Source: a virus
Taxonomy: Duplodnaviria; Caudoviricetes
DNA: 64,000 nucleotides
Direction: 5' to 3' (one strand)
IMG/VR virus record: IMGVR_UViG_3300028886_000036
Coordinates: 192,001-256,000 of that record
Shown here: piece after piece, positions 1 through 64,000 of the stretch
How positions within the stretch are numbered: position 1 is the first letter of the stretch
Layout of the letters: every line of letters begins with the position of its first letter
The notes under the pieces: generated by a model
Database searches by the model: none
Seen by the model: the letters and a program-made list of their open reading frames with translations, nothing else
What the model was told of the DNA's origin: nothing
Program-made: the position numbers and the translations under genes

Positions 1-337
1 TAATCAACTTATCAACAGTGTCCGCAGTTATAGCATTTGGATCATCTGTGTCAATAGGATTCTCAAACTTATTAATTAAGTCATATCTTTTCTCTAAAGA
101 TCTAGTAGAACTTTCTTCTGCATCTAATTTAGTTTTAAGTAATTGACTAAATGTCTGAGTAATAATACTTAAATCTGCTGTTCTAGGTAATGTATGAGAA
201 CCTCTCAAAGCTGTCATAATCTTATCTTGAAGTTCCTCAATAACTACACTAGCTCTACTACTAATTTCATCATATTTACTTTTTCTTTCAGCTAACTCAC
301 CTAATATCTTCTCAAGTTCTTCAGTTTTATTTACCAT
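1..337 (-). CDS. hypothetical coiled-coil protein (3' end runs off window)
   Basis: ATG at 337 overlapping the end of the upstream ORF; open frame MVNKTEELEKILGELAERK... to the window edge. Confidence 0.6.
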   Translation of the reverse strand, partial: MVNKTEELEKILGELAERKSKYDEISSRASVVIEELQDKIMTALRGSHTLPRTADLSIITQTFSQLLKTKLDAEESSTRSLEKRYDLINKFENPIDTDDPNAITADTVDKLI

Positions 338-827
338 ACATAGGATCCTCCTCCATCTCTAATATAATCTTTAAAGCTTCATTCAATGGATAGATAATCA
401 CTCTTTTACCATCAACATCTTCAGTAACAATTCTCGTTGTGTTGATCATATCATATTCAAAAAAATTTGTCAATACAATAGGATCAGCATATGGCTTAGA
501 AAGTATAACTCCAGAAAATCTTGGATTTTCATGCATCTTGGATCTATACTTTTCTACTGCATCTTCATTTTGCTTTAAAAATTTACTAACTTGCTTATTC
601 AATTTAGGAAACAAAGATTTGATATCCCAATCATATCCAAATTTACATTCTAATACATATGGATAACGTATAGGATCAGTAAAAAAAATATCTCCAAACT
701 CAAATTCACCATTACCAGAGTTTGGAGATCTTGTACATTCATTCTCTCTTAAATTCAGGGTTGTTTTTATATGTTCAGCTATTCTATCTTCAAAATATTT
801 TCCTTTAGTTTTATTCTTATTAGCCAT
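327..827 (-). CDS. Holliday junction resolvase-like PD-(D/E)xK nuclease
   Basis: N-terminal K.KG..FE, GDIF and LECK motifs typical of phage Hjc-like resolvases. Confidence 0.75.
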   Translation of the reverse strand: MANKNKTKGKYFEDRIAEHIKTTLNLRENECTRSPNSGNGEFEFGDIFFTDPIRYPYVLECKFGYDWDIKSLFPKLNKQVSKFLKQNEDAVEKYRSKMHENPRFSGVILSKPYADPIVLTNFFEYDMINTTRIVTEDVDGKRVIIYPLNEALKIILEMEEDPMYGK

Positions 828-1534
828 TAATCAACATAGATCAGAGCATTAGGAGGAAGCAGCTCTAACCTCTGAATTACCTTATCTTTAAGATCATTAC
901 CTAACTGGGCTATATCTCCATTAACTGGTATTTCTCCGAATGGAGTAGTTAAGGTAGTGTACTTAACCCTGATATTTCCAATAATAGTCATTATATCAGC
1001 TAAACATAAATACAAAAACTCTGATTCATATTGATATGGAATATAGTATAAAGACTCTGGCTGTGCTCTATAATATTGTATCTTGAGCTTATCTGGTCTC
1101 ATCCCCATATTAATTCTTAATCTATTAGGGGGGAAGAATCTCCAGGACATTCCTGCTTTTGAAAAGTGTTCTATAGTTTTACTTCTATCAACTGCTTGAA
1201 CATCTGTAGGAAGTTGTTCATATCCAGTAATTGGTGCCTGATATGGCCATCCATTTATAAGCATATTAGTAAAGGGCATTGGTATATCTACAATATCCAT
1301 TATCTGAGCACCTTCCGGCTCGTGCAGTAAAAACATATTTTCATCAGCAGTTTTATTTTCTTCATCCTGACAATCTAAAACCATCTCTTGATAGTCAGGC
1401 ACATACTTACTAAATTCCATTATAGAGAAGTTACGTATATACTCCCACATGTCATCATCTGTCTTTTCAATAGTAACATTTGGATAACCTAATCTTTGTT
1501 TAATAAAGAATATTACTTTTTGTTTAGATAACAC
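827..1534 (-). CDS. putative neck/head-completion protein (T4 gp13-like)
   Basis: IKQRLGYP.V.IE N-terminus; GNIRVKY...P.GEIPVNG...LELLPP C-terminus. Confidence 0.6.
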   Translation of the reverse strand: MLSKQKVIFFIKQRLGYPNVTIEKTDDDMWEYIRNFSIMEFSKYVPDYQEMVLDCQDEENKTADENMFLLHEPEGAQIMDIVDIPMPFTNMLINGWPYQAPITGYEQLPTDVQAVDRSKTIEHFSKAGMSWRFFPPNRLRINMGMRPDKLKIQYYRAQPESLYYIPYQYESEFLYLCLADIMTIIGNIRVKYTTLTTPFGEIPVNGDIAQLGNDLKDKVIQRLELLPPNALIYVD

Positions 1535-1546
1535 TTATAATATCAC

Positions 1547-2623
1547 CTACCAAGGACTTACTTTTTCTTGAACAACTTTTATAGTGTCAACAGTCTGTTC
1601 AAAAGTAAGTTTGTTAGAATCAACTCTTTCTAGTTCTTTAAGAGTTGGTATAGATAAATTATTCATTAGCTCCTCAAAAGACATTAGTCTATAATTCCTA
1701 TAAAGTATATCTTTTTTAGCATCAATAGTTTTAGCCCAAGATCCTGTAGTAGCTGGATCATCTTTATGCTTATTAGCAAATTCAATAACATGTTCTATTG
1801 ATTTAATTGGTTCCTTCTTTTGCATGCTATCTACAAAAGCAGCTGCTTTAATAGGGCCCAATCCACCTACTCCAGAAATATCATCACCAATATCTCCCAT
1901 TATAGATTTCATATAGATATAGTCCTCTACTGGAAGATCTTTAAAATTATCTAAATACTTCTGTTCATCAAAAATCCCTTTTAGCCAAGTCTTATAATTA
2001 AGATATTGTTTAGTACCATTAGACTTTCTCATGAACAATACAGTATTATGATATTTTAAAGTCTGGATCATATCCCTATCCGAACTATAGATAATGTTTA
2101 AATTAGATTCGTCCTGATATCTATTCTTAATAAAGTACTCTGGTACAAAGTCGGATTCACAGAATGAAAGATATGATCCATAGGTATGGTAAAACTTTCT
2201 AGATGCTTTCATTATAGTTTCAATATTTTTAAGGACTACTTTGTGAAGGTCATCATTATCACAAATATCACTAGTAGTCCTTTTCTTGGTAATAGATCTT
2301 TTAGATTTATACTCTTTATAAATACTTTTATGATATTGATATTCTCCAACATCAGCGAAGGTATAAATATTGAAATCTATACCTCTATACATAGCATATC
2401 TATAATGATAACTAATCCAATCTAGCCAAGATATAAAAACCATACTATTTGGTTTATCAGTATGCTCTGTAACACCCATCATATTTTCAGCGAAGTTCTT
2501 TACATAGAGTAACCCAAGGCTATTCTTTAAATCCAAAAATATATTAAGAGTTTTAGCCTTACCATAATTATTAAGTAAAGTATCTAACTCATTATATTTG
2601 GGGTAACAACTTATGATAGGCAT
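1547..2623 (-). CDS. 5'-3' exonuclease / T4 RNase H-like flap nuclease
   Basis: YK..R, ESD, SSDRDMIQ, MGD.GDDISGVGGLGP (H3TH) motifs. Confidence 0.85.
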   Translation of the reverse strand: MPIISCYPKYNELDTLLNNYGKAKTLNIFLDLKNSLGLLYVKNFAENMMGVTEHTDKPNSMVFISWLDWISYHYRYAMYRGIDFNIYTFADVGEYQYHKSIYKEYKSKRSITKKRTTSDICDNDDLHKVVLKNIETIMKASRKFYHTYGSYLSFCESDFVPEYFIKNRYQDESNLNIIYSSDRDMIQTLKYHNTVLFMRKSNGTKQYLNYKTWLKGIFDEQKYLDNFKDLPVEDYIYMKSIMGDIGDDISGVGGLGPIKAAAFVDSMQKKEPIKSIEHVIEFANKHKDDPATTGSWAKTIDAKKDILYRNYRLMSFEELMNNLSIPTLKELERVDSNKLTFEQTVDTIKVVQEKVSPW

Positions 2624-3380
2624 CGGCGGAATCCTCCAGTTTTATTATGCTTTGATATAAACACACATACTTTGGATAATCTTTAAACGTAATATTATGA
2701 TGCATATGCCCAAAAAACCAAACCTTAAAATCTAATTTTTCAGATACAATATCTAGAGTCCTAGCAGTAGGACAATCTACACACCTAACTGTACCATCAT
2801 CTATCTTCCATTCTGGAATCTTATAGTTACAAGACATTTCCCATTTAAGTATTGGCTTAATAAGCTTATTAGGCGGAGTATGTGTAAGCACATAATCAAC
2901 TTTGTTATTAACTCTTTCTAATTCAAGCATTAATTTAAACCATTCTCTATTATTAGGATTCTCATCTGACCACCAATTAACTCCCTCAGTCCGGTTACCT
3001 CTGTCAATTGATGTAGCTCCACCCATACACATAAATGTTTTATTCTCTATTGTATAAACGTTTCCACGCTTCAGATAAAATACATTATGTGTAATTTCGC
3101 CTACTTTGTTACCATACCTGTATATTTCAGGCAAGTCTTTAAGTCTATCAATATTATCATGATTACCATCAATAAACAATACTTCACAAGGAAGATCTGA
3201 TAGATAATTTAAAATTGGTTTCTCTATATTATCTATAAGCTCTTTCATAGCTGGAGTGTTATTAAAGAACACAGCCCCAAAATCGCCAAGCACAATTATC
3301 TTATCCTGGCTAGTTAGATTAAATCTTATTGACTCAAATTTATCCATACTACCATGGCAATCACCAGTTATATAAATCAC
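2592..3380 (-). CDS. calcineurin-like metallophosphoesterase
   Basis: GDCHG, LGDFG, DGNHD, THTPP, GHMH motifs. Confidence 0.9.
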   Translation of the reverse strand: MIYITGDCHGSMDKFESIRFNLTSQDKIIVLGDFGAVFFNNTPAMKELIDNIEKPILNYLSDLPCEVLFIDGNHDNIDRLKDLPEIYRYGNKVGEITHNVFYLKRGNVYTIENKTFMCMGGATSIDRGNRTEGVNWWSDENPNNREWFKLMLELERVNNKVDYVLTHTPPNKLIKPILKWEMSCNYKIPEWKIDDGTVRCVDCPTARTLDIVSEKLDFKVWFFGHMHHNITFKDYPKYVCLYQSIIKLEDSADAYHKLLPQI

Positions 3381-4093
3381 ATTTTTGCACCTCTCATTTG
3401 CCTGTAATTAACATAGCAACCTTCTAGATTTGTCTCTATTGAAATGATAGATACAATACTAGATTTTTTATAAATATCAATATGCACTTCATCACCAATA
3501 GCATTTTTAAAACATTCATCATTAATAGTAGTTTCAAAGCTTGAAATACTACAATCAATCCCAGATAAAAGATTCATAGTAGAAGTTTTTGCCTTACTAA
3601 CAATAACAAATTTAGCCTTATTTTCATCGGCTTTAACTCCAACATTATCAGCACCGAGTATCCTAACAGATTCATTTAGCTTTTTTATAATCATTTTATC
3701 AAAATCAACAGTGATCAATTTAGGATACTTATCAATGTCTTGCCTTAATGAATTATTATACTTGGTAGTCAGTGCACTGAAATCTGGGATTACCATTTCA
3801 ATGTCACTAATTCCATCAGTAATAACATACTTTTTATTATCTTCAATAATATCAACATAATCAGATGTTGTATTTTTCATCATCTTAAGTATTGGGAACT
3901 TCGAATCAAGATTAGTAATTCCAAAGTTAATTGGTTCTTTAATAAGATTGCTCATATCAACATAGATGTTATAAGATGTATCAGCACCTATTTGACTAAT
4001 TTTAGAATTAACTATTTGTAAATCAGGAGTAATACTACTAAGCTTACTAAGCACATTACAAAACTTATCAAAACTATCTTTATTGAATCTCAC
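3377..4093 (-). CDS. putative sliding clamp (gp45/PCNA-like)
   Basis: 238 aa, two-domain alpha/beta pattern, in an operon with primase and clamp loader. Confidence 0.55.
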   Translation of the reverse strand: MRFNKDSFDKFCNVLSKLSSITPDLQIVNSKISQIGADTSYNIYVDMSNLIKEPINFGITNLDSKFPILKMMKNTTSDYVDIIEDNKKYVITDGISDIEMVIPDFSALTTKYNNSLRQDIDKYPKLITVDFDKMIIKKLNESVRILGADNVGVKADENKAKFVIVSKAKTSTMNLLSGIDCSISSFETTINDECFKNAIGDEVHIDIYKKSSIVSIISIETNLEGCYVNYRQMRGAKM

Positions 4094-5019
4094 ACTGATA
4101 CACTCCTTCCATATGTTACCTCAGGTTCAACCTTATTTTCACCAAAATCTTTACCAAGTTTGTTTCTATAAATACTAACACTGTTCCATAACTTTCTACT
4201 AATACACTTTAAGTAATCCATATCTTTTTTATCGTTATCTGCAAGTATAACAATCCTTGGATTAAAAGCTAATGCAACAGAAGAGCCAATCTCAAAAGCT
4301 TTACCAATATGTGCATTAAGTGCAGCTACATATACAGAATCTTTTGGAAAGATATCAAGATTATAATAGGTATTCAACACATCAAAAATACCTTCACCAA
4401 TTACAATAGTTTTATGCTTGATGTATTCTGAATAAGATCTTTTGTTATTAATTACATACACATCAGAGCCTTCTGACAATTGAATTGTATCATACCTACC
4501 AAAATAATCAAGGTCATCTTCTCCATAGATTCTACACACAATCTTCTTTTTGTTATAGGTTAAAAAGTTAACAGAATCTTTTGGCAATCTTCTTGTCGGC
4601 TTGTACTTATCAGATCCAGAATAAATGTTTTTCATTTCAATACTGGATATAATATTAATCTCATCTGGGTCAATGTTAATATTACCGAGTCTATGGTTTA
4701 AATATGCTTCTGCAGCATCTGTGATAGTGTATTGTACAAAACTTGAATAACCACCACTAATTGAAGTTGAAGATCCCTTATAACTAGATTTAGGTAAAAT
4801 TACATTATCAATATGAAACAGATTAAGTAACTTACTATAATGCCCATATTCACCACATCTAGCACACCTATAAACCGGCTTATCTTTGGATACATAAAGA
4901 TGCCCTTTAGTTTTATTATCTGAGTCTCCACAAAATGGGCATCTAAACAGATAATGAGAACTATTTTGAGTAATATAAACTAGATGCTTTCTAATCTCAT
5001 TAAAGAAATCTTCGAACAT
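4090..5019 (-). CDS. DNA primase (T4 gp61-like)
   Basis: Zn finger CPFCGDS...CARC; TOPRIM EGIFD and DND motifs. Confidence 0.85.
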   Translation of the reverse strand: MFEDFFNEIRKHLVYITQNSSHYLFRCPFCGDSDNKTKGHLYVSKDKPVYRCARCGEYGHYSKLLNLFHIDNVILPKSSYKGSSTSISGGYSSFVQYTITDAAEAYLNHRLGNINIDPDEINIISSIEMKNIYSGSDKYKPTRRLPKDSVNFLTYNKKKIVCRIYGEDDLDYFGRYDTIQLSEGSDVYVINNKRSYSEYIKHKTIVIGEGIFDVLNTYYNLDIFPKDSVYVAALNAHIGKAFEIGSSVALAFNPRIVILADNDKKDMDYLKCISRKLWNSVSIYRNKLGKDFGENKVEPEVTYGRSVSV

Positions 5020-5021
5020 AA

Positions 5022-5972
5022 TTATCCCTCAATTCTTCTATAAACTACCATCATATCTCCTAGCATAGAAATAAAATGCAACCTCTTGTCAATAGCATTA
5101 TTGAATCCATTAACATAATGATTCATAATTGGAAGCATTACAATAGGAATATTCCTTTCAGTATAAATCTTTTTTACTAGTTCACCGTAGTTGACACTGT
5201 TATTACCAAGACTGTTTCTAATTTGGAATATAATCTTTGACGCATTACCAAAATCCATATTAATTACAAAATCAAGATATCTATCAAATAGATCAATGAC
5301 AATCTTATTAAGATCTGTTGAAACAGAATAAACCAACTCATTATTATCATTAACACTGTTTTGAATAGTATTAATAATAGATCTCATATCAGGATAGCAA
5401 TCATTAACAATGTTAAACACATCACTATCTACATATGATACTCTTTCCATATCAAGAACATACTTAGCTCTATCAATAAGTTTCTCTTTAGGCAAATCAG
5501 TAAATTTATACAAATCGCATCTACTTTTAATAAAGTCTGGAATGCCATTTTCAAAATTTGCTGTAAAGATAAATCTAGAGCTTAAGTTAACATTTATCTC
5601 TGGATTCTCAATAGGGTTTCTCAAAGTCTTCCAAGCATCTGGAGTTAGATTATCTGCCTCATCCATTATTACCAATTTAATGGGACTATCAATAGGAGGA
5701 TTCTTAATAAACTCTAATACCACGTCCCTGATAGTATCAATGCCTCTATCACCAGAAGCATTCATAAATAAAACATCTGCATCATTCTTAATAAGCATAT
5801 TCTTAATAACTAGTGCTGTTGAAGTTTTGCCTGTGCCAGGATTTCCAACAAATATACTATGATTAATGTTTTTATCAGATACTTGCTTCTTAATCTTATT
5901 AACAATGCTATCTTCTACCATTACATCCGTAAGTCTACTAGGTCTATATTTTTCTACCCACAATTCACTCAT
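5022..5972 (-). CDS. clamp loader AAA+ subunit (gp44/RFC small-like)
   Basis: LWVEKYRP, GNPGTGKT, NAS..RGID, DEAD, SRC motifs. Confidence 0.95.
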   Translation of the reverse strand: MSELWVEKYRPSRLTDVMVEDSIVNKIKKQVSDKNINHSIFVGNPGTGKTSTALVIKNMLIKNDADVLFMNASGDRGIDTIRDVVLEFIKNPPIDSPIKLVIMDEADNLTPDAWKTLRNPIENPEINVNLSSRFIFTANFENGIPDFIKSRCDLYKFTDLPKEKLIDRAKYVLDMERVSYVDSDVFNIVNDCYPDMRSIINTIQNSVNDNNELVYSVSTDLNKIVIDLFDRYLDFVINMDFGNASKIIFQIRNSLGNNSVNYGELVKKIYTERNIPIVMLPIMNHYVNGFNNAIDKRLHFISMLGDMMVVYRRIEG

Positions 5973-6073
5973 ACAACAAAACTCCCTTCTATATAATTAG
6001 AAATATGGAACACTTATAGAATATACTTATATTTATCGAGATAAAAACCTCCCTGTTACGGGAGGTTATTTTA

Positions 6074-7105
6074 TCATAAACTAGATAATTTGTCTATTGA
6101 TTGCTGTAAAAAGCTATCGTCAGTTATTGTCCAATCATACACACCTATATCATCATTATAAGACTTCTGTCCAAGGAAATCGTCAGTAGTATCGCACATA
6201 AGTTCATACATATTATCAGTATCTATAATAGCTTTCATTTGATCATATTTTTGTTTAAGATACTCATCAAGCTTATCTAACACTTCATCATAAAATGTTA
6301 TTGGATGCGATGCTTTAAATCTACTAAAGTCATTTCTTCTAATATCTATTCCGTGTAAGAAGCATACAAATCTAACTGCTTGAAACAATCTTTCTTGAGC
6401 TAAATATATTGGGTAATCATTCTTTACTTTGATATGAAACCCAATTCCATATGGACTATTATATAAATGCATCAAATTAAACCTGTTAGGATAATAGGTC
6501 TTAACTGGATCTGTGAGATGATAATAACAAACACAATCTGAATCCATATATCTTTCCCACATTTGATCAGGTTGAGTTGTCCTATTTATAAGATCTCTAA
6601 CTTCATTAGTTAACCCAGCATAATCATAACCATATTCATATGCAGATAATATCCATTCACCTAAGAAGTAATTATATGCGCCACTAAATGTATCCCCAGC
6701 TTTAAATCTCTTTCTAAACTCAACACTAAAATTTGGAACATACCTATCATCGTAGAATGTAGCGACAGGTTCTTCATCAAACTTATAAATACCATCTGCA
6801 CCAATAATTTGACCAAATACTTCAATAGATTCTGTAACTATTTCTCCACATGACCTATCAGTAACAGTTAATGTAACCTTAAGAACACCCACTGTAAAAA
6901 ATGCTATAGCTAATATATTTTTTCTAGCATAGGCAGTATATTCTATCGGCTCAGATAATAGATTGTTATCTATTTCCCAAGTATACTCAATATCATTCTC
7001 ATCTATTTCTCTATCAGGATCTGTTATAGTGGCTTTTACCGGTACATAAAATGGTACCTCTTTAGCCATTATAACATCCGTAGGATACCATAAATCTACT
7101 TGCAT
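6074..7105 (-). CDS. hypothetical protein, N-terminal PKD/Ig-like segment, possibly virion
   Basis: YTWE...G..KVTLTVTD pattern resembles PKD domains. Confidence 0.45.
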   Translation of the reverse strand: MQVDLWYPTDVIMAKEVPFYVPVKATITDPDREIDENDIEYTWEIDNNLLSEPIEYTAYARKNILAIAFFTVGVLKVTLTVTDRSCGEIVTESIEVFGQIIGADGIYKFDEEPVATFYDDRYVPNFSVEFRKRFKAGDTFSGAYNYFLGEWILSAYEYGYDYAGLTNEVRDLINRTTQPDQMWERYMDSDCVCYYHLTDPVKTYYPNRFNLMHLYNSPYGIGFHIKVKNDYPIYLAQERLFQAVRFVCFLHGIDIRRNDFSRFKASHPITFYDEVLDKLDEYLKQKYDQMKAIIDTDNMYELMCDTTDDFLGQKSYNDDIGVYDWTITDDSFLQQSIDKLSSL

Positions 7106-7572
7106 GAGTGAATTATCCCAGCTAAAGCTAAACCTCCGGCAAGTATTTTGTAGGTAGTTCCATTTCTTTTAAGTCTAGTGTTCTCTTTCTTATAGAAATT
7201 AATCTGATCCTCATAATTCTTTATAAGGTTAGTTGTTTCAAGTTTATAACTTTCATGTAATTCAAATAAATCTGTATAACTTTTCTTTAAAGCATCATGC
7301 TCAACACTTAATTTATCATATGCATCTCTATACGCATCTCTTTCAATAGTTAACTGCTTAACCTGTGCTTTAAGTTTATTAGCACCATTAGCAATAGCGG
7401 TCATTTTCTTTTCAGTAACATACCACCCACTATCAAAGTTATACGACTTATTCTGTGAAATAACTTGAGCACTAGTTACTTGTAAAACTTCAATACCTGC
7501 ATTACTTGCCTGTGGAGATGTCAGACAAATCATCAAGCACACTAACGATGTCACTAGATGTTTTAACTTCAT
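7096..7572 (-). CDS. exported coiled-coil protein with C-terminal hydrophobic tail (lysis/spanin-like?)
   Basis: signal-peptide-like N-terminus, long coiled coil, ILAGGLALAGII tail; overlaps the upstream membrane gene by 71 nt. Confidence 0.4.
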   Translation of the reverse strand: MKLKHLVTSLVCLMICLTSPQASNAGIEVLQVTSAQVISQNKSYNFDSGWYVTEKKMTAIANGANKLKAQVKQLTIERDAYRDAYDKLSVEHDALKKSYTDLFELHESYKLETTNLIKNYEDQINFYKKENTRLKRNGTTYKILAGGLALAGIIHSCK

Positions 7573-7936
7573 GAACTACAACCTCCTTTGCTTTAGCTAA
7601 TTCTTTCTCTAAATTAGTTTTAATACCATCAACTCTACTGAGTATATCTAAATATTCAAAATGATTATTAATGACCTTTTCTTCAATCTCAGACATTTTA
7701 GTTTTTATCTGAAGATTCTCTGTTTTTAATACTTCAAGTTCAACTGTTCTAGCATTTAAATTGTAACACATATATCCTAACCCAATAATAGCAGCTATAC
7801 AAACAGCTAAAAGTATCTTAACAGTTTTACTACTAGTCTTTACTTCTGTAATAGTATGTGTAGCAACTTCTTTTCCTTTTTCTGTTAAGGATGATAACAA
7901 AGTATTATCTTTTAAGCTCATTTTAATCAGCTCCAA
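7502..7936 (-). CDS. single-TM coiled-coil protein (Rz/i-spanin-like?)
   Basis: ILLAVCIAAIIGLGYMCY TM helix followed by a coiled coil. Confidence 0.4.
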   Translation of the reverse strand: MELIKMSLKDNTLLSSLTEKGKEVATHTITEVKTSSKTVKILLAVCIAAIIGLGYMCYNLNARTVELEVLKTENLQIKTKMSEIEEKVINNHFEYLDILSRVDGIKTNLEKELAKAKEVVVHEVKTSSDIVSVLDDLSDISTGK

Positions 7937-8583
7937 TCTGAAGTATCTACTTGTTTAATATCTAAACTAACATTCTTATTTAATTGAAATTGATTACCTC
8001 TCACTTTCCATTCATCTTTAGATCTAGCAGTACTAAATGTAATACCAGCTTTTCGCTTAATATCATCACTGATGTGCTCTGGTATATAAAAGTAATGATC
8101 TAAATCCTTCCAATCTCCTTCACATACTTCAATAGGTATATCAAGTATTTGGCTATGATAGTTTTCATGAGAAGATATGCACAACGGAACAAAGCCAACT
8201 AAATTCATAAAATGCAATTTCATTACGTTTTTAGATAGGTCAAAAACGGTATATACTTCATCTCTCATATTGTACATAGCTATTTCAACTAAATTATAAA
8301 GAGTATATGGATGATGATGAATCTCTAAAGAACACATAGTTGGAAGATTTCCAGTATGATAACACATTAAATCAGATCCCAAAGTACCTTTAACAAAGGT
8401 TAACCATCTCTTATACTCATTAGAAGATCTGACATATTTTTCTACATTTCTAATAAATTTAGTTAGACTTCTTTCATCTTCCTCTATTTCATCAAGATCC
8501 ATCAAACAAAAATACTCTGTGCCATAAGTTGCGCTTTCTAATTTGACATCTCTGTCTTCTTTATTTCCAAATGTAGTAGTCAT
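7927..8583 (-). CDS. HNH-like phage protein
   Basis: C..TG...LEIHHHP and VPLC.SSHENYH resemble a His-Me finger. Confidence 0.45.
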   Translation of the reverse strand: MTTTFGNKEDRDVKLESATYGTEYFCLMDLDEIEEDERSLTKFIRNVEKYVRSSNEYKRWLTFVKGTLGSDLMCYHTGNLPTMCSLEIHHHPYTLYNLVEIAMYNMRDEVYTVFDLSKNVMKLHFMNLVGFVPLCISSHENYHSQILDIPIEVCEGDWKDLDHYFYIPEHISDDIKRKAGITFSTARSKDEWKVRGNQFQLNKNVSLDIKQVDTSDWS

Positions 8584-8644
8584 AATAAGTTAGTATTATG
8601 AGAGGATAGCTTTAATATCTACCCTCTCATTTATATCTATTTAA

Positions 8645-9418
8645 CTAATTGCCAGTATCATCATCGTCTGGGTCTTCATAAGACATACCAGGAACTGTAG
8701 AAGCAAAAGGATTGCCCATTGTGATCGGGGGAGTAAATCCAGCGGGAGGATCGTTGTCATCATTGTTTTGTTGACCCTCTTCCTGTTGTTCTCCACCTTG
8801 CTGGCCATCGCCTTGCTGACCATCACCATGTTGTTCTCCGCCTTGCTGGTCATTGCCTTGTTGTTCTCCACCCTGTTGCTCTCCACCTTGCTCATTACCG
8901 CCTTGTTGCTCTCCACCTTGATTATCATTATTACCAGTGTTCTGTCCAGCCTCATCATTTCTCTTTTTAATTACATCAGTAATAAGTTTAAGGTATCTAT
9001 CCTGTTTTTCAATATAGTTTTCAGTATCTTTCTTAAAGGAAGTTCCATCTCCTTCAGAAAGCATTTCTAAAAGATCTTTATGCTGTTCAATATCAGTAAT
9101 AACAGTATAGTAAATACTAGTTAACTGCGATAATGAATATGCATCAAGCTTCTTCATCATTTCTTCTTTAAGAGTAGATCTTAATTCTTGCTCGGTATAG
9201 ATTGTATTAAGAATTCTATCAATGTTCTTTCTAGCACCTTCTGTATACCCGAAGAAGATAGGGCTCTTTGTAACATCAATATAATCCGCAAATTCAGCAT
9301 ACTCTTCTTCTGGCTCAGATAACGTCTCAATACAATCAAGTGCTTCTGTAAGCTCTTTAACAAAAAACTCAAGTTCAATATCGCTATAAACACTCATATC
9401 AGCAGAAAGTGTTCTCAT
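8645..9418 (-). CDS. hypothetical protein with (QQGGE)n low-complexity C-terminus
   Basis: ORF track; RBS upstream. Confidence 0.7.
   Translation of the reverse strand: MRTLSADMSVYSDIELEFFVKELTEALDCIETLSEPEEEYAEFADYIDVTKSPIFFGYTEGARKNIDRILNTIYTEQELRSTLKEEMMKKLDAYSLSQLTSIYYTVITDIEQHKDLLEMLSEGDGTSFKKDTENYIEKQDRYLKLITDVIKKRNDEAGQNTGNNDNQGGEQQGGNEQGGEQQGGEQQGNDQQGGEQHGDGQQGDGQQGGEQQEEGQQNNDDNDPPAGFTPPITMGNPFASTVPGMSYEDPDDDDTGN
8780..8925 (-). repeat. degenerate 15-nt tandem repeats encoding QQGGE/QQGDG units
   Basis: repeated ttgttctccacc-type units. Confidence 0.8.
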
Positions 9419-9441
9419 TATTATATCAGACTCCTTTCATA

Positions 9442-10305
9442 TTAGATTTCATACATAAATTTTACTCCAGAAGTTCTATATAGATCTAAGCTACTTTGAA
9501 TACCAACTAGTTCTTTATCTGCATCTTTAAATATTCCGCTAAATTTACCCCACAAACAAATATCATTAATGATATACATCATTTCATCAATTTCAATTGA
9601 ACTAAAATTATACTTATCATGAAGAACTTTCTTCATGGCCGTGAAGATATTATACTTACTATCCTTATGCTTAAAAATTATATAAAACATATCATAAGAT
9701 ATATCATTAAACTTTTTTACATAGCTAAGCATCTTACTAAAATTAATTACATAGTTTCTATCAAACAACGCTTTTGTAAATTCAGGATCATTAATATAAA
9801 GATCAATATCATTATATTCAACTAAAGACCACATTGGATCGAATAAAAGATCAAACATAGAACCGCTGTAATAGTTATTATAACTATCAAGAATAAGTTT
9901 TGTATCAATATTTGTGTTCTTATATTTTTCTTGAACAAACTTCTTCTCTAATTTGTTCAGCTTCTTATCCTCAACTTTAAGATTATTTGAAAGTTTAAAT
10001 AGTTTGTTATATTTACCAAGTTGTAGTTTATCAGTGTCAACAGCATAGTTTAGGATATCATTCCAGTTATATTGATCTTTTAAGGTACTAATTACATGTT
10101 GCTCATAATTAGTACCTTTAAAACCACTTTTCTCTATTGAATGTAATCTTTCTTGCTGATATAACTTATCATAGTTTAATTTATGATCACTATAAAGATA
10201 CTTAATAGCATCAATTAGTTCTGTGTCAAAAAAATCTACTATTTCTTGAATAGGCATCTTCTTAAACGAAGACAATCTAACAAATTGGTTTAATACGTCA
10301 AGCAT
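9442..10305 (-). CDS. hypothetical protein
   Basis: 287 aa ORF coupled to the upstream gene. Confidence 0.7.
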   Translation of the reverse strand: MLDVLNQFVRLSSFKKMPIQEIVDFFDTELIDAIKYLYSDHKLNYDKLYQQERLHSIEKSGFKGTNYEQHVISTLKDQYNWNDILNYAVDTDKLQLGKYNKLFKLSNNLKVEDKKLNKLEKKFVQEKYKNTNIDTKLILDSYNNYYSGSMFDLLFDPMWSLVEYNDIDLYINDPEFTKALFDRNYVINFSKMLSYVKKFNDISYDMFYIIFKHKDSKYNIFTAMKKVLHDKYNFSSIEIDEMMYIINDICLWGKFSGIFKDADKELVGIQSSLDLYRTSGVKFMYEI

Positions 10306-12176
10306 GGCATACCTACCATAATCATACTATTATTCAAGTAATCTCCAATCTTAACATTAGCAATCTTATCAAAAATTTTATTCTTATAAACCAGAGCATA
10401 AGTAAACAGTTCAATATACGATTCCTTAAAAATCTCTTGATCCCAAGAAAAGAATTTAACAGTTTCTTCAAATCTAATAATATGCTCTGCATAAACTGTT
10501 TTATCAGTATACTGAATAAGTTCTACCAAAATGTTTCTAGCCAAAGTATACATCTGTTCATTAATCAAAGAAACTAATCCTGCATTTTTTTCCTGCATAA
10601 CTCTATTAGACAAGTATCTAGTATTTGCATAATACAACAAGAGATAAATATCAGTAACTGCAGCTGTAAGACAATTAGCTTCTTCAGAATTGAGCTTCTT
10701 AAATTCAGAGTCATTTAACACGCAGAATTTATATTGATCCTTTTCCATTAAAAGATACTTATCAATAGTTCTAATATCCTTAGGATTTCTACCAACAGTT
10801 TTAATCAACACTTCTAGATACTTCTGTCCAAGCTGCTTAAATTCATCATCATTGGAAAACATTTCATGCCCATCAACAGCACACATTTCAAGAGCTTTAT
10901 AAGCTGAAATTGACAACTCATTAAAGTCTTTATCCGGATACTTATTGCTGTATTCATAAGTTGCCGCAAATACACTAATCGAATAGATCAAAGATGTACA
11001 GGGTATACCAATCATACCCCTATTAACCAACATAACAGGGATTGCTTCTGGATTAAACACTCCAGTTTTCTCAATAGCTTTAATAATACCTTTATACTTC
11101 TTTCTTCTGTCTACCTTATAAGTTTTAGCTAGACAATTCAGAACATCCTTATTAAGATAAACTTTTCTACCTTCCTCCAGTTCAGATTCCTCAATATAAC
11201 TAATTCCCATAACTGGCTCTATCACTTTATCTTCCTCCTTGGGATACAATGTAAATTCATCAACTACATTCCACCCATCTTTATCTCCAACCATTATACC
11301 ACTTTTCTGTTCAATTAGTCTATTAGTATCTGAATGATCTATCGCTTCATCAATCACATCATCCAAATCATTGATATCAAATACAACAGATTCCTTGTTC
11401 TCAGGAATAGATGAGTTATCCACAGGCTTATCCACAATATCCACATTATTAACTTCCTCAACTAAGGAAGTCATATCAATAGTAGACAGACTATTGTTAT
11501 CCCAATCCATTTCAGTATCATAATTAGATTTAGTTTCAATGTATTCCTTGTTAGTAAGTTTTTCAAGCAATCCAGTAATTTTATCAAACTTATCAATAAC
11601 CGAATTAAGTTTGTTATACTTATTGTTAGCTTGAAACATGAATACATACATAGCAATGTTTGAGGCAAAGTTGATTAAGAGCTTACTAATGGTTCTCATC
11701 TCCGCCCTAGACAGAATCATAGTAAGAGTATATTCAGCTTTTACAAACATTACTTTATACAAAGGAATACCACGATTATCAGTAACTGGAATAAATTTAA
11801 GGCTAAGTTTATCATTCAAAACCTTTTGAAATACTACTTTGTTAGTATACTTATTGGATACATACCAGCCATTACTAGTAAGTGTTTTGTTAAAATATTC
11901 TTTAATAGAACTAGCTTCACTATACAAATCGAATACAGTGCTTAACATCGCAGCATTACTTCCATTCAAACTAATCATTTGCTTAACATCATTCACATAA
12001 CTGCTTAAGCATAGCATAACATTGTATTTGTAGATAATGTTGGTAAATACTCCAATCTCGGCATAGATACCAACTTCAGTAAACAACTTATTAGTTAACG
12101 ACCCAAAATTGAAACCAAGTTTACTTTCTTCAATATTGAACCACTCAAACGAAGTTTTTTCTTTTAGATCTGACAT
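10290..12176 (-). CDS. hypothetical origin-adjacent protein (candidate initiator); contains internal DnaA boxes
   Basis: ~630 aa ORF, likely start MSDLKE after GGAGG; three DnaA boxes at 11416-11445. Confidence 0.55.
   Translation of the reverse strand: MSDLKEKTSFEWFNIEESKLGFNFGSLTNKLFTEVGIYAEIGVFTNIIYKYNVMLCLSSYVNDVKQMISLNGSNAAMLSTVFDLYSEASSIKEYFNKTLTSNGWYVSNKYTNKVVFQKVLNDKLSLKFIPVTDNRGIPLYKVMFVKAEYTLTMILSRAEMRTISKLLINFASNIAMYVFMFQANNKYNKLNSVIDKFDKITGLLEKLTNKEYIETKSNYDTEMDWDNNSLSTIDMTSLVEEVNNVDIVDKPVDNSSIPENKESVVFDINDLDDVIDEAIDHSDTNRLIEQKSGIMVGDKDGWNVVDEFTLYPKEEDKVIEPVMGISYIEESELEEGRKVYLNKDVLNCLAKTYKVDRRKKYKGIIKAIEKTGVFNPEAIPVMLVNRGMIGIPCTSLIYSISVFAATYEYSNKYPDKDFNELSISAYKALEMCAVDGHEMFSNDDEFKQLGQKYLEVLIKTVGRNPKDIRTIDKYLLMEKDQYKFCVLNDSEFKKLNSEEANCLTAAVTDIYLLLYYANTRYLSNRVMQEKNAGLVSLINEQMYTLARNILVELIQYTDKTVYAEHIIRFEETVKFFSWDQEIFKESYIELFTYALVYKNKIFDKIANVKIGDYLNNSMIMVGMPCLTY
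11416..11445 (+). promoter_or_regulatory. intragenic DnaA-box cluster
   Basis: TTATCCACA 11416, TTATCCACA 11428, ATATCCACA 11437. Confidence 0.65.
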
Positions 12177-12194
12177 TTTAATTCCTCCCATTTA

Positions 12195-12780
12195 TTTGTC
12201 AACGTAATTGTAACACACAATTTTTATCTGTCAAGTGTCACATCAGAAAAAGCTTATCCACAAGTTATACACAGGTTATCCACAATTTGTTATTTAGTTA
12301 CAATATAGTCAGTTCTAGTTAATTTTACTTTTTTAACATAGTTATCCACATATCCACAGCTCCTACTATTACTGAAAAATAATACATACTACTACGTAGT
12401 ATGTATTATTTTTGTAAAAACTGACTTTATAGCACTATAAAATTTTTTCTCCGAAAATGGTTATACCCTAAAAAAATGCAAAGCATACTTTTACAGGGTA
12501 TAATAAAGTCGGTCGTGTTTGTTTGCTAATAACAAACACTCCCTCCACTAGATAAACTCAGTCAAAGAAACAATTTGTATCAATCCAATTAACTTTAAAC
12601 TTGAACTATTGACAGCAATGAATAACCAGTGTATAATCCAAATTAATATAAAAACATGATTAACAGATTGGTTTAAAAATGCTTATGTGTTCCGCCCAAA
12701 AACACACTTGACAAATTGACCAACTTGTGTATATAATCATGTTAGCAAGATTGTATAATCTTGTACATTAAAAAATTTGG
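12195..12780. other. putative replication origin (oriC-like)
   Basis: gene strand switch; DnaA boxes at 12254, 12265, 12276, 12342, 12350; CTACTATTACT trio-like tract; 18-bp inverted repeat 12376-12414; divergent sigma-A-type promoters. Confidence 0.8.
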
Positions 12781-12792
12781 AGGAATGCTTCA

Positions 12793-13140
12793 ATGAATGA
12801 ATATAAAATTTTGTTTGGTTTTGCAACGGTAGATTTCAATGAGAATATTGGTATTGTAATTGATGAGACTGATGATTACCTTATTCTTAAGAAGCCTTAT
12901 ACGCTTATTAAGCAGCCTACTAGTAGCGGCTCTATGAGTGTTGCGTTTGTTCCATTTATGATGTCTGCTGGAGTTGGCGACGGAAACAATGTTAAAGTCA
13001 ACAAAACTCAAATAGCTTGGTCAATGGTTGAGCCAGATATAGACGAGAATCTGGTTAATAACTACATCACACAAACCACAGGTTTAGTTGTAGCTGGTTC
13101 AGATGTTAAGTCAGCTGCATCAAAACTTTTAGTCAAATAA
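12793..13140 (+). CDS. hypothetical protein, possible Sm-like fold
   Basis: beta-rich, LKKP...VAFVPFM pattern seen in T4-like phage small proteins; GGAGG RBS. Confidence 0.45.
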   Translation: MNEYKILFGFATVDFNENIGIVIDETDDYLILKKPYTLIKQPTSSGSMSVAFVPFMMSAGVGDGNNVKVNKTQIAWSMVEPDIDENLVNNYITQTTGLVVAGSDVKSAASKLLVK

Positions 13141-13145
13141 TTGAA

Positions 13146-13400
13146 ATGGACGGTAGAATATCTAACTACTACCACAACAATATAAGTAACATCTCGTCAG
13201 ATCCTGATCAGTTGTATTATAGAGCTGAAAATGCTATACAACTGCTAATAGATTATTGTTACACCAGAAATTGTGGTGAAGAAGAAAGGGAGAAATTGAA
13301 TGAGCTTTTAGATGCTTTAATTGAGTGTCATGAAAATAGCGAACTGGATTTTGTATATGATAACAACTTGGACGGTGAGGAGGCAATCTATAATGACTAA
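13146..13400 (+). CDS. hypothetical protein
   Basis: ORF track; coupled to the next gene. Confidence 0.6.
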   Translation: MDGRISNYYHNNISNISSDPDQLYYRAENAIQLLIDYCYTRNCGEEEREKLNELLDALIECHENSELDFVYDNNLDGEEAIYND

Positions 13401-14763
13401 TGCAATTGGATTTGTAAAATGTTATACAAATGATTCCAATTATAATACTAAAGTACTCTATAACGTTATAGATACTAACAAGTATAGAGGATCAAATCTA
13501 GCATTAGCTATTAATGACAAAACTACTACTGGTAAGGACATATCTAATTTCAAGTTGGATATTAAAACCAGTACAAACATATCTAAAGCTCCATCTAAAA
13601 ATAAAGAATCATCCTCATTATTAGGGTTTTATGATGAAGATCTTTTTACTTGCAAGAAAGAACCAAATGTAACACAGATGGGTAATGTATATTACCTAGC
13701 TACAGAAGGAAGTATTACTAATAAAGAAGAGTTATCTAACAGGTACAACTTTGATCAAAAATTAACCTGTACAGAGTTTCTTATGGCATATCTTAAAATG
13801 AACTTTCAATTATTCAATAATCCTAAAGATGCTATAATGGAAACTATTAAGTATCTTGAAGGTAAGTTCAGTTTTATACTATATATAAACCCTCTAAATA
13901 TTGTGTATTGGTATACTACTACTGAATTGTTCTTTAGAAAAGACGAGAATAAGTTTATTATTAGTTCGGATCAAGTTGATTGGGCAGAGGATATGAGATC
14001 TGATCATAAAGTGTTGTATATGAACTCTCTTGATTTTAATATGGTTAGAAGCTTTAAATCGCATAAGGATAAAACTGATATAGTCTACACATGTGTATTT
14101 GATAATACTATTGAATCAGTAGTTGCTATGTATACAGTTAAAGAGTTATTCAATCCTAAAAAGATTAATGTCATAACCAGTTATAAAAATTATCTCGATG
14201 TTCAACAAGCACTACAAAACGATGAAGTATTTAATGTAGTAAGAACTGAAATAGATAAACTTGCAGAGCTTCCAAGTGAAGATTATGATGTGTTTGTAGA
14301 TTCAATCAATATTAATTCACAGTACAGATTGATTTCAGACATTTATAAGATGCAATATAATGCTAATACTGAAGAACCCAATATGAAGTATTATCCAATA
14401 TTTAGAGAACTACGAATCACAGATATTGTAAAACTTGGAATTTATCTAAAGGTTCCATTTGGTAGATTTAAACTGTGTGAAAGAGAAGATAATGAATATT
14501 ATAATACCAATACTGATATGCTGTTTTATAACTGTGGTAATTGTCCTACTTGTATCAGAACAAAGTCTATCTTTGATAAAATTGGATATGATTTAAAAGA
14601 TACAGCTTTTGAAGATCCAGTTATTAAATATAAAGACCATAAGATTATTGACAATCTTAAGATAAAGAACTGTGAAAATTTTATAGATAACTGTATGGAT
14701 GATTTTGATTTTAGTGCTTTAGCAAATACCATAACAAAGGATGCCTTTAAATATGTTGGATAA
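13393..14763 (+). CDS. divergent glutamine amidotransferase-QueC-like fusion (catalytic motifs degenerate)
   Basis: Ntn-like RG..., G.ITN..EL, LEGKFSF; QueC-like YP...IVKLG..LKVPF...C...CGNCPTC.R; lacks the N-terminal Cys and SGGxDS; start after GAGGAGG. Confidence 0.55.
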   Translation: MTNAIGFVKCYTNDSNYNTKVLYNVIDTNKYRGSNLALAINDKTTTGKDISNFKLDIKTSTNISKAPSKNKESSSLLGFYDEDLFTCKKEPNVTQMGNVYYLATEGSITNKEELSNRYNFDQKLTCTEFLMAYLKMNFQLFNNPKDAIMETIKYLEGKFSFILYINPLNIVYWYTTTELFFRKDENKFIISSDQVDWAEDMRSDHKVLYMNSLDFNMVRSFKSHKDKTDIVYTCVFDNTIESVVAMYTVKELFNPKKINVITSYKNYLDVQQALQNDEVFNVVRTEIDKLAELPSEDYDVFVDSININSQYRLISDIYKMQYNANTEEPNMKYYPIFRELRITDIVKLGIYLKVPFGRFKLCEREDNEYYNTNTDMLFYNCGNCPTCIRTKSIFDKIGYDLKDTAFEDPVIKYKDHKIIDNLKIKNCENFIDNCMDDFDFSALANTITKDAFKYVG

Positions 14764-14971
14764 ATTTCGTGAGTACTTTTTTACTGTATTAGGTTTATCT
14801 TATGTATTACTAGAATCTATTATTGTGTTGCTTGTAGTGTTTGGGATGTTTGTTATAGCTATACTAATGACTATTTGTATTACTCCGTTAGCAATAATAA
14901 TAGGTATTTACAAATTACTAGAAACATGTTACTATAAGGTAAAGGGGAGATTTTTAACAGATGAATTATAA
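14750..14971 (+). CDS. small membrane protein
   Basis: hydrophobic ORF. Confidence 0.55.
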   Translation, partial: NMLDKFREYFFTVLGLSYVLLESIIVLLVVFGMFVIAILMTICITPLAIIIGIYKLLETCYYKVKGRFLTDEL

Positions 14972-15242
14972 TGTAATTACAGAAGCACTCTTATTTACCT
15001 CAGTGTGGATTCTAATATTAATGCTGATAGATATAGTTGAATTTCATTTCAAGAATAACCTAAATAAACTTAAAGGAATCAGTTATAAATTTGCAATGAT
15101 GCTTCTTTTTATCTGGTTTTTTGGATTGAGTCACAATGTGACAAACGACCCCTTGACAAATACAATTTCACAGTATATAATGCTCTTACACTTGAACTTT
15201 GCAGGATATATTGCAGGAGTTACTAAGTACTTGACATTTTAG
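14961..15242 (+). CDS. small membrane protein
   Basis: hydrophobic ORF with RBS. Confidence 0.55.
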   Translation: MNYNVITEALLFTSVWILILMLIDIVEFHFKNNLNKLKGISYKFAMMLLFIWFFGLSHNVTNDPLTNTISQYIMLLHLNFAGYIAGVTKYLTF

Positions 15243-15258
15243 AAAGGGGTAATTTAAT

Positions 15259-15423
15259 ATGAATCAGGAAGTTGAATTGAAAGTTGCATTGGCTAATGTG
15301 ATTAAGCAGGTTATCACAGACTGGCAAGATGATATTGGTTATGATTGGACCAATAAAGAATGTGCTAAATATGTTGCTAAGGAGATCCTTAAAAAGTTTA
15401 AAGTGGAGCCTATTGACAAATAA
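15259..15423 (+). CDS. small hypothetical protein (54 aa)
   Basis: AAAGGGG RBS, MNQEVELKVALANVIK... Confidence 0.55.
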   Translation: MNQEVELKVALANVIKQVITDWQDDIGYDWTNKECAKYVAKEILKKFKVEPIDK

Positions 15424-15616
15424 TGGATATTAAGTATAATATGTTTATTGCGGGTTTTGGAAGAGATCTAGAACCCAAAGAGGAAGAAAAGAAGCCAGTT
15501 ATTATTGGTAGAAATAAGTTTGTTTCATATTGTGTATCTAGAGCTAATCTTGGTACTAATACTAAAAGGTTTTTAAAAACACTTGACAAGTAATTTTTAT
15601 ATAGTATAATATCACC

Positions 15617-15720
15617 TAGAAATGCTAGTTTCCCTCCTCCCTGCCGTGTTGCGCGTCTTTGTTATACACTCCTTTACATTGTGGAGATCTTTTCTAGCAT
15701 TTCTGCTCCACTCCTTATTA
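15617..15720 (+). ncRNA. candidate C/U-rich small RNA
   Basis: TTGACA...TATAAT promoter at 15583-15610; AGAAATGCTAG/CTAGCATTTCT closing stem; several CTCC motifs. Confidence 0.45.
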
Positions 15721-15810
15721 TGTTTTAATACAGAACTATCTATAGCTAACTTAGTTAGAACCTCTAAAGAGAAGGTCTTGGTAGTTCTACTTCTTACTTT
15801 CTAACATCGC

Positions 15811-15904
15811 GGAGACGTGGGTGAGTAGTCGAAACCACTAGTCTTGAAAACTAGTATACCGTAAATTCGGTATCCCGAGTGCAAATCTTTCGGCGTCTCC
15901 GCCA
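15811..15904 (+). tRNA. tRNA-Ser(TGA)
   Basis: GGAGACG/CGTCTCC acceptor, CTAGT-CT TGA AA-ACTAG, long variable arm, CCA; T arm slightly irregular. Confidence 0.85.
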
Positions 15905-15953
15905 TATATTTGAACCTTATATAATTAAATAAATTTGAAAGGGGAAGGTTTGC

Positions 15954-16607
15954 ATGACTGAAACTATGACTGTGCATCAGGCACTTTGTGAAGTAAAGCT
16001 TGCTGATAAGAAGATTAATCAAATGTTTTCTAATGCTAATGATTTTACTGTGATTGGAGTTAATACTAATCCTGATAGTGCTAAAGCGAATGTTAAGGGT
16101 ATTGATCTTGATACCTTTATTAATAATGCTAAATCCAGCTATCAGAAGATTAAAGATATCTTCAATAGAGTAGATGCGATTAAAGCAGCTATTAGTAAAT
16201 CTAATGCAGCTACTATGATTAATGTTGGTGGTAAAACTATGTCTGTTGCAGAAGCTATTTATCAGATGAAGTATGGTATTAAGAATAAGAAGAATCTGAT
16301 TGCAAATCTGCAAAAGCAAAGTAGCTATGTCCAGATTTCTTTTAGAACTGCTGAAATGGCAGTTGAAGAAAAGCTTGAAAAAAGTGTAATTGCTCTCTTT
16401 GGAAAAGATAACATTAAAGCTAATACTGATGAAGTACTTGATTATAAAGACAAGTACAAGAAAAAGTATATGCCGGTTATTGTGGATCCTATCAATATTC
16501 AAGACGCTATTAATAAACTCTCTGAAGAGATTGATCAGTTTGAAATGAATGTTGATAGTGCTATTCAGGTTAGCAATGCTACTACTATGATTACTATTGA
16601 ATATTAG
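15954..16607 (+). CDS. helical protein resembling the DIP1984/septicolysin-like family
   Basis: MTVHQAL.EVK...KKI N-terminus, MSVAEAI, EIDQFE..VDSAIQVSNATT.I C-terminus. Confidence 0.55.
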   Translation: MTETMTVHQALCEVKLADKKINQMFSNANDFTVIGVNTNPDSAKANVKGIDLDTFINNAKSSYQKIKDIFNRVDAIKAAISKSNAATMINVGGKTMSVAEAIYQMKYGIKNKKNLIANLQKQSSYVQISFRTAEMAVEEKLEKSVIALFGKDNIKANTDEVLDYKDKYKKKYMPVIVDPINIQDAINKLSEEIDQFEMNVDSAIQVSNATTMITIEY

Positions 16608-16621
16608 GAGTTGTAATAGCT

Positions 16622-16756
16622 ATGGTTGATCCTAATACTGTTACTATTATTATTGGCTTTCTTTCTCTGGCTTGGTACATTGTTATTCTGTGCAATGTGA
16701 TTGGAATTAACAAATCTCTTAAAAAGTTAGTAGAATTGGAACTTACCAATAAGTAA
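16622..16756 (+). CDS. small single-TM protein (44 aa)
   Basis: AGGAG RBS; MVDPNTVTIIIGFLSLAWYIVILCNVIG... Confidence 0.55.
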   Translation: MVDPNTVTIIIGFLSLAWYIVILCNVIGINKSLKKLVELELTNK

Positions 16757-16772
16757 AACTTTGAACAAATAT

Positions 16773-17277
16773 TGGATATCTATCGAAAGTTCTAAACACT
16801 GAATTTCATAAGTTTTAGTGGGTTTCTTATGTAAAAGAAAAAACCCACTCCACTTATAAAGAATAACGACTGTATTGCACGCACAGCCTAAATTCTTCTT
16901 TATTTGCCTACCTGAACTGGGCTAGATAAAGAGATAAATGATCTTGTGAATCATTTACCCTATAAAATCGCTATGCTGATGAAGCCTAATTCAGCGGGAT
17001 TGAGTAGATGATTACTGATTATTCTTTATTAAGTACTGTTTAATTAGTAGTTAGAGTTCAAATAATAGGTGTGACTCGGCCTAACTTATCTAATACTTAG
17101 TAGAGTATGGATTGGATTTATAAGTGATACCTCTGAGGAAGTATCCTCCAGTCTTACAGTAGAATGTAAACATGCTCGCATTAATAAGCTAATGATTGAT
17201 GAAATCTAGGATAACAGGTCATAACTACTTGAATTCAGTTTTGAGTTTGAACAGACCTCCTAGCTGATAGGTATCCA
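16773..17277 (+). ncRNA. candidate large structured ncRNA (~505 nt)
   Basis: ORF-free; ends pair (TGGATATCTATC/GATAGGTATCCA, GTTCTAAAC/GTTTGAAC, ACTGAATTT/GAATTCAGT); many internal hairpins. Confidence 0.7.
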
Positions 17278-17348
17278 CTATTTATACACTTGACAGATAA
17301 AAATCTTATGCTATAATAAACTCATCCTAAATGAAAGAGGTAATGATT

Positions 17349-17489
17349 ATGGATCAGTTCATTAAGAAGCTTGAGAATGGTAATATTGAAAGAACTACTT
17401 TGAAATCATTTGTAGCTAAACTACAGAGACAAATCGAAGTTCAGAATGAAAACAAAGTAGTATTTGGTGATAACTTTAGGATGATGTAA
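17349..17489 (+). CDS. small hypothetical protein
   Basis: sigma-A promoter at 17290, GAGG RBS. Confidence 0.5.
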   Translation: MDQFIKKLENGNIERTTLKSFVAKLQRQIEVQNENKVVFGDNFRMM

Positions 17490-17494
17490 CTAAT

Positions 17495-17686
17495 ATGAAT
17501 ACAAATCTCTATCCTAGTAAAGATGAAGAACTTGCAGTACAAGTTAAATTTAAATTTTATGATGATTTAGTAAAGGATTCTGCTTGGATGCAGTTCGATG
17601 AATCTAATAATTGCTATGTATTTCATACTATGGCTTTTGGATGGATTAAGGAATCTGATGTGATTTCTTGGAAGATTCTACAGTAA
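17495..17686 (+). CDS. hypothetical protein
   Basis: ORF track. Confidence 0.6.
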   Translation: MNTNLYPSKDEELAVQVKFKFYDDLVKDSAWMQFDESNNCYVFHTMAFGWIKESDVISWKILQ

Positions 17687-17688
17687 TT

Positions 17689-17805
17689 TAATCTGTAGTT
17701 CAAATAGCAGAACATCACTGAGTAGTTTTATCTATGTATACTCCATGGGTATAATTAGGATAAAATGAAAGCTGAAGATGTTAAGTGTAAGTCTTAACCG
17801 GATTA
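17689..17805 (+). ncRNA. tRNA-like RNA with greatly extended anticodon arm
   Basis: TAATCTG/CGGATTA acceptor, GTTC/GAAC D stem, TTAAG-TGTAAGT-CTTAA T arm, ~60-nt hairpin in the anticodon position, no CCA. Confidence 0.55.
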
Positions 17806-17812
17806 ATTAATA

Positions 17813-17887
17813 TTCGGGATCGTCCAATAGGCAGGACAAGGGACTTTGGATCCCTTAATGGGAGTTCGAGGCTCTCTCCCGAAGCCA
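17813..17887 (+). tRNA. tRNA-Gln(TTG)
   Basis: cloverleaf, AGGGA-CT TTG GA-TCCCT, CCA end. Confidence 0.9.
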
Positions 17888-17897
17888 TTTTATAAAT

Positions 17898-17973
17898 TCC
17901 TGCGTAGCTCAGTCGGCGGAGCGAGTGACTGTTAATCACTAGGTCGTAGGTTCGAGCCCTACCGCAGGAGCCA
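17898..17973 (+). tRNA. tRNA-Asn(GTT)
   Basis: canonical cloverleaf, CCA end. Confidence 0.95.
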
Positions 17974-17984
17974 GTATTTATCAA

Positions 17985-18415
17985 GGTCTATAACACCTTG
18001 TTAAAATTTACATTTGCCTAAATCAGTGCTTAGGACTGAGAATCATATAAAGGCTGATCTCTATTAACAAGAGCAATTATCATTGTATAAAAGATTCTCA
18101 AAACCCTTGATGTGAAAGAGGAGAAAGGGTGTTAGTACATATATCATCCTCATATCGTTTTGAAAGTACTAAACTACTTATAAATCACACATAGTATATA
18201 CAAGTGTGAAGGTAATTCAGAATTGAGTTACTTTGAAAAGATGGCTTTAGTCTGTTAATTCTGTATATACTAACAGACCTAATCTTAGGGTCTTGGTAGA
18301 TTATAATAAGATGTCAGTATGTAATTGACAAAAGACGAGAGATCTGATATAATCCCTGGTGTAAGGTTTTCAGAATCTAGCTTTTTGAAGATCTACCATT
18401 TAGATATGGATACAC
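17985..18415 (+). ncRNA. candidate large multi-stem ncRNA (~430 nt) in the tRNA cluster
   Basis: ORF-free; stems TGAGAATC/GATTCTCA, ACCCTT/AAGGGT, TTAGTAC/GTACTAA, TCACAC/GTGTGA, GTCTGTTA/TAACAGAC, TGGTAGAT/ATCTACCA; ends approximate. Confidence 0.6.
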
Positions 18416-18491
18416 TTAATAATAATGATAAAAAAATATCTAACAAATAGTGAGAAATAAAATTTATTATTTGTTAGGAGGTCCAAAGTAA

Positions 18492-19412
18492 ATGATTTCA
18501 CATAAAAAGGTTGGAACTATTGGTGAAGCTAAAACTTTAGCTAAATTATCCGAATATGGAATTGATTGCTATTTGCCTTTTAATGAAGATACTAAATCTG
18601 ATATTGTAGCAGATATTAATGGCACGTTAACAAGGATACAGATTAAAACATCTAATAGAATTGTTCATAACTCGTTAATTGTTAAAATACAGCAATCCGG
18701 AAATCATGAAGCATATTTAGCGAAAGATGTTGATTATTTTGTTATTTATAATATGATTGACGATGAACTTTATATGATTACTCGTGTCGATACAGAAAAA
18801 TATGCTGGTAAGTCGGTTAGTATTAAAATAAGATATGATAGAGCTATATATAGGGATACCTTACAAAGTAAGGATATTTTAATTGACGATGTGCTGACTA
18901 GAGATTTAAAGGTAGCTAAAATAATATCTGAAAACTGCTCAGACACCACCAAGATCTCAGAGGCAGATTCAGCTTTAAGAAAAAAATCTAAAAAGCCTTC
19001 TAAGGACGCAATGGTAGATTTATTAAAAGAGTATAAAATAAGTGAGATAGCAGACATTTTTAATGTAACAGGTCAAACTATAAGAAAATGGTGCGCTGAA
19101 TTAGGCATTGAAATTTCTGAGTATACGCGTGAATGTTTGGTTGAAAAAACTTGTGCGTTATGCGGTAAAAAATTTATGACTAAAGATAAGTCTAGAAAAT
19201 TTTGTTCTAAAGAATGTTTAGACAATAGAGGATTAGTTAAAGTTGATTTAAATGATGTAATTAAAATGCATAAAGCTGGTAGTTCTATGAGAGAAATTGG
19301 AAGAAAATACGGGGTCCATCATAAAATGATTTCTAAGTTTTTGAAAAAATTTGATGAAAACCCAAGTTATATAAAATTTGCTACAGAAATTGAAGACGTT
19401 AAACAAGAGTAG
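18492..19412 (+). CDS. free-standing PD-(D/E)xK homing endonuclease-like protein with HTH and Zn finger
   Basis: KKVG.IGE, SDIVAD...RIQIKTS, Y...DVDYF; CALCGKKF...KFCSKEC; two HTH-like segments. Confidence 0.8.
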   Translation: MISHKKVGTIGEAKTLAKLSEYGIDCYLPFNEDTKSDIVADINGTLTRIQIKTSNRIVHNSLIVKIQQSGNHEAYLAKDVDYFVIYNMIDDELYMITRVDTEKYAGKSVSIKIRYDRAIYRDTLQSKDILIDDVLTRDLKVAKIISENCSDTTKISEADSALRKKSKKPSKDAMVDLLKEYKISEIADIFNVTGQTIRKWCAELGIEISEYTRECLVEKTCALCGKKFMTKDKSRKFCSKECLDNRGLVKVDLNDVIKMHKAGSSMREIGRKYGVHHKMISKFLKKFDENPSYIKFATEIEDVKQE

Positions 19413-19421
19413 GTAACTTTA

Positions 19422-19496
19422 GCACTGATCGTTCATGTAGTAGGACTGGATCCTTGTAAGATCCAAAAAAGTGTGCAAGTCACTTTCAGTGCTCCA
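19422..19496 (+). tRNA. tRNA-Thr(TGT)
   Basis: GCACTGA/TCAGTGC acceptor, GGATC-CT TGT AA-GATCC, CCA; non-canonical T loop. Confidence 0.8.
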
Positions 19497-19518
19497 TAAA
19501 ATATAAAATTAGTTAAAT

Positions 19519-19603
19519 GCCCAGGTGATGGAATGGAAGACATTGAGGACTTAAAATCCTCTGGCATCGCGCCGTGGGGGTTCGAATCCCCCTCTGGGCA
19601 CCA
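19519..19603 (+). tRNA. tRNA-Leu(TAA)
   Basis: cloverleaf with variable arm, CCA. Confidence 0.95.
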
Positions 19604-19607
19604 CTAC

Positions 19608-19683
19608 GGACTCGTAGCTCAATTGGTAGAGTCGGCGACTTATAATCGCCAGGTTCTGGGATCGTACCCCAGCGGGTCCTCCA
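19608..19683 (+). tRNA. tRNA-Ile(TAT)
   Basis: GGCGA-CT TAT AA-TCGCC anticodon arm, CCA. Confidence 0.85.
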
Positions 19684-19739
19684 AATTTGATTTCAAAACT
19701 AATAAGTTTTAATATAAATGCAGGTGGTGATCACCTTCA

Positions 19740-20378
19740 ATGAGTATATTGTTTAATAATGTTTATCAAGGTCCACCTGGACCACCAGAATTTGAATATC
19801 CTATTTTATATGATGGGTATTTTATTCCTTATTCAGCTGATTATAATTTACGTAACGCTTTATCTCAACAATTAGGTAAGAATATTTCTTATGGAGTTAT
19901 TGGATATATTGATTCGGCATATGCTTTATCTAAATATAATGTTACTGTTAATGATACTGGGTCTATGGATCCTATGAAATTTGGATTTACGAAGCCTGAT
20001 GGTACTAAAGGAATTAATACTATTAAGCAATTTATGTTTAGTGCGGTAGATATGTACGGAGAAATTTATTTAAGCACTAATGGATTTTTAACAGAATATA
20101 GTGAATATAATGATGATGAGAATAGTTCGCCTAAAATAATGGTTGAATTTCAGTTGACTTATGAAAACTACGATAGTAATGGAGATAGAACTCTATTTAT
20201 TAGAACTAATACGCAGTTCGCTGAATTCTTGGATCTTAGAAATTGTGTATCAACTACAAGCGGTGGTGCTACTTATCATACATTTAACAGTAGTAGAGAA
20301 TATAATTCGATATATCTAACTGGATTTTTATCTGTTTCTGCTCCTTTTAGACTTACAGCTAGAGTACTGTCAAGTTAA
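19740..20378 (+). CDS. hypothetical protein
   Basis: ORF track, Y/N/S-rich. Confidence 0.65.
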   Translation: MSILFNNVYQGPPGPPEFEYPILYDGYFIPYSADYNLRNALSQQLGKNISYGVIGYIDSAYALSKYNVTVNDTGSMDPMKFGFTKPDGTKGINTIKQFMFSAVDMYGEIYLSTNGFLTEYSEYNDDENSSPKIMVEFQLTYENYDSNGDRTLFIRTNTQFAEFLDLRNCVSTTSGGATYHTFNSSREYNSIYLTGFLSVSAPFRLTARVLSS

Positions 20379-20652
20379 CTATTTATAAAAGAAGTGATTA
20401 TAAATATTTATGCGAATGGTCAGTTACACGTAATCCTTATCCAATAGATATCACTTAAAGAAAGGATTGTGACATGTCTAATGACTGAATGGTACTTTAC
20501 AAATGGAACTTCTTCTAATAATACAATAAAAGTTGAATATGTAGCCTTTATTCCAAATACTGGGAATATGTAGAACGTTAGCAAATAAAAACCAGTAGAA
20601 GATAAGCTGTATGTTTGATTTATAGTTTATTGTAAAGGAGTGAATACTATGC

Positions 20653-21525
20653 ATGTTTAGTAAAAAACTTTTGATACAAAATAAAGATAGCCCATATTTA
20701 ATATATAGACTTACATATGCGGAGTGTCAGGCGTACCATAGTTCTTTAACACTTGGGTATGTTATTAAGAATCGTGATGAAAAGTTTAAGGTAGTTGCGA
20801 TTGCAAATAATCTATATATCAATAATAATGGATATATTTATGGAAATAGTGACGATCCACTTTATACTTATTCACGTTTTACAGATAGTCAATGGTATGA
20901 ATTACGTGTTTACTGTGATGATAGTATAATGAATCTGGGAAGTTTTTTTCTTAGAGACTTCTATGTTTTTACTAGATATGAGCCTTCAACATATTTATAT
21001 TTTTATGGGGATGGACGAGATTTAGTTTATGACGCTTCAGGTGGATATTATTCGGTTTTTCGGTCTGATAGACAACAACAATATTCTGGGGATTATACTT
21101 CGATGTCTATAAACACGATATCAGCTATACAAGATTCTTTTAATTTATATGCTGCACAAGTTAGGGATAATCCACAGTCAGATCCCGTAGAATTTGATCA
21201 AATGAGAACTGTTGAAGTTGAATTTGATTATAATTCTAGCTATGAATTAAATGTTGAAGGATTATTAGTAACTATTAATAGTGATACACTAAATATTAGT
21301 TTACAATATTCTTCTCAAAATCTGAGTTTACAATTCTATAGAATATCATTAAATCAATCTGAAATAGCACAAATTCCAGTATATGCTAATTCAGATAGTC
21401 GAGTATATACCATTCCAAGTAATGCCCCAGATTTAATAAATGGAATTAATAGTCTTACTGTTGTAGCTAGATTAAGTGATAATTCTGAGTCTATATCAGA
21501 AAACACATTCGTTTATAATGCATAG
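20653..21525 (+). CDS. hypothetical protein with C-terminal Ig-like segment
   Basis: AAGGAG RBS; L.NG.NSLTVVA...S.SE.TFVY end. Confidence 0.6.
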   Translation: MFSKKLLIQNKDSPYLIYRLTYAECQAYHSSLTLGYVIKNRDEKFKVVAIANNLYINNNGYIYGNSDDPLYTYSRFTDSQWYELRVYCDDSIMNLGSFFLRDFYVFTRYEPSTYLYFYGDGRDLVYDASGGYYSVFRSDRQQQYSGDYTSMSINTISAIQDSFNLYAAQVRDNPQSDPVEFDQMRTVEVEFDYNSSYELNVEGLLVTINSDTLNISLQYSSQNLSLQFYRISLNQSEIAQIPVYANSDSRVYTIPSNAPDLINGINSLTVVARLSDNSESISENTFVYNA

Positions 21526-21541
21526 AAAGGATGATTCTTAT

Positions 21542-21709
21542 ATGGTTAAATATTTTTTTGAGTCAAATGGAAATAAGACCGAGGTTTCTGAAGTGATTTT
21601 TAATTCAGTTAAAAATCATTATGATAACAGTAGAATGTCTGCTACTGGAGATAGTTTTGGTAATGAAGAAATCACTCTTTCTGTAGAAGAAAGCGACATG
21701 CCTTTTTGA
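21542..21709 (+). CDS. small hypothetical protein
   Basis: AAAGGA RBS then MVKYFFESNG... Confidence 0.55.
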   Translation: MVKYFFESNGNKTEVSEVIFNSVKNHYDNSRMSATGDSFGNEEITLSVEESDMPF

Positions 21710-22089
21710 AAGGACTTGAAATAACATATGACTGAATGGTACTTTACAGAAGACAGTAATGGCGTCAGAACAATGGTTAAGAAGAAGGATTATAAGGAGC
21801 TTCAGTATAAGAGATTTAAGAATAATGAAGATCCTTATCCTCAGGATGTAGATACTACTAAACATAATTTGGTAGTGCATACACTTCATATTTAAAGAGG
21901 TGTCAATATGCTAGGTTATGCATTTACTTGGCTTACACAAGCTAAAGATAGTGTAGCTAATTTCTTCCTTGGTGTTCCAGTAACTATCTTTGTCACACTT
22001 GGTATTATTTTCTTTATAGCGATGTTCTTCTTTGCATTTAAGAAGAAGGATTAGATAAAATTAAAAATAGAGAAAGGATTTGATCTATA

Positions 22090-22689
22090 ATGTTGGGTAG
22101 TTATAACATTAACGTTGCTCCTAGTAAGCTTCCTCAGAAGGTTGCTACTGCTTTTGGTGAGATTTTTAGTAATATGGTTGGTGCGGAGTACACACCAATT
22201 GCGTATCTTGGTGATAAGGTTGTTTCAGGTGTGAACCATGCTATCCTTGCAACTCAGACCATGATTACTGGTACCGATGTTCATAATGTGGTTCTTGTGG
22301 TTCTGAATGAGAAGGATGATAAGTTTAGTTTGGTTGAGATCACCACACTGCTTTCAGATTCTGGTCGTATGGGCGGTCTCCAGGTTGCTCCTACTATTAA
22401 TATCCCTGAAGAGGCTATGACGGTTTTTAATAACACTCTTGCTGGTTTTGTTGGTAGTAAGGTTACTCCTTTTGCTCTGCTTGCTACTCAGGTTGTTAAT
22501 GGCTTTAAGTATGTGTTTGCTTGTGAGAGCACTGCTGTTCTTTCACCTGAAGCTATGCGTACCAGCAACTACAATCAGGTTGTACTTGTGAGTGTTTACT
22601 CTAACTACGACAAGATTGAGTTTAATACTGTTATTGAGGGCGTTCCTGCTCAGGGTGCTCTTGGCGCTCCTCTTGGCGAATGGCCTTAA
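22090..22689 (+). CDS. hypothetical protein with internal two-domain duplication
   Basis: repeated F....VG..YTP.A.L..QVV.G motif. Confidence 0.75.
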   Translation: MLGSYNINVAPSKLPQKVATAFGEIFSNMVGAEYTPIAYLGDKVVSGVNHAILATQTMITGTDVHNVVLVVLNEKDDKFSLVEITTLLSDSGRMGGLQVAPTINIPEEAMTVFNNTLAGFVGSKVTPFALLATQVVNGFKYVFACESTAVLSPEAMRTSNYNQVVLVSVYSNYDKIEFNTVIEGVPAQGALGAPLGEWP

Positions 22690-22824
22690 TAAATAATATT
22701 TCTTTCATAATAAACCTCTAGAGGGGTGAAACTCCCCTCAACCCTTTTCTTTTGACCAGTTTTTCTAGATTAAAAAGCTGAGACCCTTGTTATAGGAGAC
22801 CCATACTTATGGAGGTAGCTAAAA

Positions 22825-23787
22825 ATGAAAATTATATCTAGTAGTACATATGATGAGATGATGCATAATCATCTAGAATTAACCGAGGATCTTTATTTTG
22901 AGATACCTTCTGGAGAAAAATTAAGAAAGTTCTGTAAGAAGATACGTTATGGATTACATCCTGAAATATTTAATTATTATCGGGAACATGATCTTGATCT
23001 TTTTACAGTATATAAGGATTATCTAGTAATCCATAACGATAGTCTTTGGAAGGAACTTAAAAAGAAAGATGAGGATTCTAAAATGATTAAAACTAACTAT
23101 ACATTAGATGAGCTTGGGAGTAAGTTTAAATATTCAATCTTGATTACAGCCCCAATAAATGATTCAATTACCTATGACCTTATTGATATTGTTAAGAGTA
23201 AATTTCGCATTGATAAAGATTTCAATATCGGTATATTCAAAGTTATTAATGCTATATATAGTGACGATATGGAGGAAAATTTGGGTTACTATCTTTCAGA
23301 CAATAACAATATGGGATTTCCTCTTTGTAACGGTGGATATGAGTTTATTTTAGATAATGGTAAATTAACGGTAGAAAGCGATCAGGTTTCATCAAATAAG
23401 CCTTGTATTAAAAAATTTACCTGTAGTTTTGAGTTATCAGAAAAAAAGAATCAAAAGAAGCAAGCCACTGAAAATGTTAATTCTGGAAGTCTTGAATCTA
23501 GTGGACCTTGGCATGAACCTGAAAAGGTCAAAGCTATTAGAGAAACTATTGAAGCCGTAATGAAAAACACAGGCAAGACAGATCTTAAAGATATTGATCT
23601 TGACATGCTCAGTAGTTGTATTAATGCAACCTTTAATAGAGAAAAGATGTTCTATAAATGGTTGAATGAGTTTACCAATGAAGAAGTTGATGATAAGACA
23701 ATTAAGTTTGCATTCAAATTCTTAGACTGGGTTCTTTTGAATAAACTTGATTCAGAGAAAACTAACGGTATTTGTTTTAAAGAGTAA
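22825..23787 (+). CDS. hypothetical protein
   Basis: ORF track, GGAGG RBS. Confidence 0.7.
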   Translation: MKIISSSTYDEMMHNHLELTEDLYFEIPSGEKLRKFCKKIRYGLHPEIFNYYREHDLDLFTVYKDYLVIHNDSLWKELKKKDEDSKMIKTNYTLDELGSKFKYSILITAPINDSITYDLIDIVKSKFRIDKDFNIGIFKVINAIYSDDMEENLGYYLSDNNNMGFPLCNGGYEFILDNGKLTVESDQVSSNKPCIKKFTCSFELSEKKNQKKQATENVNSGSLESSGPWHEPEKVKAIRETIEAVMKNTGKTDLKDIDLDMLSSCINATFNREKMFYKWLNEFTNEEVDDKTIKFAFKFLDWVLLNKLDSEKTNGICFKE

Positions 23788-23797
23788 TATTAACATT

Positions 23798-23875
23798 CGG
23801 GTATTAGCGCAGTCTGGTTAGCGTATCTGCTTTGGGAGCAGAGGGTCGAAGGTTCAAATCCTTCATACCCGACCA
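23798..23875 (+). tRNA. tRNA-Pro(TGG)
   Basis: canonical cloverleaf, CCA. Confidence 0.95.
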
Positions 23876-23983
23876 TTAAGACTTACAACATTTATATGTT
23901 TGTAAATAAAGTTTGCCAACACATTTGCCGCGATGTGTTGATGAAGAACGTTATCAGTCATGGATAACACCCTCCTTTGGAAG

Positions 23984-24011
23984 AAGCCTAGCTTAACCGC
24001 TAGGCTTTTTT
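23984..24011 (+). terminator. intrinsic terminator
   Basis: AAGCCTAGC-TTAACC-GCTAGGCTT followed by a T run. Confidence 0.75.
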
Positions 24012-24075
24012 ATTGACAATTAAACAAAGCAATGTTATAATTAGTTTAATCTTAAGCATAAAGGAAGTGTATATA

Positions 24076-24465
24076 ATGTCAGAATGGTTTGGTCATGAGC
24101 CATATATTCCAAATCCTAGTGGAATATATAAAAAAGATATTAATTATGTGGCTACTGAAGAAGAAGTTAATCAAGCAAAAGAAAAAACTATGATTGATGA
24201 TGATTGCGGGTATGATGGAGGTAAATGGATTAATACTTCAGTTAGTAGCGAAGTACCAATTGAAGTAAAAGTTTTATGTAATGAAACTTGTAGAAAACAA
24301 ATGGATTATTATGAGGATACTATAGTTAAACTCAATGATATGAATAGGCATCTTAAAGATAAAGTTACATTGTATACTATATTAACTTATTTCTTTGCAT
24401 TAACTACTGGGTTGCCTCTTTTATATATGATGGTAGAATATCTTACCTTAAAAGGAATAATGTAA
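24076..24465 (+). CDS. hypothetical protein with C-terminal TM helix
   Basis: promoter at 24013, AAGGAAG RBS, start MSEWFG. Confidence 0.6.
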   Translation: MSEWFGHEPYIPNPSGIYKKDINYVATEEEVNQAKEKTMIDDDCGYDGGKWINTSVSSEVPIEVKVLCNETCRKQMDYYEDTIVKLNDMNRHLKDKVTLYTILTYFFALTTGLPLLYMMVEYLTLKGIM

Positions 24466-24507
24466 GATGAAAAAGAAAGGTAGATAACCTCTACCTTTCT
24501 TTTATTT

Positions 24508-25146
24508 CTATGAACTAAACATTTTCTTCTTAATCGGACTTAACATAAAGAATGCAGATACTTTGTACTGTTTATTAGCATTTTCAATTACAACTTCTTC
24601 CTGAAGATAGCTACTAATACTTGGAGTCCTTTTATTAAAGAAACTAATCTCATAAGTACTATCTTTATAGTATGCTATTCTAATATCTATACCACAAATA
24701 GTATCTTTAACAGCATATCTATCACCATAATAGTTAAGACGTATAAATGTTATCTTATCATTGAACTTTATTTTAGCGTAGATACATTTATTAAGCATAT
24801 CTAACGCTTTTTCAAACGAAACGTTAAAGTAATTACAAAATTCATTCATAGTTTTTTCTATTGATTTAGCCCATGCCATAGACAGTTTTCTCTCACGGAT
24901 AACGTCTTTCCTATGTAGTTCTTCCATATAGGCTAAACGTTCTTTTTGAAGTGATAGGTAAAATTTTTTAGTTGTATAACATTTCTCTCTTCCACAATAT
25001 ACGTTCTTTGCGCTAATTGTTCCATTAAGTTTTATTTCATTAATGGCAATAATCTCATTTTGAGATATGTCGTCCTGATATTCTTCTCTCCATAAGAATG
25101 TACTTAAGTCTAAACTTTCCTCACACGCCATATTTATAGATACCAC
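24508..25146 (-). CDS. hypothetical protein (inverted island)
   Basis: ORF track; bidirectional terminator downstream. Confidence 0.65.
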   Translation of the reverse strand: MVSINMACEESLDLSTFLWREEYQDDISQNEIIAINEIKLNGTISAKNVYCGREKCYTTKKFYLSLQKERLAYMEELHRKDVIRERKLSMAWAKSIEKTMNEFCNYFNVSFEKALDMLNKCIYAKIKFNDKITFIRLNYYGDRYAVKDTICGIDIRIAYYKDSTYEISFFNKRTPSISSYLQEEVVIENANKQYKVSAFFMLSPIKKKMFSS

Positions 25147-25274
25147 CTTTCTTTTAAATTTTTATAAAAAGAAACCCTAGCCAGTGACGTGGATAACTAG
25201 GGTTTCCTTTATATTGGGTGAAAGTTATGCAGTTTGATTAACTACGGACTATCTCTAGCCATAACAGGTACCTC

Positions 25275-25601
25275 CTACTTTCTCTGAAATATTGGACCAG
25301 TATATACTGGGTATAACAGCCATTCAATTAACGGGACACTCTTGGCATATTTAGCAAACACAAAAGTTTTATGTGTGCCAGAATCAATTTCAATATGCCA
25401 TAGAGTTTGACATTGGTCATAGATAGGTGTTTTTTTAATTTCTTCATGCAAGAATTTCCGTGGGTTTTCAGTATTAAGAAATTTCTCATACTCTTCTTCC
25501 GATACTTCATTCCCAACAGAATCTAAAAATTTTGATTCAATAACATATTTACTTGCATGAGCTTTATTACTAATCCGGTATAGTCCTTTTTCTACTACCA
25601 T
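25275..25601 (-). CDS. hypothetical protein (inverted island)
   Basis: AGGAG RBS. Confidence 0.65.
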   Translation of the reverse strand: MVVEKGLYRISNKAHASKYVIESKFLDSVGNEVSEEEYEKFLNTENPRKFLHEEIKKTPIYDQCQTLWHIEIDSGTHKTFVFAKYAKSVPLIEWLLYPVYTGPIFQRK

Positions 25602-25657
25602 ATTTTCTCCTAAAGTAATTCCGGGCTAGATTTATATCCAGCCCGGAATGATTAAAT

Positions 25658-26452
25658 CTACTTACAATATTTTTCGCAGAACGCGTTGTATCCAGTCTCG
25701 TTGTTAGTGTATACGTCGATCTTGTGCTTCTCATCAGCACGATCTGTGTGGAACCCAGACGTATCAACAAAAGTCGCAACGTCACTGGTGTGGAAAGCAA
25801 TGAGCTTTGAACCCATGTCGATTCCAGCGAACCCGTTCTTTAACTTGATAACTGGATACTTCTTTACAGAAGCATCCACTCTCGTGTCAAAGTACTTAAC
25901 ACCCTTTAGTGCTTTTGGCTCAGTCGGAATAAGCTTTTTTGCGTCCGGAGAATCAACAAGAATCGCCAAAGAACCTTTCTGATACATGTTAGGAAGCTTT
26001 ATAAGCTTTTCCATACCCTCAAACGACGCTGACGAATAAACATACTCGTTTACGACATCGTTGATAAACTGGTACAGATGCTCTGTATCCGGTTCTTTAG
26101 GAAGCCTTTCGCCCTCCACCATCATCTTGGTAATGATATACCTTCCATTAGTGGGATTAAAACCACCAATGCCAAGGATGTGATATACGGCTCCGTGGTG
26201 CGCCAGAGGAGCTTCTTTGGAGAAAAAGCTTCGAAGGATGCAGACGAACTTGAACTCCTGAAACAACGCTCCATACGGCATGATGCACTCGGTAACGCGC
26301 TTCACCTTGAACTGCACTGCCTCCCCTGCAAAGACTTTAGTACTTAAAGTCTTTCCATCCGAGTCTTCGATTTCACACGACACGGGGAAGTCTTGGGTAT
26401 AGATATACTTCACCCACCAATTGTTGCTGCGCTCGTTGTTATTGTCGGTCAT
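25658..26452 (-). CDS. hypothetical protein, distant paralog of 26586-27692
   Basis: AAGGAGG RBS before MTDNN; class-I motif at 26509. Confidence 0.7.
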   Translation of the reverse strand: MTDNNNERSNNWWVKYIYTQDFPVSCEIEDSDGKTLSTKVFAGEAVQFKVKRVTECIMPYGALFQEFKFVCILRSFFSKEAPLAHHGAVYHILGIGGFNPTNGRYIITKMMVEGERLPKEPDTEHLYQFINDVVNEYVYSSASFEGMEKLIKLPNMYQKGSLAILVDSPDAKKLIPTEPKALKGVKYFDTRVDASVKKYPVIKLKNGFAGIDMGSKLIAFHTSDVATFVDTSGFHTDRADEKHKIDVYTNNETGYNAFCEKYCK

Positions 26453-26585
26453 TTTTATGACCTCCTTATTGAGATTAAGTCCTGTGATAGAAACAGAACT
26501 CACAATAATAATATATATACAAATTTTGAGATAGACTTAAAAATAAAAAGAGCCCCACAATTAAGTGGGACTCTTATATAGAACA

Positions 26586-27692
26586 TTAGTCATCAAACAC
26601 AACATCTTTGTTGTAAACTAATTTCATCAACTTCTTAAAAGACGGCTTAGTATGCAGGAACCTGAAGAATGGATGAGCATCGTCTGCTAAAGTTCTATCA
26701 AGAATTCCGTCTCTGACAAACCAATCATAGTCATCCATTCGAAAAACCCAAAACGCATGATAGTACTGGTCAGGCCAGTACACCAAAACCCAACCTGTTT
26801 CAGTATCTAACGCAGTAGCTAACGGTGGGTTCTTCAGGAGCTCGTTAGATTTTGAAGTGATGTTTTCGCTTAGAATAATACCGGAAACCTCAAGCTTCCC
26901 AAACAACTTAATATATTCAGTTGATGGAGAAGCACTAGTGTACTGATTAATAGTACCAGCATGTTTTCCAGTAGACTCATACGTAGTCGTTTTTATTTCT
27001 ACAATGGGCCGATTTTTCTTTTCAGAAATTTCCTTCTCTTCTTTGTCATAAAGTATAGGCCAATCAAGGTTAGAAAGAAAGAACTCGAAATTTTTGTACC
27101 TATACTTAGAAGAGTAAAATTTCTTAGGATTGATCTGATATTGCTCTCTATCAGGCATATTTTGAACTTCCCGATCAAGATAGATTAGCTCGTTCCCTAC
27201 AGTCTCCAAAAGAGACATGAAATAATGCCCACTGTTGCTATCTTCCAACGCAATTCTTTCAAACATTTCTCCATTTGTACTAACTCGTACTAATTTATAG
27301 CATCCATCAGATACATCATAATGGAGTAGTATATCGTTGACATACTTAGCGCATAACATAGGTACGTCTTTTTCAGGCCATTTTCTGCGATATGCATGTT
27401 TTATTGTCAACCTGATAACAACGTTTCCGGGGTTATTCCCACGTACAAGTCGTGTAGGCCAAATACGAATAAGTTGACCTTCACGAACTTCTTCCATTCC
27501 GATAGGAATGCCTAATTTTTTATCGAAGACCATAGCCGGGCCATATGGAATTCTGCCAAACTCATATTTAACAAGTAAGCAATTCTCCCATAATGGTGAC
27601 CATCCCCATGTACTTTGCGACTCAAGTCTATTCTCTCGGGTAAAAATTCTACCCCCGAGATCCTGTTCTTTTCTCGCCCAATAATATAACAT
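26586..27692 (-). CDS. hypothetical protein, distant paralog of 25658-26452
   Basis: ORF track; class-I motif at 27745. Confidence 0.7.
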   Translation of the reverse strand: MLYYWARKEQDLGGRIFTRENRLESQSTWGWSPLWENCLLVKYEFGRIPYGPAMVFDKKLGIPIGMEEVREGQLIRIWPTRLVRGNNPGNVVIRLTIKHAYRRKWPEKDVPMLCAKYVNDILLHYDVSDGCYKLVRVSTNGEMFERIALEDSNSGHYFMSLLETVGNELIYLDREVQNMPDREQYQINPKKFYSSKYRYKNFEFFLSNLDWPILYDKEEKEISEKKNRPIVEIKTTTYESTGKHAGTINQYTSASPSTEYIKLFGKLEVSGIILSENITSKSNELLKNPPLATALDTETGWVLVYWPDQYYHAFWVFRMDDYDWFVRDGILDRTLADDAHPFFRFLHTKPSFKKLMKLVYNKDVVFDD

Positions 27693-28116
27693 GGTATTAC
27701 CGCCTTTCGTAAAATTAGCCCTGTAGATACAGAACTTATTAACATTATATACTTACAAATTTTAGACTTGACAAATAGTGTAATGTCTATTATAATTACA
27801 GTATCTTAATGAAGGGGTTGATCATAGCATGATTAACAAAGACTTTATTTCTAAGTATCCTTTTGATATACCAGGTATTGTTTATAAGAAAGATTATTGG
27901 GACGATAACTATGAATATGAAGAAGATGATGATGAAGATAAAGACAGTTGGATGTCTCTATAATTAGTTTAAGGAGGATTATAATATGTCTAGATTTACA
28001 GCTGAAAGTTTTGAGGATATGCTACATAGTATTCATTATATCTCTAGAACTCTTGAAAGAATTGAAAAGTTGCTTGTAGATATTGATGAAAAGATTAATA
28101 GGAAGGAGTCTTAATT

Positions 28117-28386
28117 ATGCCAATGAAGAATCATTTTGATTATATGGTACATGACGCAGTATATAGACCTTATGAATCCCCAATGCCATTTACTGAAGGT
28201 CTTTATATGGATATTAAGGATTATATTGAATCCTTAGAAAGACGTATTGAAGAACTTGAAAAGAAAGTTGAAGAAAGTAATAATAAAAGTAATGTTCATA
28301 TTACTATTGATACACCAGAGATTAATAGTCCGAGAGTTTGGTGGGATACTAAATCACCATATACTATTAACTCACCAACTTGTTAA
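28117..28386 (+). CDS. hypothetical protein
   Basis: RBS, ORF track. Confidence 0.6.
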   Translation: MPMKNHFDYMVHDAVYRPYESPMPFTEGLYMDIKDYIESLERRIEELEKKVEESNNKSNVHITIDTPEINSPRVWWDTKSPYTINSPTC

Positions 28387-28401
28387 GAAGGAGGAATTAT
28401 A

Positions 28402-28629
28402 ATGAGTTTAGGTGTTATTCTTGTAATAGCTATATGCATTGCAACTTTATTTAGTTGTATTGCTGATATAATGTTTGACATTAAGTTAATTAATTCTAAT
28501 ATAGATGCTTTGGAAAAGAACTTCTATGATAGAATGTTTCAAACTGAGAACAAATTTAGACAGCTAGATACTAAATATAGTCTCAGTAGTATTAGATTTA
28601 AAAAACTAGAAAAGGAGATTGATAAGTAA
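28402..28629 (+). CDS. small membrane protein
   Basis: N-terminal TM, RBS. Confidence 0.6.
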   Translation: MSLGVILVIAICIATLFSCIADIMFDIKLINSNIDALEKNFYDRMFQTENKFRQLDTKYSLSSIRFKKLEKEIDK

Positions 28630-29150
28630 TGAAGTATGATATTTACCCAATTAAGATTTGTGTAAGAGGTCGTAATCAGGAAAAGCCAGAAGAGCTTAGT
28701 TCTATTATGACTATTATTCCTGAAGCAGTTGAGGATAGTTTTAACAAGCCTGATACTCCGCCTACTATTAATATTAAGCTTTTGATTGATAGTAATAATC
28801 TAGAAGATATTGATTATCTTCATAGCAGACTTTGGTTTGACCAGTTTATTTCATATACTGGTATTTATAATTTGATCAATAAGGTTAATTTTGCATGCGC
28901 AATTGAAGTTAATAATCAGGTGGAATTTACAGATTCTAATAAAGAAGATCTGAATCATATGTTTGAACACTTTGTTGAAGACTTTAAGAATTTTGTTGAG
29001 GATACTAAAACACATATTGTAGTGTGGCCAGAGCAACCAGCATTTACTATTACCACTCCAGAACCAATTAAAGAAAAGGAAGAAACTAATGAAACAGCAC
29101 CTGTTGCAGAAGCAGAGGTAGCTAATGACTCAACTACAAAGACTGAATGA
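28629..29150 (+). CDS. hypothetical protein
   Basis: ORF track. Confidence 0.65.
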   Translation: MKYDIYPIKICVRGRNQEKPEELSSIMTIIPEAVEDSFNKPDTPPTINIKLLIDSNNLEDIDYLHSRLWFDQFISYTGIYNLINKVNFACAIEVNNQVEFTDSNKEDLNHMFEHFVEDFKNFVEDTKTHIVVWPEQPAFTITTPEPIKEKEETNETAPVAEAEVANDSTTKTE

Positions 29151-29258
29151 GACCTATGATATTGTAACTAAATATGGATGTTTTGATTATGAGTTTATTA
29201 TCTTTATGATAGTACTCATAGTCGTATTATACTTTTTGTTTAAGATTGAGCTTAACAA

Positions 29259-30155
29259 ATGACTAGTAGACTTGATCCTAACTTTAAAGTGCAACTAGCT
29301 AATACATATGATCCAGAAAAGAACTATAAAGGAATTGATTATTGGTATGGATCATATAAATATGACGGCATTAGGTGTATGTATTTAAATCGTACACCTA
29401 ATGTTATCTATAGTAGAAAAGGACTGGTTTTTACTGGGTTTGATAGTATAGTTATTCAGTGCAATGAGCTAGCTAATAAATTGGGTATAGTTAATAAGGA
29501 AGATATTTTTATTGATGGAGAATTATATTCAGATGAACTAGACTTTAATGATATTCAAAGTATAGTAATGACTGAAGATAGCTCTTTAGTAGATAAGGAT
29601 AAGATATATCTTAGAGTATTTGCATTAGGTCCTTTTAGAGATACCTATGAAATGGTTAGTATATTTAGTTCAAGTGTATTTGATGGATTAGATAAACTTA
29701 AACCAATTACATATTTCACTGTACATAATGATAAAGAGACTATTACTAATAAATGCAAAGAGTGTATTCAAAATGGATATGAAGGGATTATGTTAAGAGA
29801 TCCGGTAATTCCATATGATTGGAAACGCAGTAATAAACTTCTTAAATATAAAATGTTCAAAGACAGTCATGAACTAGATATGACTATAGTTGATATTCTA
29901 CCAGGAAAGAATGGAACTAAGTACAGTGATACTATGGGTGCAGTATTGTGTATAGGTTATATAAATGATGCTGAAGTTAGATGTAGAGTAGGATCCGGGT
30001 TTACAGATCAAGAAAGACATGACATGTGGGATCATCCAGAGAAGTATCTTAATAAAGAGATTGTAGTTAGATATCAGGATGTTACTTCTGACTCTAAAAC
30101 CGGTAATATCTCTATTAGGTTTCCTATTAAGAAATGTTTTAAGTTAGATAGATAG
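29259..30155 (+). CDS. lig: ATP-dependent DNA ligase
   Basis: KYDGIR, DGELY, EGIMLR, KRS..LLKYK, VGSGF, RFP motifs. Confidence 0.95.
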   Translation: MTSRLDPNFKVQLANTYDPEKNYKGIDYWYGSYKYDGIRCMYLNRTPNVIYSRKGLVFTGFDSIVIQCNELANKLGIVNKEDIFIDGELYSDELDFNDIQSIVMTEDSSLVDKDKIYLRVFALGPFRDTYEMVSIFSSSVFDGLDKLKPITYFTVHNDKETITNKCKECIQNGYEGIMLRDPVIPYDWKRSNKLLKYKMFKDSHELDMTIVDILPGKNGTKYSDTMGAVLCIGYINDAEVRCRVGSGFTDQERHDMWDHPEKYLNKEIVVRYQDVTSDSKTGNISIRFPIKKCFKLDR

Positions 30156-30167
30156 GGGATAGATATA

Positions 30168-30878
30168 ATGGCTCAAGTTAAATTTTCGTTTAATGCCAAA
30201 CGTAATGAAGATGGTAGATGGTCTTATACTTATGATTATGATGCTAAAAAGATTTCATTTGATAAGATGATCTGCACTGATTCTGAGATTATTTTTGAAG
30301 CAGTGTTAGATACAAATGATTCTGTATCAGAAGTAAATGATCCTTATTTGAATCCTTATTTGAATGAGTTATCTATATTGTTTAAAAATGGTTATAATGA
30401 AATCGGTGTTAAAGATATATTTAAGAGAATAAATCTCACCAGTATAGACTTTAGTAAAGCTGATGATCGAGGTAATATTAATTTATACACTTTTAATAAA
30501 CATACCACGCCAGTGTATATTAGATTTGGAGACCCTGATACACCTAATACTTATAGTGGAGACCCTGATACACCTAATACTTATAGTTATGAAGAAGTTA
30601 AAGAGCTTAAAGAAAAGTATTTAGATGATACTGGAGATTATATGCTTCCATCACGTTTGAATGGCGATATTTATAAGTATCAATGTATTATAGCTGTAGA
30701 CCTTATTAAAAGTAATGTTTTTAAAGAACATGATGTATATCTTTTATATGTTGTTACTAGGACTATGTATGAGATGGTTAGTGGTCATGAACTTACTAGG
30801 CTTGGCATGGATGAAGGACAGCGATATATCAGTAACTTTTTAACTAAAGAAAGACTATCTAACTGCTTGGTTAAATGA
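30168..30878 (+). CDS. hypothetical protein with 30-nt tandem duplication (GDPDTPNTYS x2)
   Basis: ORF track; duplication at ~30527-30587. Confidence 0.65.
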   Translation: MAQVKFSFNAKRNEDGRWSYTYDYDAKKISFDKMICTDSEIIFEAVLDTNDSVSEVNDPYLNPYLNELSILFKNGYNEIGVKDIFKRINLTSIDFSKADDRGNINLYTFNKHTTPVYIRFGDPDTPNTYSGDPDTPNTYSYEEVKELKEKYLDDTGDYMLPSRLNGDIYKYQCIIAVDLIKSNVFKEHDVYLLYVVTRTMYEMVSGHELTRLGMDEGQRYISNFLTKERLSNCLVK

Positions 30879-31165
30879 AAAAGAAAGTTGCAAAGAAACT
30901 AGCTGAAAAAGATTTTACTGACTTAACTAAATATCAAGTCAATATAAAGAAGATTGATGCTAAACCAATAGATGATCCTATTCCACATAAGCATCCTAGC
31001 ACCCATAAAAAAATAGAAGTAATTTATAGATTAGCTAATGAGTATACTGAAGATACTTTGGAAGATCTAATCAACACAATTAAACTAGATGGGATTGACA
31101 TAATCACTGTTCATAGTGGTTATGTTAGAGATCCACTAGGCAAAAATAAAGAGACCCCCGGTTAA
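30875..31165 (+). CDS. hypothetical protein
   Basis: ORF track. Confidence 0.55.
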   Translation: MKKKVAKKLAEKDFTDLTKYQVNIKKIDAKPIDDPIPHKHPSTHKKIEVIYRLANEYTEDTLEDLINTIKLDGIDIITVHSGYVRDPLGKNKETPG

Positions 31166-31686
31166 GAGGGTCTCTTTATTATATGCAGACGTAATTTAAG
31201 CAGATGCTTCCAGCAATAAAGGAACCTTTCGATCTCGAAAGGATGTATGTCGATACGATCCTCTTCTGGTACTTTTACTACCAACGCATAATAGTAATGG
31301 TATAGAGTTCTATATACACCTAGCTCTTTAAACTTTCTATAGATGAAATTCATAAAAAGCCTTAGCCAGATGAATTTTACTCCGTGTTTTACCATTTGTT
31401 CTACCGCGAATTTGTCTGCGTATATTTCAGCAAATCTTGATTGAGATTGGTTATGTTCCCAATAACAGTAGATGTGCCCAATCTCGTGGTAGATGATGAA
31501 CGGAAGTGCAAACAGCAAATTGCCGCTTCTGTAACTTCTAGAAATGGATATAATAAATCTATTTCCATTCCCACGAATTCCGCAGAATGAATCCCATATA
31601 CGCTTTCTTATTACGATAGATAATGGGATTTCAAAATCCTTTATTATGTTTCTTATTCTACGCCTTAATTGTTTAATAGTGATCAT
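31162..31686 (-). CDS. HExxH zincin-like protein
   Basis: YHEIGH...E..AD.FA; GGAGG RBS before MITIK; class-I motif at 31744. Confidence 0.65.
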   Translation of the reverse strand: MITIKQLRRRIRNIIKDFEIPLSIVIRKRIWDSFCGIRGNGNRFIISISRSYRSGNLLFALPFIIYHEIGHIYCYWEHNQSQSRFAEIYADKFAVEQMVKHGVKFIWLRLFMNFIYRKFKELGVYRTLYHYYYALVVKVPEEDRIDIHPFEIERFLYCWKHLLKLRLHIIKRPS

Positions 31687-31828
31687 AACAAAGACCTCCA
31701 AAAACAAGTTGTACATCTCTCAAGAGATGCTGTTACATTCCCTTTATATATTTATAAATGGCTAAAGACTAGCCAATGAAAAAGGCTGCCCAGAGATTGC
31801 TCTCCGGGGCTTACGCCTTTCAATGATA

Positions 31829-32035
31829 TTAATCGATATAGACCGCATCGCTAGGCGACGATGCGGTGAATTCAGCATGGTGCGGCATGCACCACTCAGC
31901 TTTCCCTGAGGCCAGGATCTTTTCCCTGGCCTGCTCTTCTGTCGCCGCGTGCGTGCGATAAAACTCGCACTCATGCGGAGACGGTCCACCAAAGAAATAC
32001 CACTCGTTAAACTGCGCAAAGATATTTTGTTCCAT
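31829..32035 (-). CDS. small hypothetical protein (68 aa) behind structured leader A
   Basis: GGAGGT RBS then MEQNIF. Confidence 0.6.
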   Translation of the reverse strand: MEQNIFAQFNEWYFFGGPSPHECEFYRTHAATEEQAREKILASGKAEWCMPHHAEFTASSPSDAVYID

Positions 32036-32039
32036 GTTG

Positions 32040-32130
32040 CACCTCCACCTGCCCAAGATAAGACAGTGGGTTAACTGGGTTAACCTCTGTCGAACTACTC
32101 GAAAGTAGTTTCTCTGAAAGCAGATTCATT
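32040..32130 (-). ncRNA. structured 5' leader RNA, copy A
   Basis: near-identical to 50602-50692 with a compensatory stem change. Confidence 0.7.
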
Positions 32131-32226
32131 CGCATTATATATATACAACTTAAAATTGATAGTTGACAACTACTTCTTTTTGCTTTATAATACAGTCATA
32201 TTAATAATCACAAGGAGGTTAATTAA

Positions 32227-33588
32227 TTGCCCTTAAGATGGTCTGAAGAAGAACATGACATTATTAGATTTATTAATTCTTATAACAACGAAGTAGTCAA
32301 TAGCGGTTACAAAGAGATGAGATATACAGCGGATGATGTATATGAAATATGGAATAATTATCTATCAGATAACTACAGGGGGTTTGAATCTGTGAAACAT
32401 AAAATGAGAGAGGTGGATTCATTTAGTTTGAATGACAGTATAATTAAATTTTTGAGTGGTAGTAATTCACTTACTATTATGGATCTTATGGAGTATTATC
32501 ATATATTTGATTTTATGGCTGAGAAATGCCTAGAATACTATGAACAAAAATTTATGAAAAGATTTTATGATAGAAACACTGATGAAATCTTTACAAAAGA
32601 GCTTAAAGAGACTATTATAGAGAATCCTATTGTAGATCATAAGATTAAAATAGATACTGGTAATACTCCAGTTTTGGTTAAACCAGAGCCTGATACTATT
32701 AAATCAGATGTTCCAGTTTCTAGTAAAAAAATTGAATCATTAGATATACCAGAAGCACCAGTTAAAAAGAAGGGTAAAAACTCATTAAAGAAGATTACTA
32801 AAAAGAGTAAGTATAAGACTTTAGCTGATGTAGAACAAGAATCAGTTGAAGATATTCCTGAAGAACCATTTGCTGCTTTGAAAGAAATAGTTAATAGTTA
32901 TAAGGTGCATATTAAAATTGGAATTATTGGAGATACTCATATTGGTAATATCTTTTGTGATGAGAATACTCTTAACAGTTTTTATAAGAGATGTAATGAT
33001 CTCGGTATCAAATACATCATTCACGCTGGTGATCTTGTAGATGGTCATAATATGTATAATGGCCAGGTTAAAGAGCAGAATCTTCACGGATTTGAAGAGC
33101 AAGTAAAGTATGTAATCTCTAATTATCCCAAATATGATGGACTTGTAACCTATGTAATTTCTGGTAATCACGATATGTGTTATTTTAATAATACGACTTT
33201 ACATCCTCTAGTTACTATTAGTAGATCTAGACCAGATATCATTTATGCTAGTGACTATTATGCTAATATTGATATTGATGGTATTAAGATTACAATGATT
33301 CATACTGATGGTAACAGTGGATCTGAACCAATGACTAAACTAAAGAAGCTTATCAATAATAGAACTGAACCGTGTGATGTTATGGTGATGGGCCATTTAC
33401 ATCAGTCTATGGAATTGAGAGATTATTGTGGAGTAGCATATGCATGTGCTCCTGGGTCTTTCTTAAAGCCTAATTCATATACTATTAGAAGAGGATTCAA
33501 CTGTACTCTTGGTGGATATATTCTTGATATTGAAAAGAATCTTTCCACTAATAAACTTATAGTTACATCTACTTGGATCAGTGAATAA
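32227..33588 (+). CDS. metallophosphoesterase with long N-terminal extension
   Basis: GDTH, HAGDLVDG, GNHD, GHLH motifs. Confidence 0.85.
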   Translation: MPLRWSEEEHDIIRFINSYNNEVVNSGYKEMRYTADDVYEIWNNYLSDNYRGFESVKHKMREVDSFSLNDSIIKFLSGSNSLTIMDLMEYYHIFDFMAEKCLEYYEQKFMKRFYDRNTDEIFTKELKETIIENPIVDHKIKIDTGNTPVLVKPEPDTIKSDVPVSSKKIESLDIPEAPVKKKGKNSLKKITKKSKYKTLADVEQESVEDIPEEPFAALKEIVNSYKVHIKIGIIGDTHIGNIFCDENTLNSFYKRCNDLGIKYIIHAGDLVDGHNMYNGQVKEQNLHGFEEQVKYVISNYPKYDGLVTYVISGNHDMCYFNNTTLHPLVTISRSRPDIIYASDYYANIDIDGIKITMIHTDGNSGSEPMTKLKKLINNRTEPCDVMVMGHLHQSMELRDYCGVAYACAPGSFLKPNSYTIRRGFNCTLGGYILDIEKNLSTNKLIVTSTWISE

Positions 33589-33603
33589 TAAAAAGAAGGA
33601 GGG

Positions 33604-33999
33604 TTATGCCCTCCTCCCTCTTATGAATTCTACCCTAAACATGTGCCCATCACGCATGGTGAAATCTCCGCCAATCAGAACGCTATACTGTTTGCCACCA
33701 TTAATCTCTAAGAATACTTCACAGAGATTAACGAAGAACCCTTCGATAGTAACTTTAACTCCGTTGGGAAGGACTTCTTCATGACGTTTTCCGCGTGGGA
33801 TGCTAATCGGAAAGAGTTCCCCATCAAAATTGATAACGACACCACGCCCTTTTAAAAGAGATGAAGCCTCATTTTCAAGAAGAGGGAGGCGAAAATGTGA
33901 GGGTTTATAATTTCTCGGTGAATAGCTTCCCTCTCTGCCTCCAACAGTAGTGTAGCTACCATTACGGATGGAAATAATTACCTGCTGACCTATTGACAT
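33604..33999 (-). CDS. hypothetical protein (single-gene inverted cassette)
   Basis: AAGGAGG RBS; class-I motif at 34038. Confidence 0.65.
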   Translation of the reverse strand: MSIGQQVIISIRNGSYTTVGGREGSYSPRNYKPSHFRLPLLENEASSLLKGRGVVINFDGELFPISIPRGKRHEEVLPNGVKVTIEGFFVNLCEVFLEINGGKQYSVLIGGDFTMRDGHMFRVEFIRGRRA

Positions 34000-34058
34000 C
34001 GTGTATTACCTCCTTAAGGTAGTTTTAGATATTCGTATTATATATATACAAGACAGGA

Positions 34059-34580
34059 GTGATTTTGTACTTGAGTAATGGAATTACTAAACTAATTTAT
34101 TATACCTTTAATGATGTAGTTAAGTTAGTTAAAAGTGAATATGGCTTTGATGTGTCATATTTGAAATGCAGTATTCTGAATAACAACAAAAGAGATTTTA
34201 CTATTAGAGCTGGAGACACTATATTTATAAACTACAACTTAGGTATTATTCTTAAAAACAAATACGGTATTGAGTTTGATAACTATAAGAAGTTTTTTGT
34301 AATTGCAATTGCTAAAGAGATTGGTAAAGAAGTAATGGGTAAGTTCGTAGATGCTGAAACTAAAAAGCATTGGTTAGAAGTTATTGATAACTTTGATGAA
34401 CTTGCTTTAGTTGGCCCAACTAACTATGAGAATGGTGAATTGGAACCATTAAGCGATTTCTTTGCATTAAAGATCTATCAGATTATGTTGCCAAAACTTA
34501 ATGAGTTTGTTAAGAAGTATAAGAAGGGAGTAGATAAAAATGTCGAAAAAGACAGAGAGCAGAGCGATTCCGTGGAGTAA
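34059..34580 (+). CDS. degenerate member of the phage HExxH family (KEIGK)
   Basis: VKSEYGFDVSYL...IFIN...IAKEIGK aligns by eye with 54403 and 56196. Confidence 0.5.
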   Translation: MILYLSNGITKLIYYTFNDVVKLVKSEYGFDVSYLKCSILNNNKRDFTIRAGDTIFINYNLGIILKNKYGIEFDNYKKFFVIAIAKEIGKEVMGKFVDAETKKHWLEVIDNFDELALVGPTNYENGELEPLSDFFALKIYQIMLPKLNEFVKKYKKGVDKNVEKDREQSDSVE

Positions 34581-35085
34581 TGAAGAGGTTATTCTTCTTA
34601 AGCTTAATTATGCTTGTAAAGGAGCTAAAACCTGGAGGGAGATCTCACAGAATATGCAGGAGTATACAGGTATTATTAGAACTACTCCCTCATTAATTGT
34701 GAGAATTCAAAAGCTTAAGGATGATAACGAACCACTTACCATTAAAGATATTGTTAAGCTTTATAATGATGTAGTGTTTGATGTGAATCATACCTATACA
34801 AAAAAGTTTACAGATTATGTAGTTGAGCATTTCTCAAATCAACTTTCTACTACTGAAAAAGAAATTGTTGAGACCCTTAACATCGAGCCAGAATCACAGA
34901 TTGAAAAGAATAGGGTTGATTTCTTGGATGGATTTGATTATGAGATTGATGGTTTTGAAGAAGATAGATATGCTGATGAAGATGAATATCCAACAAAATG
35001 GAATCTTGGTTTGATTCTTGACTATCTTCTTTGTACAGCTGCTGCTATTGTTGTTCTCTATACATTGGTAACCTATATTGGCTAG
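34540..35085 (+). CDS. hypothetical protein, N-terminal Myb/SANT-like HTH and C-terminal TM
   Basis: WSNEE..LL......WREIS.....RT pattern. Confidence 0.5.
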   Translation: MSKKTESRAIPWSNEEVILLKLNYACKGAKTWREISQNMQEYTGIIRTTPSLIVRIQKLKDDNEPLTIKDIVKLYNDVVFDVNHTYTKKFTDYVVEHFSNQLSTTEKEIVETLNIEPESQIEKNRVDFLDGFDYEIDGFEEDRYADEDEYPTKWNLGLILDYLLCTAAAIVVLYTLVTYIG

Positions 35086-35389
35086 AAAGAAAAAAGAACC
35101 TGAACAAATACAGGAAGAAGTAATAGACCTTGATGAGCTAGTACAGGCTATAGATAATAGATTCAATGCTATAGAATCTGTGCTAGCTCAGCAAAAAGAA
35201 AAAGAAAAGAAATGGGGTTTTGAAGTATTAGAGTGTAGAGATGATCTAGCTAATACTAAAGGGTTTCACTGGTTTCATCCACAAGCTACTGGTTTTGAAA
35301 GTGGAATCAGTAAAAATTATGTTAAATATTGTAAATATACAGGTAAAAATTATCCTAAAAGAAACGACTCAGATTACTTTCAATGGTAG
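35078..35389 (+). CDS. hypothetical protein
   Basis: ORF track. Confidence 0.55.
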   Translation: MARKKKEPEQIQEEVIDLDELVQAIDNRFNAIESVLAQQKEKEKKWGFEVLECRDDLANTKGFHWFHPQATGFESGISKNYVKYCKYTGKNYPKRNDSDYFQW

Positions 35390-35435
35390 TTGACATAAAA
35401 TTAAATAGTGTTATAATAGAAGGGAGGTGGTAGTG

Positions 35436-36815
35436 ATGGCATTTATGAAAGATAGGTTGTATGTAGAAGAGCTTAGTGATTTTGATAAGAACAAGCTTAC
35501 TATTTTCACAGAAGAAGATACTATTACTTGTTATGATAGTACTGAAGTAGACGGTAAAAAGTATTACCGTATTCCACGTTATTTCAGTAATATAGAATAC
35601 GATGATTTAACTACCGAAGGATTTGATATTGATATTGAAATGAATCCTGAATTTAAACCATTGAACGAACAACAAGAAAATGCTATTGAAGCTATAGTAG
35701 ATAATGTGCATGGACTAGTTTCTGCTAGGGTTGGTTTTGGTAAAACTTATGTAGCAGTTAATAGTATTACCAGAATCAAAAAAAGAACACTTATTATTGT
35801 ACATGTTTCTACTAAAGATGGCCTTATGGATCAGTGGAGAGATGCTATTATTAGATATACTAATCTTTCTATTGATGATATTGGTTATCTTACATCAAAA
35901 ACAAAAACTATTGATAAACCCATTTATCTGACCACAGTACAAACACTGTTATCTAGAGTAAAAAGAAATGATCAAGAGTTTTTTGATATGATGTATAAAG
36001 GTAACTTTGGAGCAACCTATTTTGATGAGTGCCACATTACTGCTTCCTCTGCTGAATTTAGTGAAAGCACTAAAACTATTTTTTCTAGAAGAATATATGG
36101 CTTGAGTGCTACACTAATTAGAAGAGATAATCTAGCCCCATTACTTAACTGGAATATCGGAAATGTTATTTATGATGATGGTCAATGGTTTGTATTACCA
36201 ATATATGCAGGTCTACTTGACATTCCAATTAAGATGGGTGGATATGGTAGATATCTGGAGTATGGTAGTGCTTCTGCATGGAGTGTTAAGTATGCAAAGT
36301 TCTTGTCCAAAAAAGAAGAGTATTTAAAAGCAGTAGCTACTATAGTAGATAAATGCATTGAACAGGGTAGAAACCCATTGATACTTTCATCTCAAATAGA
36401 TATTCTAAACAAAATATATAGCTTATCAAAACATCAAGAAGATATTAGTATTGTTCATGGTAAAGTGGTTAATAAAGATTATACAAAGAAATGTATACTA
36501 GCTACTTTAGGTATGTTTAAAGTTGGAATGGATATTCCTAGACTGGATACTTTAATTTTTGCTACACCACTCACTGCAAAGAATGGTCTTATACAAGCAA
36601 TTGGTAGAGTTGCAAGAATCTTTAAACCAGTGCCTAATAAAAAAGTAATGCTTGTAGATATTGCAAATTCGTTGTATAATAAGACTATGCAGATGAGAGA
36701 AGTTAGACAGAAATACTATAAAGAGATTAATGAGCATAGTAGTAAAGGTTGTGTACAAGTAAGACTTAATGAGCTTAATGATATTGATAAACTAATTAGA
36801 TTTTGTAATAAGTAA
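35436..36815 (+). CDS. SF2 helicase (UvsW/ResIII-like)
   Basis: GFGKT, DECH, GLSAT, G.DIP.LD, QAIGR..R motifs. Confidence 0.9.
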   Translation: MAFMKDRLYVEELSDFDKNKLTIFTEEDTITCYDSTEVDGKKYYRIPRYFSNIEYDDLTTEGFDIDIEMNPEFKPLNEQQENAIEAIVDNVHGLVSARVGFGKTYVAVNSITRIKKRTLIIVHVSTKDGLMDQWRDAIIRYTNLSIDDIGYLTSKTKTIDKPIYLTTVQTLLSRVKRNDQEFFDMMYKGNFGATYFDECHITASSAEFSESTKTIFSRRIYGLSATLIRRDNLAPLLNWNIGNVIYDDGQWFVLPIYAGLLDIPIKMGGYGRYLEYGSASAWSVKYAKFLSKKEEYLKAVATIVDKCIEQGRNPLILSSQIDILNKIYSLSKHQEDISIVHGKVVNKDYTKKCILATLGMFKVGMDIPRLDTLIFATPLTAKNGLIQAIGRVARIFKPVPNKKVMLVDIANSLYNKTMQMREVRQKYYKEINEHSSKGCVQVRLNELNDIDKLIRFCNK

Positions 36816-36838
36816 ACAAATTGTTTACATAATACTTC

Positions 36839-36916
36839 GGCCCTGTAGTTCAACTGGATGAACAACTGACTTCTAATCAGTAGGTTATGGGTGTTCGAGC
36901 CACCTCAGGGTCGCCA
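36839..36916 (+). tRNA. tRNA-Arg(TCT)
   Basis: ACTGA-CT TCT AA-TCAGT arm, CCA. Confidence 0.85.
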
Positions 36917-36994
36917 TTAAATTAGCCTGTTTACAAAATGTAAACATAATAAAATAAAAAGAAGGAGCGGTGTTACTGCCCCTTCTTCTTTTTT

Positions 36995-38134
36995 TTAGGT
37001 TCTATGTTTCATTTTATACTTTGGGTACTGAACATAATCATAATCCCAGTATTGCATATCTTCACCAATAGATCTTAATTCTCTTAAGGAAAGTAAGTAA
37101 CTCTTTAACTTTGTAGCTCTTTCTTTTTTAGCATTTGCCAGGCTCTGATATGCCGATACTATGGCTTCTTTTTTGTGCTTTAATTCTTCATCATAACGCG
37201 AAGACGAATACACCCTTTCTCTGGGATTCCAATATCCAATAAAGTAAGCCAATTCATCAAGACGTTTCCTAATTTCACAACGTCTTTCAGGATTATCTTT
37301 AGATGCGTCATTATATTTTGCCCAAGTTAAGCGTTTAAGTTCTCTATTTAACCTATCAGCTTCACTCTTTGCAATAGAGCATTTTAAGTGTAGTTCATCA
37401 CTATCAAGCTCTTTAAGATCTTTTTCAGCTTTATAAATAGCGTTGAATGCATTCTTAAAAAGATCTCGCTGTCTCCAATCGCTGAGAGACCATCTAGCAC
37501 TTGATGCTTTTCTAAAAATACTTAAAGTACTTTCGACTTCTTCTGAGTATCCTCCTGTTTTTTCATATAATTTGCTCAATCGCGTAAACCAGCCCCATGT
37601 GTCGGAATCTTTAGTATCATTAATCTTTTCTTCGGTAAGGAAATAATATTCCTTACTTTCATTATATAGCTTTTCAGGGATATCACGATACCCTGAATAA
37701 TCTATGGTGATATAAGATCCAGTGCTCCACCTCTCATCACCATAGTGGCCTTCTACTTCTTCCTCCCGGATGTCATTTACCCAAACGTTCTTTTTTGACT
37801 TCCTATAGTGACTGATATTTAATTCAAACTTTATATTTGGGATGAATACTCCAGCGTCAACTACTACGTTGTTATCCGTATCGATAAATAAATTTTCCAC
37901 AAATTTTACATGGAAAGTTTTCTCCAAAATTTTAAATACATAATTGAAATCATGAACGCTGTATTTCTTACAAGTTATCTTGCTCCACATATTGAGCATT
38001 TGCTCACGCGATCCTGAGATAGTTTTTACGATTTTGCCAAAATATTCTCTTCTAGTGTAAATTTCAAGAATAATTTCAGCATGCTTGTTTTTAACAACCG
38101 CTAAGCTTTTCTTACCTTTGAACGAATATGCCAT
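36995..38134 (-). CDS. hypothetical protein (single-gene inverted cassette)
   Basis: class-I motif at 38211, two leader hairpins, terminator at ~36955-36995. Confidence 0.7.
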   Translation of the reverse strand: MAYSFKGKKSLAVVKNKHAEIILEIYTRREYFGKIVKTISGSREQMLNMWSKITCKKYSVHDFNYVFKILEKTFHVKFVENLFIDTDNNVVVDAGVFIPNIKFELNISHYRKSKKNVWVNDIREEEVEGHYGDERWSTGSYITIDYSGYRDIPEKLYNESKEYYFLTEEKINDTKDSDTWGWFTRLSKLYEKTGGYSEEVESTLSIFRKASSARWSLSDWRQRDLFKNAFNAIYKAEKDLKELDSDELHLKCSIAKSEADRLNRELKRLTWAKYNDASKDNPERRCEIRKRLDELAYFIGYWNPRERVYSSSRYDEELKHKKEAIVSAYQSLANAKKERATKLKSYLLSLRELRSIGEDMQYWDYDYVQYPKYKMKHRT

Positions 38135-38224
38135 GATAACGCCTCTTTCTGCTGGTGTTTACCAGCAATGAAATATCTGGATTCTAACGAATCCAGTCAT
38201 TGCAATTTCATTATATATTTATAA

Positions 38225-38252
38225 TTGACATCCTAATTAATCTATGCTATAA
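38225..38252 (+). promoter_or_regulatory. sigma-A/70-type promoter of the polymerase N-half
   Basis: TTGACA-N17-TATAAT with TG extended -10. Confidence 0.75.
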
Positions 38253-38282
38253 TCATCTTAACCTTAAAGTAGGAGGAGAAAA

Positions 38283-40883
38283 ATGGCATCACCATTAACT
38301 ACCTATATTAAATGGCTATCTATCCCGGAAGATATTCCATTTCCAGAAGAATGTAAGTCATTAAATATTAAAACTATTTTGAATCTAGCAGAAGAAGATC
38401 TATTTGCTGGATTGATGATGAATCAGCTGTTCAATGACGCATATGCTTATAATTATAGCATTGAAGATATTGCTAGACTTCATAAGAAACATAATAGTAC
38501 TTATAAGTTTAATTATATTAAGCAAGTTCCTAAACTTCCTGAACCAGTTAAAAAAGAAGAGGTTAAGGAAGTCGTAGTGCATAAGAAAACTAAATATAAA
38601 AGACCTAAAGAAAAACCAGGTATTACAGAAGAAATCAACCCTGAAGAGAATCCAATGCTGGTTAATGTCTATTATGATGGGGATAATAGACAAGTTGCTT
38701 ATGTAACCAGAGTTGATAGGAAAAGGTATATTGAGATAGTCGATGACAATGTTATGATGTATTATGGTAAAGATGATTATCTTAATGTTAGTGATGCTGC
38801 TAGATTGAAAAGTGAATTGGTTTCTTATAGATACCGTAATAAAACTATTGAAAAGCATAAAGAAGAACATCCTTATGATGCAATCTATAATGTAGATCTT
38901 AATATTGCTATTCCTAAAACAGTATCTTGGAAAGAGAATCATCCTAATGCTGGTACTTATAAATTAAGGATTAACTATATTGATATTGAGTTGTATCAGG
39001 AAGGTTATGGAGTAATTGACTTCTCTGATTTGAAAACTTCAGCTAGATTAATTCCAGTTAACTTGATTACTATTTATGATAATTATGATGATAAATATTA
39101 CACTTTGATTTACAATTTGAACCGGTCAGAAATTAAACCTGAACAAATTAAAGGATATTTAGACTATAAAGATGAATGTAATTTTGATGTAAGAATTTTT
39201 GATAAAGAAACTGATTTGTTTTTGGAGTTCTTTAGATTGCTAAAAGAATTTGATCCAGATCTAGTATCTGGATGGAATAGTGACGAGTTTGACTTACCCT
39301 ATATCAAATATAGAGCTGAATTTCTTGGTATTAAGAATCCTAAATTGGCTCATAATAAAGTGTTTGGTATTGAATATAAGACTCTTACCAATAAGCACAA
39401 TGAAGAAATTACTTATTGTATTCCTAAACTTGGCTATTCGGTTGCTTTGGATTATCAAAGATGTTATAAAGAGAGAGCTTTTGGTAAAAGAGAAAACTAT
39501 AAGCTTGGTACTATTTCACAATATGAACTTGGTATTACTAAACTTGATACTGAAGATGGTATGGATAAGATCTTTAGAGAAGAACCTGAACGTTTTATTG
39601 CATACAATATTAACGACGTTCATCTGGTTAGAAAGCTTGATGAAAAACTGAAGTATATCGATTTGTGCTTTAATATTATCCAGTTCGCTAATATTTCTTG
39701 GGATAGTGTTTATACCACACTTCATATTGTTGATGGCATTCTTTATGAGTATTTGATTAAGCAATCTAAAGTAATGAAGATTGTTAATAGAGATGTTGAA
39801 AAACAACCTTTCATGGGCGCATATGTGAGAAAACCAATTAGTGGAGTACATGATTGGTTAGGTGATTTGGATCTTACATCTCTGTATCCTTATATTATGG
39901 CTAGATATAATATTAGTGCAGATACTTATGTTGGAAAACTTGATTTTGAAGATAGTAAAGAATACATTTATAACAAGGAAGGCTTTATTAATAGTAACAA
40001 GAAGATTAATCTATATCTTAGAGTAGATGGCATTGAAAAAAGATATGAGATTAGTACTAAAGGCTTCCATGATAAAATGATTAAGAATAAGTACATCATT
40101 ACTTATACTGGTACTATCTTTAAAAGGCATGAAGATAAGTTGTCTGTTTTGTATGAAATTATTCAGATGCTTATTTCTAAACGTAAAGAGTATAAGGATC
40201 TGATGAAAGATAATATTGGCGTAAATGATATGCTGGTTGATAGATATAATGGAATGCAGATGACTGTTAAAGTTATTACTAACTCTTTGTATGGAGCTCA
40301 GTCTAATAATAGATTTAGAATGTATGATTATGAAGTAGCTAGATCTATTACTACTACTGGTAGAGAAATTGCTAAAGTAGCTGCTGTAGTTGCCAATGAT
40401 CTGATTAATCAAATGATTAGAAATAAGAGTGGCAAATTTAACAGTGTTGAGATTCCTTATGATTGGGAAGAAAAATCTGATGATATTCTTAGCAATGTTG
40501 TATATGGAGATTCAGTTACTGGAGACAGTTTGATTAGAACTGGTATTGGTAATATTCCAGTTAAGGATATTTGGGAGACTCAAATGAAAGCCTATCCTGA
40601 ATTGTCTAAAACTGGTGAGATTAACACTGGTTATGTTCAAATGAATGGCAAGGAGTATATCCTGAATCCTAATATAACAATACTTGGAGTAGACGACAGT
40701 TTATATATCCCAAGATACATTATGAAACATAAAGTTAAAAAGAAACTGTATAAAATTACAACTGAATCTGGTAAGTCAGTTACTGTTACAGAAGATCATA
40801 GTCTTATTGTTTATAGAAACAATGAGAAGCTGGTTATTAAGCCAACAGAATTGATTGACACAGATAAAGTGATTGTGATATAA
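38283..40883 (+). CDS. polB: family B DNA polymerase, N-terminal part fused to the N-half of a split intein
   Basis: exo motifs DIE, GWN...FDLPY, YNIND; DLTSLYP; K...NSLYG; extein ends YGD, then SVTGDS... with VTEDHSL (intein block B), ending DKVIVI. Confidence 0.95.
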   Translation: MASPLTTYIKWLSIPEDIPFPEECKSLNIKTILNLAEEDLFAGLMMNQLFNDAYAYNYSIEDIARLHKKHNSTYKFNYIKQVPKLPEPVKKEEVKEVVVHKKTKYKRPKEKPGITEEINPEENPMLVNVYYDGDNRQVAYVTRVDRKRYIEIVDDNVMMYYGKDDYLNVSDAARLKSELVSYRYRNKTIEKHKEEHPYDAIYNVDLNIAIPKTVSWKENHPNAGTYKLRINYIDIELYQEGYGVIDFSDLKTSARLIPVNLITIYDNYDDKYYTLIYNLNRSEIKPEQIKGYLDYKDECNFDVRIFDKETDLFLEFFRLLKEFDPDLVSGWNSDEFDLPYIKYRAEFLGIKNPKLAHNKVFGIEYKTLTNKHNEEITYCIPKLGYSVALDYQRCYKERAFGKRENYKLGTISQYELGITKLDTEDGMDKIFREEPERFIAYNINDVHLVRKLDEKLKYIDLCFNIIQFANISWDSVYTTLHIVDGILYEYLIKQSKVMKIVNRDVEKQPFMGAYVRKPISGVHDWLGDLDLTSLYPYIMARYNISADTYVGKLDFEDSKEYIYNKEGFINSNKKINLYLRVDGIEKRYEISTKGFHDKMIKNKYIITYTGTIFKRHEDKLSVLYEIIQMLISKRKEYKDLMKDNIGVNDMLVDRYNGMQMTVKVITNSLYGAQSNNRFRMYDYEVARSITTTGREIAKVAAVVANDLINQMIRNKSGKFNSVEIPYDWEEKSDDILSNVVYGDSVTGDSLIRTGIGNIPVKDIWETQMKAYPELSKTGEINTGYVQMNGKEYILNPNITILGVDDSLYIPRYIMKHKVKKKLYKITTESGKSVTVTEDHSLIVYRNNEKLVIKPTELIDTDKVIVI
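40512..40883 (+). mobile_element. split intein N-fragment (123 aa, Ser1)
   Basis: block A SVTGDSLI immediately after YGD; block B TEDH. Confidence 0.9.
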
Positions 40884-40897
40884 TTTAATAGAAGGAG

Positions 40898-41473
40898 ATG
40901 TTGTTTTATATGAGTGATAGAAATATAGTCGATTTTAATGGCTTACAGACATATGATAATAATATTAAAAGATATATTAGTGAAGTTGGTAATACAAACT
41001 ATGCACCAATGTCACATACGCATTATCTTGGAGATATAGGTTTCACTCCAGATAATGGTACTATTCCAAACGATGATGTTTATAGGTTGAAAGGATTTAG
41101 AAACTGTCAAATCTTTGTCAATTACGATAGCGATAATATTAATATTGATACTGATAAATATGACTTAGCTTATATTAATGTTTCTAGAGATATTAACATT
41201 ACTTTAAGAATCGGAGCTACCGAAGGTGTGTCTCCCAAGAGTCATGCTAGATGCTTAAAGATTATTTTAAATAATGCCTATAATCATAATATTACTTGGA
41301 ACTATAGTAGTAATTTTATTTGGAGAGATAATGATGTTACTTTCTCTGATGAAGCAAATAAGGTTGATATTGTCGAACTTATTACTGCTGGATTAGATGC
41401 TAATGGAGAAGTAGCAGAAATTAATCCTACTAGTAATGTTATTTGGTATGGTAATATTTCTAAATCATATTAA
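40898..41473 (+). CDS. tail-fibre-associated-like protein
   Basis: ITW....IW.......ANKVDIV.L....WYG pattern of fibre C-terminal domains. Confidence 0.45.
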   Translation: MLFYMSDRNIVDFNGLQTYDNNIKRYISEVGNTNYAPMSHTHYLGDIGFTPDNGTIPNDDVYRLKGFRNCQIFVNYDSDNINIDTDKYDLAYINVSRDINITLRIGATEGVSPKSHARCLKIILNNAYNHNITWNYSSNFIWRDNDVTFSDEANKVDIVELITAGLDANGEVAEINPTSNVIWYGNISKSY

Positions 41474-41493
41474 TGAAAGGGATTGATTAACAA

Positions 41494-41769
41494 ATGGGAG
41501 TTAAACAAGTTTTTACAAAAAAAGAGGCTAGAGAGATTTGTAGAAGACTCGGGCTTTCTGAAATAGCTTTGAGTAATGATACTTGTATTGTTGCTCAGAA
41601 TGATAAGGGTCATATCTATAAGTTTCCTATCGGAGTTCCTGGCAAGGTAGAAGTTACTAATAAGCCAGTTGTGAATGCTGTTAAGGAAGAAAAGGTAGAA
41701 CCTGAGAAGCCAGTTAAAAGAAAGCGTGGTCGTCCACCTAAGAAAAAGAAAGTGGAGGAAACAGAATAA
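41494..41769 (+). CDS. small protein with AT-hook motif
   Basis: KRKRGRPPKKKK. Confidence 0.6.
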   Translation: MGVKQVFTKKEAREICRRLGLSEIALSNDTCIVAQNDKGHIYKFPIGVPGKVEVTNKPVVNAVKEEKVEPEKPVKRKRGRPPKKKKVEETE

Positions 41770-41786
41770 GAAAGGACTGATTCTTA

Positions 41787-42365
41787 TTGAATTCAGTATC
41801 TAAGAATATATTAGATTTACTTAAAGTTATTGCACAGAATCAGATGCAATTAGCTAAAAAAGTAGATGAGATGAACAATAAGCTTCAGGAGTTTTTTGAT
41901 GAAGCCACTACTGAACCTCCAGTAGATTTAGAAGAATTTAGTATAGAACCTGAAAGAAATCCTCCTGTTAAAAAGAAAAAGATTGACAGTAAAATGTTTG
42001 ATGAATTTGTTCTTCAAGAAAAAGAAAGAAGAACACCGAAGGGACAAGCTACTCAGGTTAAAAAGAAAACTAAAGTTACAGCAAATCCTGGCATTAATGC
42101 TAATAAGATAAGGATTATAAATGGAAGTGATGGCTCTGACATTTCAGATGAAAGTACTGTAGTTTCAGCTGATATTGATTCAATTAAACCAACTGATTCT
42201 GCTAAAGAAAAATTGAGAAAGCTAGGTATGCCACTTCCTTCATTATCTAATGCTGCTCCTGAATTAGCAGATATTGAAAAGGCAAAGATTTTAGAGGCAG
42301 AAATTGCTAGAGAACAAAAGAAAGCTGATTTAAAGAAACCTAAAGAAGAAGTAAAAGAAAAATAA
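41787..42365 (+). CDS. hypothetical charged protein
   Basis: ORF track, RBS. Confidence 0.6.
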   Translation: MNSVSKNILDLLKVIAQNQMQLAKKVDEMNNKLQEFFDEATTEPPVDLEEFSIEPERNPPVKKKKIDSKMFDEFVLQEKERRTPKGQATQVKKKTKVTANPGINANKIRIINGSDGSDISDESTVVSADIDSIKPTDSAKEKLRKLGMPLPSLSNAAPELADIEKAKILEAEIAREQKKADLKKPKEEVKEK

Positions 42366-42470
42366 GGAAGTGTTATTTTGAAATTGGTATTGGAACACTA
42401 TGCTATGTTTATATGCATTTGGTGTGCTGAATATATGATTGCAAATCTTATTTAGAAAGGGAGTATTTTA

Positions 42471-42797
42471 GTGGCAACTAAAGTTTTAACAGATACTGGT
42501 CATTTTGATATAATGGATTATACTGTTACTAAGTTTTATGGTAAAGATATTTATAAGCCTTATAAAGAGTATGGTGTTAAAGCATATTTCGAGGCATTGA
42601 AAGAAGCTATTAAAGGCATTGCTTCGCCGCCTTCATATATTTTGGTATTTGATAATAAAAAGTATACCTGCAAGCTGTTTGTTAATCAGAAAGAAGTTAA
42701 ACCAAAGAATCCCGGTGAGCTTCAGAAGAAGATTGATAAATATAAAAGGATGAAGTTTAAAGAGAATACCAAGGAGGATAATAGTAATGAAGGTTAG
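42471..42797 (+). CDS. hypothetical protein
   Basis: ORF track, RBS. Confidence 0.6.
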   Translation: MATKVLTDTGHFDIMDYTVTKFYGKDIYKPYKEYGVKAYFEALKEAIKGIASPPSYILVFDNKKYTCKLFVNQKEVKPKNPGELQKKIDKYKRMKFKENTKEDNSNEG

Positions 42798-43458
42798 ACT
42801 TATTGCCGAAACTAATAACCCAGAATATGTTGTTACATTGGCTGCGGCTACTTGTTATAGTGATAAAGAATACACTGAGCTTTATGATAAGTGTAACGAT
42901 AAAAAGTATCAGGAGACCCTTATTACTAAACTTCTTTCTAGTGGGCATGAAAGTCCTTTTGAGCATGCTTGTTTTACATTCTTTATTGAAGGAGTATCTA
43001 GATCTATGACTCACCAATTGGTAAGACATAGGATTGCATCATATTCCCAGCGATCTCAGAGATATACTAAAATGAAACCTTCAGAATTTAATATCCCAGA
43101 GAGTATTAGTTCTGATCCAGAAAAGAAGAAAGCTTTTGAAGAACATCTTAAAGATACATTCCAGCTCTATGATGAATTGATTGCTGGTGGAGTTCCTAAA
43201 GAAGATGCTAGAGAGATTCTTCCTAATGCAACTCAAACTACTATTGTAATGACTATGAATCTTAGAGAGCTTAGACACTTTATGGAATTGAGAATGTGTA
43301 ATAGAGCTTCTACAGAAATTAGAGCAGTTGCTGATGAGGTTTATTCTATTCTTAAAATGTATCATCCTTTACTGGTTATCGGTGCAGGACCCAAATGCTG
43401 GTATGGTAAATGCACTGAAGAACATAAAACTAAAGATTGCCCTAAAAAGAAAATTTAA
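42787..43458 (+). CDS. thyX: flavin-dependent thymidylate synthase
   Basis: GHESPFEH, THQLVRHRIASYSQRSQRY, KEDAR.ILP, MNLREL.HF..LR. Confidence 0.97.
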   Translation: MKVRLIAETNNPEYVVTLAAATCYSDKEYTELYDKCNDKKYQETLITKLLSSGHESPFEHACFTFFIEGVSRSMTHQLVRHRIASYSQRSQRYTKMKPSEFNIPESISSDPEKKKAFEEHLKDTFQLYDELIAGGVPKEDAREILPNATQTTIVMTMNLRELRHFMELRMCNRASTEIRAVADEVYSILKMYHPLLVIGAGPKCWYGKCTEEHKTKDCPKKKI

Positions 43459-43504
43459 TAAACAAAAAGAAACTACCGTAGTGATACGGTAGTTTCTTTT
43501 TTAA

Positions 43505-43942
43505 TTATGAGTTCACATGGATAAATCCAAGTAAGTCGCCAATATTAAATTCATTTAAGATAGCTAACGCCTTATCATAGAGATCCTTTTTTATTTTTTC
43601 ATAGTCAAACTTAACTTGACTCTTAATGAATGCTTGATTAGGATCTTTCAAAATAGTTGAATAGAACAAAGATGACATTAGATCTTTAAAGCTATAGAAA
43701 ACTTGGTAACAACCATCTTCTCTAATAAATAGATAGATGTCATAGTATCTATTAACTACAGCCTCCCAAGGTACCTGCCCATATTTAAAGGTAATACCGT
43801 TTGTTAAACAGTATTCTTTAAACAGGTCAAGTGACACAAACTGAAGTACTTTAACTTTTTCAGGAATAAACGCCTTAGCATCCTGGAGTTTTTCAATCTT
43901 CATCCAAAGATTATAGTAATAATTCTGCTCTACAGTTTCCAT
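43505..43942 (-). CDS. hypothetical protein
   Basis: GGAGG RBS. Confidence 0.65.
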   Translation of the reverse strand: METVEQNYYYNLWMKIEKLQDAKAFIPEKVKVLQFVSLDLFKEYCLTNGITFKYGQVPWEAVVNRYYDIYLFIREDGCYQVFYSFKDLMSSLFYSTILKDPNQAFIKSQVKFDYEKIKKDLYDKALAILNEFNIGDLLGFIHVNS

Positions 43943-43953
43943 TAAAATTCCTC

Positions 43954-44265
43954 CTAATCAATATTAGATGGTCTATCTCCACACATCTTTATAAAGGTAT
44001 GTGCTATCTCACAAATATCATACTTATCGTCATCTTTAACAAACTTATTATTGTGATATGTACAACTATAACAGTCGTTACAAATAAAATCTTTAAGCAT
44101 AGTTAATCCCAAGGTTCTAATAAATTTTGCTTTGCCAGCACATACTTCATCAACTGTATGATCATGACTAGCATTTATAGGACAGCGGCTATTACATTTA
44201 GTATAAGACAAACATCTATTTGTAAATTGTATACTATAGTATAATACTACTGCAAAATGATTCAT
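43954..44265 (-). CDS. Cys-rich small protein (family member 3)
   Basis: two Cys clusters. Confidence 0.6.
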   Translation of the reverse strand: MNHFAVVLYYSIQFTNRCLSYTKCNSRCPINASHDHTVDEVCAGKAKFIRTLGLTMLKDFICNDCYSCTYHNNKFVKDDDKYDICEIAHTFIKMCGDRPSNID

Positions 44266-44474
44266 TCTTTATCCTCAAAAGACATATCCATAAAATATTC
44301 ATCTTCATTGTCAGTACAGACTGCTATAGCGCCCTGATGAAGATATCCTAAAATCGCCATAAGATTATTAACATCATTCTCGTCAATTCGTATTTCAATA
44401 GGAGTATACTCTTTGAACACAAATTTTATAGTTTTCATACCGTTCCTCCATATCTCAACTTTTTTATAATACAC
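44262..44474 (-). CDS. small hypothetical protein
   Basis: ORF track. Confidence 0.5.
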   Translation of the reverse strand: MYYKKVEIWRNGMKTIKFVFKEYTPIEIRIDENDVNNLMAILGYLHQGAIAVCTDNEDEYFMDMSFEDKE

Positions 44475-44769
44475 CGTTACCTTTCATTTCAGAATATTTT
44501 ACTGCTAATATATTAGTAGAACACGATCCTCTCCCTTCCCATATTACATGTTGTTTGTATTCACAAGATATACAATTTTTATGTTGTGAACAAAATCCCC
44601 TGGCAGTTACAATAATCTTATTACTGTCATGAAATTTAGAAGATACTGATACATATCTATATAATGTGCAACAATCTCCCTTTGATTTATACCGACAACT
44701 ATTGCAGCATACTTGAGTCATACAATAATTTATTAAAACAATATTTGTAGCGAGATCTAATTTTCTCAT
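44464..44769 (-). CDS. Cys-rich small protein (family member 2)
   Basis: DL..NI.L.NYCM...C..C shared with 44821. Confidence 0.65.
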   Translation of the reverse strand: MRKLDLATNIVLINYCMTQVCCNSCRYKSKGDCCTLYRYVSVSSKFHDSNKIIVTARGFCSQHKNCISCEYKQHVIWEGRGSCSTNILAVKYSEMKGNGVL

Positions 44770-44820
44770 AATTTCACCTCTTATTATACCACAAACACAT
44801 CTAATTGCTAAAGCACTTAT

Positions 44821-45135
44821 TTACTTCAATTTCATCCCTTTGAGAAGTACATATCTTAAAGCAGTAATACTAGCAGCACAATATTCCTCCTTGCCTCCGG
44901 TAGCTAATATACAGTCATACTTACAACATCCAGAACTACTATCACAAATCTCTAGTAGTTTTGATATAATATTCTCATCAAACACCTCTTTAGCTCCATC
45001 TAATGCCCATCTAGTTATATTACACACTTGAGGTTCATTCTCATCTAAAAACTTACATTTATAACAATACTCAACCCCCATACAATAATTAGCCAAGCAT
45101 ATATTTAGTACCAAATCATATCTTACACGCTTCAT
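44821..45135 (-). CDS. Cys-rich small protein (family member 1)
   Basis: class-I motif at 45178; paralog of 44464. Confidence 0.65.
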   Translation of the reverse strand: MKRVRYDLVLNICLANYCMGVEYCYKCKFLDENEPQVCNITRWALDGAKEVFDENIISKLLEICDSSSGCCKYDCILATGGKEEYCAASITALRYVLLKGMKLK

Positions 45136-45199
45136 AAGACCACCTCTTCTAAAATATAAACTAAATGAACAGTGTAATAATATACTTATAAATTTTTAC

Positions 45200-45227
45200 T
45201 TGACAAGATGAAATAATCGTGTATAAT
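45200..45227 (+). promoter_or_regulatory. sigma-A/70-type promoter of the polymerase C-half
   Basis: TTGACA-N16-TATAAT. Confidence 0.7.
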
Positions 45228-45249
45228 AACAGTGTGAGGTGAGAAAAAG

Positions 45250-45369
45250 ATGAAGCTTGAACGGATTAAATCAGTTGAAGTTATAGACCCAAATTATGAT
45301 GTAGATGTTTATGACTTTGAACTGCCAGTCGAACATAACTTCTTTGCTAATGATATTCTAGTGCATAAT
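45250..45369 (+). mobile_element. split intein C-fragment (40 aa, His-Asn, Thr+1)
   Basis: blocks F/G: VYD...HNFFAN.ILVHN|T. Confidence 0.92.
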
Positions 45370-46239
45370 ACTGATTCAATCTTTACCAAGTATGGAGATG
45401 CATTAAAAGCTATCTATGGAGATGAATATGATGATATCTCCGATACTGATAAGATTAGTAAAGTTATTGAATTGAATGAGTCTGTAGCACAGTACATTAA
45501 CAATGTAATGATACCAGATTTGCTAGAAAAACACAATACCTCTGCTACAGAATCTAGTGCTAAGAAGTTTAACTTTAACTTTAAACAGGAACTAGTTATT
45601 AGAAAAGCATTGTTTATTGAAGCTAAAAAGAAGTATGCAACTTGGCTGGTTTCAAAAGAAGGTAAACCTCTTGATAAGATTAATATTACTGGTCTAGAAA
45701 TTGTTAGATCTGATTTCCCGAAATTTAGTAGGGATATGATGAGAAATGTAGTTAATGATATTCTGAAAAAGGGTATCACTAAAGAAGATCTAATTATTAT
45801 GTTATCTCAGTATAAAGATCAGTATATGGAACTACTTCAAACTGGATCTACAGATGCTGCTATACCTAGTTCTTGGAATAAAGAGAACTATGCTAGTGTA
45901 CCTAGAGCTGTTAAATCGATGTTAATCTACAATGCTATCTATGGCAATACATTTAAGATACTGGATAGAGGTTATAGATTTGACTTGGAAAATATTAATA
46001 TAAGTCAGTTTGATGAGACAGTTAGAAAACGCTTGACAGATTTAGTTGAGAGTGGTAAAATGGGAAAAGAAGGTAAGTTGGATTGCATCACTATCCCATC
46101 AGGTAGTGTATTAGATACAAGTAAGTTTACCATTGATTACAACAAGATGGTTGGATTTGCAATCGATGATAGACTGAAAAATTTCTGTGAGATATTTGGT
46201 ATCAGTATTGAGGATCCTGATGCAATAAGTTGGATCTAA
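45250..46239 (+). CDS. polB: family B DNA polymerase, C-terminal part fused to the C-half of a split intein
   Basis: 40-aa IntC (VYDFEL...HNFFANDILVHN) then TDSIF, KKKYA, GLEIVRSD. Confidence 0.95.
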   Translation: MKLERIKSVEVIDPNYDVDVYDFELPVEHNFFANDILVHNTDSIFTKYGDALKAIYGDEYDDISDTDKISKVIELNESVAQYINNVMIPDLLEKHNTSATESSAKKFNFNFKQELVIRKALFIEAKKKYATWLVSKEGKPLDKINITGLEIVRSDFPKFSRDMMRNVVNDILKKGITKEDLIIMLSQYKDQYMELLQTGSTDAAIPSSWNKENYASVPRAVKSMLIYNAIYGNTFKILDRGYRFDLENINISQFDETVRKRLTDLVESGKMGKEGKLDCITIPSGSVLDTSKFTIDYNKMVGFAIDDRLKNFCEIFGISIEDPDAISWI

Positions 46240-46269
46240 TATCTTTAATAGGAGGTAATTGAAGTTCAG

Positions 46270-46452
46270 ATGGCTAAAGGACTGAAGAAGTTCAAGGATG
46301 ATATGTATGAGGACTATACGTCTAGGAACAGAAATAAGGACAAAGGGAAACCATCATATCACAAGGGTACATCGCCTAGAAACACCGACGATGATGAGTT
46401 TGACAGGACCACTAAGTTTGGTGGTAAGAAATCTAATTCTAGGAGGAAATAG
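46270..46452 (+). CDS. small basic protein
   Basis: AGGAGG RBS. Confidence 0.6.
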   Translation: MAKGLKKFKDDMYEDYTSRNRNKDKGKPSYHKGTSPRNTDDDEFDRTTKFGGKKSNSRRK

Positions 46453-46457
46453 TTAAG

Positions 46458-46955
46458 ATGATTATTTATGTAGTTAACGAAGAGAAAAAGAAAGTATGTG
46501 CGTATATGCCGGATTGCAGACAGGATTTTATTAACTATGTTTATAATTGTGGTTCGGTGAATAATGATGGTAGGCTTAAGTTTATTGCAGATATTGTTTC
46601 TTTCGACAAGCTTGCCAAGTTCCCTGACAAGTTCTTTGCAGTAGCCACCTGTGATGATAGGGATGATTTTGATCCTGAAATTGGTAAGGAAATTGCAAAA
46701 GCTAAATTGCTTGTTAAGTATTACAACACTAGGGCTAGGTTTATTCGTAGCATCTATGAAGAGGCTATTGAGTATTTCAATAAGTTCGCTGAGTCACTCC
46801 AGACTGGTTATGAAGTTGCTCTTCAGAAGGTTGAAGATAGCCAGAATTATGTTGATGATGTTAATCAGATTCCAGATCATAATGAACAGCTTGAAATTGA
46901 GCTTAATGGTGATGTGGAAGTTAACGATGAAGAAGATACTTCTTCTGAAGAATAA
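46458..46955 (+). CDS. hypothetical phage protein
   Basis: A.C...D.FD.E.GK..A..K motif common in Firmicute phages. Confidence 0.65.
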   Translation: MIIYVVNEEKKKVCAYMPDCRQDFINYVYNCGSVNNDGRLKFIADIVSFDKLAKFPDKFFAVATCDDRDDFDPEIGKEIAKAKLLVKYYNTRARFIRSIYEEAIEYFNKFAESLQTGYEVALQKVEDSQNYVDDVNQIPDHNEQLEIELNGDVEVNDEEDTSSEE

Positions 46956-46978
46956 TTATATTAAGGAGATTGATAACT

Positions 46979-47425
46979 ATGTCGTGTCAGTTTAATCGTG
47001 TTATTATTGCGGGAAATCTTGGTTCTGATCCTTTCTACAAACAGCGTGATGATGGTCGTGATTTCTGCACTTTCCGACTTTTTGTTAATAGGACTTTCTT
47101 TATGAGAGATCCTGCTACTGGAGAAGTTGTTAAGAAGGAATCTGTTGATAGCCCTGTTATTCAGTGCTGGGGTAAGAATGCTGAACGCATGGGTAAGTAC
47201 CTTACCAAAGGTCGTAACGTTCTGATTGAAGGCCATATTGAGACTCATCAGTGGCAGGATAAGAATGACCCAAATGTGATGCATAATGAAACTGTTGTTA
47301 TGGCTGACGACTTCAAGTTTATCGATAAGCCTCGTTCTGCTGAAGCTACCCCTAAAGCCTATACTAAAGAAGATACTCCAGTTGATAACACCGGAGATGT
47401 TGATACTGTAGCAGTTGACATTTAA
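46979..47425 (+). CDS. ssb: bacterial-type single-stranded DNA-binding protein
   Basis: NRVII.GNLG.DP, WGK.AE...YL.KG..V.IEG. Confidence 0.92.
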   Translation: MSCQFNRVIIAGNLGSDPFYKQRDDGRDFCTFRLFVNRTFFMRDPATGEVVKKESVDSPVIQCWGKNAERMGKYLTKGRNVLIEGHIETHQWQDKNDPNVMHNETVVMADDFKFIDKPRSAEATPKAYTKEDTPVDNTGDVDTVAVDI

Positions 47426-47507
47426 CTAAAAAGCTGGTATAATTCTTATAGCACAATATAAGAGCTATACCAGCTCTTTTTATATCTCTAGATTGGGAGT
47501 GGTAATT

Positions 47508-49163
47508 ATGGATAATATTTTGGGAGAACTTAGACAGATTCTGGATAATAATAGAGAGTTTATGGGTAGTGAATTTTTGTCAGTGTATTCTAGATTGGTA
47601 TTTGGTAAAAAGACTGATCCTACAGTATTGAAGTCAGCATCATATCTCTGTAAAGAATTTAAATATTTTATTGAGAGAGTAAAAGATAAACAGAATACTA
47701 TTGGAGTTACTCTTATTACTTTGGATTCTTTACAGCAGAAGATGTTACAGTATGTTAGTAAGAGTTTTAATAATAAAAGTAAAGTAATTGATGGAGATGT
47801 AGCTCTAGAGAAATATAAGAATTTTATTAATAACGATGTATCAATCAGTTATGAAGATAAGCAGAAAGCATTAAGTATTACCACTCAAGAAGATCTTCAG
47901 TTGGATGTAGTGAATGAAATCCAAACTAGTTTTTCTAATAAGAAATGTATGTTCAATTCATTAGGTCAGTATGAGATACTTAAGACTTTTATTAATAGTG
48001 GTTATAATGAATGTGAAAACTGGGGAGAATTTGTAGATAAGTTTCATAAGTTGTTAGGTACAGCACTTTTGGATGTACAAGCTTATACTTATGATGCGGC
48101 TAATTCATTAGATCTATCTAGTATGACTATTGAAGATGTAGTTAATAATAATAATCAAGTCACCAAGATTAGTACTGGGTATAATATGTTTGATAAAGTA
48201 CTTCAGGGTGGTTTTCAGAATCAAAGAGTGTATATGTTTGGTGGTATTTCTGGTGGTGGTAAATCTCTAGTATTGGTTAATTTTGCATTTAGAGCGAAGT
48301 TGTTTTTGGATAAGAAATATCCAAAAGAAGAAAGATCTAAACATACTGTATTGTATATTTCATTAGAGAATAGCACTAAAGAAACTGGTGATAGATTTAT
48401 TTGTTGTGCATTGGGTCAATCTATTGCTCAAATTGAAAATGGGTTTAGTAGTTTGAAAGATCAGTATAACTACAGCATTAAAGAAGTATTTAATCCAGAT
48501 AATGCTAGAATCAATATCACATATAGACCAGCTAAAAGTATCGATATCTATGATATCCAAACTATTATTACCGATATTGAAAGAAGTACAAAAAGTAAAG
48601 TAGATATTTTGTTTGTGGATTATGCAGATAAAATGTCTGCAGTGAATGCGTCTAAATCAGATCAAGAATGGAGAGATCTTGGTTATATTGTTGATGAATT
48701 GAAATCATTATCTATTTCATTGGATATCCCGGTAGTTACAGTTACACAGCTTAATAGAGAAACTTATAAGGGGAAAGGCAAAGGTAATGAGTTCAGTATT
48801 AATGGTGGTAATATCTCTGGTTCAATTAGAAAAAGAGAGAATGTTGACTTCTTTACTATCTTCAACTTCAAAGCCAAAGAAGAAGAAGAAATCAGTATGA
48901 ATGATAATCCTGATGAAGTCTTTGATGATAGAAAAGATGTTATGAAACCAATTGAACCAGTATATTGTATAGTTGATAAAAACAGAATGGGCCCAGATAA
49001 TCTGAAGTTCCAAGTATATATTGATTATCCAACTTACAGAATGCTTAATTACCCAAGTGAGAATATTAGTACTAGTTTCTATCATAATGGCAGTATTGAA
49101 AAAGTTATGATTGATGAAGATGAAAGTAAGCTTGATGAAAAATTAAGAGATACAATGCTTTAA
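47508..49163 (+). CDS. replicative helicase (DnaB/gp41-like)
   Basis: STGY..FD..L.GG, GGISGGGKS, ISLEN, VDYAD, TVTQLNR, KNR.G. Confidence 0.92.
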   Translation: MDNILGELRQILDNNREFMGSEFLSVYSRLVFGKKTDPTVLKSASYLCKEFKYFIERVKDKQNTIGVTLITLDSLQQKMLQYVSKSFNNKSKVIDGDVALEKYKNFINNDVSISYEDKQKALSITTQEDLQLDVVNEIQTSFSNKKCMFNSLGQYEILKTFINSGYNECENWGEFVDKFHKLLGTALLDVQAYTYDAANSLDLSSMTIEDVVNNNNQVTKISTGYNMFDKVLQGGFQNQRVYMFGGISGGGKSLVLVNFAFRAKLFLDKKYPKEERSKHTVLYISLENSTKETGDRFICCALGQSIAQIENGFSSLKDQYNYSIKEVFNPDNARINITYRPAKSIDIYDIQTIITDIERSTKSKVDILFVDYADKMSAVNASKSDQEWRDLGYIVDELKSLSISLDIPVVTVTQLNRETYKGKGKGNEFSINGGNISGSIRKRENVDFFTIFNFKAKEEEEISMNDNPDEVFDDRKDVMKPIEPVYCIVDKNRMGPDNLKFQVYIDYPTYRMLNYPSENISTSFYHNGSIEKVMIDEDESKLDEKLRDTML

Positions 49164-49211
49164 GAGAATAAAATAAAAAGGCCGCGATGTAGCTGCGGCC
49201 TTTTTCCATTT

Positions 49212-49868
49212 TTACTCCTTAATAATCAACTTCCCGATTGCTGATTCTCCGCGAAACATAGTACGGAATGTCCGAGACAGAATTCCATAATTTCCGCACT
49301 CATTCGTGTCTGGAAACACTGACCAGCAGAATCCTGGAACATCCAATTTTAAGTCTTTAGAGTGATCATCAAGACGGAATACCTTTGAGACCTGTGTATA
49401 GGTATCCTTTTCTGGAACCCATGTCTCCACGGAAGTTCTCGGGCACCACAGATTGGAGGCATCGTATTCCTCCTCCGTTTCGTAATGCCCTTTGATCGTT
49501 CCTGTCTTTACTTTCCGACCATACGTGACGTATACTCCGCTATTTGGGCCGATCTTGATTTCGACCCCCAAAAATAGTCCGTTCCTTTCAATGCAATATG
49601 GTTCGTATAACGGGAGCGGTTTAACGTCGGGCCATACCGCGCCATCTCGTAATGTGACTGGAATGTCCGGGATTTCCACCCGGAATTCCTCCGGGGCCAT
49701 GAATCGCCCCAGTGTCTCCCAGTATGGCGCAGATACTGCATCACCCAGTATTTCTTCAAACGGATAAAACTTAAAGTATTTCACTATCATTGTGGCTTTC
49801 ATTTTGTCATCCTCCGAGGGCAGTTGCCCAAAAACGCAGAGCCAGTTGTTAAGAGGATCTAGGATCAC
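49212..49868 (-). CDS. hypothetical protein (GC-richer inverted cassette)
   Basis: class-I motif at 49917; terminator at ~49175-49205. Confidence 0.65.
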   Translation of the reverse strand: MILDPLNNWLCVFGQLPSEDDKMKATMIVKYFKFYPFEEILGDAVSAPYWETLGRFMAPEEFRVEIPDIPVTLRDGAVWPDVKPLPLYEPYCIERNGLFLGVEIKIGPNSGVYVTYGRKVKTGTIKGHYETEEEYDASNLWCPRTSVETWVPEKDTYTQVSKVFRLDDHSKDLKLDVPGFCWSVFPDTNECGNYGILSRTFRTMFRGESAIGKLIIKE

Positions 49869-49988
49869 TCTCCAAACCTAGCTGATGGACATTGATTATA
49901 TGTCCTGTCACTGCCCTAATATATATACAAATGAAAATAGAAAAATAAATAAAAAGAAGACCTAAATAGTATAGGTCTTCTTTTAATC

Positions 49989-50291
49989 TTATAACCAAAG
50001 AGTAAATTCTAAGTCATCTAACCTATAGATAATTTTACCTCTAGTTTGTGCTCCCTTTATCTTTTTTAGTTCAGTTTCTTCTTTTACTACGACATTATAC
50101 TTTCCAGATATTTCTTCTTTAATCAGATCAGCATTAATTATAGACATATGGAAAGTACGATAATACCATACTTTTATATACTTGTTTTCATCTTCAAGAC
50201 AAAATAATGTAAACCAATCTTTATATTTACCACATATAACTGGAATTTCGTGCATATGTCGATTACCCTGAGTTAACCCTAAACAACTCAT
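49989..50291 (-). CDS. hypothetical protein (inverted cassette)
   Basis: GGAGG RBS; class-I motif at 50326. Confidence 0.6.
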   Translation of the reverse strand: MSCLGLTQGNRHMHEIPVICGKYKDWFTLFCLEDENKYIKVWYYRTFHMSIINADLIKEEISGKYNVVVKEETELKKIKGAQTRGKIIYRLDDLEFTLWL

Positions 50292-50402
50292 AACAAACAC
50301 CTCCAAAGAGATTAAGATACTTTCATTATATACTTATGAATAAAGCATAGACTAAATAAAAAGAAGACCCTAAACTTCAGGGCCTTCTTTTTAATATTAT
50401 AG

Positions 50403-50597
50403 TTACTTCTCGTTCTTAACGCGTTCGATACGTAAGCCTTTCAAGCAATCCCACAATTTCGGGGAATACTCTGATTTATAGCTACTTACGAAAATAGCGT
50501 GCCGGATGCAATATATGATTGCTTCCGGCACCCGAAACAATCCGCAGCCAACAACGTGTGCTGCGGACAACCCGCAATCGATACTAACGTTAAACAT
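50403..50597 (-). CDS. small hypothetical protein (64 aa) behind structured leader B
   Basis: GGAGGT RBS then MFNVSID. Confidence 0.6.
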   Translation of the reverse strand: MFNVSIDCGLSAAHVVGCGLFRVPEAIIYCIRHAIFVSSYKSEYSPKLWDCLKGLRIERVKNEK

Positions 50598-50601
50598 CGT
50601 A

Positions 50602-50692
50602 TACCTCCACCTGCCCGAGATAAGACAGTGGGTTAACCAGGTTAACCTCTGTCGAACTGCGTTTTGCAGTTTCTCTGAAAGCAGATTCACTG
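50602..50692 (-). ncRNA. structured 5' leader RNA, copy B
   Basis: near-identical to 32040-32130. Confidence 0.7.
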
Positions 50693-50742
50693 TCCTAATA
50701 TATATACAAACAGAAATTGGTTATAGAACCAATAATAAAAAC

Positions 50743-50809
50743 TTGATCAGATCAGATTCGAACTGATGACCTTCACTAATGTGATACTCTACCTCTGAGC
50801 TACTGATCA
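50743..50809 (-). ncRNA. tRNA mimic with truncated anticodon arm
   Basis: TGATCAG TA GCTC AGAGGTA GAGT A TCAC ATTA GTGA AGGTC ATCAG TTCGAAT CTGAT CTGATCA; own class-I motif at 50849. Confidence 0.8.
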
Positions 50810-50915
50810 CCCTCTCGGGAAAATATATAAAACTTAAATACGCTCTTTTAATATACATATAAACAAGAATTAAAAAGAAAACTCCTAGGTGTGTGCTAGG
50901 AGTTATAAATTGTTA

Positions 50916-51407
50916 TTATTTAATGAAGTCTTGTAAAGTAAAAGCTTTGGTATCAAGCTTTTCTTTGACAATCTTTTCTTCTTTTTCCTTTTCAAGACGA
51001 ATTTGCTTTTTCATGAATCTGGCAATATCTTCTTCAGACTCAATATCATTAATAGACATATCTTTAGGATTATATTTCTCAATGGTTACATCCATATTAG
51101 GAAGTGCTATGAATGACCACCATTCAGATCCATCATACTCGGATCTTTTGAGATATGACTGGTCATTAAATACTACTTGGCATCCAAGCCATACTACTTC
51201 GCATCCATAACCGTTGTAATAGTTAAAGTCTGAAGATATCCTTTCAAAATCTTCCCAAGAAACAGCTGTGGAAGGATCTTTATGAAAGAATTCTTTTTCC
51301 TTATTTTTAACTACCACATGATGCACGTCCTTAGGAGAATGCCCACTCTTTTCAATTGCTTGAATAGTTTCTTCAAGCAAATTGATGTTAGGCTTGTCAT
51401 ATGACAC
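50916..51407 (-). CDS. hypothetical phage protein
   Basis: Y.NGYG...VF.D...L.R.EYDGSEWW motif; class-I motif at 51481. Confidence 0.7.
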   Translation of the reverse strand: MSYDKPNINLLEETIQAIEKSGHSPKDVHHVVVKNKEKEFFHKDPSTAVSWEDFERISSDFNYYNGYGCEVVWLGCQVVFNDQSYLKRSEYDGSEWWSFIALPNMDVTIEKYNPKDMSINDIESEEDIARFMKKQIRLEKEKEEKIVKEKLDTKAFTLQDFIK

Positions 51408-51534
51408 ACTAACACCTCCAACAAAAGATATTTATTTTGAACTACTCTATTCACACACAAAAGAGTAGTAGATACTTAGTTAATATATTTATGAAAGACA
51501 GAGCAAAAAGAAACCTATGCCTAATGTTACAGCA

Positions 51535-51768
51535 TAGTAAAGAAAACATATAGTTTTCTTTTCCGTGAAGGTTTCTATCTCCTATCCTTATAAGGACGGG
51601 CGCTTAGTCTCTGATACACCAAACGGGGTGAGTGTATCTTCACTTAAGCACCTACCTTATAGAGCAGGTTAGGAGATCCAACACGATACGCAGCTCAGCT
51701 AGCTTGCGCCTGAATCGGCAAGCTCAGAACTGAGTTACGCAGCCCCAGATTACTCATAGGACACTCGT
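51535..51768 (-). ncRNA. stand-alone structured ncRNA (~230 nt)
   Basis: class-I motif at 51770, no ORF with RBS, two long G.U-containing hairpins. Confidence 0.7.
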
Positions 51769-51856
51769 ATAATATATATACAACCTGAATTAAGTTTTAT
51801 ACATTAGATAACAAAAAGAAACCCCACAGTCATCACGACGTTGGGTTTCTTTTATT

Positions 51857-52402
51857 TTAGCAAACTTTTACCTCCTTCTTTCTGGCGATCTTGCATGCCA
51901 GAGAACACCCCCAAAACAACATAAGGGCCACAGTAAGAAGTGTAGGTCTAATACTATTAACAGTCGCCCCAGTATATAACCACGTTGGGATTACTGACGC
52001 CAGAATATTCCAACTGCTGTGATTAATGTACCAGAAAACTTTCATACGCTTATTGCTATAATGGTAATAGCACAACCCAGATGCCGCGTGAAGCAGCATC
52101 ATTGGCAGTCTAAATACCATAAACAACCCGACTCCAAACCACGCGATCTGGTAGGAGTAGAGAAAAGCCTCGAAGAAAGCATAAACTACCGCTTCTTTCT
52201 TGCTGCTGCAGTGCCTCATCTTAAAGGATTCTTCTAACCATGGAACCCAAAGGCACATCACTACGGATGTTACAATTCCAAACGCACTCATTGCTACGTA
52301 ATAATGATTATTGATGCTATATACGCAGCCCCCTACAGCAACCCCCGCTACGATCAACGGCTTCCACATGGTGCAAATGAAATCTTTGAGATACTGTTTC
52401 AT
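51857..52402 (-). CDS. multi-pass membrane protein behind a structured leader
   Basis: AGGAGG RBS before MKQYLK; several hydrophobic segments; class-I motif at 52509. Confidence 0.7.
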   Translation of the reverse strand: MKQYLKDFICTMWKPLIVAGVAVGGCVYSINNHYYVAMSAFGIVTSVVMCLWVPWLEESFKMRHCSSKKEAVVYAFFEAFLYSYQIAWFGVGLFMVFRLPMMLLHAASGLCYYHYSNKRMKVFWYINHSSWNILASVIPTWLYTGATVNSIRPTLLTVALMLFWGCSLACKIARKKEVKVC

Positions 52403-52629
52403 AGTATCCCTCCTACTCCACCTGAGCAAATGCCAGGCCGACCCACTGGTCTGCACCTTGGCTAGACACCGACCGATTCGGTGTGCTCTAATAGTAGAGT
52501 CACTTGCGTAATATATATACAACTAAAATTAAGTTCTAGCAAAAAGAAAAGTTCATTTCGTATACAGATAATAATTATTTTTGAACTATTCTTTTTTATT
52601 TCAGTCAAACATCCCTTAATTTAAATTAA

Positions 52630-52821
52630 CTACTTTTCATCTGGATATAATTCACCAGCTACAAATACTACAGTTTGATATCCAGTACTATTGATAACTA
52701 TAAATGATCTGCCATCAAAAGTATAAGGATATCCACTATTAGAACTATCACTAACAGTATTGTTATGTCTGTTATCATCTTTGTTCACCTTATAAAAGAT
52801 GGTATCTCTGTAACTACTCAT
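52630..52821 (-). CDS. small hypothetical protein
   Basis: coupled to the upstream ORF. Confidence 0.5.
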   Translation of the reverse strand: MSSYRDTIFYKVNKDDNRHNNTVSDSSNSGYPYTFDGRSFIVINSTGYQTVVFVAGELYPDEK

Positions 52822-53119
52822 CTTCTTCATCCTCTTCAGGAGAACAAATCGTGATAGCTCCAATTGAATCTAATGGGACTATGTACTTATCATTTTCCAT
52901 TATAAAGTCTTCATCAGACTCATCTGGAAAATAGATATTGATCTCAAGATGAAGTTCACCAATTAAATTAGTGATAACTTCTCTCTTGGTATACATACCC
53001 ATTTTCTTTAATTCAGAGTATTCATCTTTAGAAAGCCTTATAATGCTTTCTTTCTGATGATTGCTCTCAATCAAAAACCTATTGTCCGCAAAGTTGTAGT
53101 AGTTGTAATTATAGTCCAT
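52814..53119 (-). CDS. hypothetical protein
   Basis: GAGGAGG RBS; structured leader 53165-53266. Confidence 0.65.
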   Translation of the reverse strand: MDYNYNYYNFADNRFLIESNHQKESIIRLSKDEYSELKKMGMYTKREVITNLIGELHLEINIYFPDESDEDFIMENDKYIVPLDSIGAITICSPEEDEEDE

Positions 53120-53340
53120 TACAATCTACCTCCTCATATCGTACTCTCCTTTCAAAAGAGTAATAAAGTGTATAGTCTAATCTAAACGAAAAGACTTTTC
53201 TGAATGACTCAAACAAGCACTATTACTTGCTTGAATAAATCAGTGGATTAGACTGACTTACACTTATGAAATATATATGTATGTGAGAAGTTAATAAAAA
53301 ATATAGTGGGCGCATAGACTCCCACTATATTTCTGTAAAA

Positions 53341-53814
53341 CTACTCGTCTACGATGTCACACAACTTATCATACATCATATCAAGTACTTCTAAATCCTT
53401 TTGAGCATTAACCATTTTTAAGATATCATTTCTCACTTCCTCTATTTTCTTATTCAATTCAGATTCTGTAAACCTATATCCGAGCAGATCTAATACTAAA
53501 CATTTTTTCTCATCATTAAGCGCATACTGCCATAATACATACTTCCACTGATTAAACTTCACACAATTCCAATGAGGCTCGTCATCAGCTGCCTCGATAT
53601 AACTAAGCCTTGGAATATCGAACATATCCTTAAGTATTTCATTAGTTGATACACGAACACTTACATCCTCTTTAGAGAAGTCCTTAATAAGTTCGGATGG
53701 TTTGTTATATACTCGAACATCTACACCCATCTTATCAAGAGCTTTCTTAACCTTCTCCCACGGTGTTTCGTAGAACATCTTCTTTTCCCACTCGCGCTTT
53801 ACATAGTCATACAT
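53341..53814 (-). CDS. hypothetical protein
   Basis: AAGGAGG RBS; class-I motif at 53875. Confidence 0.65.
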   Translation of the reverse strand: MYDYVKREWEKKMFYETPWEKVKKALDKMGVDVRVYNKPSELIKDFSKEDVSVRVSTNEILKDMFDIPRLSYIEAADDEPHWNCVKFNQWKYVLWQYALNDEKKCLVLDLLGYRFTESELNKKIEEVRNDILKMVNAQKDLEVLDMMYDKLCDIVDE

Positions 53815-53960
53815 TTTAAACCCTCCTTAGGGTAAAATAGATATTGTCTTCCTATAAAAGGTAAGACAGTATAATTATATACATATAAAGAAGAGAACTT
53901 TTATTTAGAGGATTCTCTTTTATAAAGATTTAGTTCTATTGATTGCTTAATAAAAATAAA

Positions 53961-53987
53961 GAGCAGTTTTACGTCATGCTCAGGACA
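53961..53987 (-). repeat. 3' pseudoknot-like element, copy 1
   Basis: TGTCCTGAGCATGACGTAAAACTGCTC; repeated at 55833-55859. Confidence 0.7.
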
Positions 53988-53993
53988 GGCTGG

Positions 53994-54290
53994 TTACTTG
54001 ATGATCTTCAGAACTTCGTCCGCGATTTCTTCTGGACAGTCCTTAACTCCCACGGCTTCTCTGAATTCGCTCAAGATTTGGCGCAGGTTCTCTGGCAAAT
54101 GCCCGAGTTTCTCAAGGTCGTTGTAAATCTTCACTACAGAGAAATTGAAAACTTTCTCACCAAGCGCCTTTAAGAGCTCTTCATAAAGAGGGTAGTTTAA
54201 AGACTTAACCCACATATTGTGGGTTGTCTCTGAAGCAGTTCCCTTCAGCTCTTTGTGGATTACCAAGTACCACGTATACTGAATTGTCAT
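53994..54290 (-). CDS. hypothetical protein
   Basis: GGAGG RBS; class-I motif at 54343. Confidence 0.65.
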   Translation of the reverse strand: MTIQYTWYLVIHKELKGTASETTHNMWVKSLNYPLYEELLKALGEKVFNFSVVKIYNDLEKLGHLPENLRQILSEFREAVGVKDCPEEIADEVLKIIK

Positions 54291-54402
54291 TTTTATCCAC
54301 CTCCACGGTTAAGGGATGACATACCCTTGTAAGATATTCTATTAATATATATACACCCAGAATTAAAAAAAAAGAGAACCCTCATATAGAGGATTCTCTT
54401 CT

Positions 54403-55293
54403 TTATTTTTTAATAAACTTTATAACTTCTTTAGCAACCCATTCAGCAGTCTTTTCCATCATATATTTTCTTGGGTCAGCATTCTTATATGAATCTAAAT
54501 ATACAGTACTGAACATATCTTTCTCAATCTTTTTAATAGGCAATACTTCATGATGTTCTCTATCTAAAGCATGACCTAATTCATGTGCAATAATAAAGAT
54601 ATACCAATCTTGCACAGAAGTCTGGTTAGCTTTCCAATAATTCCAAACTGCTTTATAGTCTGGATTAATATAGATCTTACCGTTATGACAGTATGACCCA
54701 CCGGACCATCCTATTGGTTTACCTTTAACTATACTACCATCATTATAATGTGGAAATGGTGAGATAACTAATTTGATATAAGATAAGTCTACGCCAAACA
54801 TCTTATTGATTACTTTAACTACTATACTATAGCAAGTTTTAATTGTGTTTCTAACTGAAGGATTAAGTAATTGATCTACTATATAGTTACTCAATGAATC
54901 ACAGTATGATTCTTCTTGTAAAGTACTAGTAGTACTATTTTGTATCTTAAGATCTATAGTGTAACTAGTTTGTATTATAGATACTTTAGGTCTAGTATAG
55001 TTATGATAAACTATATGAGCTAATTCATGAGCTATAAGATTATATAAAAATAATTTATAGTTTCTAATTGATTGAAGTTTCTTAAACACTACTATTGGTC
55101 TAATACAAATTATTTCTGGATTGGTTTCCCAGCAAGCACATCCATCACTATCTTCATAACCACTAATTGGTCTAGCCTTTTCATCTAATACCTGATTACT
55201 AAATATAAGTTGTACTTGAGATAGATCTATATTAAACTTAAGCTTATAATAGTGTTTAACTATATTAAAGATTTTAATAATCTTTTCTTTCAT
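54403..55293 (-). CDS. tandem two-domain HExxH zincin-like protein
   Basis: IAHELAH and IAHELGH in duplicated domains. Confidence 0.7.
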   Translation of the reverse strand: MKEKIIKIFNIVKHYYKLKFNIDLSQVQLIFSNQVLDEKARPISGYEDSDGCACWETNPEIICIRPIVVFKKLQSIRNYKLFLYNLIAHELAHIVYHNYTRPKVSIIQTSYTIDLKIQNSTTSTLQEESYCDSLSNYIVDQLLNPSVRNTIKTCYSIVVKVINKMFGVDLSYIKLVISPFPHYNDGSIVKGKPIGWSGGSYCHNGKIYINPDYKAVWNYWKANQTSVQDWYIFIIAHELGHALDREHHEVLPIKKIEKDMFSTVYLDSYKNADPRKYMMEKTAEWVAKEVIKFIKK

Positions 55294-55772
55294 TGTGGTA
55301 TACCATTAAAAGCTATTGATTTAGCTCTATATCTTACATCATCTGTAACTTCTTTACCAAACCAATTGGGTGGGATAAATTGTTTAGCAGATCTTATATC
55401 TGGAAATTCTACTTCTACAGTGATAAGTCCTTTAGCATTACCACTATATATTGAGATACCAGCAAATCCTATATCAACAACTGTTTTTGATAATGATGCT
55501 TTTGATACTTTTTTAAGTGAGTTATATTCTTCAGGAGTAAGCCTCTTTTCTATTTCGGTTCTAACCATTCCATTACCGGATTTAATAGCCATTTTATAGA
55601 TTACTCCATATCCCTGTATTTGGATCTTACTACATCTTAACTCACCAGAACCATCTATCAAAACATAATTATGAACTAACTTATGTACAGATTCAATCTT
55701 AAATTGCTTAAGATTAGGTAATCTATCAATTACCCAGACCCTTTCTATTTCTTGGCCTGATTGAAATGCCAT
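55290..55772 (-). CDS. CYTH-domain protein (triphosphate tunnel metalloenzyme)
   Basis: EIER, K.G.G.VR.E.E, VEVEF, P.WFG.EVT.D.RY motifs. Confidence 0.88.
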   Translation of the reverse strand: MAFQSGQEIERVWVIDRLPNLKQFKIESVHKLVHNYVLIDGSGELRCSKIQIQGYGVIYKMAIKSGNGMVRTEIEKRLTPEEYNSLKKVSKASLSKTVVDIGFAGISIYSGNAKGLITVEVEFPDIRSAKQFIPPNWFGKEVTDDVRYRAKSIAFNGIPQ

Positions 55773-55832
55773 TTATAACAACTCCTTTATAGAGATTTAG
55801 TTCTACTATTTGTTCAATAAAAAATAAAAGAA

Positions 55833-55859
55833 GAGCAGTTTAACGTCATGCTCAGGACA
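55833..55859 (-). repeat. 3' pseudoknot-like element, copy 2
   Basis: TGTCCTGAGCATGACGTTAAACTGCTC. Confidence 0.7.
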
Positions 55860-55864
55860 ATTTC

Positions 55865-56077
55865 TTAATAGGTTTCTTCCTCCACAAGCCCCTTGAAGTA
55901 CACTACTTGCTGTTCACCGTATGCATTCCAGCTAAACGAATGTTTCTTCTTAGCTTCGTCAAGAGTATTGAATGGACCGGCGATAAACACATCAGCGCTT
56001 GGTGCGGACATACCATTCGCTGAGGATGTACCAACAACGCAATACCATTTACTGCATTCTTTTTTGCTTCCGAACAT
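55865..56077 (-). CDS. small hypothetical protein (70 aa)
   Basis: AGGAGG RBS before MFGSKK; class-I motif at 56128. Confidence 0.6.
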   Translation of the reverse strand: MFGSKKECSKWYCVVGTSSANGMSAPSADVFIAGPFNTLDEAKKKHSFSWNAYGEQQVVYFKGLVEEETY

Positions 56078-56195
56078 TTTATTTCCTCCTAAAGATAAGA
56101 TTGCCCCACATAGTAAGGTTACTTTCTTAATATATTTATAAAAAAATTTGAACAAATATAGAGTATATATTTTACAAAGAAAAGAGGTGAATCCT

Positions 56196-56696
56196 TTGAA
56201 ATATAGATTAGTTCCTTTATTAGAAAACAGTGCTTTCAGCAATGTAGATTGGATTAAGAGGGCATTTAGAAAAGTTAAAAGATTTTATAAAGAAGAGTTA
56301 GACACTAATTTAGACTATATGAAGTTAAAGTTTACAACTAAATGTTACAATGAAGATGGCACTATTAAGACTGATGCTGATACTAATGTACCAAAGAAAG
56401 GTGCTGGAGATTGGACTGAAAAACATATAATCTATATTAGACCTAATCAAGTTACTTTAGAAACTCAGCATATGGATGAGTTTAATAAAGAAAGATTTGT
56501 AGCACAAGTTATTGCACATGAATTAGCACATGAATGTTTGCATAACAAGTTATTTACTTTAAGAGAAAAAGGTATACCTATGGCTAGAACTAGATATGTT
56601 AACACATTCAAGAAAGGTTCTGATGAATACAAAGAAGAATTATATGCTGATTCAGTAGGCAACTATGTTGCACAAAAGCTTTATAGTGAAGAATAA
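56196..56696 (+). CDS. HExxH zincin-like protein
   Basis: IAHELAH...EE.YAD; GAGGTG RBS before TTG at 56196. Confidence 0.7.
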   Translation: MKYRLVPLLENSAFSNVDWIKRAFRKVKRFYKEELDTNLDYMKLKFTTKCYNEDGTIKTDADTNVPKKGAGDWTEKHIIYIRPNQVTLETQHMDEFNKERFVAQVIAHELAHECLHNKLFTLREKGIPMARTRYVNTFKKGSDEYKEELYADSVGNYVAQKLYSEE

Positions 56697-56784
56697 TTTT
56701 GAACAAATTAGAGAGTACTATGGATTAACTCAAAATCCATAACTAGGCTCTCTAATTTTTTTATATACAGCATCAGACCATTGT

Positions 56785-57060
56785 GTCAATAACCTTATAC
56801 ATTATTGTATGAAGCCATGCTTCTTATTGACTACCCTAAGTCTGGTTTTACCAGGAAACTACGTTATTGAAGAAAAGATAGGCACCTGCGAACGTTTGTC
56901 CTAATTTACAGCTCTGCGGCTAATGATTAAACGGTTCTGAAAGGTAGGGACAGTGTTATTAGCATATAAAACCTTCAAATAACATTGGGTAAGGGCACCT
57001 AACTCTACTTTTGTAGAGAGTCACTTCTTTTGTTAGTGACTAAATTTTATGTAGTAAGGA
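56785..57060 (+). ncRNA. omegaRNA (HEARO-type) scaffold of IscB
   Basis: GTCAATAA...TTATTGAC first stem, CTACGTTA, GGCACC, GCTCTGCGG, AACATTG landmarks directly upstream of iscB. Confidence 0.85.
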
Positions 57061-57069
57061 GGTAACCTT

Positions 57070-58332
57070 ATGGTTTATGTATTAAGCAAAACAGGGCAAC
57101 CACTTATGCCAACTAGTAACCACAGAAAAGTAAGGTTACTTCTTGAGTCTGGTAAGGCAAAGGTTGTCCGTAGAACGCCATTTACAATTCAATTACAATA
57201 TACTTCCCACACCTATAAACAGAATGTTAGTTTAGGTGTAGATACTGGAAGTAAAGTAATTGGATTATCTGCAACTACTAATAAGCAAGAGCTGTTTGCA
57301 GAAGAAGTAACTATTAGAAACGATATAGTTAAATTATTGTCTGTTAGGAGTCAGCATAGACATGGTAGAAGAAGTAGAACAACTAGATATAGGAAACGAA
57401 GAACGCTTAATAGAAGTAATTCCAAGCAAAAAGGATGGCTTTCTCCAGCCATTAAAGCTAAAATATTTTATCATATTAAAGTTATAGATAGAGTGCATCA
57501 AATACTTCCTATTAATAATATTATAATTGAAACTTCTGCATTTGATATGCAAAAAATAGTGAATCCAGATATAATTGGTGACGAATATACAAAAGGCCCT
57601 CAATTGGGTTTTTTAAATGTAAGAGAATATGTGTTATCTAGGGATAACCATGAATGCCAAATTTGCCATGGAAAAAGTAAAGATCCGGTGTTAAATGTGC
57701 ATCATATTGAATCTAGGAGAGTTGGTGGTAATTCTCCTACTAACTTAATTACTTTATGTAAAACTTGCCATCATAAGTTACATTCTGGAGAGATAACTAC
57801 AAATTTTAAAAGAAAAAGACCATTAAGAGATGCAGCATTTATGTCAATATTAAAATCTAGATTATATAATCTTCTTAAAAACAAATATAAAAATGTTAAA
57901 GAAACTTTTGGATATATAACAAAAGCAGTACGTATAAGTAATAATTTGCCAAAAGATCATTGCGTTGATGCTAGATGTATATCAAATAATCCTTTAGCAA
58001 AAGAATCTAATGTATTATATATAGCTATTGTAATAAGAAGACATAATCGAAGAATACATCAAGATGCTATAAGAAAGGGTGGTACAAGAAAGATTAGACA
58101 ACTTCCTAAATATGTTTTAGGATATAGAATGTTTGATAAAGTAAGATGTGATAAAGGTGAAGGTTGTATATTTGCAAGAAGATCTTCCGGATATTTTGAT
58201 ATAAGACATTTAAATAACGAAAGAATGTATGCTGGTGGATCATATAAAAAAATTAAGCTAATAGAAAGAAGTAATACTCTTCCTATAGAAGGAATTAAAC
58301 GGAATATTGATAGGGGTGATGATGATGCCTAA
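57070..58332 (+). CDS. iscB: IscB RNA-guided endonuclease (IS200/IS605 family)
   Basis: PLMP, RuvC-I GVDTG, Arg-rich bridge helix, RuvC-II IIETS.FD, HNH (CQIC...HH...NL.TLC..CH), RuvC-III H..DA. Confidence 0.93.
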   Translation: MVYVLSKTGQPLMPTSNHRKVRLLLESGKAKVVRRTPFTIQLQYTSHTYKQNVSLGVDTGSKVIGLSATTNKQELFAEEVTIRNDIVKLLSVRSQHRHGRRSRTTRYRKRRTLNRSNSKQKGWLSPAIKAKIFYHIKVIDRVHQILPINNIIIETSAFDMQKIVNPDIIGDEYTKGPQLGFLNVREYVLSRDNHECQICHGKSKDPVLNVHHIESRRVGGNSPTNLITLCKTCHHKLHSGEITTNFKRKRPLRDAAFMSILKSRLYNLLKNKYKNVKETFGYITKAVRISNNLPKDHCVDARCISNNPLAKESNVLYIAIVIRRHNRRIHQDAIRKGGTRKIRQLPKYVLGYRMFDKVRCDKGEGCIFARRSSGYFDIRHLNNERMYAGGSYKKIKLIERSNTLPIEGIKRNIDRGDDDA

Positions 58333-59518
58333 TCATCAAGTAATTATTAGACGAAGAGACTATATTGAGGAATATAAGAAGTTAGTATACGAACAGTATG
58401 CTAAAGAACATATAGTAATAGAGTGTACATATTATCATTTAGATAAAGATGAATCAGTTTATGATCAGAACTATATGAGTACTTATAGAAGTGATGGTAA
58501 ACTTACTGGATTAAAATATAGTAAGATACATCATTTAGCAGTATTATTTGGTCAGAATGCTACACCACATCCATTAAATAGTTCAGAGCAAGGTCTTAAC
58601 TTTATGGATCAAAGAACTAGTATAGTTATAGATACAGTTTGTGGTTTAAATCCGCATCCTGGTGATAGAGTTATTTTTAAAATCTCTAATGACTATAGTA
58701 CTTGGGTAGTATCTAATGTGAGTAAATCTGGTACATTTGATACTACTTATAATCAATGTGAATTAAAGCAAGAGATGTTCAATTATAACTTTGAAAAAGA
58801 AAATGTTTTAGATCAAGAGTATATGTATGATGAGTTTACAAAAAGAATATATAGTTTATCTAATGCTAATAACTATGAAAGAAATATAGTTAGGCTTAAT
58901 GAAGTAATAGACTTCTTAAATAATGATGACAATTATCACGATAATATTGGTTATCACTTTATTGGTAATGTAGCATTTCCTCAATTAGAAACTATAGTTG
59001 CTACTCATGATAAGATATCGCCTCCATTAAAGATACTCTTAAATGAAGGTTTTGATGTAGAGATACCTACTAATAGTATCTTTACATTATGGACTATGAT
59101 AAGTAATTTTGATACTAAAGCAGATTTATTAGATAAAGCATATACCACTGCTAAAGATAATGTTCTTAACCCTAAAGTAAACTTATGGTCTGGATATAAT
59201 GAAGCTTTAATTGGAAAAGCAGGTGCTCCAGTATCTACTTACTTTTATGGTAAAGATAAAGATGATTTTAATGCTGCCACAGAATACTTACAGAAATGTG
59301 CTAAAGGAAATAAGTATTATAAGACATTTATAAAAAAGCATCCTGATAGCGCAATATGCAAGTTAGCAGATGAAATAGCTCAATTTAACTTTACAGATAA
59401 TACTATGGTATATCCTGAACATATGATTAGTACTAACTTATTTGAAGCTATGGTAGAGTATTGCCAAATCAATAAAGAATTGTTAGATATAGAGAATAGT
59501 AAGGTGGTGTTAGAGTAA
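58322..59518 (+). CDS. putative virion structural protein
   Basis: in an operon with baseplate-like genes; no catalytic motifs. Confidence 0.5.
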   Translation: MMPNHQVIIRRRDYIEEYKKLVYEQYAKEHIVIECTYYHLDKDESVYDQNYMSTYRSDGKLTGLKYSKIHHLAVLFGQNATPHPLNSSEQGLNFMDQRTSIVIDTVCGLNPHPGDRVIFKISNDYSTWVVSNVSKSGTFDTTYNQCELKQEMFNYNFEKENVLDQEYMYDEFTKRIYSLSNANNYERNIVRLNEVIDFLNNDDNYHDNIGYHFIGNVAFPQLETIVATHDKISPPLKILLNEGFDVEIPTNSIFTLWTMISNFDTKADLLDKAYTTAKDNVLNPKVNLWSGYNEALIGKAGAPVSTYFYGKDKDDFNAATEYLQKCAKGNKYYKTFIKKHPDSAICKLADEIAQFNFTDNTMVYPEHMISTNLFEAMVEYCQINKELLDIENSKVVLE

Positions 59519-60267
59519 TGGATATACCTGAAAATATATGTAGTCAGACTATACATCAAGTAGAAAAACAATTCTTATCTAGAAGAGTTCCAATTAAGTT
59601 ATTTAAACAGCTTATAACAGCATCTAAGGATCTAGATTTTACTAAGCTTAATGATCCAGTAATTAAGTCAAGATATATGGAATCTAGAAATAAGATTGAA
59701 CCTTATTTTAGAAGAGTAATCCAGCAAGATGTTTATTCTAATTCAGAAGATAATAGATATGAAGAGTTTATAAACTTATTAATAACATTGTTCTCTATAT
59801 TTGATGCAATCATAACTGGTAGATTGTATATTACAGATATTGCTCAGCAAGAAACCACAATAATAAATGACTTCTTAGATTCATATGGGTTTATGATACA
59901 TAGAATATTTGAGAATCAGGTTAAAGTAGATTTAGCCCAACATATCTATAGAAACATTAGATTAAAAGGAACTACTACTTTGCTTACTATTTTATTATCT
60001 AATATTGGGTTTAATGCATATCAAATAGATGAATATGAACTGAATTGTTTAGATGGTAAGTTTGTTTTAGTACCTCACACTACTTATAAGAGTCATGGAG
60101 CTAGCGGGCAAGAGTTAGAAAATAGTTATGCCTATGTAGAAGAATTAGATGATATACTGTGGACTGTTAGTGATGATGAATTAAGAACAATATTTAATCA
60201 ATCGTTATCTATGTTACTTAAGGTTGATGAAAACCCTGAAGAAGAGGATCAAGAAGAAGAGCCTTAA
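59518..60267 (+). CDS. putative baseplate wedge protein, N-terminal part
   Basis: L.SYGF...Y.NIRLKGT pattern of wedge-type proteins. Confidence 0.45.
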   Translation: MDIPENICSQTIHQVEKQFLSRRVPIKLFKQLITASKDLDFTKLNDPVIKSRYMESRNKIEPYFRRVIQQDVYSNSEDNRYEEFINLLITLFSIFDAIITGRLYITDIAQQETTIINDFLDSYGFMIHRIFENQVKVDLAQHIYRNIRLKGTTTLLTILLSNIGFNAYQIDEYELNCLDGKFVLVPHTTYKSHGASGQELENSYAYVEELDDILWTVSDDELRTIFNQSLSMLLKVDENPEEEDQEEEP

Positions 60268-60291
60268 TAAAAACAAAAGTAAAAGGGCCTT

Positions 60292-60450
60292 TTAGGCCCC
60301 GCACATTCCTGCGATGGTGCATCCAATTTCGACTGCGGTGAAGATTCCATCCGCGAGGTTGCGGAGGCCTTCGTTTTCAATCATCGGCAGAGTGTGGTTT
60401 TTGATGTGCGTGGTGATAGCTCCCGCAACGGTTGCGAAGCTGATTTTCAT
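60292..60450 (-). CDS. small hypothetical protein (52 aa), GC-rich inverted cassette
   Basis: AAAGGAG RBS before MKISF; class-I motif at 60533. Confidence 0.6.
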   Translation of the reverse strand: MKISFATVAGAITTHIKNHTLPMIENEGLRNLADGIFTAVEIGCTIAGMCGA

Positions 60451-60573
60451 ATCAGTCTCCTTTCTCCCAGATTTCAGGGCTCTGGGATCTAACCCGGCGC
60501 AGTGTCTTAATCCTTTCGCTGCTCCAACGCCAGTATATATATACAACTTAAAATAAGAGGGAGGTGAATCTAT

Positions 60574-62604
60574 CTGTTTAATTCACTACCTGTACAAACA
60601 TCTTACTTTACTATTAGTTCGTTAGTAGATCAAGATGTTATGAATAAGATAGCCATTGCTATGGATATCTTAAGACAATACAATGAAAATTTAGAAAACT
60701 CTGGTAAAGAAACCAAGATTTATGCTATAGATGGATATGGAGAAAGAGTTAGTTTTAAGGCATTAGTTTTTGGTTATTACTATGTGTTTAGTAGTATTTA
60801 TGGAAGTGTAGATAGCTTTTATGGATATCCTAAAGATATGTACTGGAACCTATTATGGGGCGATGGTATCATTGGGTGGAACAGACCAGTTACTAACCCA
60901 ACAATAGATATTCCAAAGGCTTTAACTATTTATACTCAATTAAATGCTTCGGCATCTTCTTATAAAGATAAATTTAGTAGAAAAACTGCTTTTAAGAAAT
61001 TATTTTATAGAGATTATACTTATAGGCATAATGTTTTTATTGATGAATCAATACAATTAGATGATGCTGGATATATAAAAAATATCTCTGATGCCTTAAA
61101 AACCCTAGATCCTGATTTTTATGAGTTTATAACAAATAAACTGAAAGAGCTATGGGATTTAGCTGCTAATGAAGCTAAGAATGTTTCAGTACCAACCAAG
61201 TTAAGATTCTTATTTGATAATAGACCTGTAGCTAAAATGTATGATGCATTACCTGAAGATGAATCATATAAAGATGGCTTATTAAATATGAACAGCTCTG
61301 TTATACAAGCTAATCAGTTCTATTTAACTTTCTTAACTTCTTTTGAACAGATTGTTTATCAGTATACAAAGCAAACCTTTCCTATAAAACTTTTAGGTAC
61401 TTTAGCTAATCTGTATTCGTCATATGTTAAATTAATTACTAACTATGTTAAACCATATCATGCTAGACTTATAGATAAAGCTCCTATAATGAGGTTTGGT
61501 GGTGGTTTAGAAGAAAGTGTAGCGGTTGGAGATATACTTAGATTGGATCCAACAGTTCAAATCTATAGCGATGTGGTTAGATGGAGATTTGATAATCCTT
61601 ATGACTATAGACCTGATGAATATGATAAGCTTGATAAAATTTGGGATGAGTTTTGGGTAGGTGGAAAACCAACCGATTCTGAAGATGATGAACCTTGGGA
61701 CGGAATTCATTATTATGAAGATACTGAAGAATCTGGTATAATTCAAAGAATAGAAGATAAAGAAAACTACTATCATAGAATTGATGACGAGTTATTATAT
61801 ACTGATAACAAATTACGTCAGAATGACATTTATGAAGATATAACTATTACTTCTGATAAAACTATCAGAAGCTCTAAACCAAATTTAGATAATATTCCAT
61901 TTAGTTTGTATCCATCTTCTTTATACGAAAAGTATAGTCATAAATGGGTTCCTAAAGATCCATTAGATCCTGAAAACTATAAAGTATATGAAGATTTAAT
62001 TAGATTTGGAACTAGTAAAGAGCAGTACGCTCTTATGATATCGAATGGTATGATAAAAGAGGGAGATTTTCCGTTAAGATATGCATTAGCAGAAACCCAT
62101 CCTAGTATTGAAGATATGATAGAATATGATTGGATAAACCAGTATGTTGAAAACATTTCTGATAGAGATCTTTGTATTATTACTGATTCATATACCGATA
62201 AGGATATTTATAGAGTAACGGATATTAACTTTAAGCATAAAGATTACGATATTGATATTACTGGTAGTAAGATAGGTATCTTTACTAATGATATGAATCA
62301 TATGTGGGTCTATACTAAAGAAACTGATAAAACATTCAAATGGAACTTAATAGAACTTCCTGTTATATCGGATATATTTAACAGAATAGAGCCTCCTAAT
62401 GTTTTGCATAGAAAGATAACATTTACAAATGGACATGAGATAGACGTGTCTCCATTTAGAAATTTAAGTGATAATAGTACTTTCTTAACTAATTTAGAAA
62501 TGCCAAAGAAGAACTTTAACTTTATAAAGTTTTTCTTATTTATCCCTGCTCATACAAAAGCTATTCTTCCAGAAATAGAGTATACTAGCAGGAAGAAAAT
62601 TTGA
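60574..62604 (+). CDS. putative baseplate wedge protein, C-terminal part (possible CTG start)
   Basis: NYVKPYHARL motif; GGAGGTG RBS 7 nt before an in-frame CTG at 60574 (first ATG at 60640). Confidence 0.45.
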   Translation: MFNSLPVQTSYFTISSLVDQDVMNKIAIAMDILRQYNENLENSGKETKIYAIDGYGERVSFKALVFGYYYVFSSIYGSVDSFYGYPKDMYWNLLWGDGIIGWNRPVTNPTIDIPKALTIYTQLNASASSYKDKFSRKTAFKKLFYRDYTYRHNVFIDESIQLDDAGYIKNISDALKTLDPDFYEFITNKLKELWDLAANEAKNVSVPTKLRFLFDNRPVAKMYDALPEDESYKDGLLNMNSSVIQANQFYLTFLTSFEQIVYQYTKQTFPIKLLGTLANLYSSYVKLITNYVKPYHARLIDKAPIMRFGGGLEESVAVGDILRLDPTVQIYSDVVRWRFDNPYDYRPDEYDKLDKIWDEFWVGGKPTDSEDDEPWDGIHYYEDTEESGIIQRIEDKENYYHRIDDELLYTDNKLRQNDIYEDITITSDKTIRSSKPNLDNIPFSLYPSSLYEKYSHKWVPKDPLDPENYKVYEDLIRFGTSKEQYALMISNGMIKEGDFPLRYALAETHPSIEDMIEYDWINQYVENISDRDLCIITDSYTDKDIYRVTDINFKHKDYDIDITGSKIGIFTNDMNHMWVYTKETDKTFKWNLIELPVISDIFNRIEPPNVLHRKITFTNGHEIDVSPFRNLSDNSTFLTNLEMPKKNFNFIKFFLFIPAHTKAILPEIEYTSRKKI

Positions 62605-62615
62605 TATAAAGAAAG

Positions 62616-63173
62616 GTGAGAATAGATTTGTTTAGTGATAAAATAAACTTAAAAGGTCATATCAGAATAACTGATTTTGATACTAAAAAAATTATAGTAG
62701 ATACAGATAATCATATTGTTATTTCTGGAAGAAGATGGCTGATGCAAAGAATGTTTAATATGCCAATTACACAGGATAGTAATGCTCATACTTGGTTACC
62801 TGGCTGGTTTGGTATTGGTTCAGGTGGGGCTTCAGTGGATGCCCCATTTATCCCAATCTGGCCTACCGATGATGATACCAGCTTATTCTACCCAGAAGAG
62901 TTTTCACAGGAAGGTGCTCAGTATAGTTCTACAAATCATCTTTATAAGATGGTAGATTCAATTAGCTTTCCTAATGATCTTACAGCTAAACTCACTATGA
63001 CTTTAGATTATCAAGATATGGTTGATAAATACATCAATGAAGCTGGAATGTTTGTTGGAGAAGTATTAGAGTATACTAACGAAAATTTCTTAATGTTTTC
63101 ACATGTTACATTCCCAACCTTTCCTAAAAGTATATACCAGAAGTTAACCTTAGAATGGTTCTTCATGTTTTAA
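62616..63173 (+). CDS. putative baseplate/tail structural protein
   Basis: LKGH.RI...N.IV..GR..L, INEAG.F, MFS.VTFP...K motifs. Confidence 0.6.
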   Translation: MRIDLFSDKINLKGHIRITDFDTKKIIVDTDNHIVISGRRWLMQRMFNMPITQDSNAHTWLPGWFGIGSGGASVDAPFIPIWPTDDDTSLFYPEEFSQEGAQYSSTNHLYKMVDSISFPNDLTAKLTMTLDYQDMVDKYINEAGMFVGEVLEYTNENFLMFSHVTFPTFPKSIYQKLTLEWFFMF

Positions 63174-63188
63174 AAGAGGTGAATATAT

Positions 63189-64000
63189 ATGGCAGTTATT
63201 ACAACTGATTTTGGTTCTATACAGACTAGAAATATCGATCCGCATTCACCAGTAACTTCAGAAAACCATAATAAGTTACTTAAAACTTTTGGTACTAGTA
63301 AGATGTATGTGGATGGATTTGATACAACTTTTTATGTAGAAGGTAATCAAATTCTTGTCGATATTGAAAAAGGCACAGCATTTGTTCAATACATGGTTAT
63401 TGAAACCACATCTGCTGCGACATTAGAAGTTAGTGAACTACCAACCAATTCAAAAGAACTTTACATTGTTTTAGAGTATACCTATAGAGCAATTAAACCA
63501 GTTCCTATAGCATATCTTAAAGTAATCAGAGCTGAAAATTGGAATCCCACTAATCAATTAAGGCTGTATAGTCTTTATACTAATGAGTGGACTTCTCTTA
63601 CTACAGGTAGATTAAGAGATTGGTTAAGTGATCCAGCCTATTTTACAGATTGGAGAACCAAACAAGAAAATACTCCAGTTTGGGCTAATAAGACATATTT
63701 GAGAATTGACGGAGATAATATAGCTGATGGATTAAAAATTAACCCTCCTGCAAAGGGATGGGATAATGCAGATGGAAATCTTGTTGTTAATAAAGATTAT
63801 GTTGATAACCAAATTGCAAATCATAATGATCAACATAGAGATTTCTTTGTAAAGAAATACATTGTTGATCCGTCAGATCCTAAATATAACAGAATTGAAG
63901 ATTATTTGGATGTGTATATGCCTAATCCATATCTTAATTTATCTGATTCTAATGATGAAGAAGGAAGAGGTTTAAAAGTTACTGCTTCGGCTGGTACAGT
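63189..64000 (+). CDS. putative tail/baseplate protein (3' end runs off window)
   Basis: GAGGTG RBS, MAVITTDFGS...; NKDYVD fibre-like motif near the end. Confidence 0.55.
   Translation, partial: MAVITTDFGSIQTRNIDPHSPVTSENHNKLLKTFGTSKMYVDGFDTTFYVEGNQILVDIEKGTAFVQYMVIETTSAATLEVSELPTNSKELYIVLEYTYRAIKPVPIAYLKVIRAENWNPTNQLRLYSLYTNEWTSLTTGRLRDWLSDPAYFTDWRTKQENTPVWANKTYLRIDGDNIADGLKINPPAKGWDNADGNLVVNKDYVDNQIANHNDQHRDFFVKKYIVDPSDPKYNRIEDYLDVYMPNPYLNLSDSNDEEGRGLKVTASAGT

Follow-up and report, generated by a model that had tools for sequence, protein, structure and literature searches.

Genes and DnaA boxes at the divergent gap

The window, by which the whole stretch of 64,000 nt that was analysed is meant (positions 192,001 to 256,000 of IMG/VR record IMGVR_UViG_3300028886_000036), belongs to a 275-kb rumen phage of the lytic jumbo type that encodes two RNA polymerases. 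It contains an intergenic region between divergent phage genes in which DnaA boxes, inverted repeats and promoters are gathered (Table 1). To the left of this region lies a gene for a 628-aa protein that has no Pfam or PHROG match and no sequence similarity to phiKZ gp67 (ChmC); a protein atlas search gave nothing above chance, and also for the ten neighbouring ORFs the Pfam and PHROGs searches were almost empty. In the predicted structure, the N-terminal domain of the protein consists of tandem beta-beta-beta-beta-alpha repeats and resembles repeats I-II of human PURA (Z 12.3, rmsd 3.2 A, 136/144 aligned) and Whirly proteins (Z 7-8), with a model pLDDT of 70-80 in this part. According to this model the domain has a PUR-alpha/Whirly fold, which refers to the fold only, as there are no data on nucleic-acid binding. 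An assignment of the helical C-terminal domain as ferritin/R2-like was rejected, its Z of ~5 being below the chance level for helical bundles.

Table 1. Features of the locus and of the phage replication genes (positions in the window)
Feature	Position	Strand	Details
Gene of the 628-aa protein	10290-12176	-	N-terminal PUR-alpha/Whirly-like domain (aa 11-179, predicted), disordered acidic linker, helical C-terminal domain
Accessory intragenic box trio	11416-11445	+	TTATCCACA, TTATCCACA, ATATCCACA; inside the codons for VDIVDKPVDN
Exact TTATCCACA boxes	starts 11416, 11428, 12254, 12276, 12342	+
One-mismatch boxes ATATCCACA	starts 11437, 12350	+
One-mismatch box TTATACACA	start 12265	+	fits relaxed consensus TTWTNCACA
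Sigma-70-type promoter of the 628-aa gene	12207-12234	-	TTGACA, 16 nt, TG-TACAAT; 11/12
Distal DnaA-box array	12254-12284	+	TTATCCACA, TTATACACA, TTATCCACA; starts 11 bp apart
Proximal box pair	12342-12358	+	9-mer TTATCCACA (12342-12350) abutting 8-mer TATCCACA (12351-12358)
GC-rich 4-nt spacer	12359-12362		GCTC; 12 bp from upstream box to first trio
DnaA-trios	12363-12374	-	top CTA CTA TTA CTG; bottom 3'-GAT GAT AAT GAC-5'; 4 trios, central A
AT-rich perfect 18-bp inverted repeat	12375-12413		3-nt loop; abuts the trios
Two perfect sigma-70-type promoters	12609-12637, 12708-12737	+	12/12 each; rightward, away from the module
Family-B DNA polymerase, two pieces	38283-40883, 45250-46239	+	T4 gp43 type
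ThyX	42787-43458	+	between the two polymerase pieces
DnaB-family replicative helicase	47493-49163	+	DnaB_C domain aa 226-501, E 2.4e-21

Five of the eight exact TTATCCACA boxes of the 275,466-bp phage genome lie within 935 bp, together with three near-boxes, and all of these are on a single strand (+). For the genome as a whole ~3.7 exact boxes would be expected, both strands taken together, and a Poisson scan gives ~2e-7 for five out of eight within 935 bp. When up to one mismatch is allowed, nine boxes are found in the 1 kb from genome position 203416, whereas the genome averages 0.43 per kb and every other 1-kb interval has four or fewer. The clustering is far beyond chance. The initial annotation would have given up its reading if TTATCCACA were equally frequent genome-wide, which is not the case, as the distribution is uneven and concentrated at the cluster. 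The three boxes with 11-bp periodicity that it described (12254, 12265, 12276) indeed start 11 bp apart, the letters at 12341-12373 read as it gave them, and the three boxes at 11416-11445 do encode VDIVDKPVDN (aa 245-254). Also the perfect 18-bp inverted repeat exists, but it had been placed 1 nt off (at 12376-12414), its arms being 12375-12392 and 12396-12413; the further inverted repeats that had been claimed nearby are present at 12461-12503 and 12515-12539.

In the interval 12150-12800 no repeat family other than the DnaA boxes exceeds two copies and iterons are absent, and an Rfam search of the intergenic region returned only meaningless miRNA-hairpin matches. Near-boxes on the minus strand at ~12619-12636 and ~12722-12737 overlap extended -10 elements, TGTATAAT resembling TGTGNATAA, and were dropped as boxes. 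The intragenic boxes fall in the disordered linker of the 628-aa protein. Relatives with 76% identity or more have kept 2-4 copies of the VD[NK] motif in this stretch, whereas those with 68% and with 35-37% identity have lost it; these boxes are a lineage-specific accessory outside the conserved core.

A putative oriC-like unwinding module

The closest known system is the basal unwinding system (BUS) of bacterial oriC, represented in B. subtilis by incC boxes 6/7 with their trios and by the distal boxes 1-3 (Richardson 2016, 2019; Pelliciari 2021, 2023). A likeness to the B. subtilis unwinding module had already been proposed in the initial annotation, and comparison with the published BUS tables bears it out, since the segment 12342-12374 has the identical layout and matches the BUS of B. 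subtilis 168 at 29/32 nt; the first 11 nt of the trios are those of B. subtilis 168. The 9+8 arrangement of the proximal pair is that of boxes 6/7, TTATCCACA directly followed by AATCCACA, the phage 8-mer TATCCACA corresponding to AATCCACA. According to the same tables, the layout is also that of Listeria, S. aureus and two Clostridium species, and Firmicute BUS spacers are 4 nt long (GGCC, CGCG, CGTG, GAGG) with a box-to-trio spacer of 12. In B. subtilis, incC needs two subregions, distal helically phased boxes and a proximal pair (Richardson 2019), and the phage distal array, whose box centres lie 88, 77 and 66 bp upstream of the proximal box centre and in helical phase with the proximal boxes, corresponds to the distal subregion.

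The published search criteria (Pelliciari 2021) ask for a DnaA box with at most two mismatches to TTATCCACA, optionally a co-oriented second box within 3 bp and with at most four mismatches, a gap of 10-13 bp, with 16 as the upper limit, that separates the first trio from the better box, and at least three consecutive central-A trios on the 3'-5' strand, with GAT preferred beside the box. The phage module satisfies them with a zero-mismatch box, an abutting second box, a 12-bp spacer and four trios. A permissive scan of this style (box with at most two mismatches) is unspecific in AT-rich genomes such as these, where it finds 9 hits per genome but also 2-3 after shuffling, and is therefore discounted as evidence; only the zero-mismatch hit in the cluster counts.

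The exact 17-mer box pair was located between dnaA and dnaN in all of the five bacteria tested, and the phage's BUS variant is present in >120 bacterial species. The identity with genuine oriC modules is a matter of observation, and the variant is a genuine bacterial oriC element. The phage copy does not lie beside dnaA and/or dnaN on a cellular chromosome, as the genome is that of a phage without a DnaA_C match and the neighbours are phage ORFs. The phage module is oriC-like in its working, as far as DnaA-driven unwinding can be inferred, yet it is not a chromosomal oriC. With the B. subtilis BUS it shares trios of the GAT type in matching strand and orientation, a phased array of distal boxes, and AT-rich DNA that follows the trios. 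It differs in that it lies between divergent phage genes and not in the dnaA-dnaN context, has only four trios, continues with an 18-bp perfect palindrome after them and is accompanied by extra boxes inside a coding region; in addition, the polymerase and probably also the helicase that would use the module are phage-encoded. The palindrome folds as ssDNA with -15.1 kcal/mol (z -10) and could be the DNA that melts first, a single-strand hairpin or a bidirectional terminator. By instability the 100-bp stretch that begins at 12375 ranks at the 95th percentile, which is no outlier; in a genome that is AT-rich anyway (32% GC), a place of this tract merely among the least stable 5% has to be held against an origin.

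Conservation, strand skew and replisome

The divergent gap at the syntenic place in a complete 284-kb relative (L011) holds 5 of its 11 exact boxes within 314 bp. Between the two phages, the motif CTACTAYTACT can be aligned, and so can the proximal box and the distal array; the remaining spacer has diverged, and the flanking protein is 37% identical. The distal array of the relative has a 12-bp spacing with centres at 89, 77 and 65 bp and its boxes 3 bp apart, and at the corresponding place there is a perfect 18-bp inverted repeat of unrelated sequence (-19.3 kcal/mol, z -6). Conservation of the DNA module is observed, but it rests on this one diverged lineage only, the eight further relatives (P0002-P0014, 35-87% identity) having been compared at the protein level only. 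Two aspects of the comparison speak against an origin. Four trios here and three in the relative (GAT GAT GAT, with a spacer of 14 bp) are at the lower end of the bacterial range, and the second box at the trio site of the relative has decayed, although the site retains CTACTACTA, while the intact box pair ~370 bp to the left is without trios. Close relatives among GenBank phages were not found by megablast and tblastn, searches for the locus with the single 628-aa and 480-aa neighbour proteins gave no match, and alignment-based searches returned only the known relative lineage from viral contigs and nothing from metagenome contigs.

It is hardly credible that the module has no function for the phage and was merely captured from a host oriC or came to look like one by chance. 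Since it cannot be told apart from a dnaA-dnaN spacer of bacteria, it may plausibly stem from horizontal capture, but the same position has been kept in a lineage in which the flanking protein and the surrounding spacer have diverged that far, and no remnant of dnaA or dnaN lies alongside; a chance look-alike is ruled out by the clustering statistics.

The raw cumulative GC-skew minimum of the whole genome is at 12724 in the window, within the intergenic region that contains the module, and in the relative it lies ~400-500 bp from the box cluster. Raw cumulative skew alone was dropped as origin evidence, because this is the very place at which a block of 74 genes on the minus strand (69 kb) comes to an end. 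An orientation-corrected analysis was used instead, in which the effect of gene orientation on GC3 skew was removed by regression and two breakpoints were scanned for freely, with 40 permutations. Its best origin bin is 203,250-206,750 (genome coordinates), with the cluster inside; in the relative the best bin is 52,250-53,000, ~2 kb off the cluster, a distance that counts against the origin assignment. The terminus is near-antipodal to the skew origin, and in both genomes the scan results exceed all 40 permutations. Coding-strand GC3 skew is 0.22-0.34 for genes co-oriented with the fork versus 0.035-0.10 for head-on genes, and this holds for both strands. The switch of strand-skew polarity is a direct observation, and the inflection that the initial annotation had expected at this place persists after orientation correction, in the relative to within ~2 kb. 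As the origin site is at the same time a gene-class boundary and the main orientation switch, the residual skew could partly reflect gene-class differences.

The trios and the skew together bear on the suggestion that DnaA binds here without any origin role, be it at a datA-like sink or at a DnaA-controlled operator of divergent early promoters, which is improbable. Eight boxes on an amplifying genome would titrate DnaA, and the intragenic boxes bring further binding sites without an unwinding element. DnaA also acts as a transcription factor, and the -35 hexamer of the leftward promoter is 20 bp from the distal boxes; this closeness is not kept in the relative, however, where three extra genes intervene. 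Binding alone requires neither trios nor a fixed 12-bp spacer, yet both are conserved, and it gives no reason for the skew switch that remains in two genomes after orientation correction. Since trios are required for unwinding and not for simple binding, their conservation favours an origin, and the titration of DnaA that had been offered as an alternative in the initial annotation may still occur as a side effect, yet it leaves the conserved trios unaccounted for.

As had been supposed, the phage has a T4-like replisome of its own, with a gp43-like family-B polymerase, a DnaB-family helicase and a ligase encoded in its genome. ThyX implies thymine-containing DNA, and the DnaA boxes are thus chemically normal. 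The genome was searched for an initiator or helicase loader with DnaA_C, DnaB_2/DnaD and IstB/DnaC-DnaI, all without result; ParB_N and tyrosine integrase had no match either, and no initiator family was detected. T4 gp59_C matched nowhere in the genome, but neither did its control match anywhere, so that this search was uninformative. Also the search with phiKZ chimallin, again without a match, was uninformative, and a shielding compartment is therefore not excluded; this and the two RNA polymerases of the phage count against an origin opened by host DnaA.

Probable initiation by host DnaA and other possible routes

Taken with the absence of binding data, the evidence makes it probable that the segment 12254-12413 is the main bidirectional origin of the phage, a copy of the BUS that is opened by host DnaA. 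A near letter-perfect BUS copy at the replication start that the skew indicates suggests that the host initiator has probably been borrowed for the phage origin. This had been the reading of the initial annotation, and clustering, skew and BUS match support it, while the binding of DnaA and the unwinding are inferred. Host DnaA-ATP would occupy the three phased distal boxes and the proximal pair, and from the proximal pair DnaA would oligomerise over the 4-nt GC spacer onto the bottom-strand trios 3'-GAT GAT AAT GAC-5'; engagement of the trios would then melt the adjoining AT-rich palindrome. A replicative helicase would be loaded next, either the DnaB-family protein of the phage, which is a candidate for this role, or that of the host, by an unidentified route, and also the choice between them can only be inferred. 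The T4-type phage polymerase would then copy the genome in both directions. The strong outward promoters on both sides may add negative supercoiling and thereby help the opening, the intragenic boxes, ~900 bp further left, may serve to concentrate DnaA locally, and the amplified phage copies would soak up DnaA as a side effect.

A minor possibility is that the origin lies here but is fired otherwise, by a transcript-primed R-loop like that of T4 oriF/oriG or by an unrecognised phage factor, with DnaA as an auxiliary enhancer or timing input. Skew supports an origin but is silent on the identity of the initiator, the replisome is T4-like, the 18-bp hairpin after the trios is conserved, a protein with a PUR/Whirly fold is encoded next door, and like in T4 there is a promoter-rich region, here beside AT-rich DNA that may melt easily. 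T4 oriF/oriG, however, lack boxes and trios and need a transcript that enters the unwinding element, whereas here the strong flanking promoters face away and no strong promoter leads into the AT-rich tract, the best being a 9/12 match on the minus strand (12529-12500) in a scan for host-type promoters that left out phage-specific ones. Moreover, exact BUS spacing and conserved trios would be needless for a mere enhancer, and iterons for a Rep-type protein are absent. Recruitment of host DnaA via consensus boxes at the origin of a mobile element is known from P1 oriR and iteron plasmids. Those need an element-encoded Rep and iterons with DnaA as a helper, while the phage is without iterons, Rep or partition genes and its unwinding element is of the chromosomal type.

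Another conceivable role comes from T5-like phages, all of which have retained, beside pre-early genes with strong host promoters, a region that is not an origin and contains ~8 DnaA boxes among inverted repeats, the two boxes of a pair being 3 bp apart (preprint 10.1101/866236). In an injection stop or membrane anchor of this type, membrane-bound DnaA would catch the boxes while the DNA enters, so that the host-promoter early genes of the first segment would be expressed ahead of the remaining genome. The resemblance includes ~8 host-type boxes, a large non-coding region rich in inverted repeats and early genes with strong host-type promoters: there are 15 perfect promoters on the + strand in the next 35 kb, the first two (12609 and 12708) beside the cluster, and the boxes of the relative are 3 bp apart (2 bp in this phage). 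The T5 boxes are, however, paired in inverted repeats, without trios, thought not to be an origin and part of a terminal repeat, whereas the phage boxes are co-oriented, lie outside paired inverted-repeat arms and coincide with the skew origin. As trios with BUS spacing and a skew switch have no place in the T5 model, which is itself without a test, such a role is very doubtful.

The usual view of giant phages that bring their own enzymes for transcription and replication is that they hardly depend on the host. If initiation by host DnaA is true, a first step that strictly requires DnaA would be a surprising dependency that ties phage replication to the growth state of the host and its DnaA regulators, and it would provide a possible point of bacterial defence as well as a built-in means of the phage for silencing the host origin. 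A compact natural box-trio module (~160 bp) that works away from dnaA and dnaN would allow the BUS model to be tested cleanly, as well as the hand-over of a DnaA-opened bubble to a non-cognate T4-type helicase and polymerase. As 29/32 nt agree with the B. subtilis element, the strand-separation assay that has been published could be applied as it stands, with DnaA from B. subtilis.

In the literature no experimental paper on an oriC-like module in a phage genome was found. For the Bacillus megaphage G, an 'oriC' with boxes, spacer and DnaA-trio has been predicted by Ori-Finder (PMC12484599), which is software output at default settings without analysis of conservation, skew or spacing and without experiment. 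The chances are about even that a wider statement holds, namely that a lytic jumbo phage outsources only the melting of its origin to host DnaA by an exact mimic of the BUS, and that this represents a widespread, experimentally uncharacterised class of phage origins. The DnaA-ATP state of the host would then gate phage replication, and the amplifying phage DNA would starve the host origin of DnaA. Modules of a box pair plus trios recur across unrelated IMG/VR contigs: the pair is followed by CTACTA/TACTAC within 14 nt at 9 of 93 non-redundant sites, compared with 0 of 93 on the mirrored side, and among the tested genes flanking box-pair sites none is dnaA or dnaN, and one is a DnaB helicase.

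DnaA boxes and trios in the divergent gap

In the phage record (275,466 bp, 32% GC; the window is its 192,001-256,000), a 69-kb block of 74 minus-strand genes ends at the cluster of DnaA boxes, and transcription switches rightward there. All elements named in the initial annotation were found there, i.e. the boxes, their 11-bp phasing, the string of box, spacer and DnaA-trios, the inverted repeat and the intragenic boxes, and all eight boxes share the plus strand. An even genome-wide spread of TTATCCACA, which would have spoken against an origin, does not exist, as five of the eight exact boxes of the genome fall into the 935 bp that make up the cluster. With up to one mismatch allowed, the 1-kb window from genome position 203416 holds nine boxes, compared with 0.43 per kb on average over the genome; the runner-up 1-kb windows of the whole genome hold at most four. 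Chance origin of this clustering is ruled out.

Positions of boxes, associated elements and the thymidylate synthase gene (window coordinates)
Feature	Position	Strand	Remark
Exact boxes, TTATCCACA	starts 11416, 11428, 12254, 12276, 12342	+	sequence scan
Boxes with one mismatch	starts 11437, 12265, 12350	+	sequence scan
Distal triple array	12254/12265/12276, start-to-start 11 bp	+	sequence scan
Box / 8-mer box / GCTC / CTACTATTACTG string	12342-12374		
Perfect 18-bp inverted repeat	arms 12375-12392 and 12396-12413		after trio string
ThyX thymidylate synthase	42787-43458		between two polymerase halves

As reference for the basal unwinding system (BUS) of bacterial oriC served the supplementary tables of Pelliciari et al. 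2021 (PMC8287927), the entries of which are given as bottom strand 3'-5' and were complemented for comparison. The complemented BUS of B. subtilis 168 reads TTATCCACA, AATCCACA, GGCC and CTACTATTACTT..., with a box-to-trio spacer of 12, and the phage module reads TTATCCACA, TATCCACA, GCTC and CTACTATTACTG. Both have the 9+8+4 layout with the 12-bp spacer in common and agree in 29 of 32 nt, the first 11 nt of the trios included, which bears out the proposed likeness to Firmicute oriC unwinding modules, and the same layout is found in the BUS of Listeria, S. aureus, C. acetobutylicum and C. botulinum (PMC8287927 tables). The phage module also fulfils the search criteria of that study (box with at most 2 mismatches, second box optional, spacer no longer than 16 and peaking at 10-13, three or more trios with central A). 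In B. subtilis incC, a distal, helically phased box subregion is required as well and works via looping (Richardson et al. 2019, PMC6669920); the centres of the phage's three upstream boxes are 66, 77 and 88 bp away from the proximal box. An exact search for the variant (17-mer, 4 nt and CTA; one genome per bacterial species) detected it in at least 120 bacterial loci, with Bacillaceae, Lachnospiraceae and other Clostridia among the taxa listed, and among the matches listed CTA is present at trio 2 in 60 of 121 and at trio 3 in 50 of 121. The bacterial variant was located between dnaA and dnaN in 5/5 genomes tested, and side by side, phage 12254-12420 is indistinguishable from a dnaA-dnaN spacer with this variant.

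Strand skew and conservation in a relative

The skew inflection to be expected at an origin is present, with the minimum of the raw cumulative GC skew at window 12724. As raw skew is confounded by gene orientation, the third-position GC (GC3) skew of each gene was regressed on orientation, and all origin/terminus pairs were scanned with the corrected skew in 2.5-kb steps. The best origin bin of this genome is 205,000, refined to 203,250-206,750, which spans the cluster at 204,254-204,374, and the residual variance drops by 15.6%. In the complete relative G001 (284,119 bp), the raw skew is lowest at 50,887, with the cluster at 50,067-50,457, and the corrected scan places the origin at 52,250-53,000 (50,000 being just 1.4 points worse) and the terminus near-antipodally at about 182,500, with a variance reduction of 31.6% and an arm effect of 0.144 that is close to the orientation effect of 0.187. 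On both strands of both genomes, the coding-strand GC3 skew is 0.22-0.34 in genes that run with the forks departing from the cluster versus 0.035-0.10 in head-on genes. The reductions observed on a coarse grid (0.128 here, 0.295 in G001) are larger than in any of 40 permutations (maxima 0.076 and 0.119, respectively). Long plus-strand blocks on the left arm of G001 lose skew, so that the pattern is not accounted for by local read-through transcription; it bears the signature of bidirectional replication that starts at the cluster site.

At DNA level, the comparison rests on this single diverged lineage (G001; loci L011, L255-L269), in which the neighbouring 218-aa protein is 71% and the flanking 628-aa protein 37% identical. 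Five of the 11 exact boxes of G001 lie in the syntenic divergent gap, inside a stretch of 314 bp, and the spacers align convincingly only over the module, consisting of the triple box array, about 55 bp, the proximal box, CTACTA(C/T)TACT and an A-run. In G001, the array spacing is 12 bp, and at the trio site the second box has decayed and the spacer is 14 bp; according to published BUS work, the upstream box alone is strictly required for strand separation (PMC8287927). G001 has one more box pair some 370 bp further left, which lacks trios. Shortly past the trios, both phages have a perfect 18-bp inverted repeat (3520-3565 in L011, the G001 locus with the boxes) that folds as single-stranded DNA with -15.1 kcal/mol in the phage and -19.3 kcal/mol in G001. 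The two sequences are unrelated, so that only the structure is conserved; it may act in the opened origin as a cruciform or a single-strand hairpin, or insulate the origin as a bidirectional terminator. The intragenic boxes sit where the gene of the 628-aa protein encodes a disordered, poorly conserved linker, and the VD[NK] motifs encoded by them are kept or even multiplied in relatives with 76% identity or more and absent, by protein comparison, from those at 68% and 35-37%. Judged by this distribution, they are a lineage-specific accessory. L011 4130-5080 contains three small ORFs, located between the box region and the 657-aa anchor gene. None of them has an equivalent in the window; by eye they seem GC-richer than their surroundings, and they look like an insertion.

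Replication genes and other roles of the boxes

Right of the cluster, genes for an ATP-dependent ligase, an SF2 helicase, a split family-B polymerase (27-31% identity to T4-type gp43), ThyX and a DnaB-family helicase are found, and the T4-like replisome assumed initially is thus indeed encoded. ThyX argues that this AR9-promoter-like phage makes thymine-containing and not uracil DNA, and hence that the boxes are not chemically altered, unlike in uracil-DNA phages. Searches of the genome for a DnaA DNA-binding domain, a DnaD/DnaB-type domain and a DnaC/DnaI-type loader were negative, the spacer has no iterons besides the boxes, and no ParB or integrase points to a plasmid-prophage life style. 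With a replisome and no visible initiator, there is a gap that a DnaA-opened origin would fill: host DnaA probably opens the origin and thereby supplies the missing initiator step, although DnaA binding and unwinding are only inferred and no data show either. The strongest alternative is an origin that is fired by transcription or by a factor of the phage and at which DnaA assists.

Fifteen of the 20 perfect sigma-70 promoters of the genome (12/12; TTGACA, 16-18 nt, TATAAT) are on the plus strand at window 12609-47443, the 35 kb just right of the cluster (genome 204,609-239,415), and thus the phage, despite two RNA polymerases of its own, seems by its promoter motifs to leave the transcription of a large block to the host polymerase. 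That these host-type promoters begin beside the cluster would also fit a role as in T5, where membrane DnaA at the boxes is proposed to stop injection and where conserved DnaA boxes outside an origin have been described (preprint 10.1101/866236), but this role accounts neither for trios with BUS spacing nor for the skew. DnaA titration or promoter control would require the boxes only, and the closeness of the promoter to the boxes is not kept in the relative, which speaks against promoter control.

The 628-aa protein (10290-12176, minus strand) belongs to no known family. The structure prediction proposed for it gave a model of moderate quality, with a mean pLDDT of 64.7 and values of 70-80 in the N-terminal domain. 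This domain has a PUR-alpha/Whirly fold and is followed by an acidic, disordered linker and a helical domain at the C-terminus. Residues 11-179 match repeats I-II of human PURA (PUR-alpha; Z 12.3, rmsd 3.2 A, 136/144 aligned), followed by Whirly proteins with Z 7-8. This fold binds single-stranded DNA or RNA. The architecture recalls ChmC of nucleus-forming jumbo phages, an early Whirly-fold protein with a disordered acidic tail that prefers RNA (preprint 10.1101/2023.09.22.559000), and there is no sequence similarity to ChmC of phiKZ. The protein could be a helper at the origin or serve RNA handling, and the origin reading does not rest on it.

Related modules in other phage contigs

The searchable literature yielded no experimental account of BUS-type origins in phages, the nearest mention being Ori-Finder output at default settings for phage G (PMC12484599). 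More than 118 IMG/VR contigs contain the same 17-mer, and CTACTA or TACTAC follows within 14 nt at 9 of 93 non-redundant sites versus 0/93 on the mirrored side. Nine unrelated viral contigs of 51-67% GC (L020, L021, L050, L057, L064, L077, L086, L087, L129) have TTATCCACATATCCACA, a GC spacer of 2-5 nt and then CTACTA-type runs, with six consecutive TAC repeats in L086 and a position after a DnaB-type helicase gene in L064. Neither dnaA nor dnaN was among the tested flanking genes of the IMG/VR sites; one of these genes encodes a DnaB helicase. BUS-like modules appear, from sequence matches, to be widespread in phage contigs, and the oriC-type module is not unique to this phage. Distinctive here are the jumbo phage with full replisome and own RNA polymerases, the exact match to the Firmicute layout, and skew evidence replicated in two genomes. 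Both ends of the record (1-100 and 275,367-275,466) are inside the same short-period, ATATCTCCACCCATACC-like repeat; the assembly probably broke within a repetitive gene, and the record is then a circular or permuted map without true genome ends.

Follow-up and report, generated by a model that had tools for sequence, protein, structure and literature searches.

A covariation-backed three-way-junction leader shared by two unrelated gene cassettes of a cattle-rumen jumbo phage

Why should two unrelated small genes of one phage be preceded by nearly the same folded leader? The question arises from a 64,000-nt stretch of DNA (the window) belonging to a cattle-rumen jumbo phage, whose 275-kb genome hosts both leader copies. 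An initial annotation had described two near-identical minus-strand copies between a promoter motif and the ribosome-binding site, and direct reading, BLAST and a covariance model (CM) all confirm them. The limits first proposed (32040-32130 and 50602-50692) were right as to location but are better drawn as in the following list.

32036..32127, minus strand: copy A leader, the whole predicted 5′UTR, 92 nt, CM score 113.9 bits
32041-32046, minus strand: copy A SD, GGAGGU
31829..32035, minus strand: cargo A, the 68-aa ORF P0001, 53% GC, of no known family
31779..31808, minus strand: cassette A intrinsic terminator, with a homologue in the terminator that L109 retains at its site A
50598..50688, minus strand: copy B leader, the whole predicted 5′UTR, 91 nt, CM score 106.3 bits
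50603-50608, minus strand: copy B SD
50403..50597, minus strand: cargo B, the 64-aa Cys/His-rich ORF P0002, of no known family
50357..50393, minus strand: cassette B intrinsic terminator

Homology between the copies runs from the promoter motif to GGAGGU and stops ahead of the ATG, with a mean column identity of 93% over the 89-column core. The covariance-model search of this genome that had been proposed at the outset was run and, like BLAST, found exactly two strong copies at the scores listed; a 21-nt core word occurs twice, where 0.01 occurrences are expected. A leader peptide was considered and excluded, since indels of 1-2 nt in the P2 loop shift the frame, which is not conserved. As also stated at the outset, the ORFs downstream are unrelated, with no similarity detected between them, and they have no metabolic theme in common. 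Searches of the cargo proteins against Pfam, PHROGs, PADLOC and the ESM Atlas returned nothing usable. Cargo A differs by two synonymous changes only across L003-L006, while the gene next to it is about 70% identical in L006. Cargo B has homologues (P0005 and P0006) that are 81% identical and differ in length by whole codons, and it is thus taken to be coding. A strong terminator about 300 nt downstream closes each cassette, and what comes next has its own promoter.

Both leaders begin just past a promoter motif of the form TTGTATATATAT-WA-N4-RRT-G, which occurs about 20 times genome-wide, ahead of cassettes. The motif lacks a -35 box; by its sequence it resembles the early promoter of the AR9 virion RNA polymerase, AAATATATATTAT-(6N)-G+1 (PMC5312081), and not a sigma70 promoter. 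The phage genome carries two genes for RNA polymerase (RNAP) beta-like subunits (PF00562). A perfect sigma70 consensus promoter is also present in the phage, and the copy A motif faces a divergent sigma70 promoter. The motif cores ahead of the two leaders are as follows.

32137..32148, minus strand: copy A promoter motif core TTGTATATATAT, with the predicted +1 G at 32127, 10 nt downstream
50698..50709, minus strand: copy B promoter motif core, with the predicted +1 G at 50688

A purine is conserved 10 nt past the 12-mer motif core, comparable to the G+1 of the AR9 early consensus, and transcription probably starts at this conserved G, 2 nt ahead of P1. A start there would leave a 2-nt 5′ overhang on the RNA. 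The same G is the common onset of the homology between copies A and B and of the near-identity between L006 and L003. A start site downstream of the element had been named as an argument against it; the predicted start lies at the element's 5′ edge.

The RNA is predicted to form a three-way junction, and this is the MFE structure when the element is folded alone (z of -2.2 to -3.0, or of -2.2 to -4.6 over all calculations). It agrees with the P1/P2/P3 fold first proposed, including the A-U to G-C compensatory change in P2. Its parts are placed as follows.

32118-32125 with 32047-32054, minus strand: copy A P1
32111-32114 with 32055-32058, minus strand: copy A P1b
32093-32110, minus strand: copy A P2 hairpin
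32062-32091, minus strand: copy A P3 hairpin
50679-50686 with 50609-50616, minus strand: copy B P1

P1 is an 8-bp helix, AUCUGCUU/GGGCAGGU, that adjoins GGAGGU, and P1b is GAGA/UCU(U/C). P2 reads AACUAC/GUAGUU in one copy and AACUGC/GCAGUU in the other, while P3 (GACAG..GGUUAAC-loop-GUUAACC..CUGUC) has 12 bp with A and CA bulges. One nucleotide separates P2 from P3, and the junction strands are 0, 1 and 3 nt long. Earlier it was held that differences between the copies fall mostly in loops or keep pairing; in fact every A/B difference does so, the pair-keeping ones being an exchange of A-U for G-C and a single G-U pair turned into G-C. Lack of structural conservation in further homologues had been named as an argument against the element; conservation was found in a comparison set of seven closely related sequences, drawn from this phage and its rumen relatives and representing few phage lineages. 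All 30 pairs are kept in the seven sequences (210 of 210 pair cells hold standard pairs), and three of the pairs, which lie in P1b and P2, have changes in both partners. Variation is found in 10 of 19 unpaired but only 7 of 60 paired positions (p=5e-4). On this comparative evidence the fold is real, since mutations in relatives compensate one another and its base pairs persist. Across all close relatives P1 and P3 do not vary, and P3 itself offers no covariation; the hairpin loops vary freely and few unpaired nucleotides are conserved. The invariance of P1 and P3 exceeds a purely structural need and fits a specific binding partner.

A conserved three-way junction in a 5′UTR, adjoining the SD, brings to mind a riboswitch for a small molecule, or else an RNA that cleaves itself or is processed in another way, and the initial annotation had indeed called the element riboswitch-like. 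This part of its reading did not hold up, and we regard such an RNA as highly improbable. Rfam cmscan gave no match on the leader at gathering thresholds in the window or at E<=10 at both loci, and the Rfam models of self-cleaving ribozymes (hammerhead, twister, pistol, hatchet and HDV-like) likewise had no match at E<=10. The very short junction strands, the variable loops, the few conserved unpaired nucleotides and the lack of a shared metabolic theme among the cargos also speak against it, as does the lack of a conserved alternative fold or expression platform. In L008 and L102, P1b changes from GAGA/UCUC to GAAC/GUUC; two compensatory pairs keep P1b, and the change abolishes the only candidate anti-SD pairing. 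Since these relatives rescue P1b while losing the sole anti-SD option, they argue against a switch. When copy B is folded with 11 extra flanking nt, the predicted minimum moves to a different fold that is not conserved in the relatives; this SD-sequestering structure was rejected, as it needs nucleotides upstream of +1. The broader claim of a portable cis-regulatory RNA fares better, in that a conserved, structured, non-coding leader with covariation does precede unrelated cargos.

A third, diverged leader may lie in the same region.

52403..52501, minus strand: candidate third diverged leader, 17.2 bits, marginal
52511-52522, minus strand: promoter motif of the same type, ahead of the candidate
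51857-52402, minus strand: cargo of the candidate, a 181-aa membrane-type ORF

With CM filters off, this candidate scores 17.2 bits (E 0.019 in the window) and is the best non-self match in the genome, where noise reaches 15.4 bits. It aligns over its full length and in register, from the predicted start to the SD, and shows the same architecture (P1, a bulge, P1b as GAGC/GCUC, P2, a long P3 and the SD), with pairs kept in different letters. It may be a diverged third copy, a marginal candidate homologue. The filter-off search of the whole genome gave no further copies; its top noise match is a stretch with neither promoter motif nor SD, probably coding. Other GC-rich cassettes carry distinct structured leaders, and one of these has a compensatory change in L007. 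A closing P1 in the cassette at 49909 was dropped, because its 5′ strand precedes the predicted +1.

How the leader came to stand before different genes can be seen in the relatives. At site A of L109, the promoter up to the predicted +1 and the terminator are kept, while the leader and the ORF are different. The handles of exchange are therefore the promoter and the terminator, not the leader, which lies within the swapped part; the suggestion that the leader is itself the recombination handle is thus not supported. At site B of L007 stands an A-type leader, 98% identical to copy A, between flanks that are 75% identical. Judged from these identities, the leader has moved or been converted between cassettes. 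Around the leader, flank identity in relatives is 75-87%, and diverged phages have versions of cassette A that are about 99% identical. In relatives, the cassettes at 33579-34071 and 49122-49907 are missing or replaced. Beyond this group, exact and degenerate pattern scans did not find the leader in viral contigs, and in metagenome and genome contigs they gave chance matches only, which failed the covariance model. A phage collection held no similar DNA, and the IMG/VR relatives of a 163-aa neighbour are at most 43% identical and have no leader. The motif is new and narrowly distributed, with a known range of a few related rumen phages.

Such evident conversion or exchange between copies could mean that the element has no function as RNA, the two copies being a recent duplication or conversion and the palindromes a DNA operator or recombination site. 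GGTTAAC-N3-GTTAACC is a 17-bp palindrome of operator type, and P3, where it lies, is without covariation. Against this, the nested long-range helices (P1 and P1b around P2 and P3) are not a feature of operators, P1b and P2 have changed on both sides yet still pair, no pair-breaking changes occur, and G.U pairs can function on the transcribed strand only. We therefore hold a purely DNA-level role to be improbable.

The reading we favor, with somewhat less than even confidence, is that of a constitutive, portable 5′UTR module that keeps the 5′ end in a helix and the SD just outside it, and that is shuffled among PeSL-like early cassettes. The leader would form the complete 5′UTR of two independent promoter-to-terminator cassettes. 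The nascent RNA would collapse into a compact three-way junction in which P1 joins +3 to +10 with the 8 nt before the SD, P1b lengthens P1, and P2 and P3 branch off. Its 2-nt 5′ overhang would be like that of portable 5′ stabilizers acting against 5′-end-dependent RNases. The UTR would be locked as a self-contained domain, with the helix ending right before GGAGGU, and the same leader should therefore serve any cargo alike, with similar stability and ribosome access for whatever gene stands behind it. It would act constitutively rather than as a switch. The module would spread by recombination, with crossovers probably at the shared promoter and the shared GGAGGTG, and conversion would homogenize copies within and between phages. 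Sequestration of the 5′ end as a general rule of the cassettes was considered and rejected, as 5′-end pairing is not enriched across the 20 cassettes with the promoter (6 observed vs 6.0 expected in shuffled leaders). The computed probability of an unpaired SD is about zero with native, truncated and shuffled leaders alike, because in the calculation the SD is taken up in pairing with the GC-rich ORFs, and thermodynamics therefore adds nothing for the idea of an insulator.

A possible but rather doubtful alternative is that the junction is a specific recognition element, either a put-like RNA that would reprogram the phage multisubunit RNAP or an operator bound by a hypothetical phage regulator. 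Under this joint reading, the junction would set apart some early cassettes as a sub-regulon and pass from cargo to cargo as an exchangeable control module. Taken separately, an operator for a trans-acting RNA-binding protein of phage or host, which would co-regulate translation or decay (for example in early-gene shut-off), seems unlikely to us. P1 (8 bp) and P3 (12 bp) are invariant although flanks diverge as noted above, the presence of the element on two, perhaps three, unrelated genes suggests co-regulation, and with P1 ending at the SD, a repressor bound there could readily block the ribosome. Yet no candidate binding protein has been identified, free variation is seen in the hairpin loops, where proteins commonly make contact, and the invariance may reflect only recent exchange, given the near-identity of cassette A in diverged phages. 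The put-like part, in which P2 and P3 would act in cis on RNAP to alter pausing or terminator read-through, has a low probability in our estimation. An invariant P3 one nucleotide from P2, directly after two early-type promoters, fits it, but with a strong terminator some 300 nt on and then an own promoter, read-through has no obvious purpose. Moreover, the element is found on only 2-3 of the roughly 20 cassettes, HK022 put has no closing helix reaching the SD, and transcription here is probably carried out by an uncharacterized phage polymerase.

If the leader stabilizes or insulates mRNAs, it would be a natural portable 5′UTR part; if it binds a factor, it would offer a route into early-gene control of uncultured rumen jumbo phages. 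Should it be a recognition element, no RNA-level regulatory part would have been described before it for transcripts made by jumbo-phage virion polymerases. An RNA motif that is absent from Rfam, has a covariation-backed fold and spans the predicted +1 to the SD makes clear, testable predictions. The accessory cassettes appear to be modular at three levels, namely the handles formed by promoter and terminator, a folded leader that can be exchanged, and the ORF carried as cargo. The PeSL model of modular shuffling, described for T4-type phages, would thereby reach a phage that encodes RNA polymerases of its own.

The cassettes can be compared with the PeSL (promoter-early stem-loop) units of T4-type phages (Arbiol et al., 2010; PMC2839356), in which repeated early-promoter and terminator-hairpin units stand before ORFans, some of them inside replication modules, and mark the limits of the indels and replacements by which close relatives differ. 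Here too, repeated promoter and terminator stem-loop units flank ORFans, and differences between relatives are bounded by the units, as at site A of L109, where homology breaks off at the predicted +1 and sets in again at the terminator. At copy B and at several other cassettes a terminator hairpin precedes the promoter motif; at copy A the motif faces the divergent sigma70 promoter instead. Unlike in PeSL units, the promoter is not sigma70-like but nearer to the AR9 virion-RNAP early consensus, and a 90-nt three-way-junction leader common to cassettes lies between promoter and SD, whereas PeSLs have no long folded 5′UTR. The system thus works in a PeSL-like manner but is of a different family.

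The early promoters of the AR9/phiKZ type have, like those described here, an extended AT-rich consensus with TATATATTA and a conserved purine, here the predicted start, at a similar fixed distance, which in AR9 is 6 nt past the consensus (Lavysh et al., 2017; PMC5312081). The two beta-like RNAP genes of the present genome fit this comparison. This likeness concerns the promoter and not the leader; AR9 5′UTRs are long (26-491 nt), and a shared structured leader is not described in that paper (PMC5312081).

Portable 5′UTR stabilizers include the E. coli ompA, B. subtilis ermC and aprE leaders and the phage SP82 stabilizer. Each is a simple hairpin at the 5′ end for which an effect on half-life, independent of cargo, has been shown, and the SD lies beside the structure. 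The present leader would share with them a helix near the predicted 5′ end, unrelated cargos and an adjoining SD, but it differs in being a closed three-way junction whose start site is only predicted and whose stabilizing effect is putative.

In phage HK022, two put sites lie behind two early promoters. The put RNA, a double hairpin of about 65 nt within early transcripts, acts in cis to modify RNAP (PMC8632103). The leader resembles put in size and in having two adjacent hairpins just downstream of early promoters (PMC8632103), but put acts on the host RNAP in terminator read-through, whereas the leader has a closing helix at the SD and no visible logic of read-through.

The virus record is 275,466 bp long (the window being positions 192001-256000 of it), with a G+C content of 32%, at least eight tRNA genes and one HEARO RNA, and it occurs in runs and contigs sampled from the bovine gut and rumen. 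Amid its plus-strand replication genes for ligase, an SbcD-like nuclease and a DnaB-type helicase are inserted two minus-strand cassettes, each a compact, self-contained unit in which a promoter motif is followed by leader, SD, a G+C-rich ORF and an intrinsic terminator. As the initial annotation claimed, the two leaders are homologous from the promoter-like motif through GGAGGU, with similarity ending before the ATG, and the ORFs downstream are unrelated: the 68-aa and 64-aa products share no similarity and have no family match in Pfam, PHROG or PADLOC. Both BLAST and a covariance model, the search proposed there, find exactly two strong copies in the 275-kb genome. Folded alone, each copy gives the three-way junction originally drawn.

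Leader copies, helical elements and candidate relative
32036-32127, minus strand: leader copy A, before the 68-aa ORF
50598-50688, minus strand: leader copy B, before the 64-aa ORF
P1: 8 bp, ending exactly at GGAGGU
Bulge between P1 and P1b: 3 nt
P1b: 4 bp
P2: 6-bp hairpin
P3: 5+7 bp, with small bulges and a 3-nt loop
Junction strands: 0, 1 and 3 nt
52403-52501: candidate third leader, the best non-self covariance-model hit in the whole genome with filters off

No Rfam family matches the leader, even at E<=10. The RNA motif is new, belongs to a cassette system of PeSL-like (promoter-early stem-loop) type and is known from a narrow range of phages; we infer its function.

Searches with the small cargo proteins turned up relatives on short contigs from further rumen samples. 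Four (L003-L006) carry copy A with an identical protein; in L007, L008, L009 and L102 the same leader precedes genes homologous to that of copy B (81% identical). The pairing is kept in these relatives, with standard pairs in 210 of 210 pair cells of a seven-sequence alignment. Three pairs change on both sides, namely the compensatory A-U to G-C change in P2 first noticed between the two copies, and G-C to A-U and A-U to C-G in P1b of L008 and L102; one further pair alternates between G-C and G-U. Variation affects 10 of the 19 unpaired columns vs 7 of the 60 paired ones (Fisher p=5e-4), and none of these seven breaks a pair. P1 and P3 do not vary at all, and this invariance keeps in play a specific partner of the leader, either a protein regulator or, as with HK022 put, the polymerase itself. 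P2 loops are longer or shorter by 1-2 nt from one sequence to another, so that no reading frame across the leader is kept; the leader is therefore non-coding, and a leader peptide is ruled out. In L008, the change in P1b restores that helix but costs the UAUCUC stretch its only plausible way of pairing with the SD; a switch that alternately frees and masks the SD is therefore not conserved.

The motif TTGTATATATAT occurs about 20 times; at copy B and several other cassettes it directly follows a terminator hairpin. Ten nt past the promoter 12-mer stands a purine, usually a G preceded by GT or AT. Early promoters of the Bacillus jumbo phage AR9, which are served by the injected virion RNA polymerase, read AAATATATATTAT-(6N)-G+1, and for phiKZ and phiR1-37 a conserved start is likewise reported 6 nt past the consensus (PMC5312081). 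The analogy is reasonable because this genome has two RNAP beta-like genes. By this analogy, +1 would be at 32127 (A) and 50688 (B), and the predicted transcripts would start GAAUCUGC..., with P1 from +3. The RNA runs are represented by contigs, in which 5' ends are not visible. Three boundaries fall at the predicted +1 G, those of the A/B homology, the near-identity of L006 and L003 and the cargo swap in the related contig L109, and agree with a unit beginning there. Several cassette transcripts resemble one another over their first 12 nt (G-A-N-U-C-U-G-Y-U-U-U-C), a stretch that may belong to the promoter. On the plus strand at 32163-32191, a promoter with the perfect sigma70 consensus (TTGACA-17-TATAAT) is directed away from cassette A and stands at the head of the SbcD-like operon, and contigs from two RNA runs (X3 and X8) start at 32217/32218; the phage seems to use both host-type promoters and ones for its own polymerase.

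At site A, L109 is homologous to the window across the divergent sigma70 promoter and on through the early motif as far as the predicted +1. A short leader and a 60-aa G+C-rich ORF follow, neither of them related to those of the window, and homology returns from the terminator onward. L006 and L003 are ~99% identical over leader, ORF A, terminator and next promoter, and only ~70% in the next gene. The site B leader of L007 is 98% identical to copy A, in flanks 75% identical to the window. Two related DNA runs lack the 131-aa ORF cassette at 33579-34071 and have 15 other nt there, a clean presence/absence polymorphism; 49122-49907 is replaced by other sequence in DNA runs of relatives. To judge by these patterns, promoter and terminator are the recombination handles, and the leader sits between them, within the exchangeable part. 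On at least one occasion it was nevertheless parted from its ORF, the simplest breakpoint being the GGAGGTG common to these cassettes, and it is homogenised between copies. The initial observation is confirmed; its interpretation is supported as to a structured, portable leader, and not supported as to a switch or as to the leader being itself the handle.

The candidate third leader, in front of a 181-aa membrane-type ORF, scores 17.2 bits (E ~0.02 for the window; noise elsewhere reaches 15.4 bits). It follows the same motif, and its whole length aligns, predicted +1 through SD, with the helices in the same order; it matches 13 of the first 18 nt and shares CAGGUGGAG and the AUAC spacer. Its P1, P1b and P2 pair with different letters, in an alignment fitted to the model, so that the count leans towards structure. 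It is likely, but unproven, that this is a diverged member of the family. The leader of the 196-aa cassette (49803-49909, minus strand) has a 5' hairpin, GGACAU/AUGUCC, that is GGGCAU/AUGCCC at L007:1740-1806; the change is compensatory, and therefore other G+C-rich cassettes also bear conserved structured leaders of their own. Two neighbouring minus-strand cassettes begin with 5' hairpins that are similar to each other, at 26477-26501 (GAGUUCUGU...ACAGGACUU) and 27717-27737 (AAGUUCUGU...ACAGGGCU).

Cassette cargo (leaders and ORFs) has 45-57% G+C vs 32% for the genome (31829-32127, 49212-49909, 50403-50688, 51857-52501 and 60226-60550), and replacement cargo in relatives is likewise G+C-rich. 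The cassette at 51560-51762 (minus strand), missing in L007, has the same promoter motif and no SD-led ORF; its cargo, a ~200-nt G+C-rich stretch ending in a terminator, is therefore probably a non-coding RNA. Just upstream of cassette B, a tRNA-like element (50743-50809, minus strand; 53.8 bits against the Rfam tRNA model, no ARAGORN call) has a shortened anticodon arm and its own promoter-like motif, and is kept in L007, L008 and L102-L105, including phages whose neighbour gene is only 57-67% identical. The window holds the HEARO RNA at 56785-57003 (plus strand, 116 bits), and a relative carries, close to Thy1, an OrfB_IS605/Cas12f-like TnpB gene (L106:8148-9308); RNA-guided nuclease elements of transposon origin seem mobile within the phage group.

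The best reading of the sequence is that the leader may serve as a constitutive structural 5'UTR module, as suggested by its position, kept pairing, lack of a switch and natural portability, all of it anatomical support. The fold would leave a 5' overhang of 2 nt and pack the whole UTR into a single domain with the SD at the foot of P1, and would be expected to shield the mRNA from 5'-end-dependent decay and make initiation independent of cargo. Two calculations that might have lent it weight did not: across all cassettes with the promoter motif, 5'-end pairing shows no enrichment, and predicted SD accessibility is uninformative. In the PeSL cassettes of T4-type phages, promoter and terminator likewise serve as the recombination handles (PMC2839356). 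HK022 put is an RNA that acts with polymerase as its partner (PMC8632103), and the leader described here is possibly alike.

Follow-up and report, generated by a model that had tools for sequence, protein, structure and literature searches.

A jumbo-phage DNA polymerase gene split in two by intein fragments, with thyX and other genes between the halves

The DNA considered here, which we will call the window, is a stretch of 64,000 nucleotides (positions 192,001 to 256,000 of the metagenome-derived record IMGVR_UViG_3300028886_000036) from the 275-kb genome of an uncultured jumbo phage. In this genome, the family B DNA polymerase gene (polB) exists as two genes separated by a gap of 4,366 bp that holds 10 ORFs, five per strand. 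Each polB gene carries half of a self-splicing element, and post-translational joining of the two products into one enzyme is almost certain. The locus comprises the following features:

38225 to 38253, plus strand: predicted sigma-70 promoter of the polB N-half, 12/12 TTGACA-17-TATAAT with extended TG, 30 nt upstream of the N-half
38283 to 40883, plus strand: PolB N-half ORF, 866 aa, PolB up to ...VVYGD and then the intein N-fragment
38283 to 40511, plus strand: PolB N-extein, 743 aa, comprising the exonuclease domain, motifs A and B of the polymerase and motif C as far as YGD
40512 to 40883, plus strand: intein N-fragment (IntN), 123 aa and then a stop (40881-40883), with Ser1, the NX-motif Lys-His and block B TEDH
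40855 to 40884, plus strand: predicted promoter within the last IntN codons, perfect consensus, its -10 box overlapping the stop codon
40898 to 42797, plus strand: four gap ORFs of 191, 91 (AT-hook), 192 and 108 aa, with no assigned family, syntenic in relatives
42787 to 43458, plus strand: thyX (flavin-dependent thymidylate synthase), Pfam Thy1 1.3e-68
43464 to 43501, no strand: hairpin with a 17-bp stem, separating thyX from the minus-strand block that converges on it
43505 to 45135, minus strand: five small ORFs of 145, 103, 70, 101 and 104 aa, two of them paralogues
45200 to 45227, plus strand: predicted promoter of the polB C-half, perfect 12/12 TTGACA-N16/17-TATAAT, 22 nt upstream of the C-half
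45250 to 46239, plus strand: PolB C-half ORF, 329 aa, the intein C-fragment and then TDSIF and the remaining PolB
45250 to 45369, plus strand: intein C-fragment (IntC), 40 aa, block F VYDFEL and block G ILVHN, followed by TDSIF at nt 45370
45370 to 46239, plus strand: PolB C-extein, 289 aa, from Thr+1 (TDS of motif C), with the KKKY motif and the thumb

Both polB frames are intact, and the Pfam matches bear out, as do the translations, the intein-split polymerase that an earlier note had read in these two ORFs. The N-half matches DNA_pol_B_exo1 (PF03104; 5.9e-15, 55.8 bits) and positions 20-229 of the DNA_pol_B profile (PF00136; 6.7e-25, 88.2 bits), while the C-half matches the complementary positions 255-347 of the latter with 30.5 bits, for a cut-off of 23 bits. 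Once joined, the exteins read DLTSLYP, KVITNSLYG, YGD+TDS and KKKY, which are the family B motifs A, B, C and KKxY. With every motif present and all domains above threshold, the joined product is, by its sequence, a family B DNA polymerase. It is also the only DNA polymerase of the phage: the record is 100% complete according to CheckV, and a search of it for any other PolB, PolA or intein piece, including the intact polB that the earlier note had named as a possible refutation, found none.

The switch from extein to intein occurs in the N-half at nt 40512 (gat|tca, opening SVTGDSLI...), just where it had been placed before. The first intein residue is Ser744, directly after YGD, and all 53 aligned relatives have this Ser. 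Upstream of block B lies the NX motif, a conserved His preceded by Lys or Arg as in Ser1 (cysteine-independent) inteins; here it is M-K-H (N-half residues 814-816) and its His is invariant. Block B itself, in the TEDHS-containing tail, is the Thr-x-x-His T-E-D-H (residues 836-839), in which the Thr is invariant and the His at least 90% conserved. In the IntN alignment (A1), these residues correspond to columns S9, H81, T101 and H104, all invariant or nearly so. On the other side, IntC runs from VYDFEL to ILVHN|T, that is, a terminal His-Asn followed by Thr as the +1 nucleophile, and none of Y21, D22, H39, N40 and T41 varies among 45 relatives. Across the larger sets, Ser1 is kept in 87/90 IntN, TxxH in 86/90 and [KR]H in 85/90, and HN|TDS in 48/48 IntC. 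The window's fragments contain no Cys, as the earlier note had observed along with the Ser1/Thr+1 pairing; within the allele, 16/90 IntN and 26/48 IntC are Cys-free.

Profile comparisons lead to the same element. Pfam Intein_splicing (PF14890) covers complementary parts of its profile in the two halves (positions 40-93 for the N-half and 120-155 for the C-half), although neither match alone reaches the gathering score of 35.8 bits (they have 30.4 and 24.1 bits), which counts against the intein reading. IntN matches the Aes123 PolB1 intein (PDB 9HTH) at 6.7e-11 as a single sequence and at 1.9e-26 as a family profile; IntC does so at 9e-5, and its family profile finds Aes123 at 1.3e-9 and PolB16 at 1e-9. 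The pair thus displays the sequence features of a class-1 intein: a nucleophile as first residue, block B, blocks F and G with the +1 residue, and an intein profile match. The dN/dS of the IntN-coding part (0.11-0.19 in closer comparisons) is similar to that of the extein, which is low (0.03-0.2), so that the intein fragments are under purifying selection. The window's IntN also has about 10 extra residues, a clade-specific insertion when compared with the nearest relatives (70% identity), and this may count against splicing.

The net charge is -6 for IntC and +4 for the distal IntN, and docking of the two fragments is predicted with an ipSAE of 0.83 (best of 3 controls 0.00), a mark attained by 58/80 solved complexes and 2/110 mismatched pairs; since split-intein complexes have already been solved, this score measures likeness to them rather than binding. 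The docking runs had at least 87% of their contacts in common, with a predicted partner pLDDT of at least 74.

We consider it very probable that the sole family B replicative polymerase is made as two separately promoted precursors that are then trans-spliced. The acidic IntC and the basic distal IntN would associate into a normal HINT domain, and this domain would perform class-1 protein splicing via oxyester intermediates. Ser1 would first undergo an N-O acyl shift, with the help of the block-B Thr-x-x-His and of the Lys-His pair of the NX motif, which is typical of Ser1 inteins. A trans-esterification onto Thr+1 would follow and the terminal Asn would then cyclise. As the two aspartates of motif C are on different precursors, the ligation of ...YGD to TDS... 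would rebuild this motif. What the analysis shows is the anatomy, the conservation, the selection and the predicted docking of the fragments; we infer both this chemistry and its occurrence in vivo. Purified fragments of naturally split inteins may splice poorly, wild-type Aes123 reaching about 30% (PMC11923092).

The halves could instead assemble in a purely non-covalent manner, the decayed intein fragments acting as a dimerisation module for a two-chain polymerase that needs no splicing. Intein-free split PolB and NrdA complexes are indeed documented in T4-like phages, the precedents being gp43A/gp43B, the split PolB of Aeromonas phage 44RR, and NrdA, which is fragmented in phage Aeh1 (as cited in PMC2677866; PMC3045599), and the predicted docking of the fragments is needed by this explanation too. 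However, the break falls between the two motif C aspartates, so that an unspliced domain of 163 aa would sit in the active site. Moreover, the residues that serve only splicing (Ser1, block-B Thr/His, NX His, His-Asn and Thr+1) are invariant or nearly so in 45-90 relatives, and the fragments are kept by selection, which makes such an assembly improbable. Both observations, in turn, agree with the split intein proposed earlier.

Trans-splicing being the preferred reading, we now turn to the gap, which had been described beforehand as some 10 genes over 4.4 kb. The four plus-strand ORFs at 40898-42797 have no family in Pfam, PHROGs or PADLOC; by tblastn they match in L003-L008 and L014, and the 91-aa one carries an RGRP motif that accords with its former description as an AT-hook protein. 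The presence of thyX had been rightly recognised as well, whereas the label "fibre-like" given to one gap ORF is unsupported. In the inverted block, said to be Cys-rich, 3 of the 5 ORFs have 9-10 Cys. This block is the variable part of the gap: it is missing in 70%-identity relatives and present in near-identical strains (L016-L018). No homing endonuclease was found among the 10 ORFs by Pfam, PHROGs or PADLOC, in line with the earlier reading, and BLAST of the window for the Vsr-type or CoiA_N-type genes of relatives revealed no remnant.

The claim that each half has its own TTGACA/TATAAT promoter holds. Perfect TTGACA-N16/17-TATAAT sites number 15 in the window, all on the plus strand, vs 0.12 expected. 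The one at the end of IntN is predicted to drive the plus-strand gap genes, and that of the C-half is followed by a GAGGTGA ribosome-binding site. The hairpin after thyX is likely a bidirectional terminator, judging from its position and stem, and no terminator was found between the N-half and thyX.

This layout would allow another role for the split, in which splicing does occur and the gap is regulatory: separate transcription of the halves would gate polymerase assembly, and transcribing the N-half and the other plus-strand gap genes together with thyX would tie the maturation of the polymerase to the supply of dTMP or to the infection stage. The absence of a terminator before thyX and the strong hairpin after it, the conservation of thyX in the gap of all six sampled clade members, and the retention of a C-half promoter in several relatives (L003, L006 and L011 have an 11/12 site in the corresponding place) can be read in this way. 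Yet both halves have the same perfect sigma-70 promoter class, like 13 further sites in the window, which argues for simultaneous early expression and not for gating; thyX beside replication genes is ordinary in phage genomes, and, thyX apart, the genes of the gap turn over among relatives. We therefore find this regulatory role even less probable than non-covalent assembly. As for an assembly artefact (a chimeric gap in a metagenome-derived record) or a decaying pseudogene of a polymerase no longer used, it is scarcely credible, since the gene order recurs in at least three independent assemblies (an ENA contig of 274,968 bp and L016, L017 and L018, from other samples), which rules against the misassembly that the earlier note had named as a possible refutation, the split is conserved in diverged relatives, and the two reading frames remain open, with every PolB motif and a low extein dN/dS.

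The allele is widespread: over 80 PolB N-halves and 48 C-halves of metagenomic phages have it. In the window's clade, whose N-half identity goes down to about 43%, 6/6 sampled loci have a multi-gene gap of 3.7-7.8 kb with thyX in it (L003, L006, L014, L011 and L022 carry Thy1 there). Three loci of a distant clade have either a Vsr-type homing endonuclease in the gap or nothing; among distant relatives, a Vsr-like gene within the gap, in a fractured-gene layout, is seen in L012 and L021. Contiguous forms of the same allele also exist, as a mini-intein of 158 aa and as LAGLIDADG-bearing inteins of 372-374 aa, and the split point maps onto the insertion point of the endonuclease domain. Within the clade, the intein diverges in step with the extein, in keeping with a fracture that is old, vertically inherited and free of an endonuclease, as the earlier note had suggested.

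According to the "fractured gene" model, a free-standing Vsr-type endonuclease would have entered the intein and would afterwards have been lost in the window's clade. The gap may then have become a tolerated site, in which thyX and other genes were fixed next to a slot of fast turnover just upstream of the C-half. In one lineage, this slot contains TnpB together with a nuclease-like gene of CoiA_N type; in others, it contains blocks of Cys-rich small proteins. That the gap is a stable "cargo bay", colonised by thyX after endonuclease loss, fixed clade-wide and still gaining genes, is a tentative idea to which we give a rather low probability. Were it true, the split intein would be a neutral insertion site inside an essential phage gene, and there might be selection for N-half/thyX co-transcription.

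All four stages of the fractured-gene pathway are found within this one intein allele among the sequences gathered here: contiguous intein, endonuclease-bearing split, endonuclease-free adjacent halves, and halves parted by fixed cargo genes. The locus is thus a well-documented phage case of the last step. For protein engineering, the pair is a natural, presumably mesophilic and wholly Cys-free Ser1/Thr+1 candidate, and only one of many in public metagenomes. As the characterised mesophilic Cys-less split inteins that we found are all Ser+1, a Thr+1 pair could extend the choice of junctions and orthogonality. The Cys-free pair highlighted in the earlier note stands, but its novelty and engineering value were overstated: natural Cys-less phage split PolB inteins have already been characterised and engineered, namely Aes123 PolB1/CL/CLm, CP21, LCGC14 and PolB16 (PMC11923092, PMC12707363, PMC10189870).

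The window's split intein is a further member of a known arrangement, unusual only for the block of ordinary genes between its halves. The best sequence match of both fragments is Aes123 PolB1, from T4-like Aeromonas phages, whose trans-splicing has been demonstrated and from which the CL and CLm tools derive (PMC11923092). The two share the phage PolB host gene, the canonical split position, similar sizes (120 + 39 aa vs 123 + 40 aa in the window), Ser1, the NX Lys-His, block B T-x-D-H-S, block G ILVHN and the lack of Cys. They differ in insertion site, which in Aes123 is two residues downstream (YIDTD|S...HN|SVY, Ser+1); with its YGD|TDS cut and Thr+1, the window does not belong to this DTD|S allele. 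Besides, the Aes123 gap is 1.0 kb with a Vsr-type endonuclease gene, compared to 4.4 kb, 10 ORFs and no endonuclease, and Aes123 polB is further cut into gp43A and gp43B.

The insertion point in motif C is rather that of the Nanoarchaeum equitans Pol split intein (NEQ068/NEQ528; PDB 5OXX/5OXZ): the VIYGD|SI... of the 5OXX N-fragment aligns to the family's IIYGD|SV.... Both are Ser1 and Cys-less, and the Neq Pol intein is presumably Thr+1. However, Neq is from a hyperthermophilic archaeon and the window from a phage, and the sequence similarity is much weaker (2.7e-7 vs 1.9e-26 for Aes123, with the IntN family profile). As in the window, the Neq halves are non-adjacent with no endonuclease between them, as cited in PMC2677866 and PMC10189870, the latter being also the source for the NX motif class of Ser1 cysteine-independent inteins.

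The "fractured genes" of marine phage metagenomes (gp41-1, NrdJ-1, IMPDH-1 and others; Dassa et al. 2009, PMC2677866) and the published jumbo-phage split PolB intein MIJ3 (PMC6892783) likewise have an essential phage replication gene split within an intein at the endonuclease-domain position, with expression signals for each half. MIJ3 has an HNH gene in its gap and is Ser+1. The window lacks the free-standing endonuclease that defines fractured genes, and its split gene falls outside the category of Dassa et al. 2009. Finally, the cyanobacterial split DnaE (Ssp, Npu) is also a replicative polymerase whose two halves are transcribed separately and must be trans-spliced; it has no endonuclease and goes back to one ancient break inherited vertically, but it is a family C polymerase of a cellular genome, with Cys1/Cys+1 chemistry and halves hundreds of kb apart. 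What is new here is the clade's multi-gene gap, in which conserved cargo (thyX, always present, and others) and a variable slot take the place of the endonuclease.

The replicative polymerase gene of the window is broken into an N-half, the 5' part of PolB ending in an intein N-fragment (IntN), and a C-half, an intein C-fragment (IntC) followed by the rest of PolB, with a gap between them:

38283-40883, + strand: N-half, 866 aa, with the PolB exonuclease domain and PolB profile positions 20-229
43464-43501: hairpin with a 17-bp stem, between the plus- and minus-strand blocks of the gap
45250-46239, + strand: C-half, 329 aa, with PolB profile positions 255-347
46970-49163: SSB and DnaB-type helicase (the identical ENA contig lists the SSB gene as PF00436; DnaB has its own perfect promoter at 47415)

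The domains and coordinates of both ORFs are those claimed in the earlier note, and the DNA agrees exactly with the switch that it placed at 40512 and with its TDSIF junction: the extein, i.e., the flanking PolB part, gives way to IntN at 40512 (...tat gga gat / tca gtt act...), and IntC gives way to the extein at 45370 (...gtg cat aat / act gat tca...). IntN is 123 aa long and IntC 40 aa, and neither contains any cysteine, as was also claimed; the net charge of IntC is -6 and that of the distal 55 residues of IntN is +4. Alignment to intein profiles bears out the assignment, with the N-half tail matching positions 40-93 of Pfam Intein_splicing and the C-half head positions 120-155, which are complementary parts, and with family profiles that reach solved inteins. 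An insertion specific to the window is found in IntN at residues ~30-55 (40600-40672; ...TGYVQMNGKEYILNPN...). Its likeness to a cell-wall or choline-binding repeat, a weak single-repeat match (E 0.01-0.3; toxin and CBP repeats) that we rejected as noise, is probably due to chance. The split gene is housed in the core replication module, with a DEAD/ResIII helicase before the N-half and the SSB and DnaB-type helicase after the C-half.

This split arrangement is not an artefact. In an independent assembly, the ENA contig of 274,968 bp, the order is the same throughout, from the DEAD helicase as far as DnaB, and three smaller contigs, which come from other samples and cover one or the other junction, agree with it, which argues against a misassembly. 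The source record (an IMG/VR virus of 275,466 bp, 100% complete per CheckV) does not hold an intact polB elsewhere, the two halves being its only PolB matches; it contains no family A polymerase and no intein pieces other than IntN and IntC. No near-identical phage record was found in GenBank by megablast.

The polymerase is very probably matured by protein trans-splicing, which would proceed via oxyester intermediates judging from what is known of the family. All the residues that are required solely for splicing are conserved, and the dN/dS of the IntN-coding sequence is low (0.11 in the comparison with a strain at 98% identity, 0.19 in that with a relative at 67%), with comparable values for the extein; both support the split-intein reading already proposed for the two ORFs. 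The predicted docking of IntN and IntC, with family alignments as input, reached an ipSAE of 0.83 (0.00 for the best of 3 controls), a mark attained by 58 of 80 solved complexes and by 2 of 110 mismatched pairs, and the runs had at least 87% of their contacts in common, with a partner pLDDT of at least 74. Because split-intein complexes have already been solved, this predicted pass shows a likeness to them and not the binding of this particular pair. That the halves instead work as an unspliced two-chain polymerase is unlikely, as the break separates the motif C aspartates (YGD / TDS) and the catalytic centre of such a complex would have to accommodate a domain of 163 aa. Joining at the RNA level was rejected, since no Rfam family, and therefore no group I or II intron, matched 37500-47500 at E up to 0.1.

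Besides the trans-splicing itself, the expression of the two halves can be considered. The separate promoters claimed for them are indeed present, as a perfect TTGACA-N16/17-TATAAT site is found upstream of each. Perfect sites with an N16-18 spacer number 15 in the window against 0.12 expected, so they must be real promoter elements of a single class; all 15 are on the + strand, and these consensus host-type promoters densely cover the replication region (12609-47443). The N-half promoter is at 38225, and no terminator separates it from thyX, so that the N-half is probably co-transcribed with the plus-strand genes of the gap, its transcript probably running through them to the hairpin at 43464-43501. 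A second perfect promoter, at 40855, lies inside the last IntN codons, its -10 box overlapping the stop codon. The C-half is preceded by a perfect promoter of its own, followed by a GAGGTGA ribosome-binding site, and a promoter matching 11/12 positions is found at the equivalent place in three related loci (L003, L006 and L011). That both halves belong to one promoter class favours their early expression at the same time over temporal gating.

The gap of the window was compared with those of nine further loci and of the Aeromonas phage Aes123, the clade of the window being defined by an extein identity of at least 42%, which takes in lineages where a uracil-DNA glycosylase (UDG) is fused to PolB.

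Gaps between the polymerase halves (L, related locus)
Window, own clade: 4.37 kb (4,366 bp), 10 ORFs, thyX
L003, window's clade: 4.09 kb, multi-gene, thyX
L006 group, window's clade: 7.83 kb, multi-gene, thyX, CoiA_N nuclease-like gene, TnpB
L014, window's clade: 3.67 kb, 8 genes, thyX directly upstream of the C-half
L011, window's clade: 6.36 kb, 13 genes, thyX, SLT, QueT
L022, window's clade: 4.85 kb, 9 genes, thyX, small-ORF block on the minus strand
L012, distant clade: 962 bp, single Vsr-like endonuclease gene
L021, distant clade: 965 bp, single Vsr-like endonuclease gene
L023, distant clade: 145 bp, no gene
Aes123, Aeromonas phage: 1.03 kb, Vsr endonuclease gene

A multi-gene gap with thyX is thus common to all six sampled loci of the window's clade; in the distant clade, which has the same intein allele at an extein identity of ~28%, there is a Vsr-like gene (34-37% identity to the Aes123 Vsr endonuclease in L012 and L021) or none. 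The window's gap contains five plus-strand ORFs, the last of which is the thyX named in the earlier note (1.3e-68), and five minus-strand ones. The gap had also been described as free of recognisable homing endonucleases, and no endonuclease was detected there with Pfam, PHROGs and PADLOC, nor by BLAST against the Vsr-like, CoiA_N-like and TnpB genes of relatives. L014 retains a recognisable first gap gene and the gene preceding thyX, while the segment from thyX to the C-half varies at every locus, from the five minus-strand ORFs of the window to a 269-aa ORF in L003. In L006 (6453-9109 of this locus, from IMGVR_UViG_3300028886_000034, a relative at 69% identity) the segment holds two extra genes. 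One codes for a possible nuclease of 369 aa that has a CoiA_N zinc-ribbon domain and no homology to the Aes123 Vsr endonuclease; the other encodes a 494-aa TnpB (OrfB_IS605 and Cas12f1-like TNB), which places an IS200/605-type element within the fractured polymerase gene. The minus strand of the window carries at 43954-45135 three small ORFs with 9-10 cysteines apiece, two of which (44464-44769 and 44821-45135) are paralogues (27.5% identity, E 1e-6); none of the three falls into a Pfam, PHROGs or PADLOC family, and their occurrence is limited to near-identical strains.

The allele is widespread. When the last 427 residues of the N-half were used as query, 317 proteins matched, and among the 120 matches listed about 90 are PolB N-halves in which YGD is followed by a terminal IntN of 110-130 aa; among these, Ser1 is found in 87/90, TxxH in 86/90 and [KR]H in 85/90, and the IntN is free of cysteine in 16/90. 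The C-half search gave 48 proteins with a recognisable IntC junction, which reads ...HN/TDS in all 48; the IntC is cysteine-free in 26 of them. Unsplit forms of the same allele exist: a mini-intein of 158 aa (P0092), and inteins of 372-374 aa (P0096, P0113) whose LAGLIDADG domain is positioned where the break of the window maps. Three metagenomic PolB (P0035, P0036, P0115) seem to have two inteins, a contiguous one at YGD/TDS and a second IntN-like tail or intein-like segment further on. In relatives at ~45% identity, PF03167 stands at the N-terminus of the N-half, giving UDG-PolB-IntN fusions of ~1,090-1,170 aa (L011:10001-13267; P0018, P0019, P0021, P0024, P0025, P0029, P0030).

When all the relatives are pooled, extein and intein identities do not correlate significantly; the correlation is clear once the near and far clades are separated. 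Within the clade (26 N-halves), the identity of IntN to that of the window rises and falls with that of the extein (Spearman 0.86) but stays below it in every case, as expected from vertical co-divergence. Of the 56 N-halves outside the clade, 55 have an intein that is closer to the window's than their extein is (medians 41% vs 28%). This points to an older phase in which the intein passed horizontally from one PolB lineage to another. The history fits the stepwise scenario of Dassa et al. (PMC2677866), in which an endonuclease splits the intein-bearing gene; it would later have been lost and, in the window's clade, the vacated gap would have been filled and its contents partly fixed. The "old, domesticated fracture" of the earlier note is supported by the in-clade co-divergence and by the fit to this model, at least if old is taken as predating the divergence of the window's clade.

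The gap is the sole unusual part of this split polymerase gene, and a conserved thyX-bearing gap without endonuclease is of modest interest; the natural Cys-free Ser1/Thr+1 pair is a candidate tool, one among many. In the published jumbo-phage case, MIJ3, an HNH gene is found in the gap (PMC6892783). Both fragments find their best match in the Aes123 PolB1 intein (PDB 9HTH; IntN 6.7e-11, IntC 9e-5), and a profile built from relatives lifts the IntN match to 1.9e-26. The profiles of the relatives also reach the PI-PkoII, TFIIB and PolII inteins, NEQ068 and PolB16, and the IntC family profile matches PolB16 (1e-9) and Aes123 (1.3e-9) about equally. PolB16 has SGDTD as its N-extein and Ser at 1 and +1, as is also the case of CP21, LCGC14 and GOM-OPS-1 (PMC10189870, PMC12707363). 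The window's IntN has the Lys-His NX motif that PMC10189870 describes as typical of Ser1 inteins, and the motif is invariant among the aligned relatives. Aes123 PolB1 is a natural, Cys-less split intein of T4-like Aeromonas phages whose trans-splicing activity has been both quantified and engineered (PMC11923092). Its insertion point differs, however, lying two residues further downstream than that of the window, at YIDTD/S...HN/SVY in the translated locus, with Ser+1. The window's site, YGD/TDS, is rather that of the split Pol intein of Nanoarchaeum equitans; aligned with the trimmed family profile, the N-fragment of its crystal structure reads VIYGD/SI...
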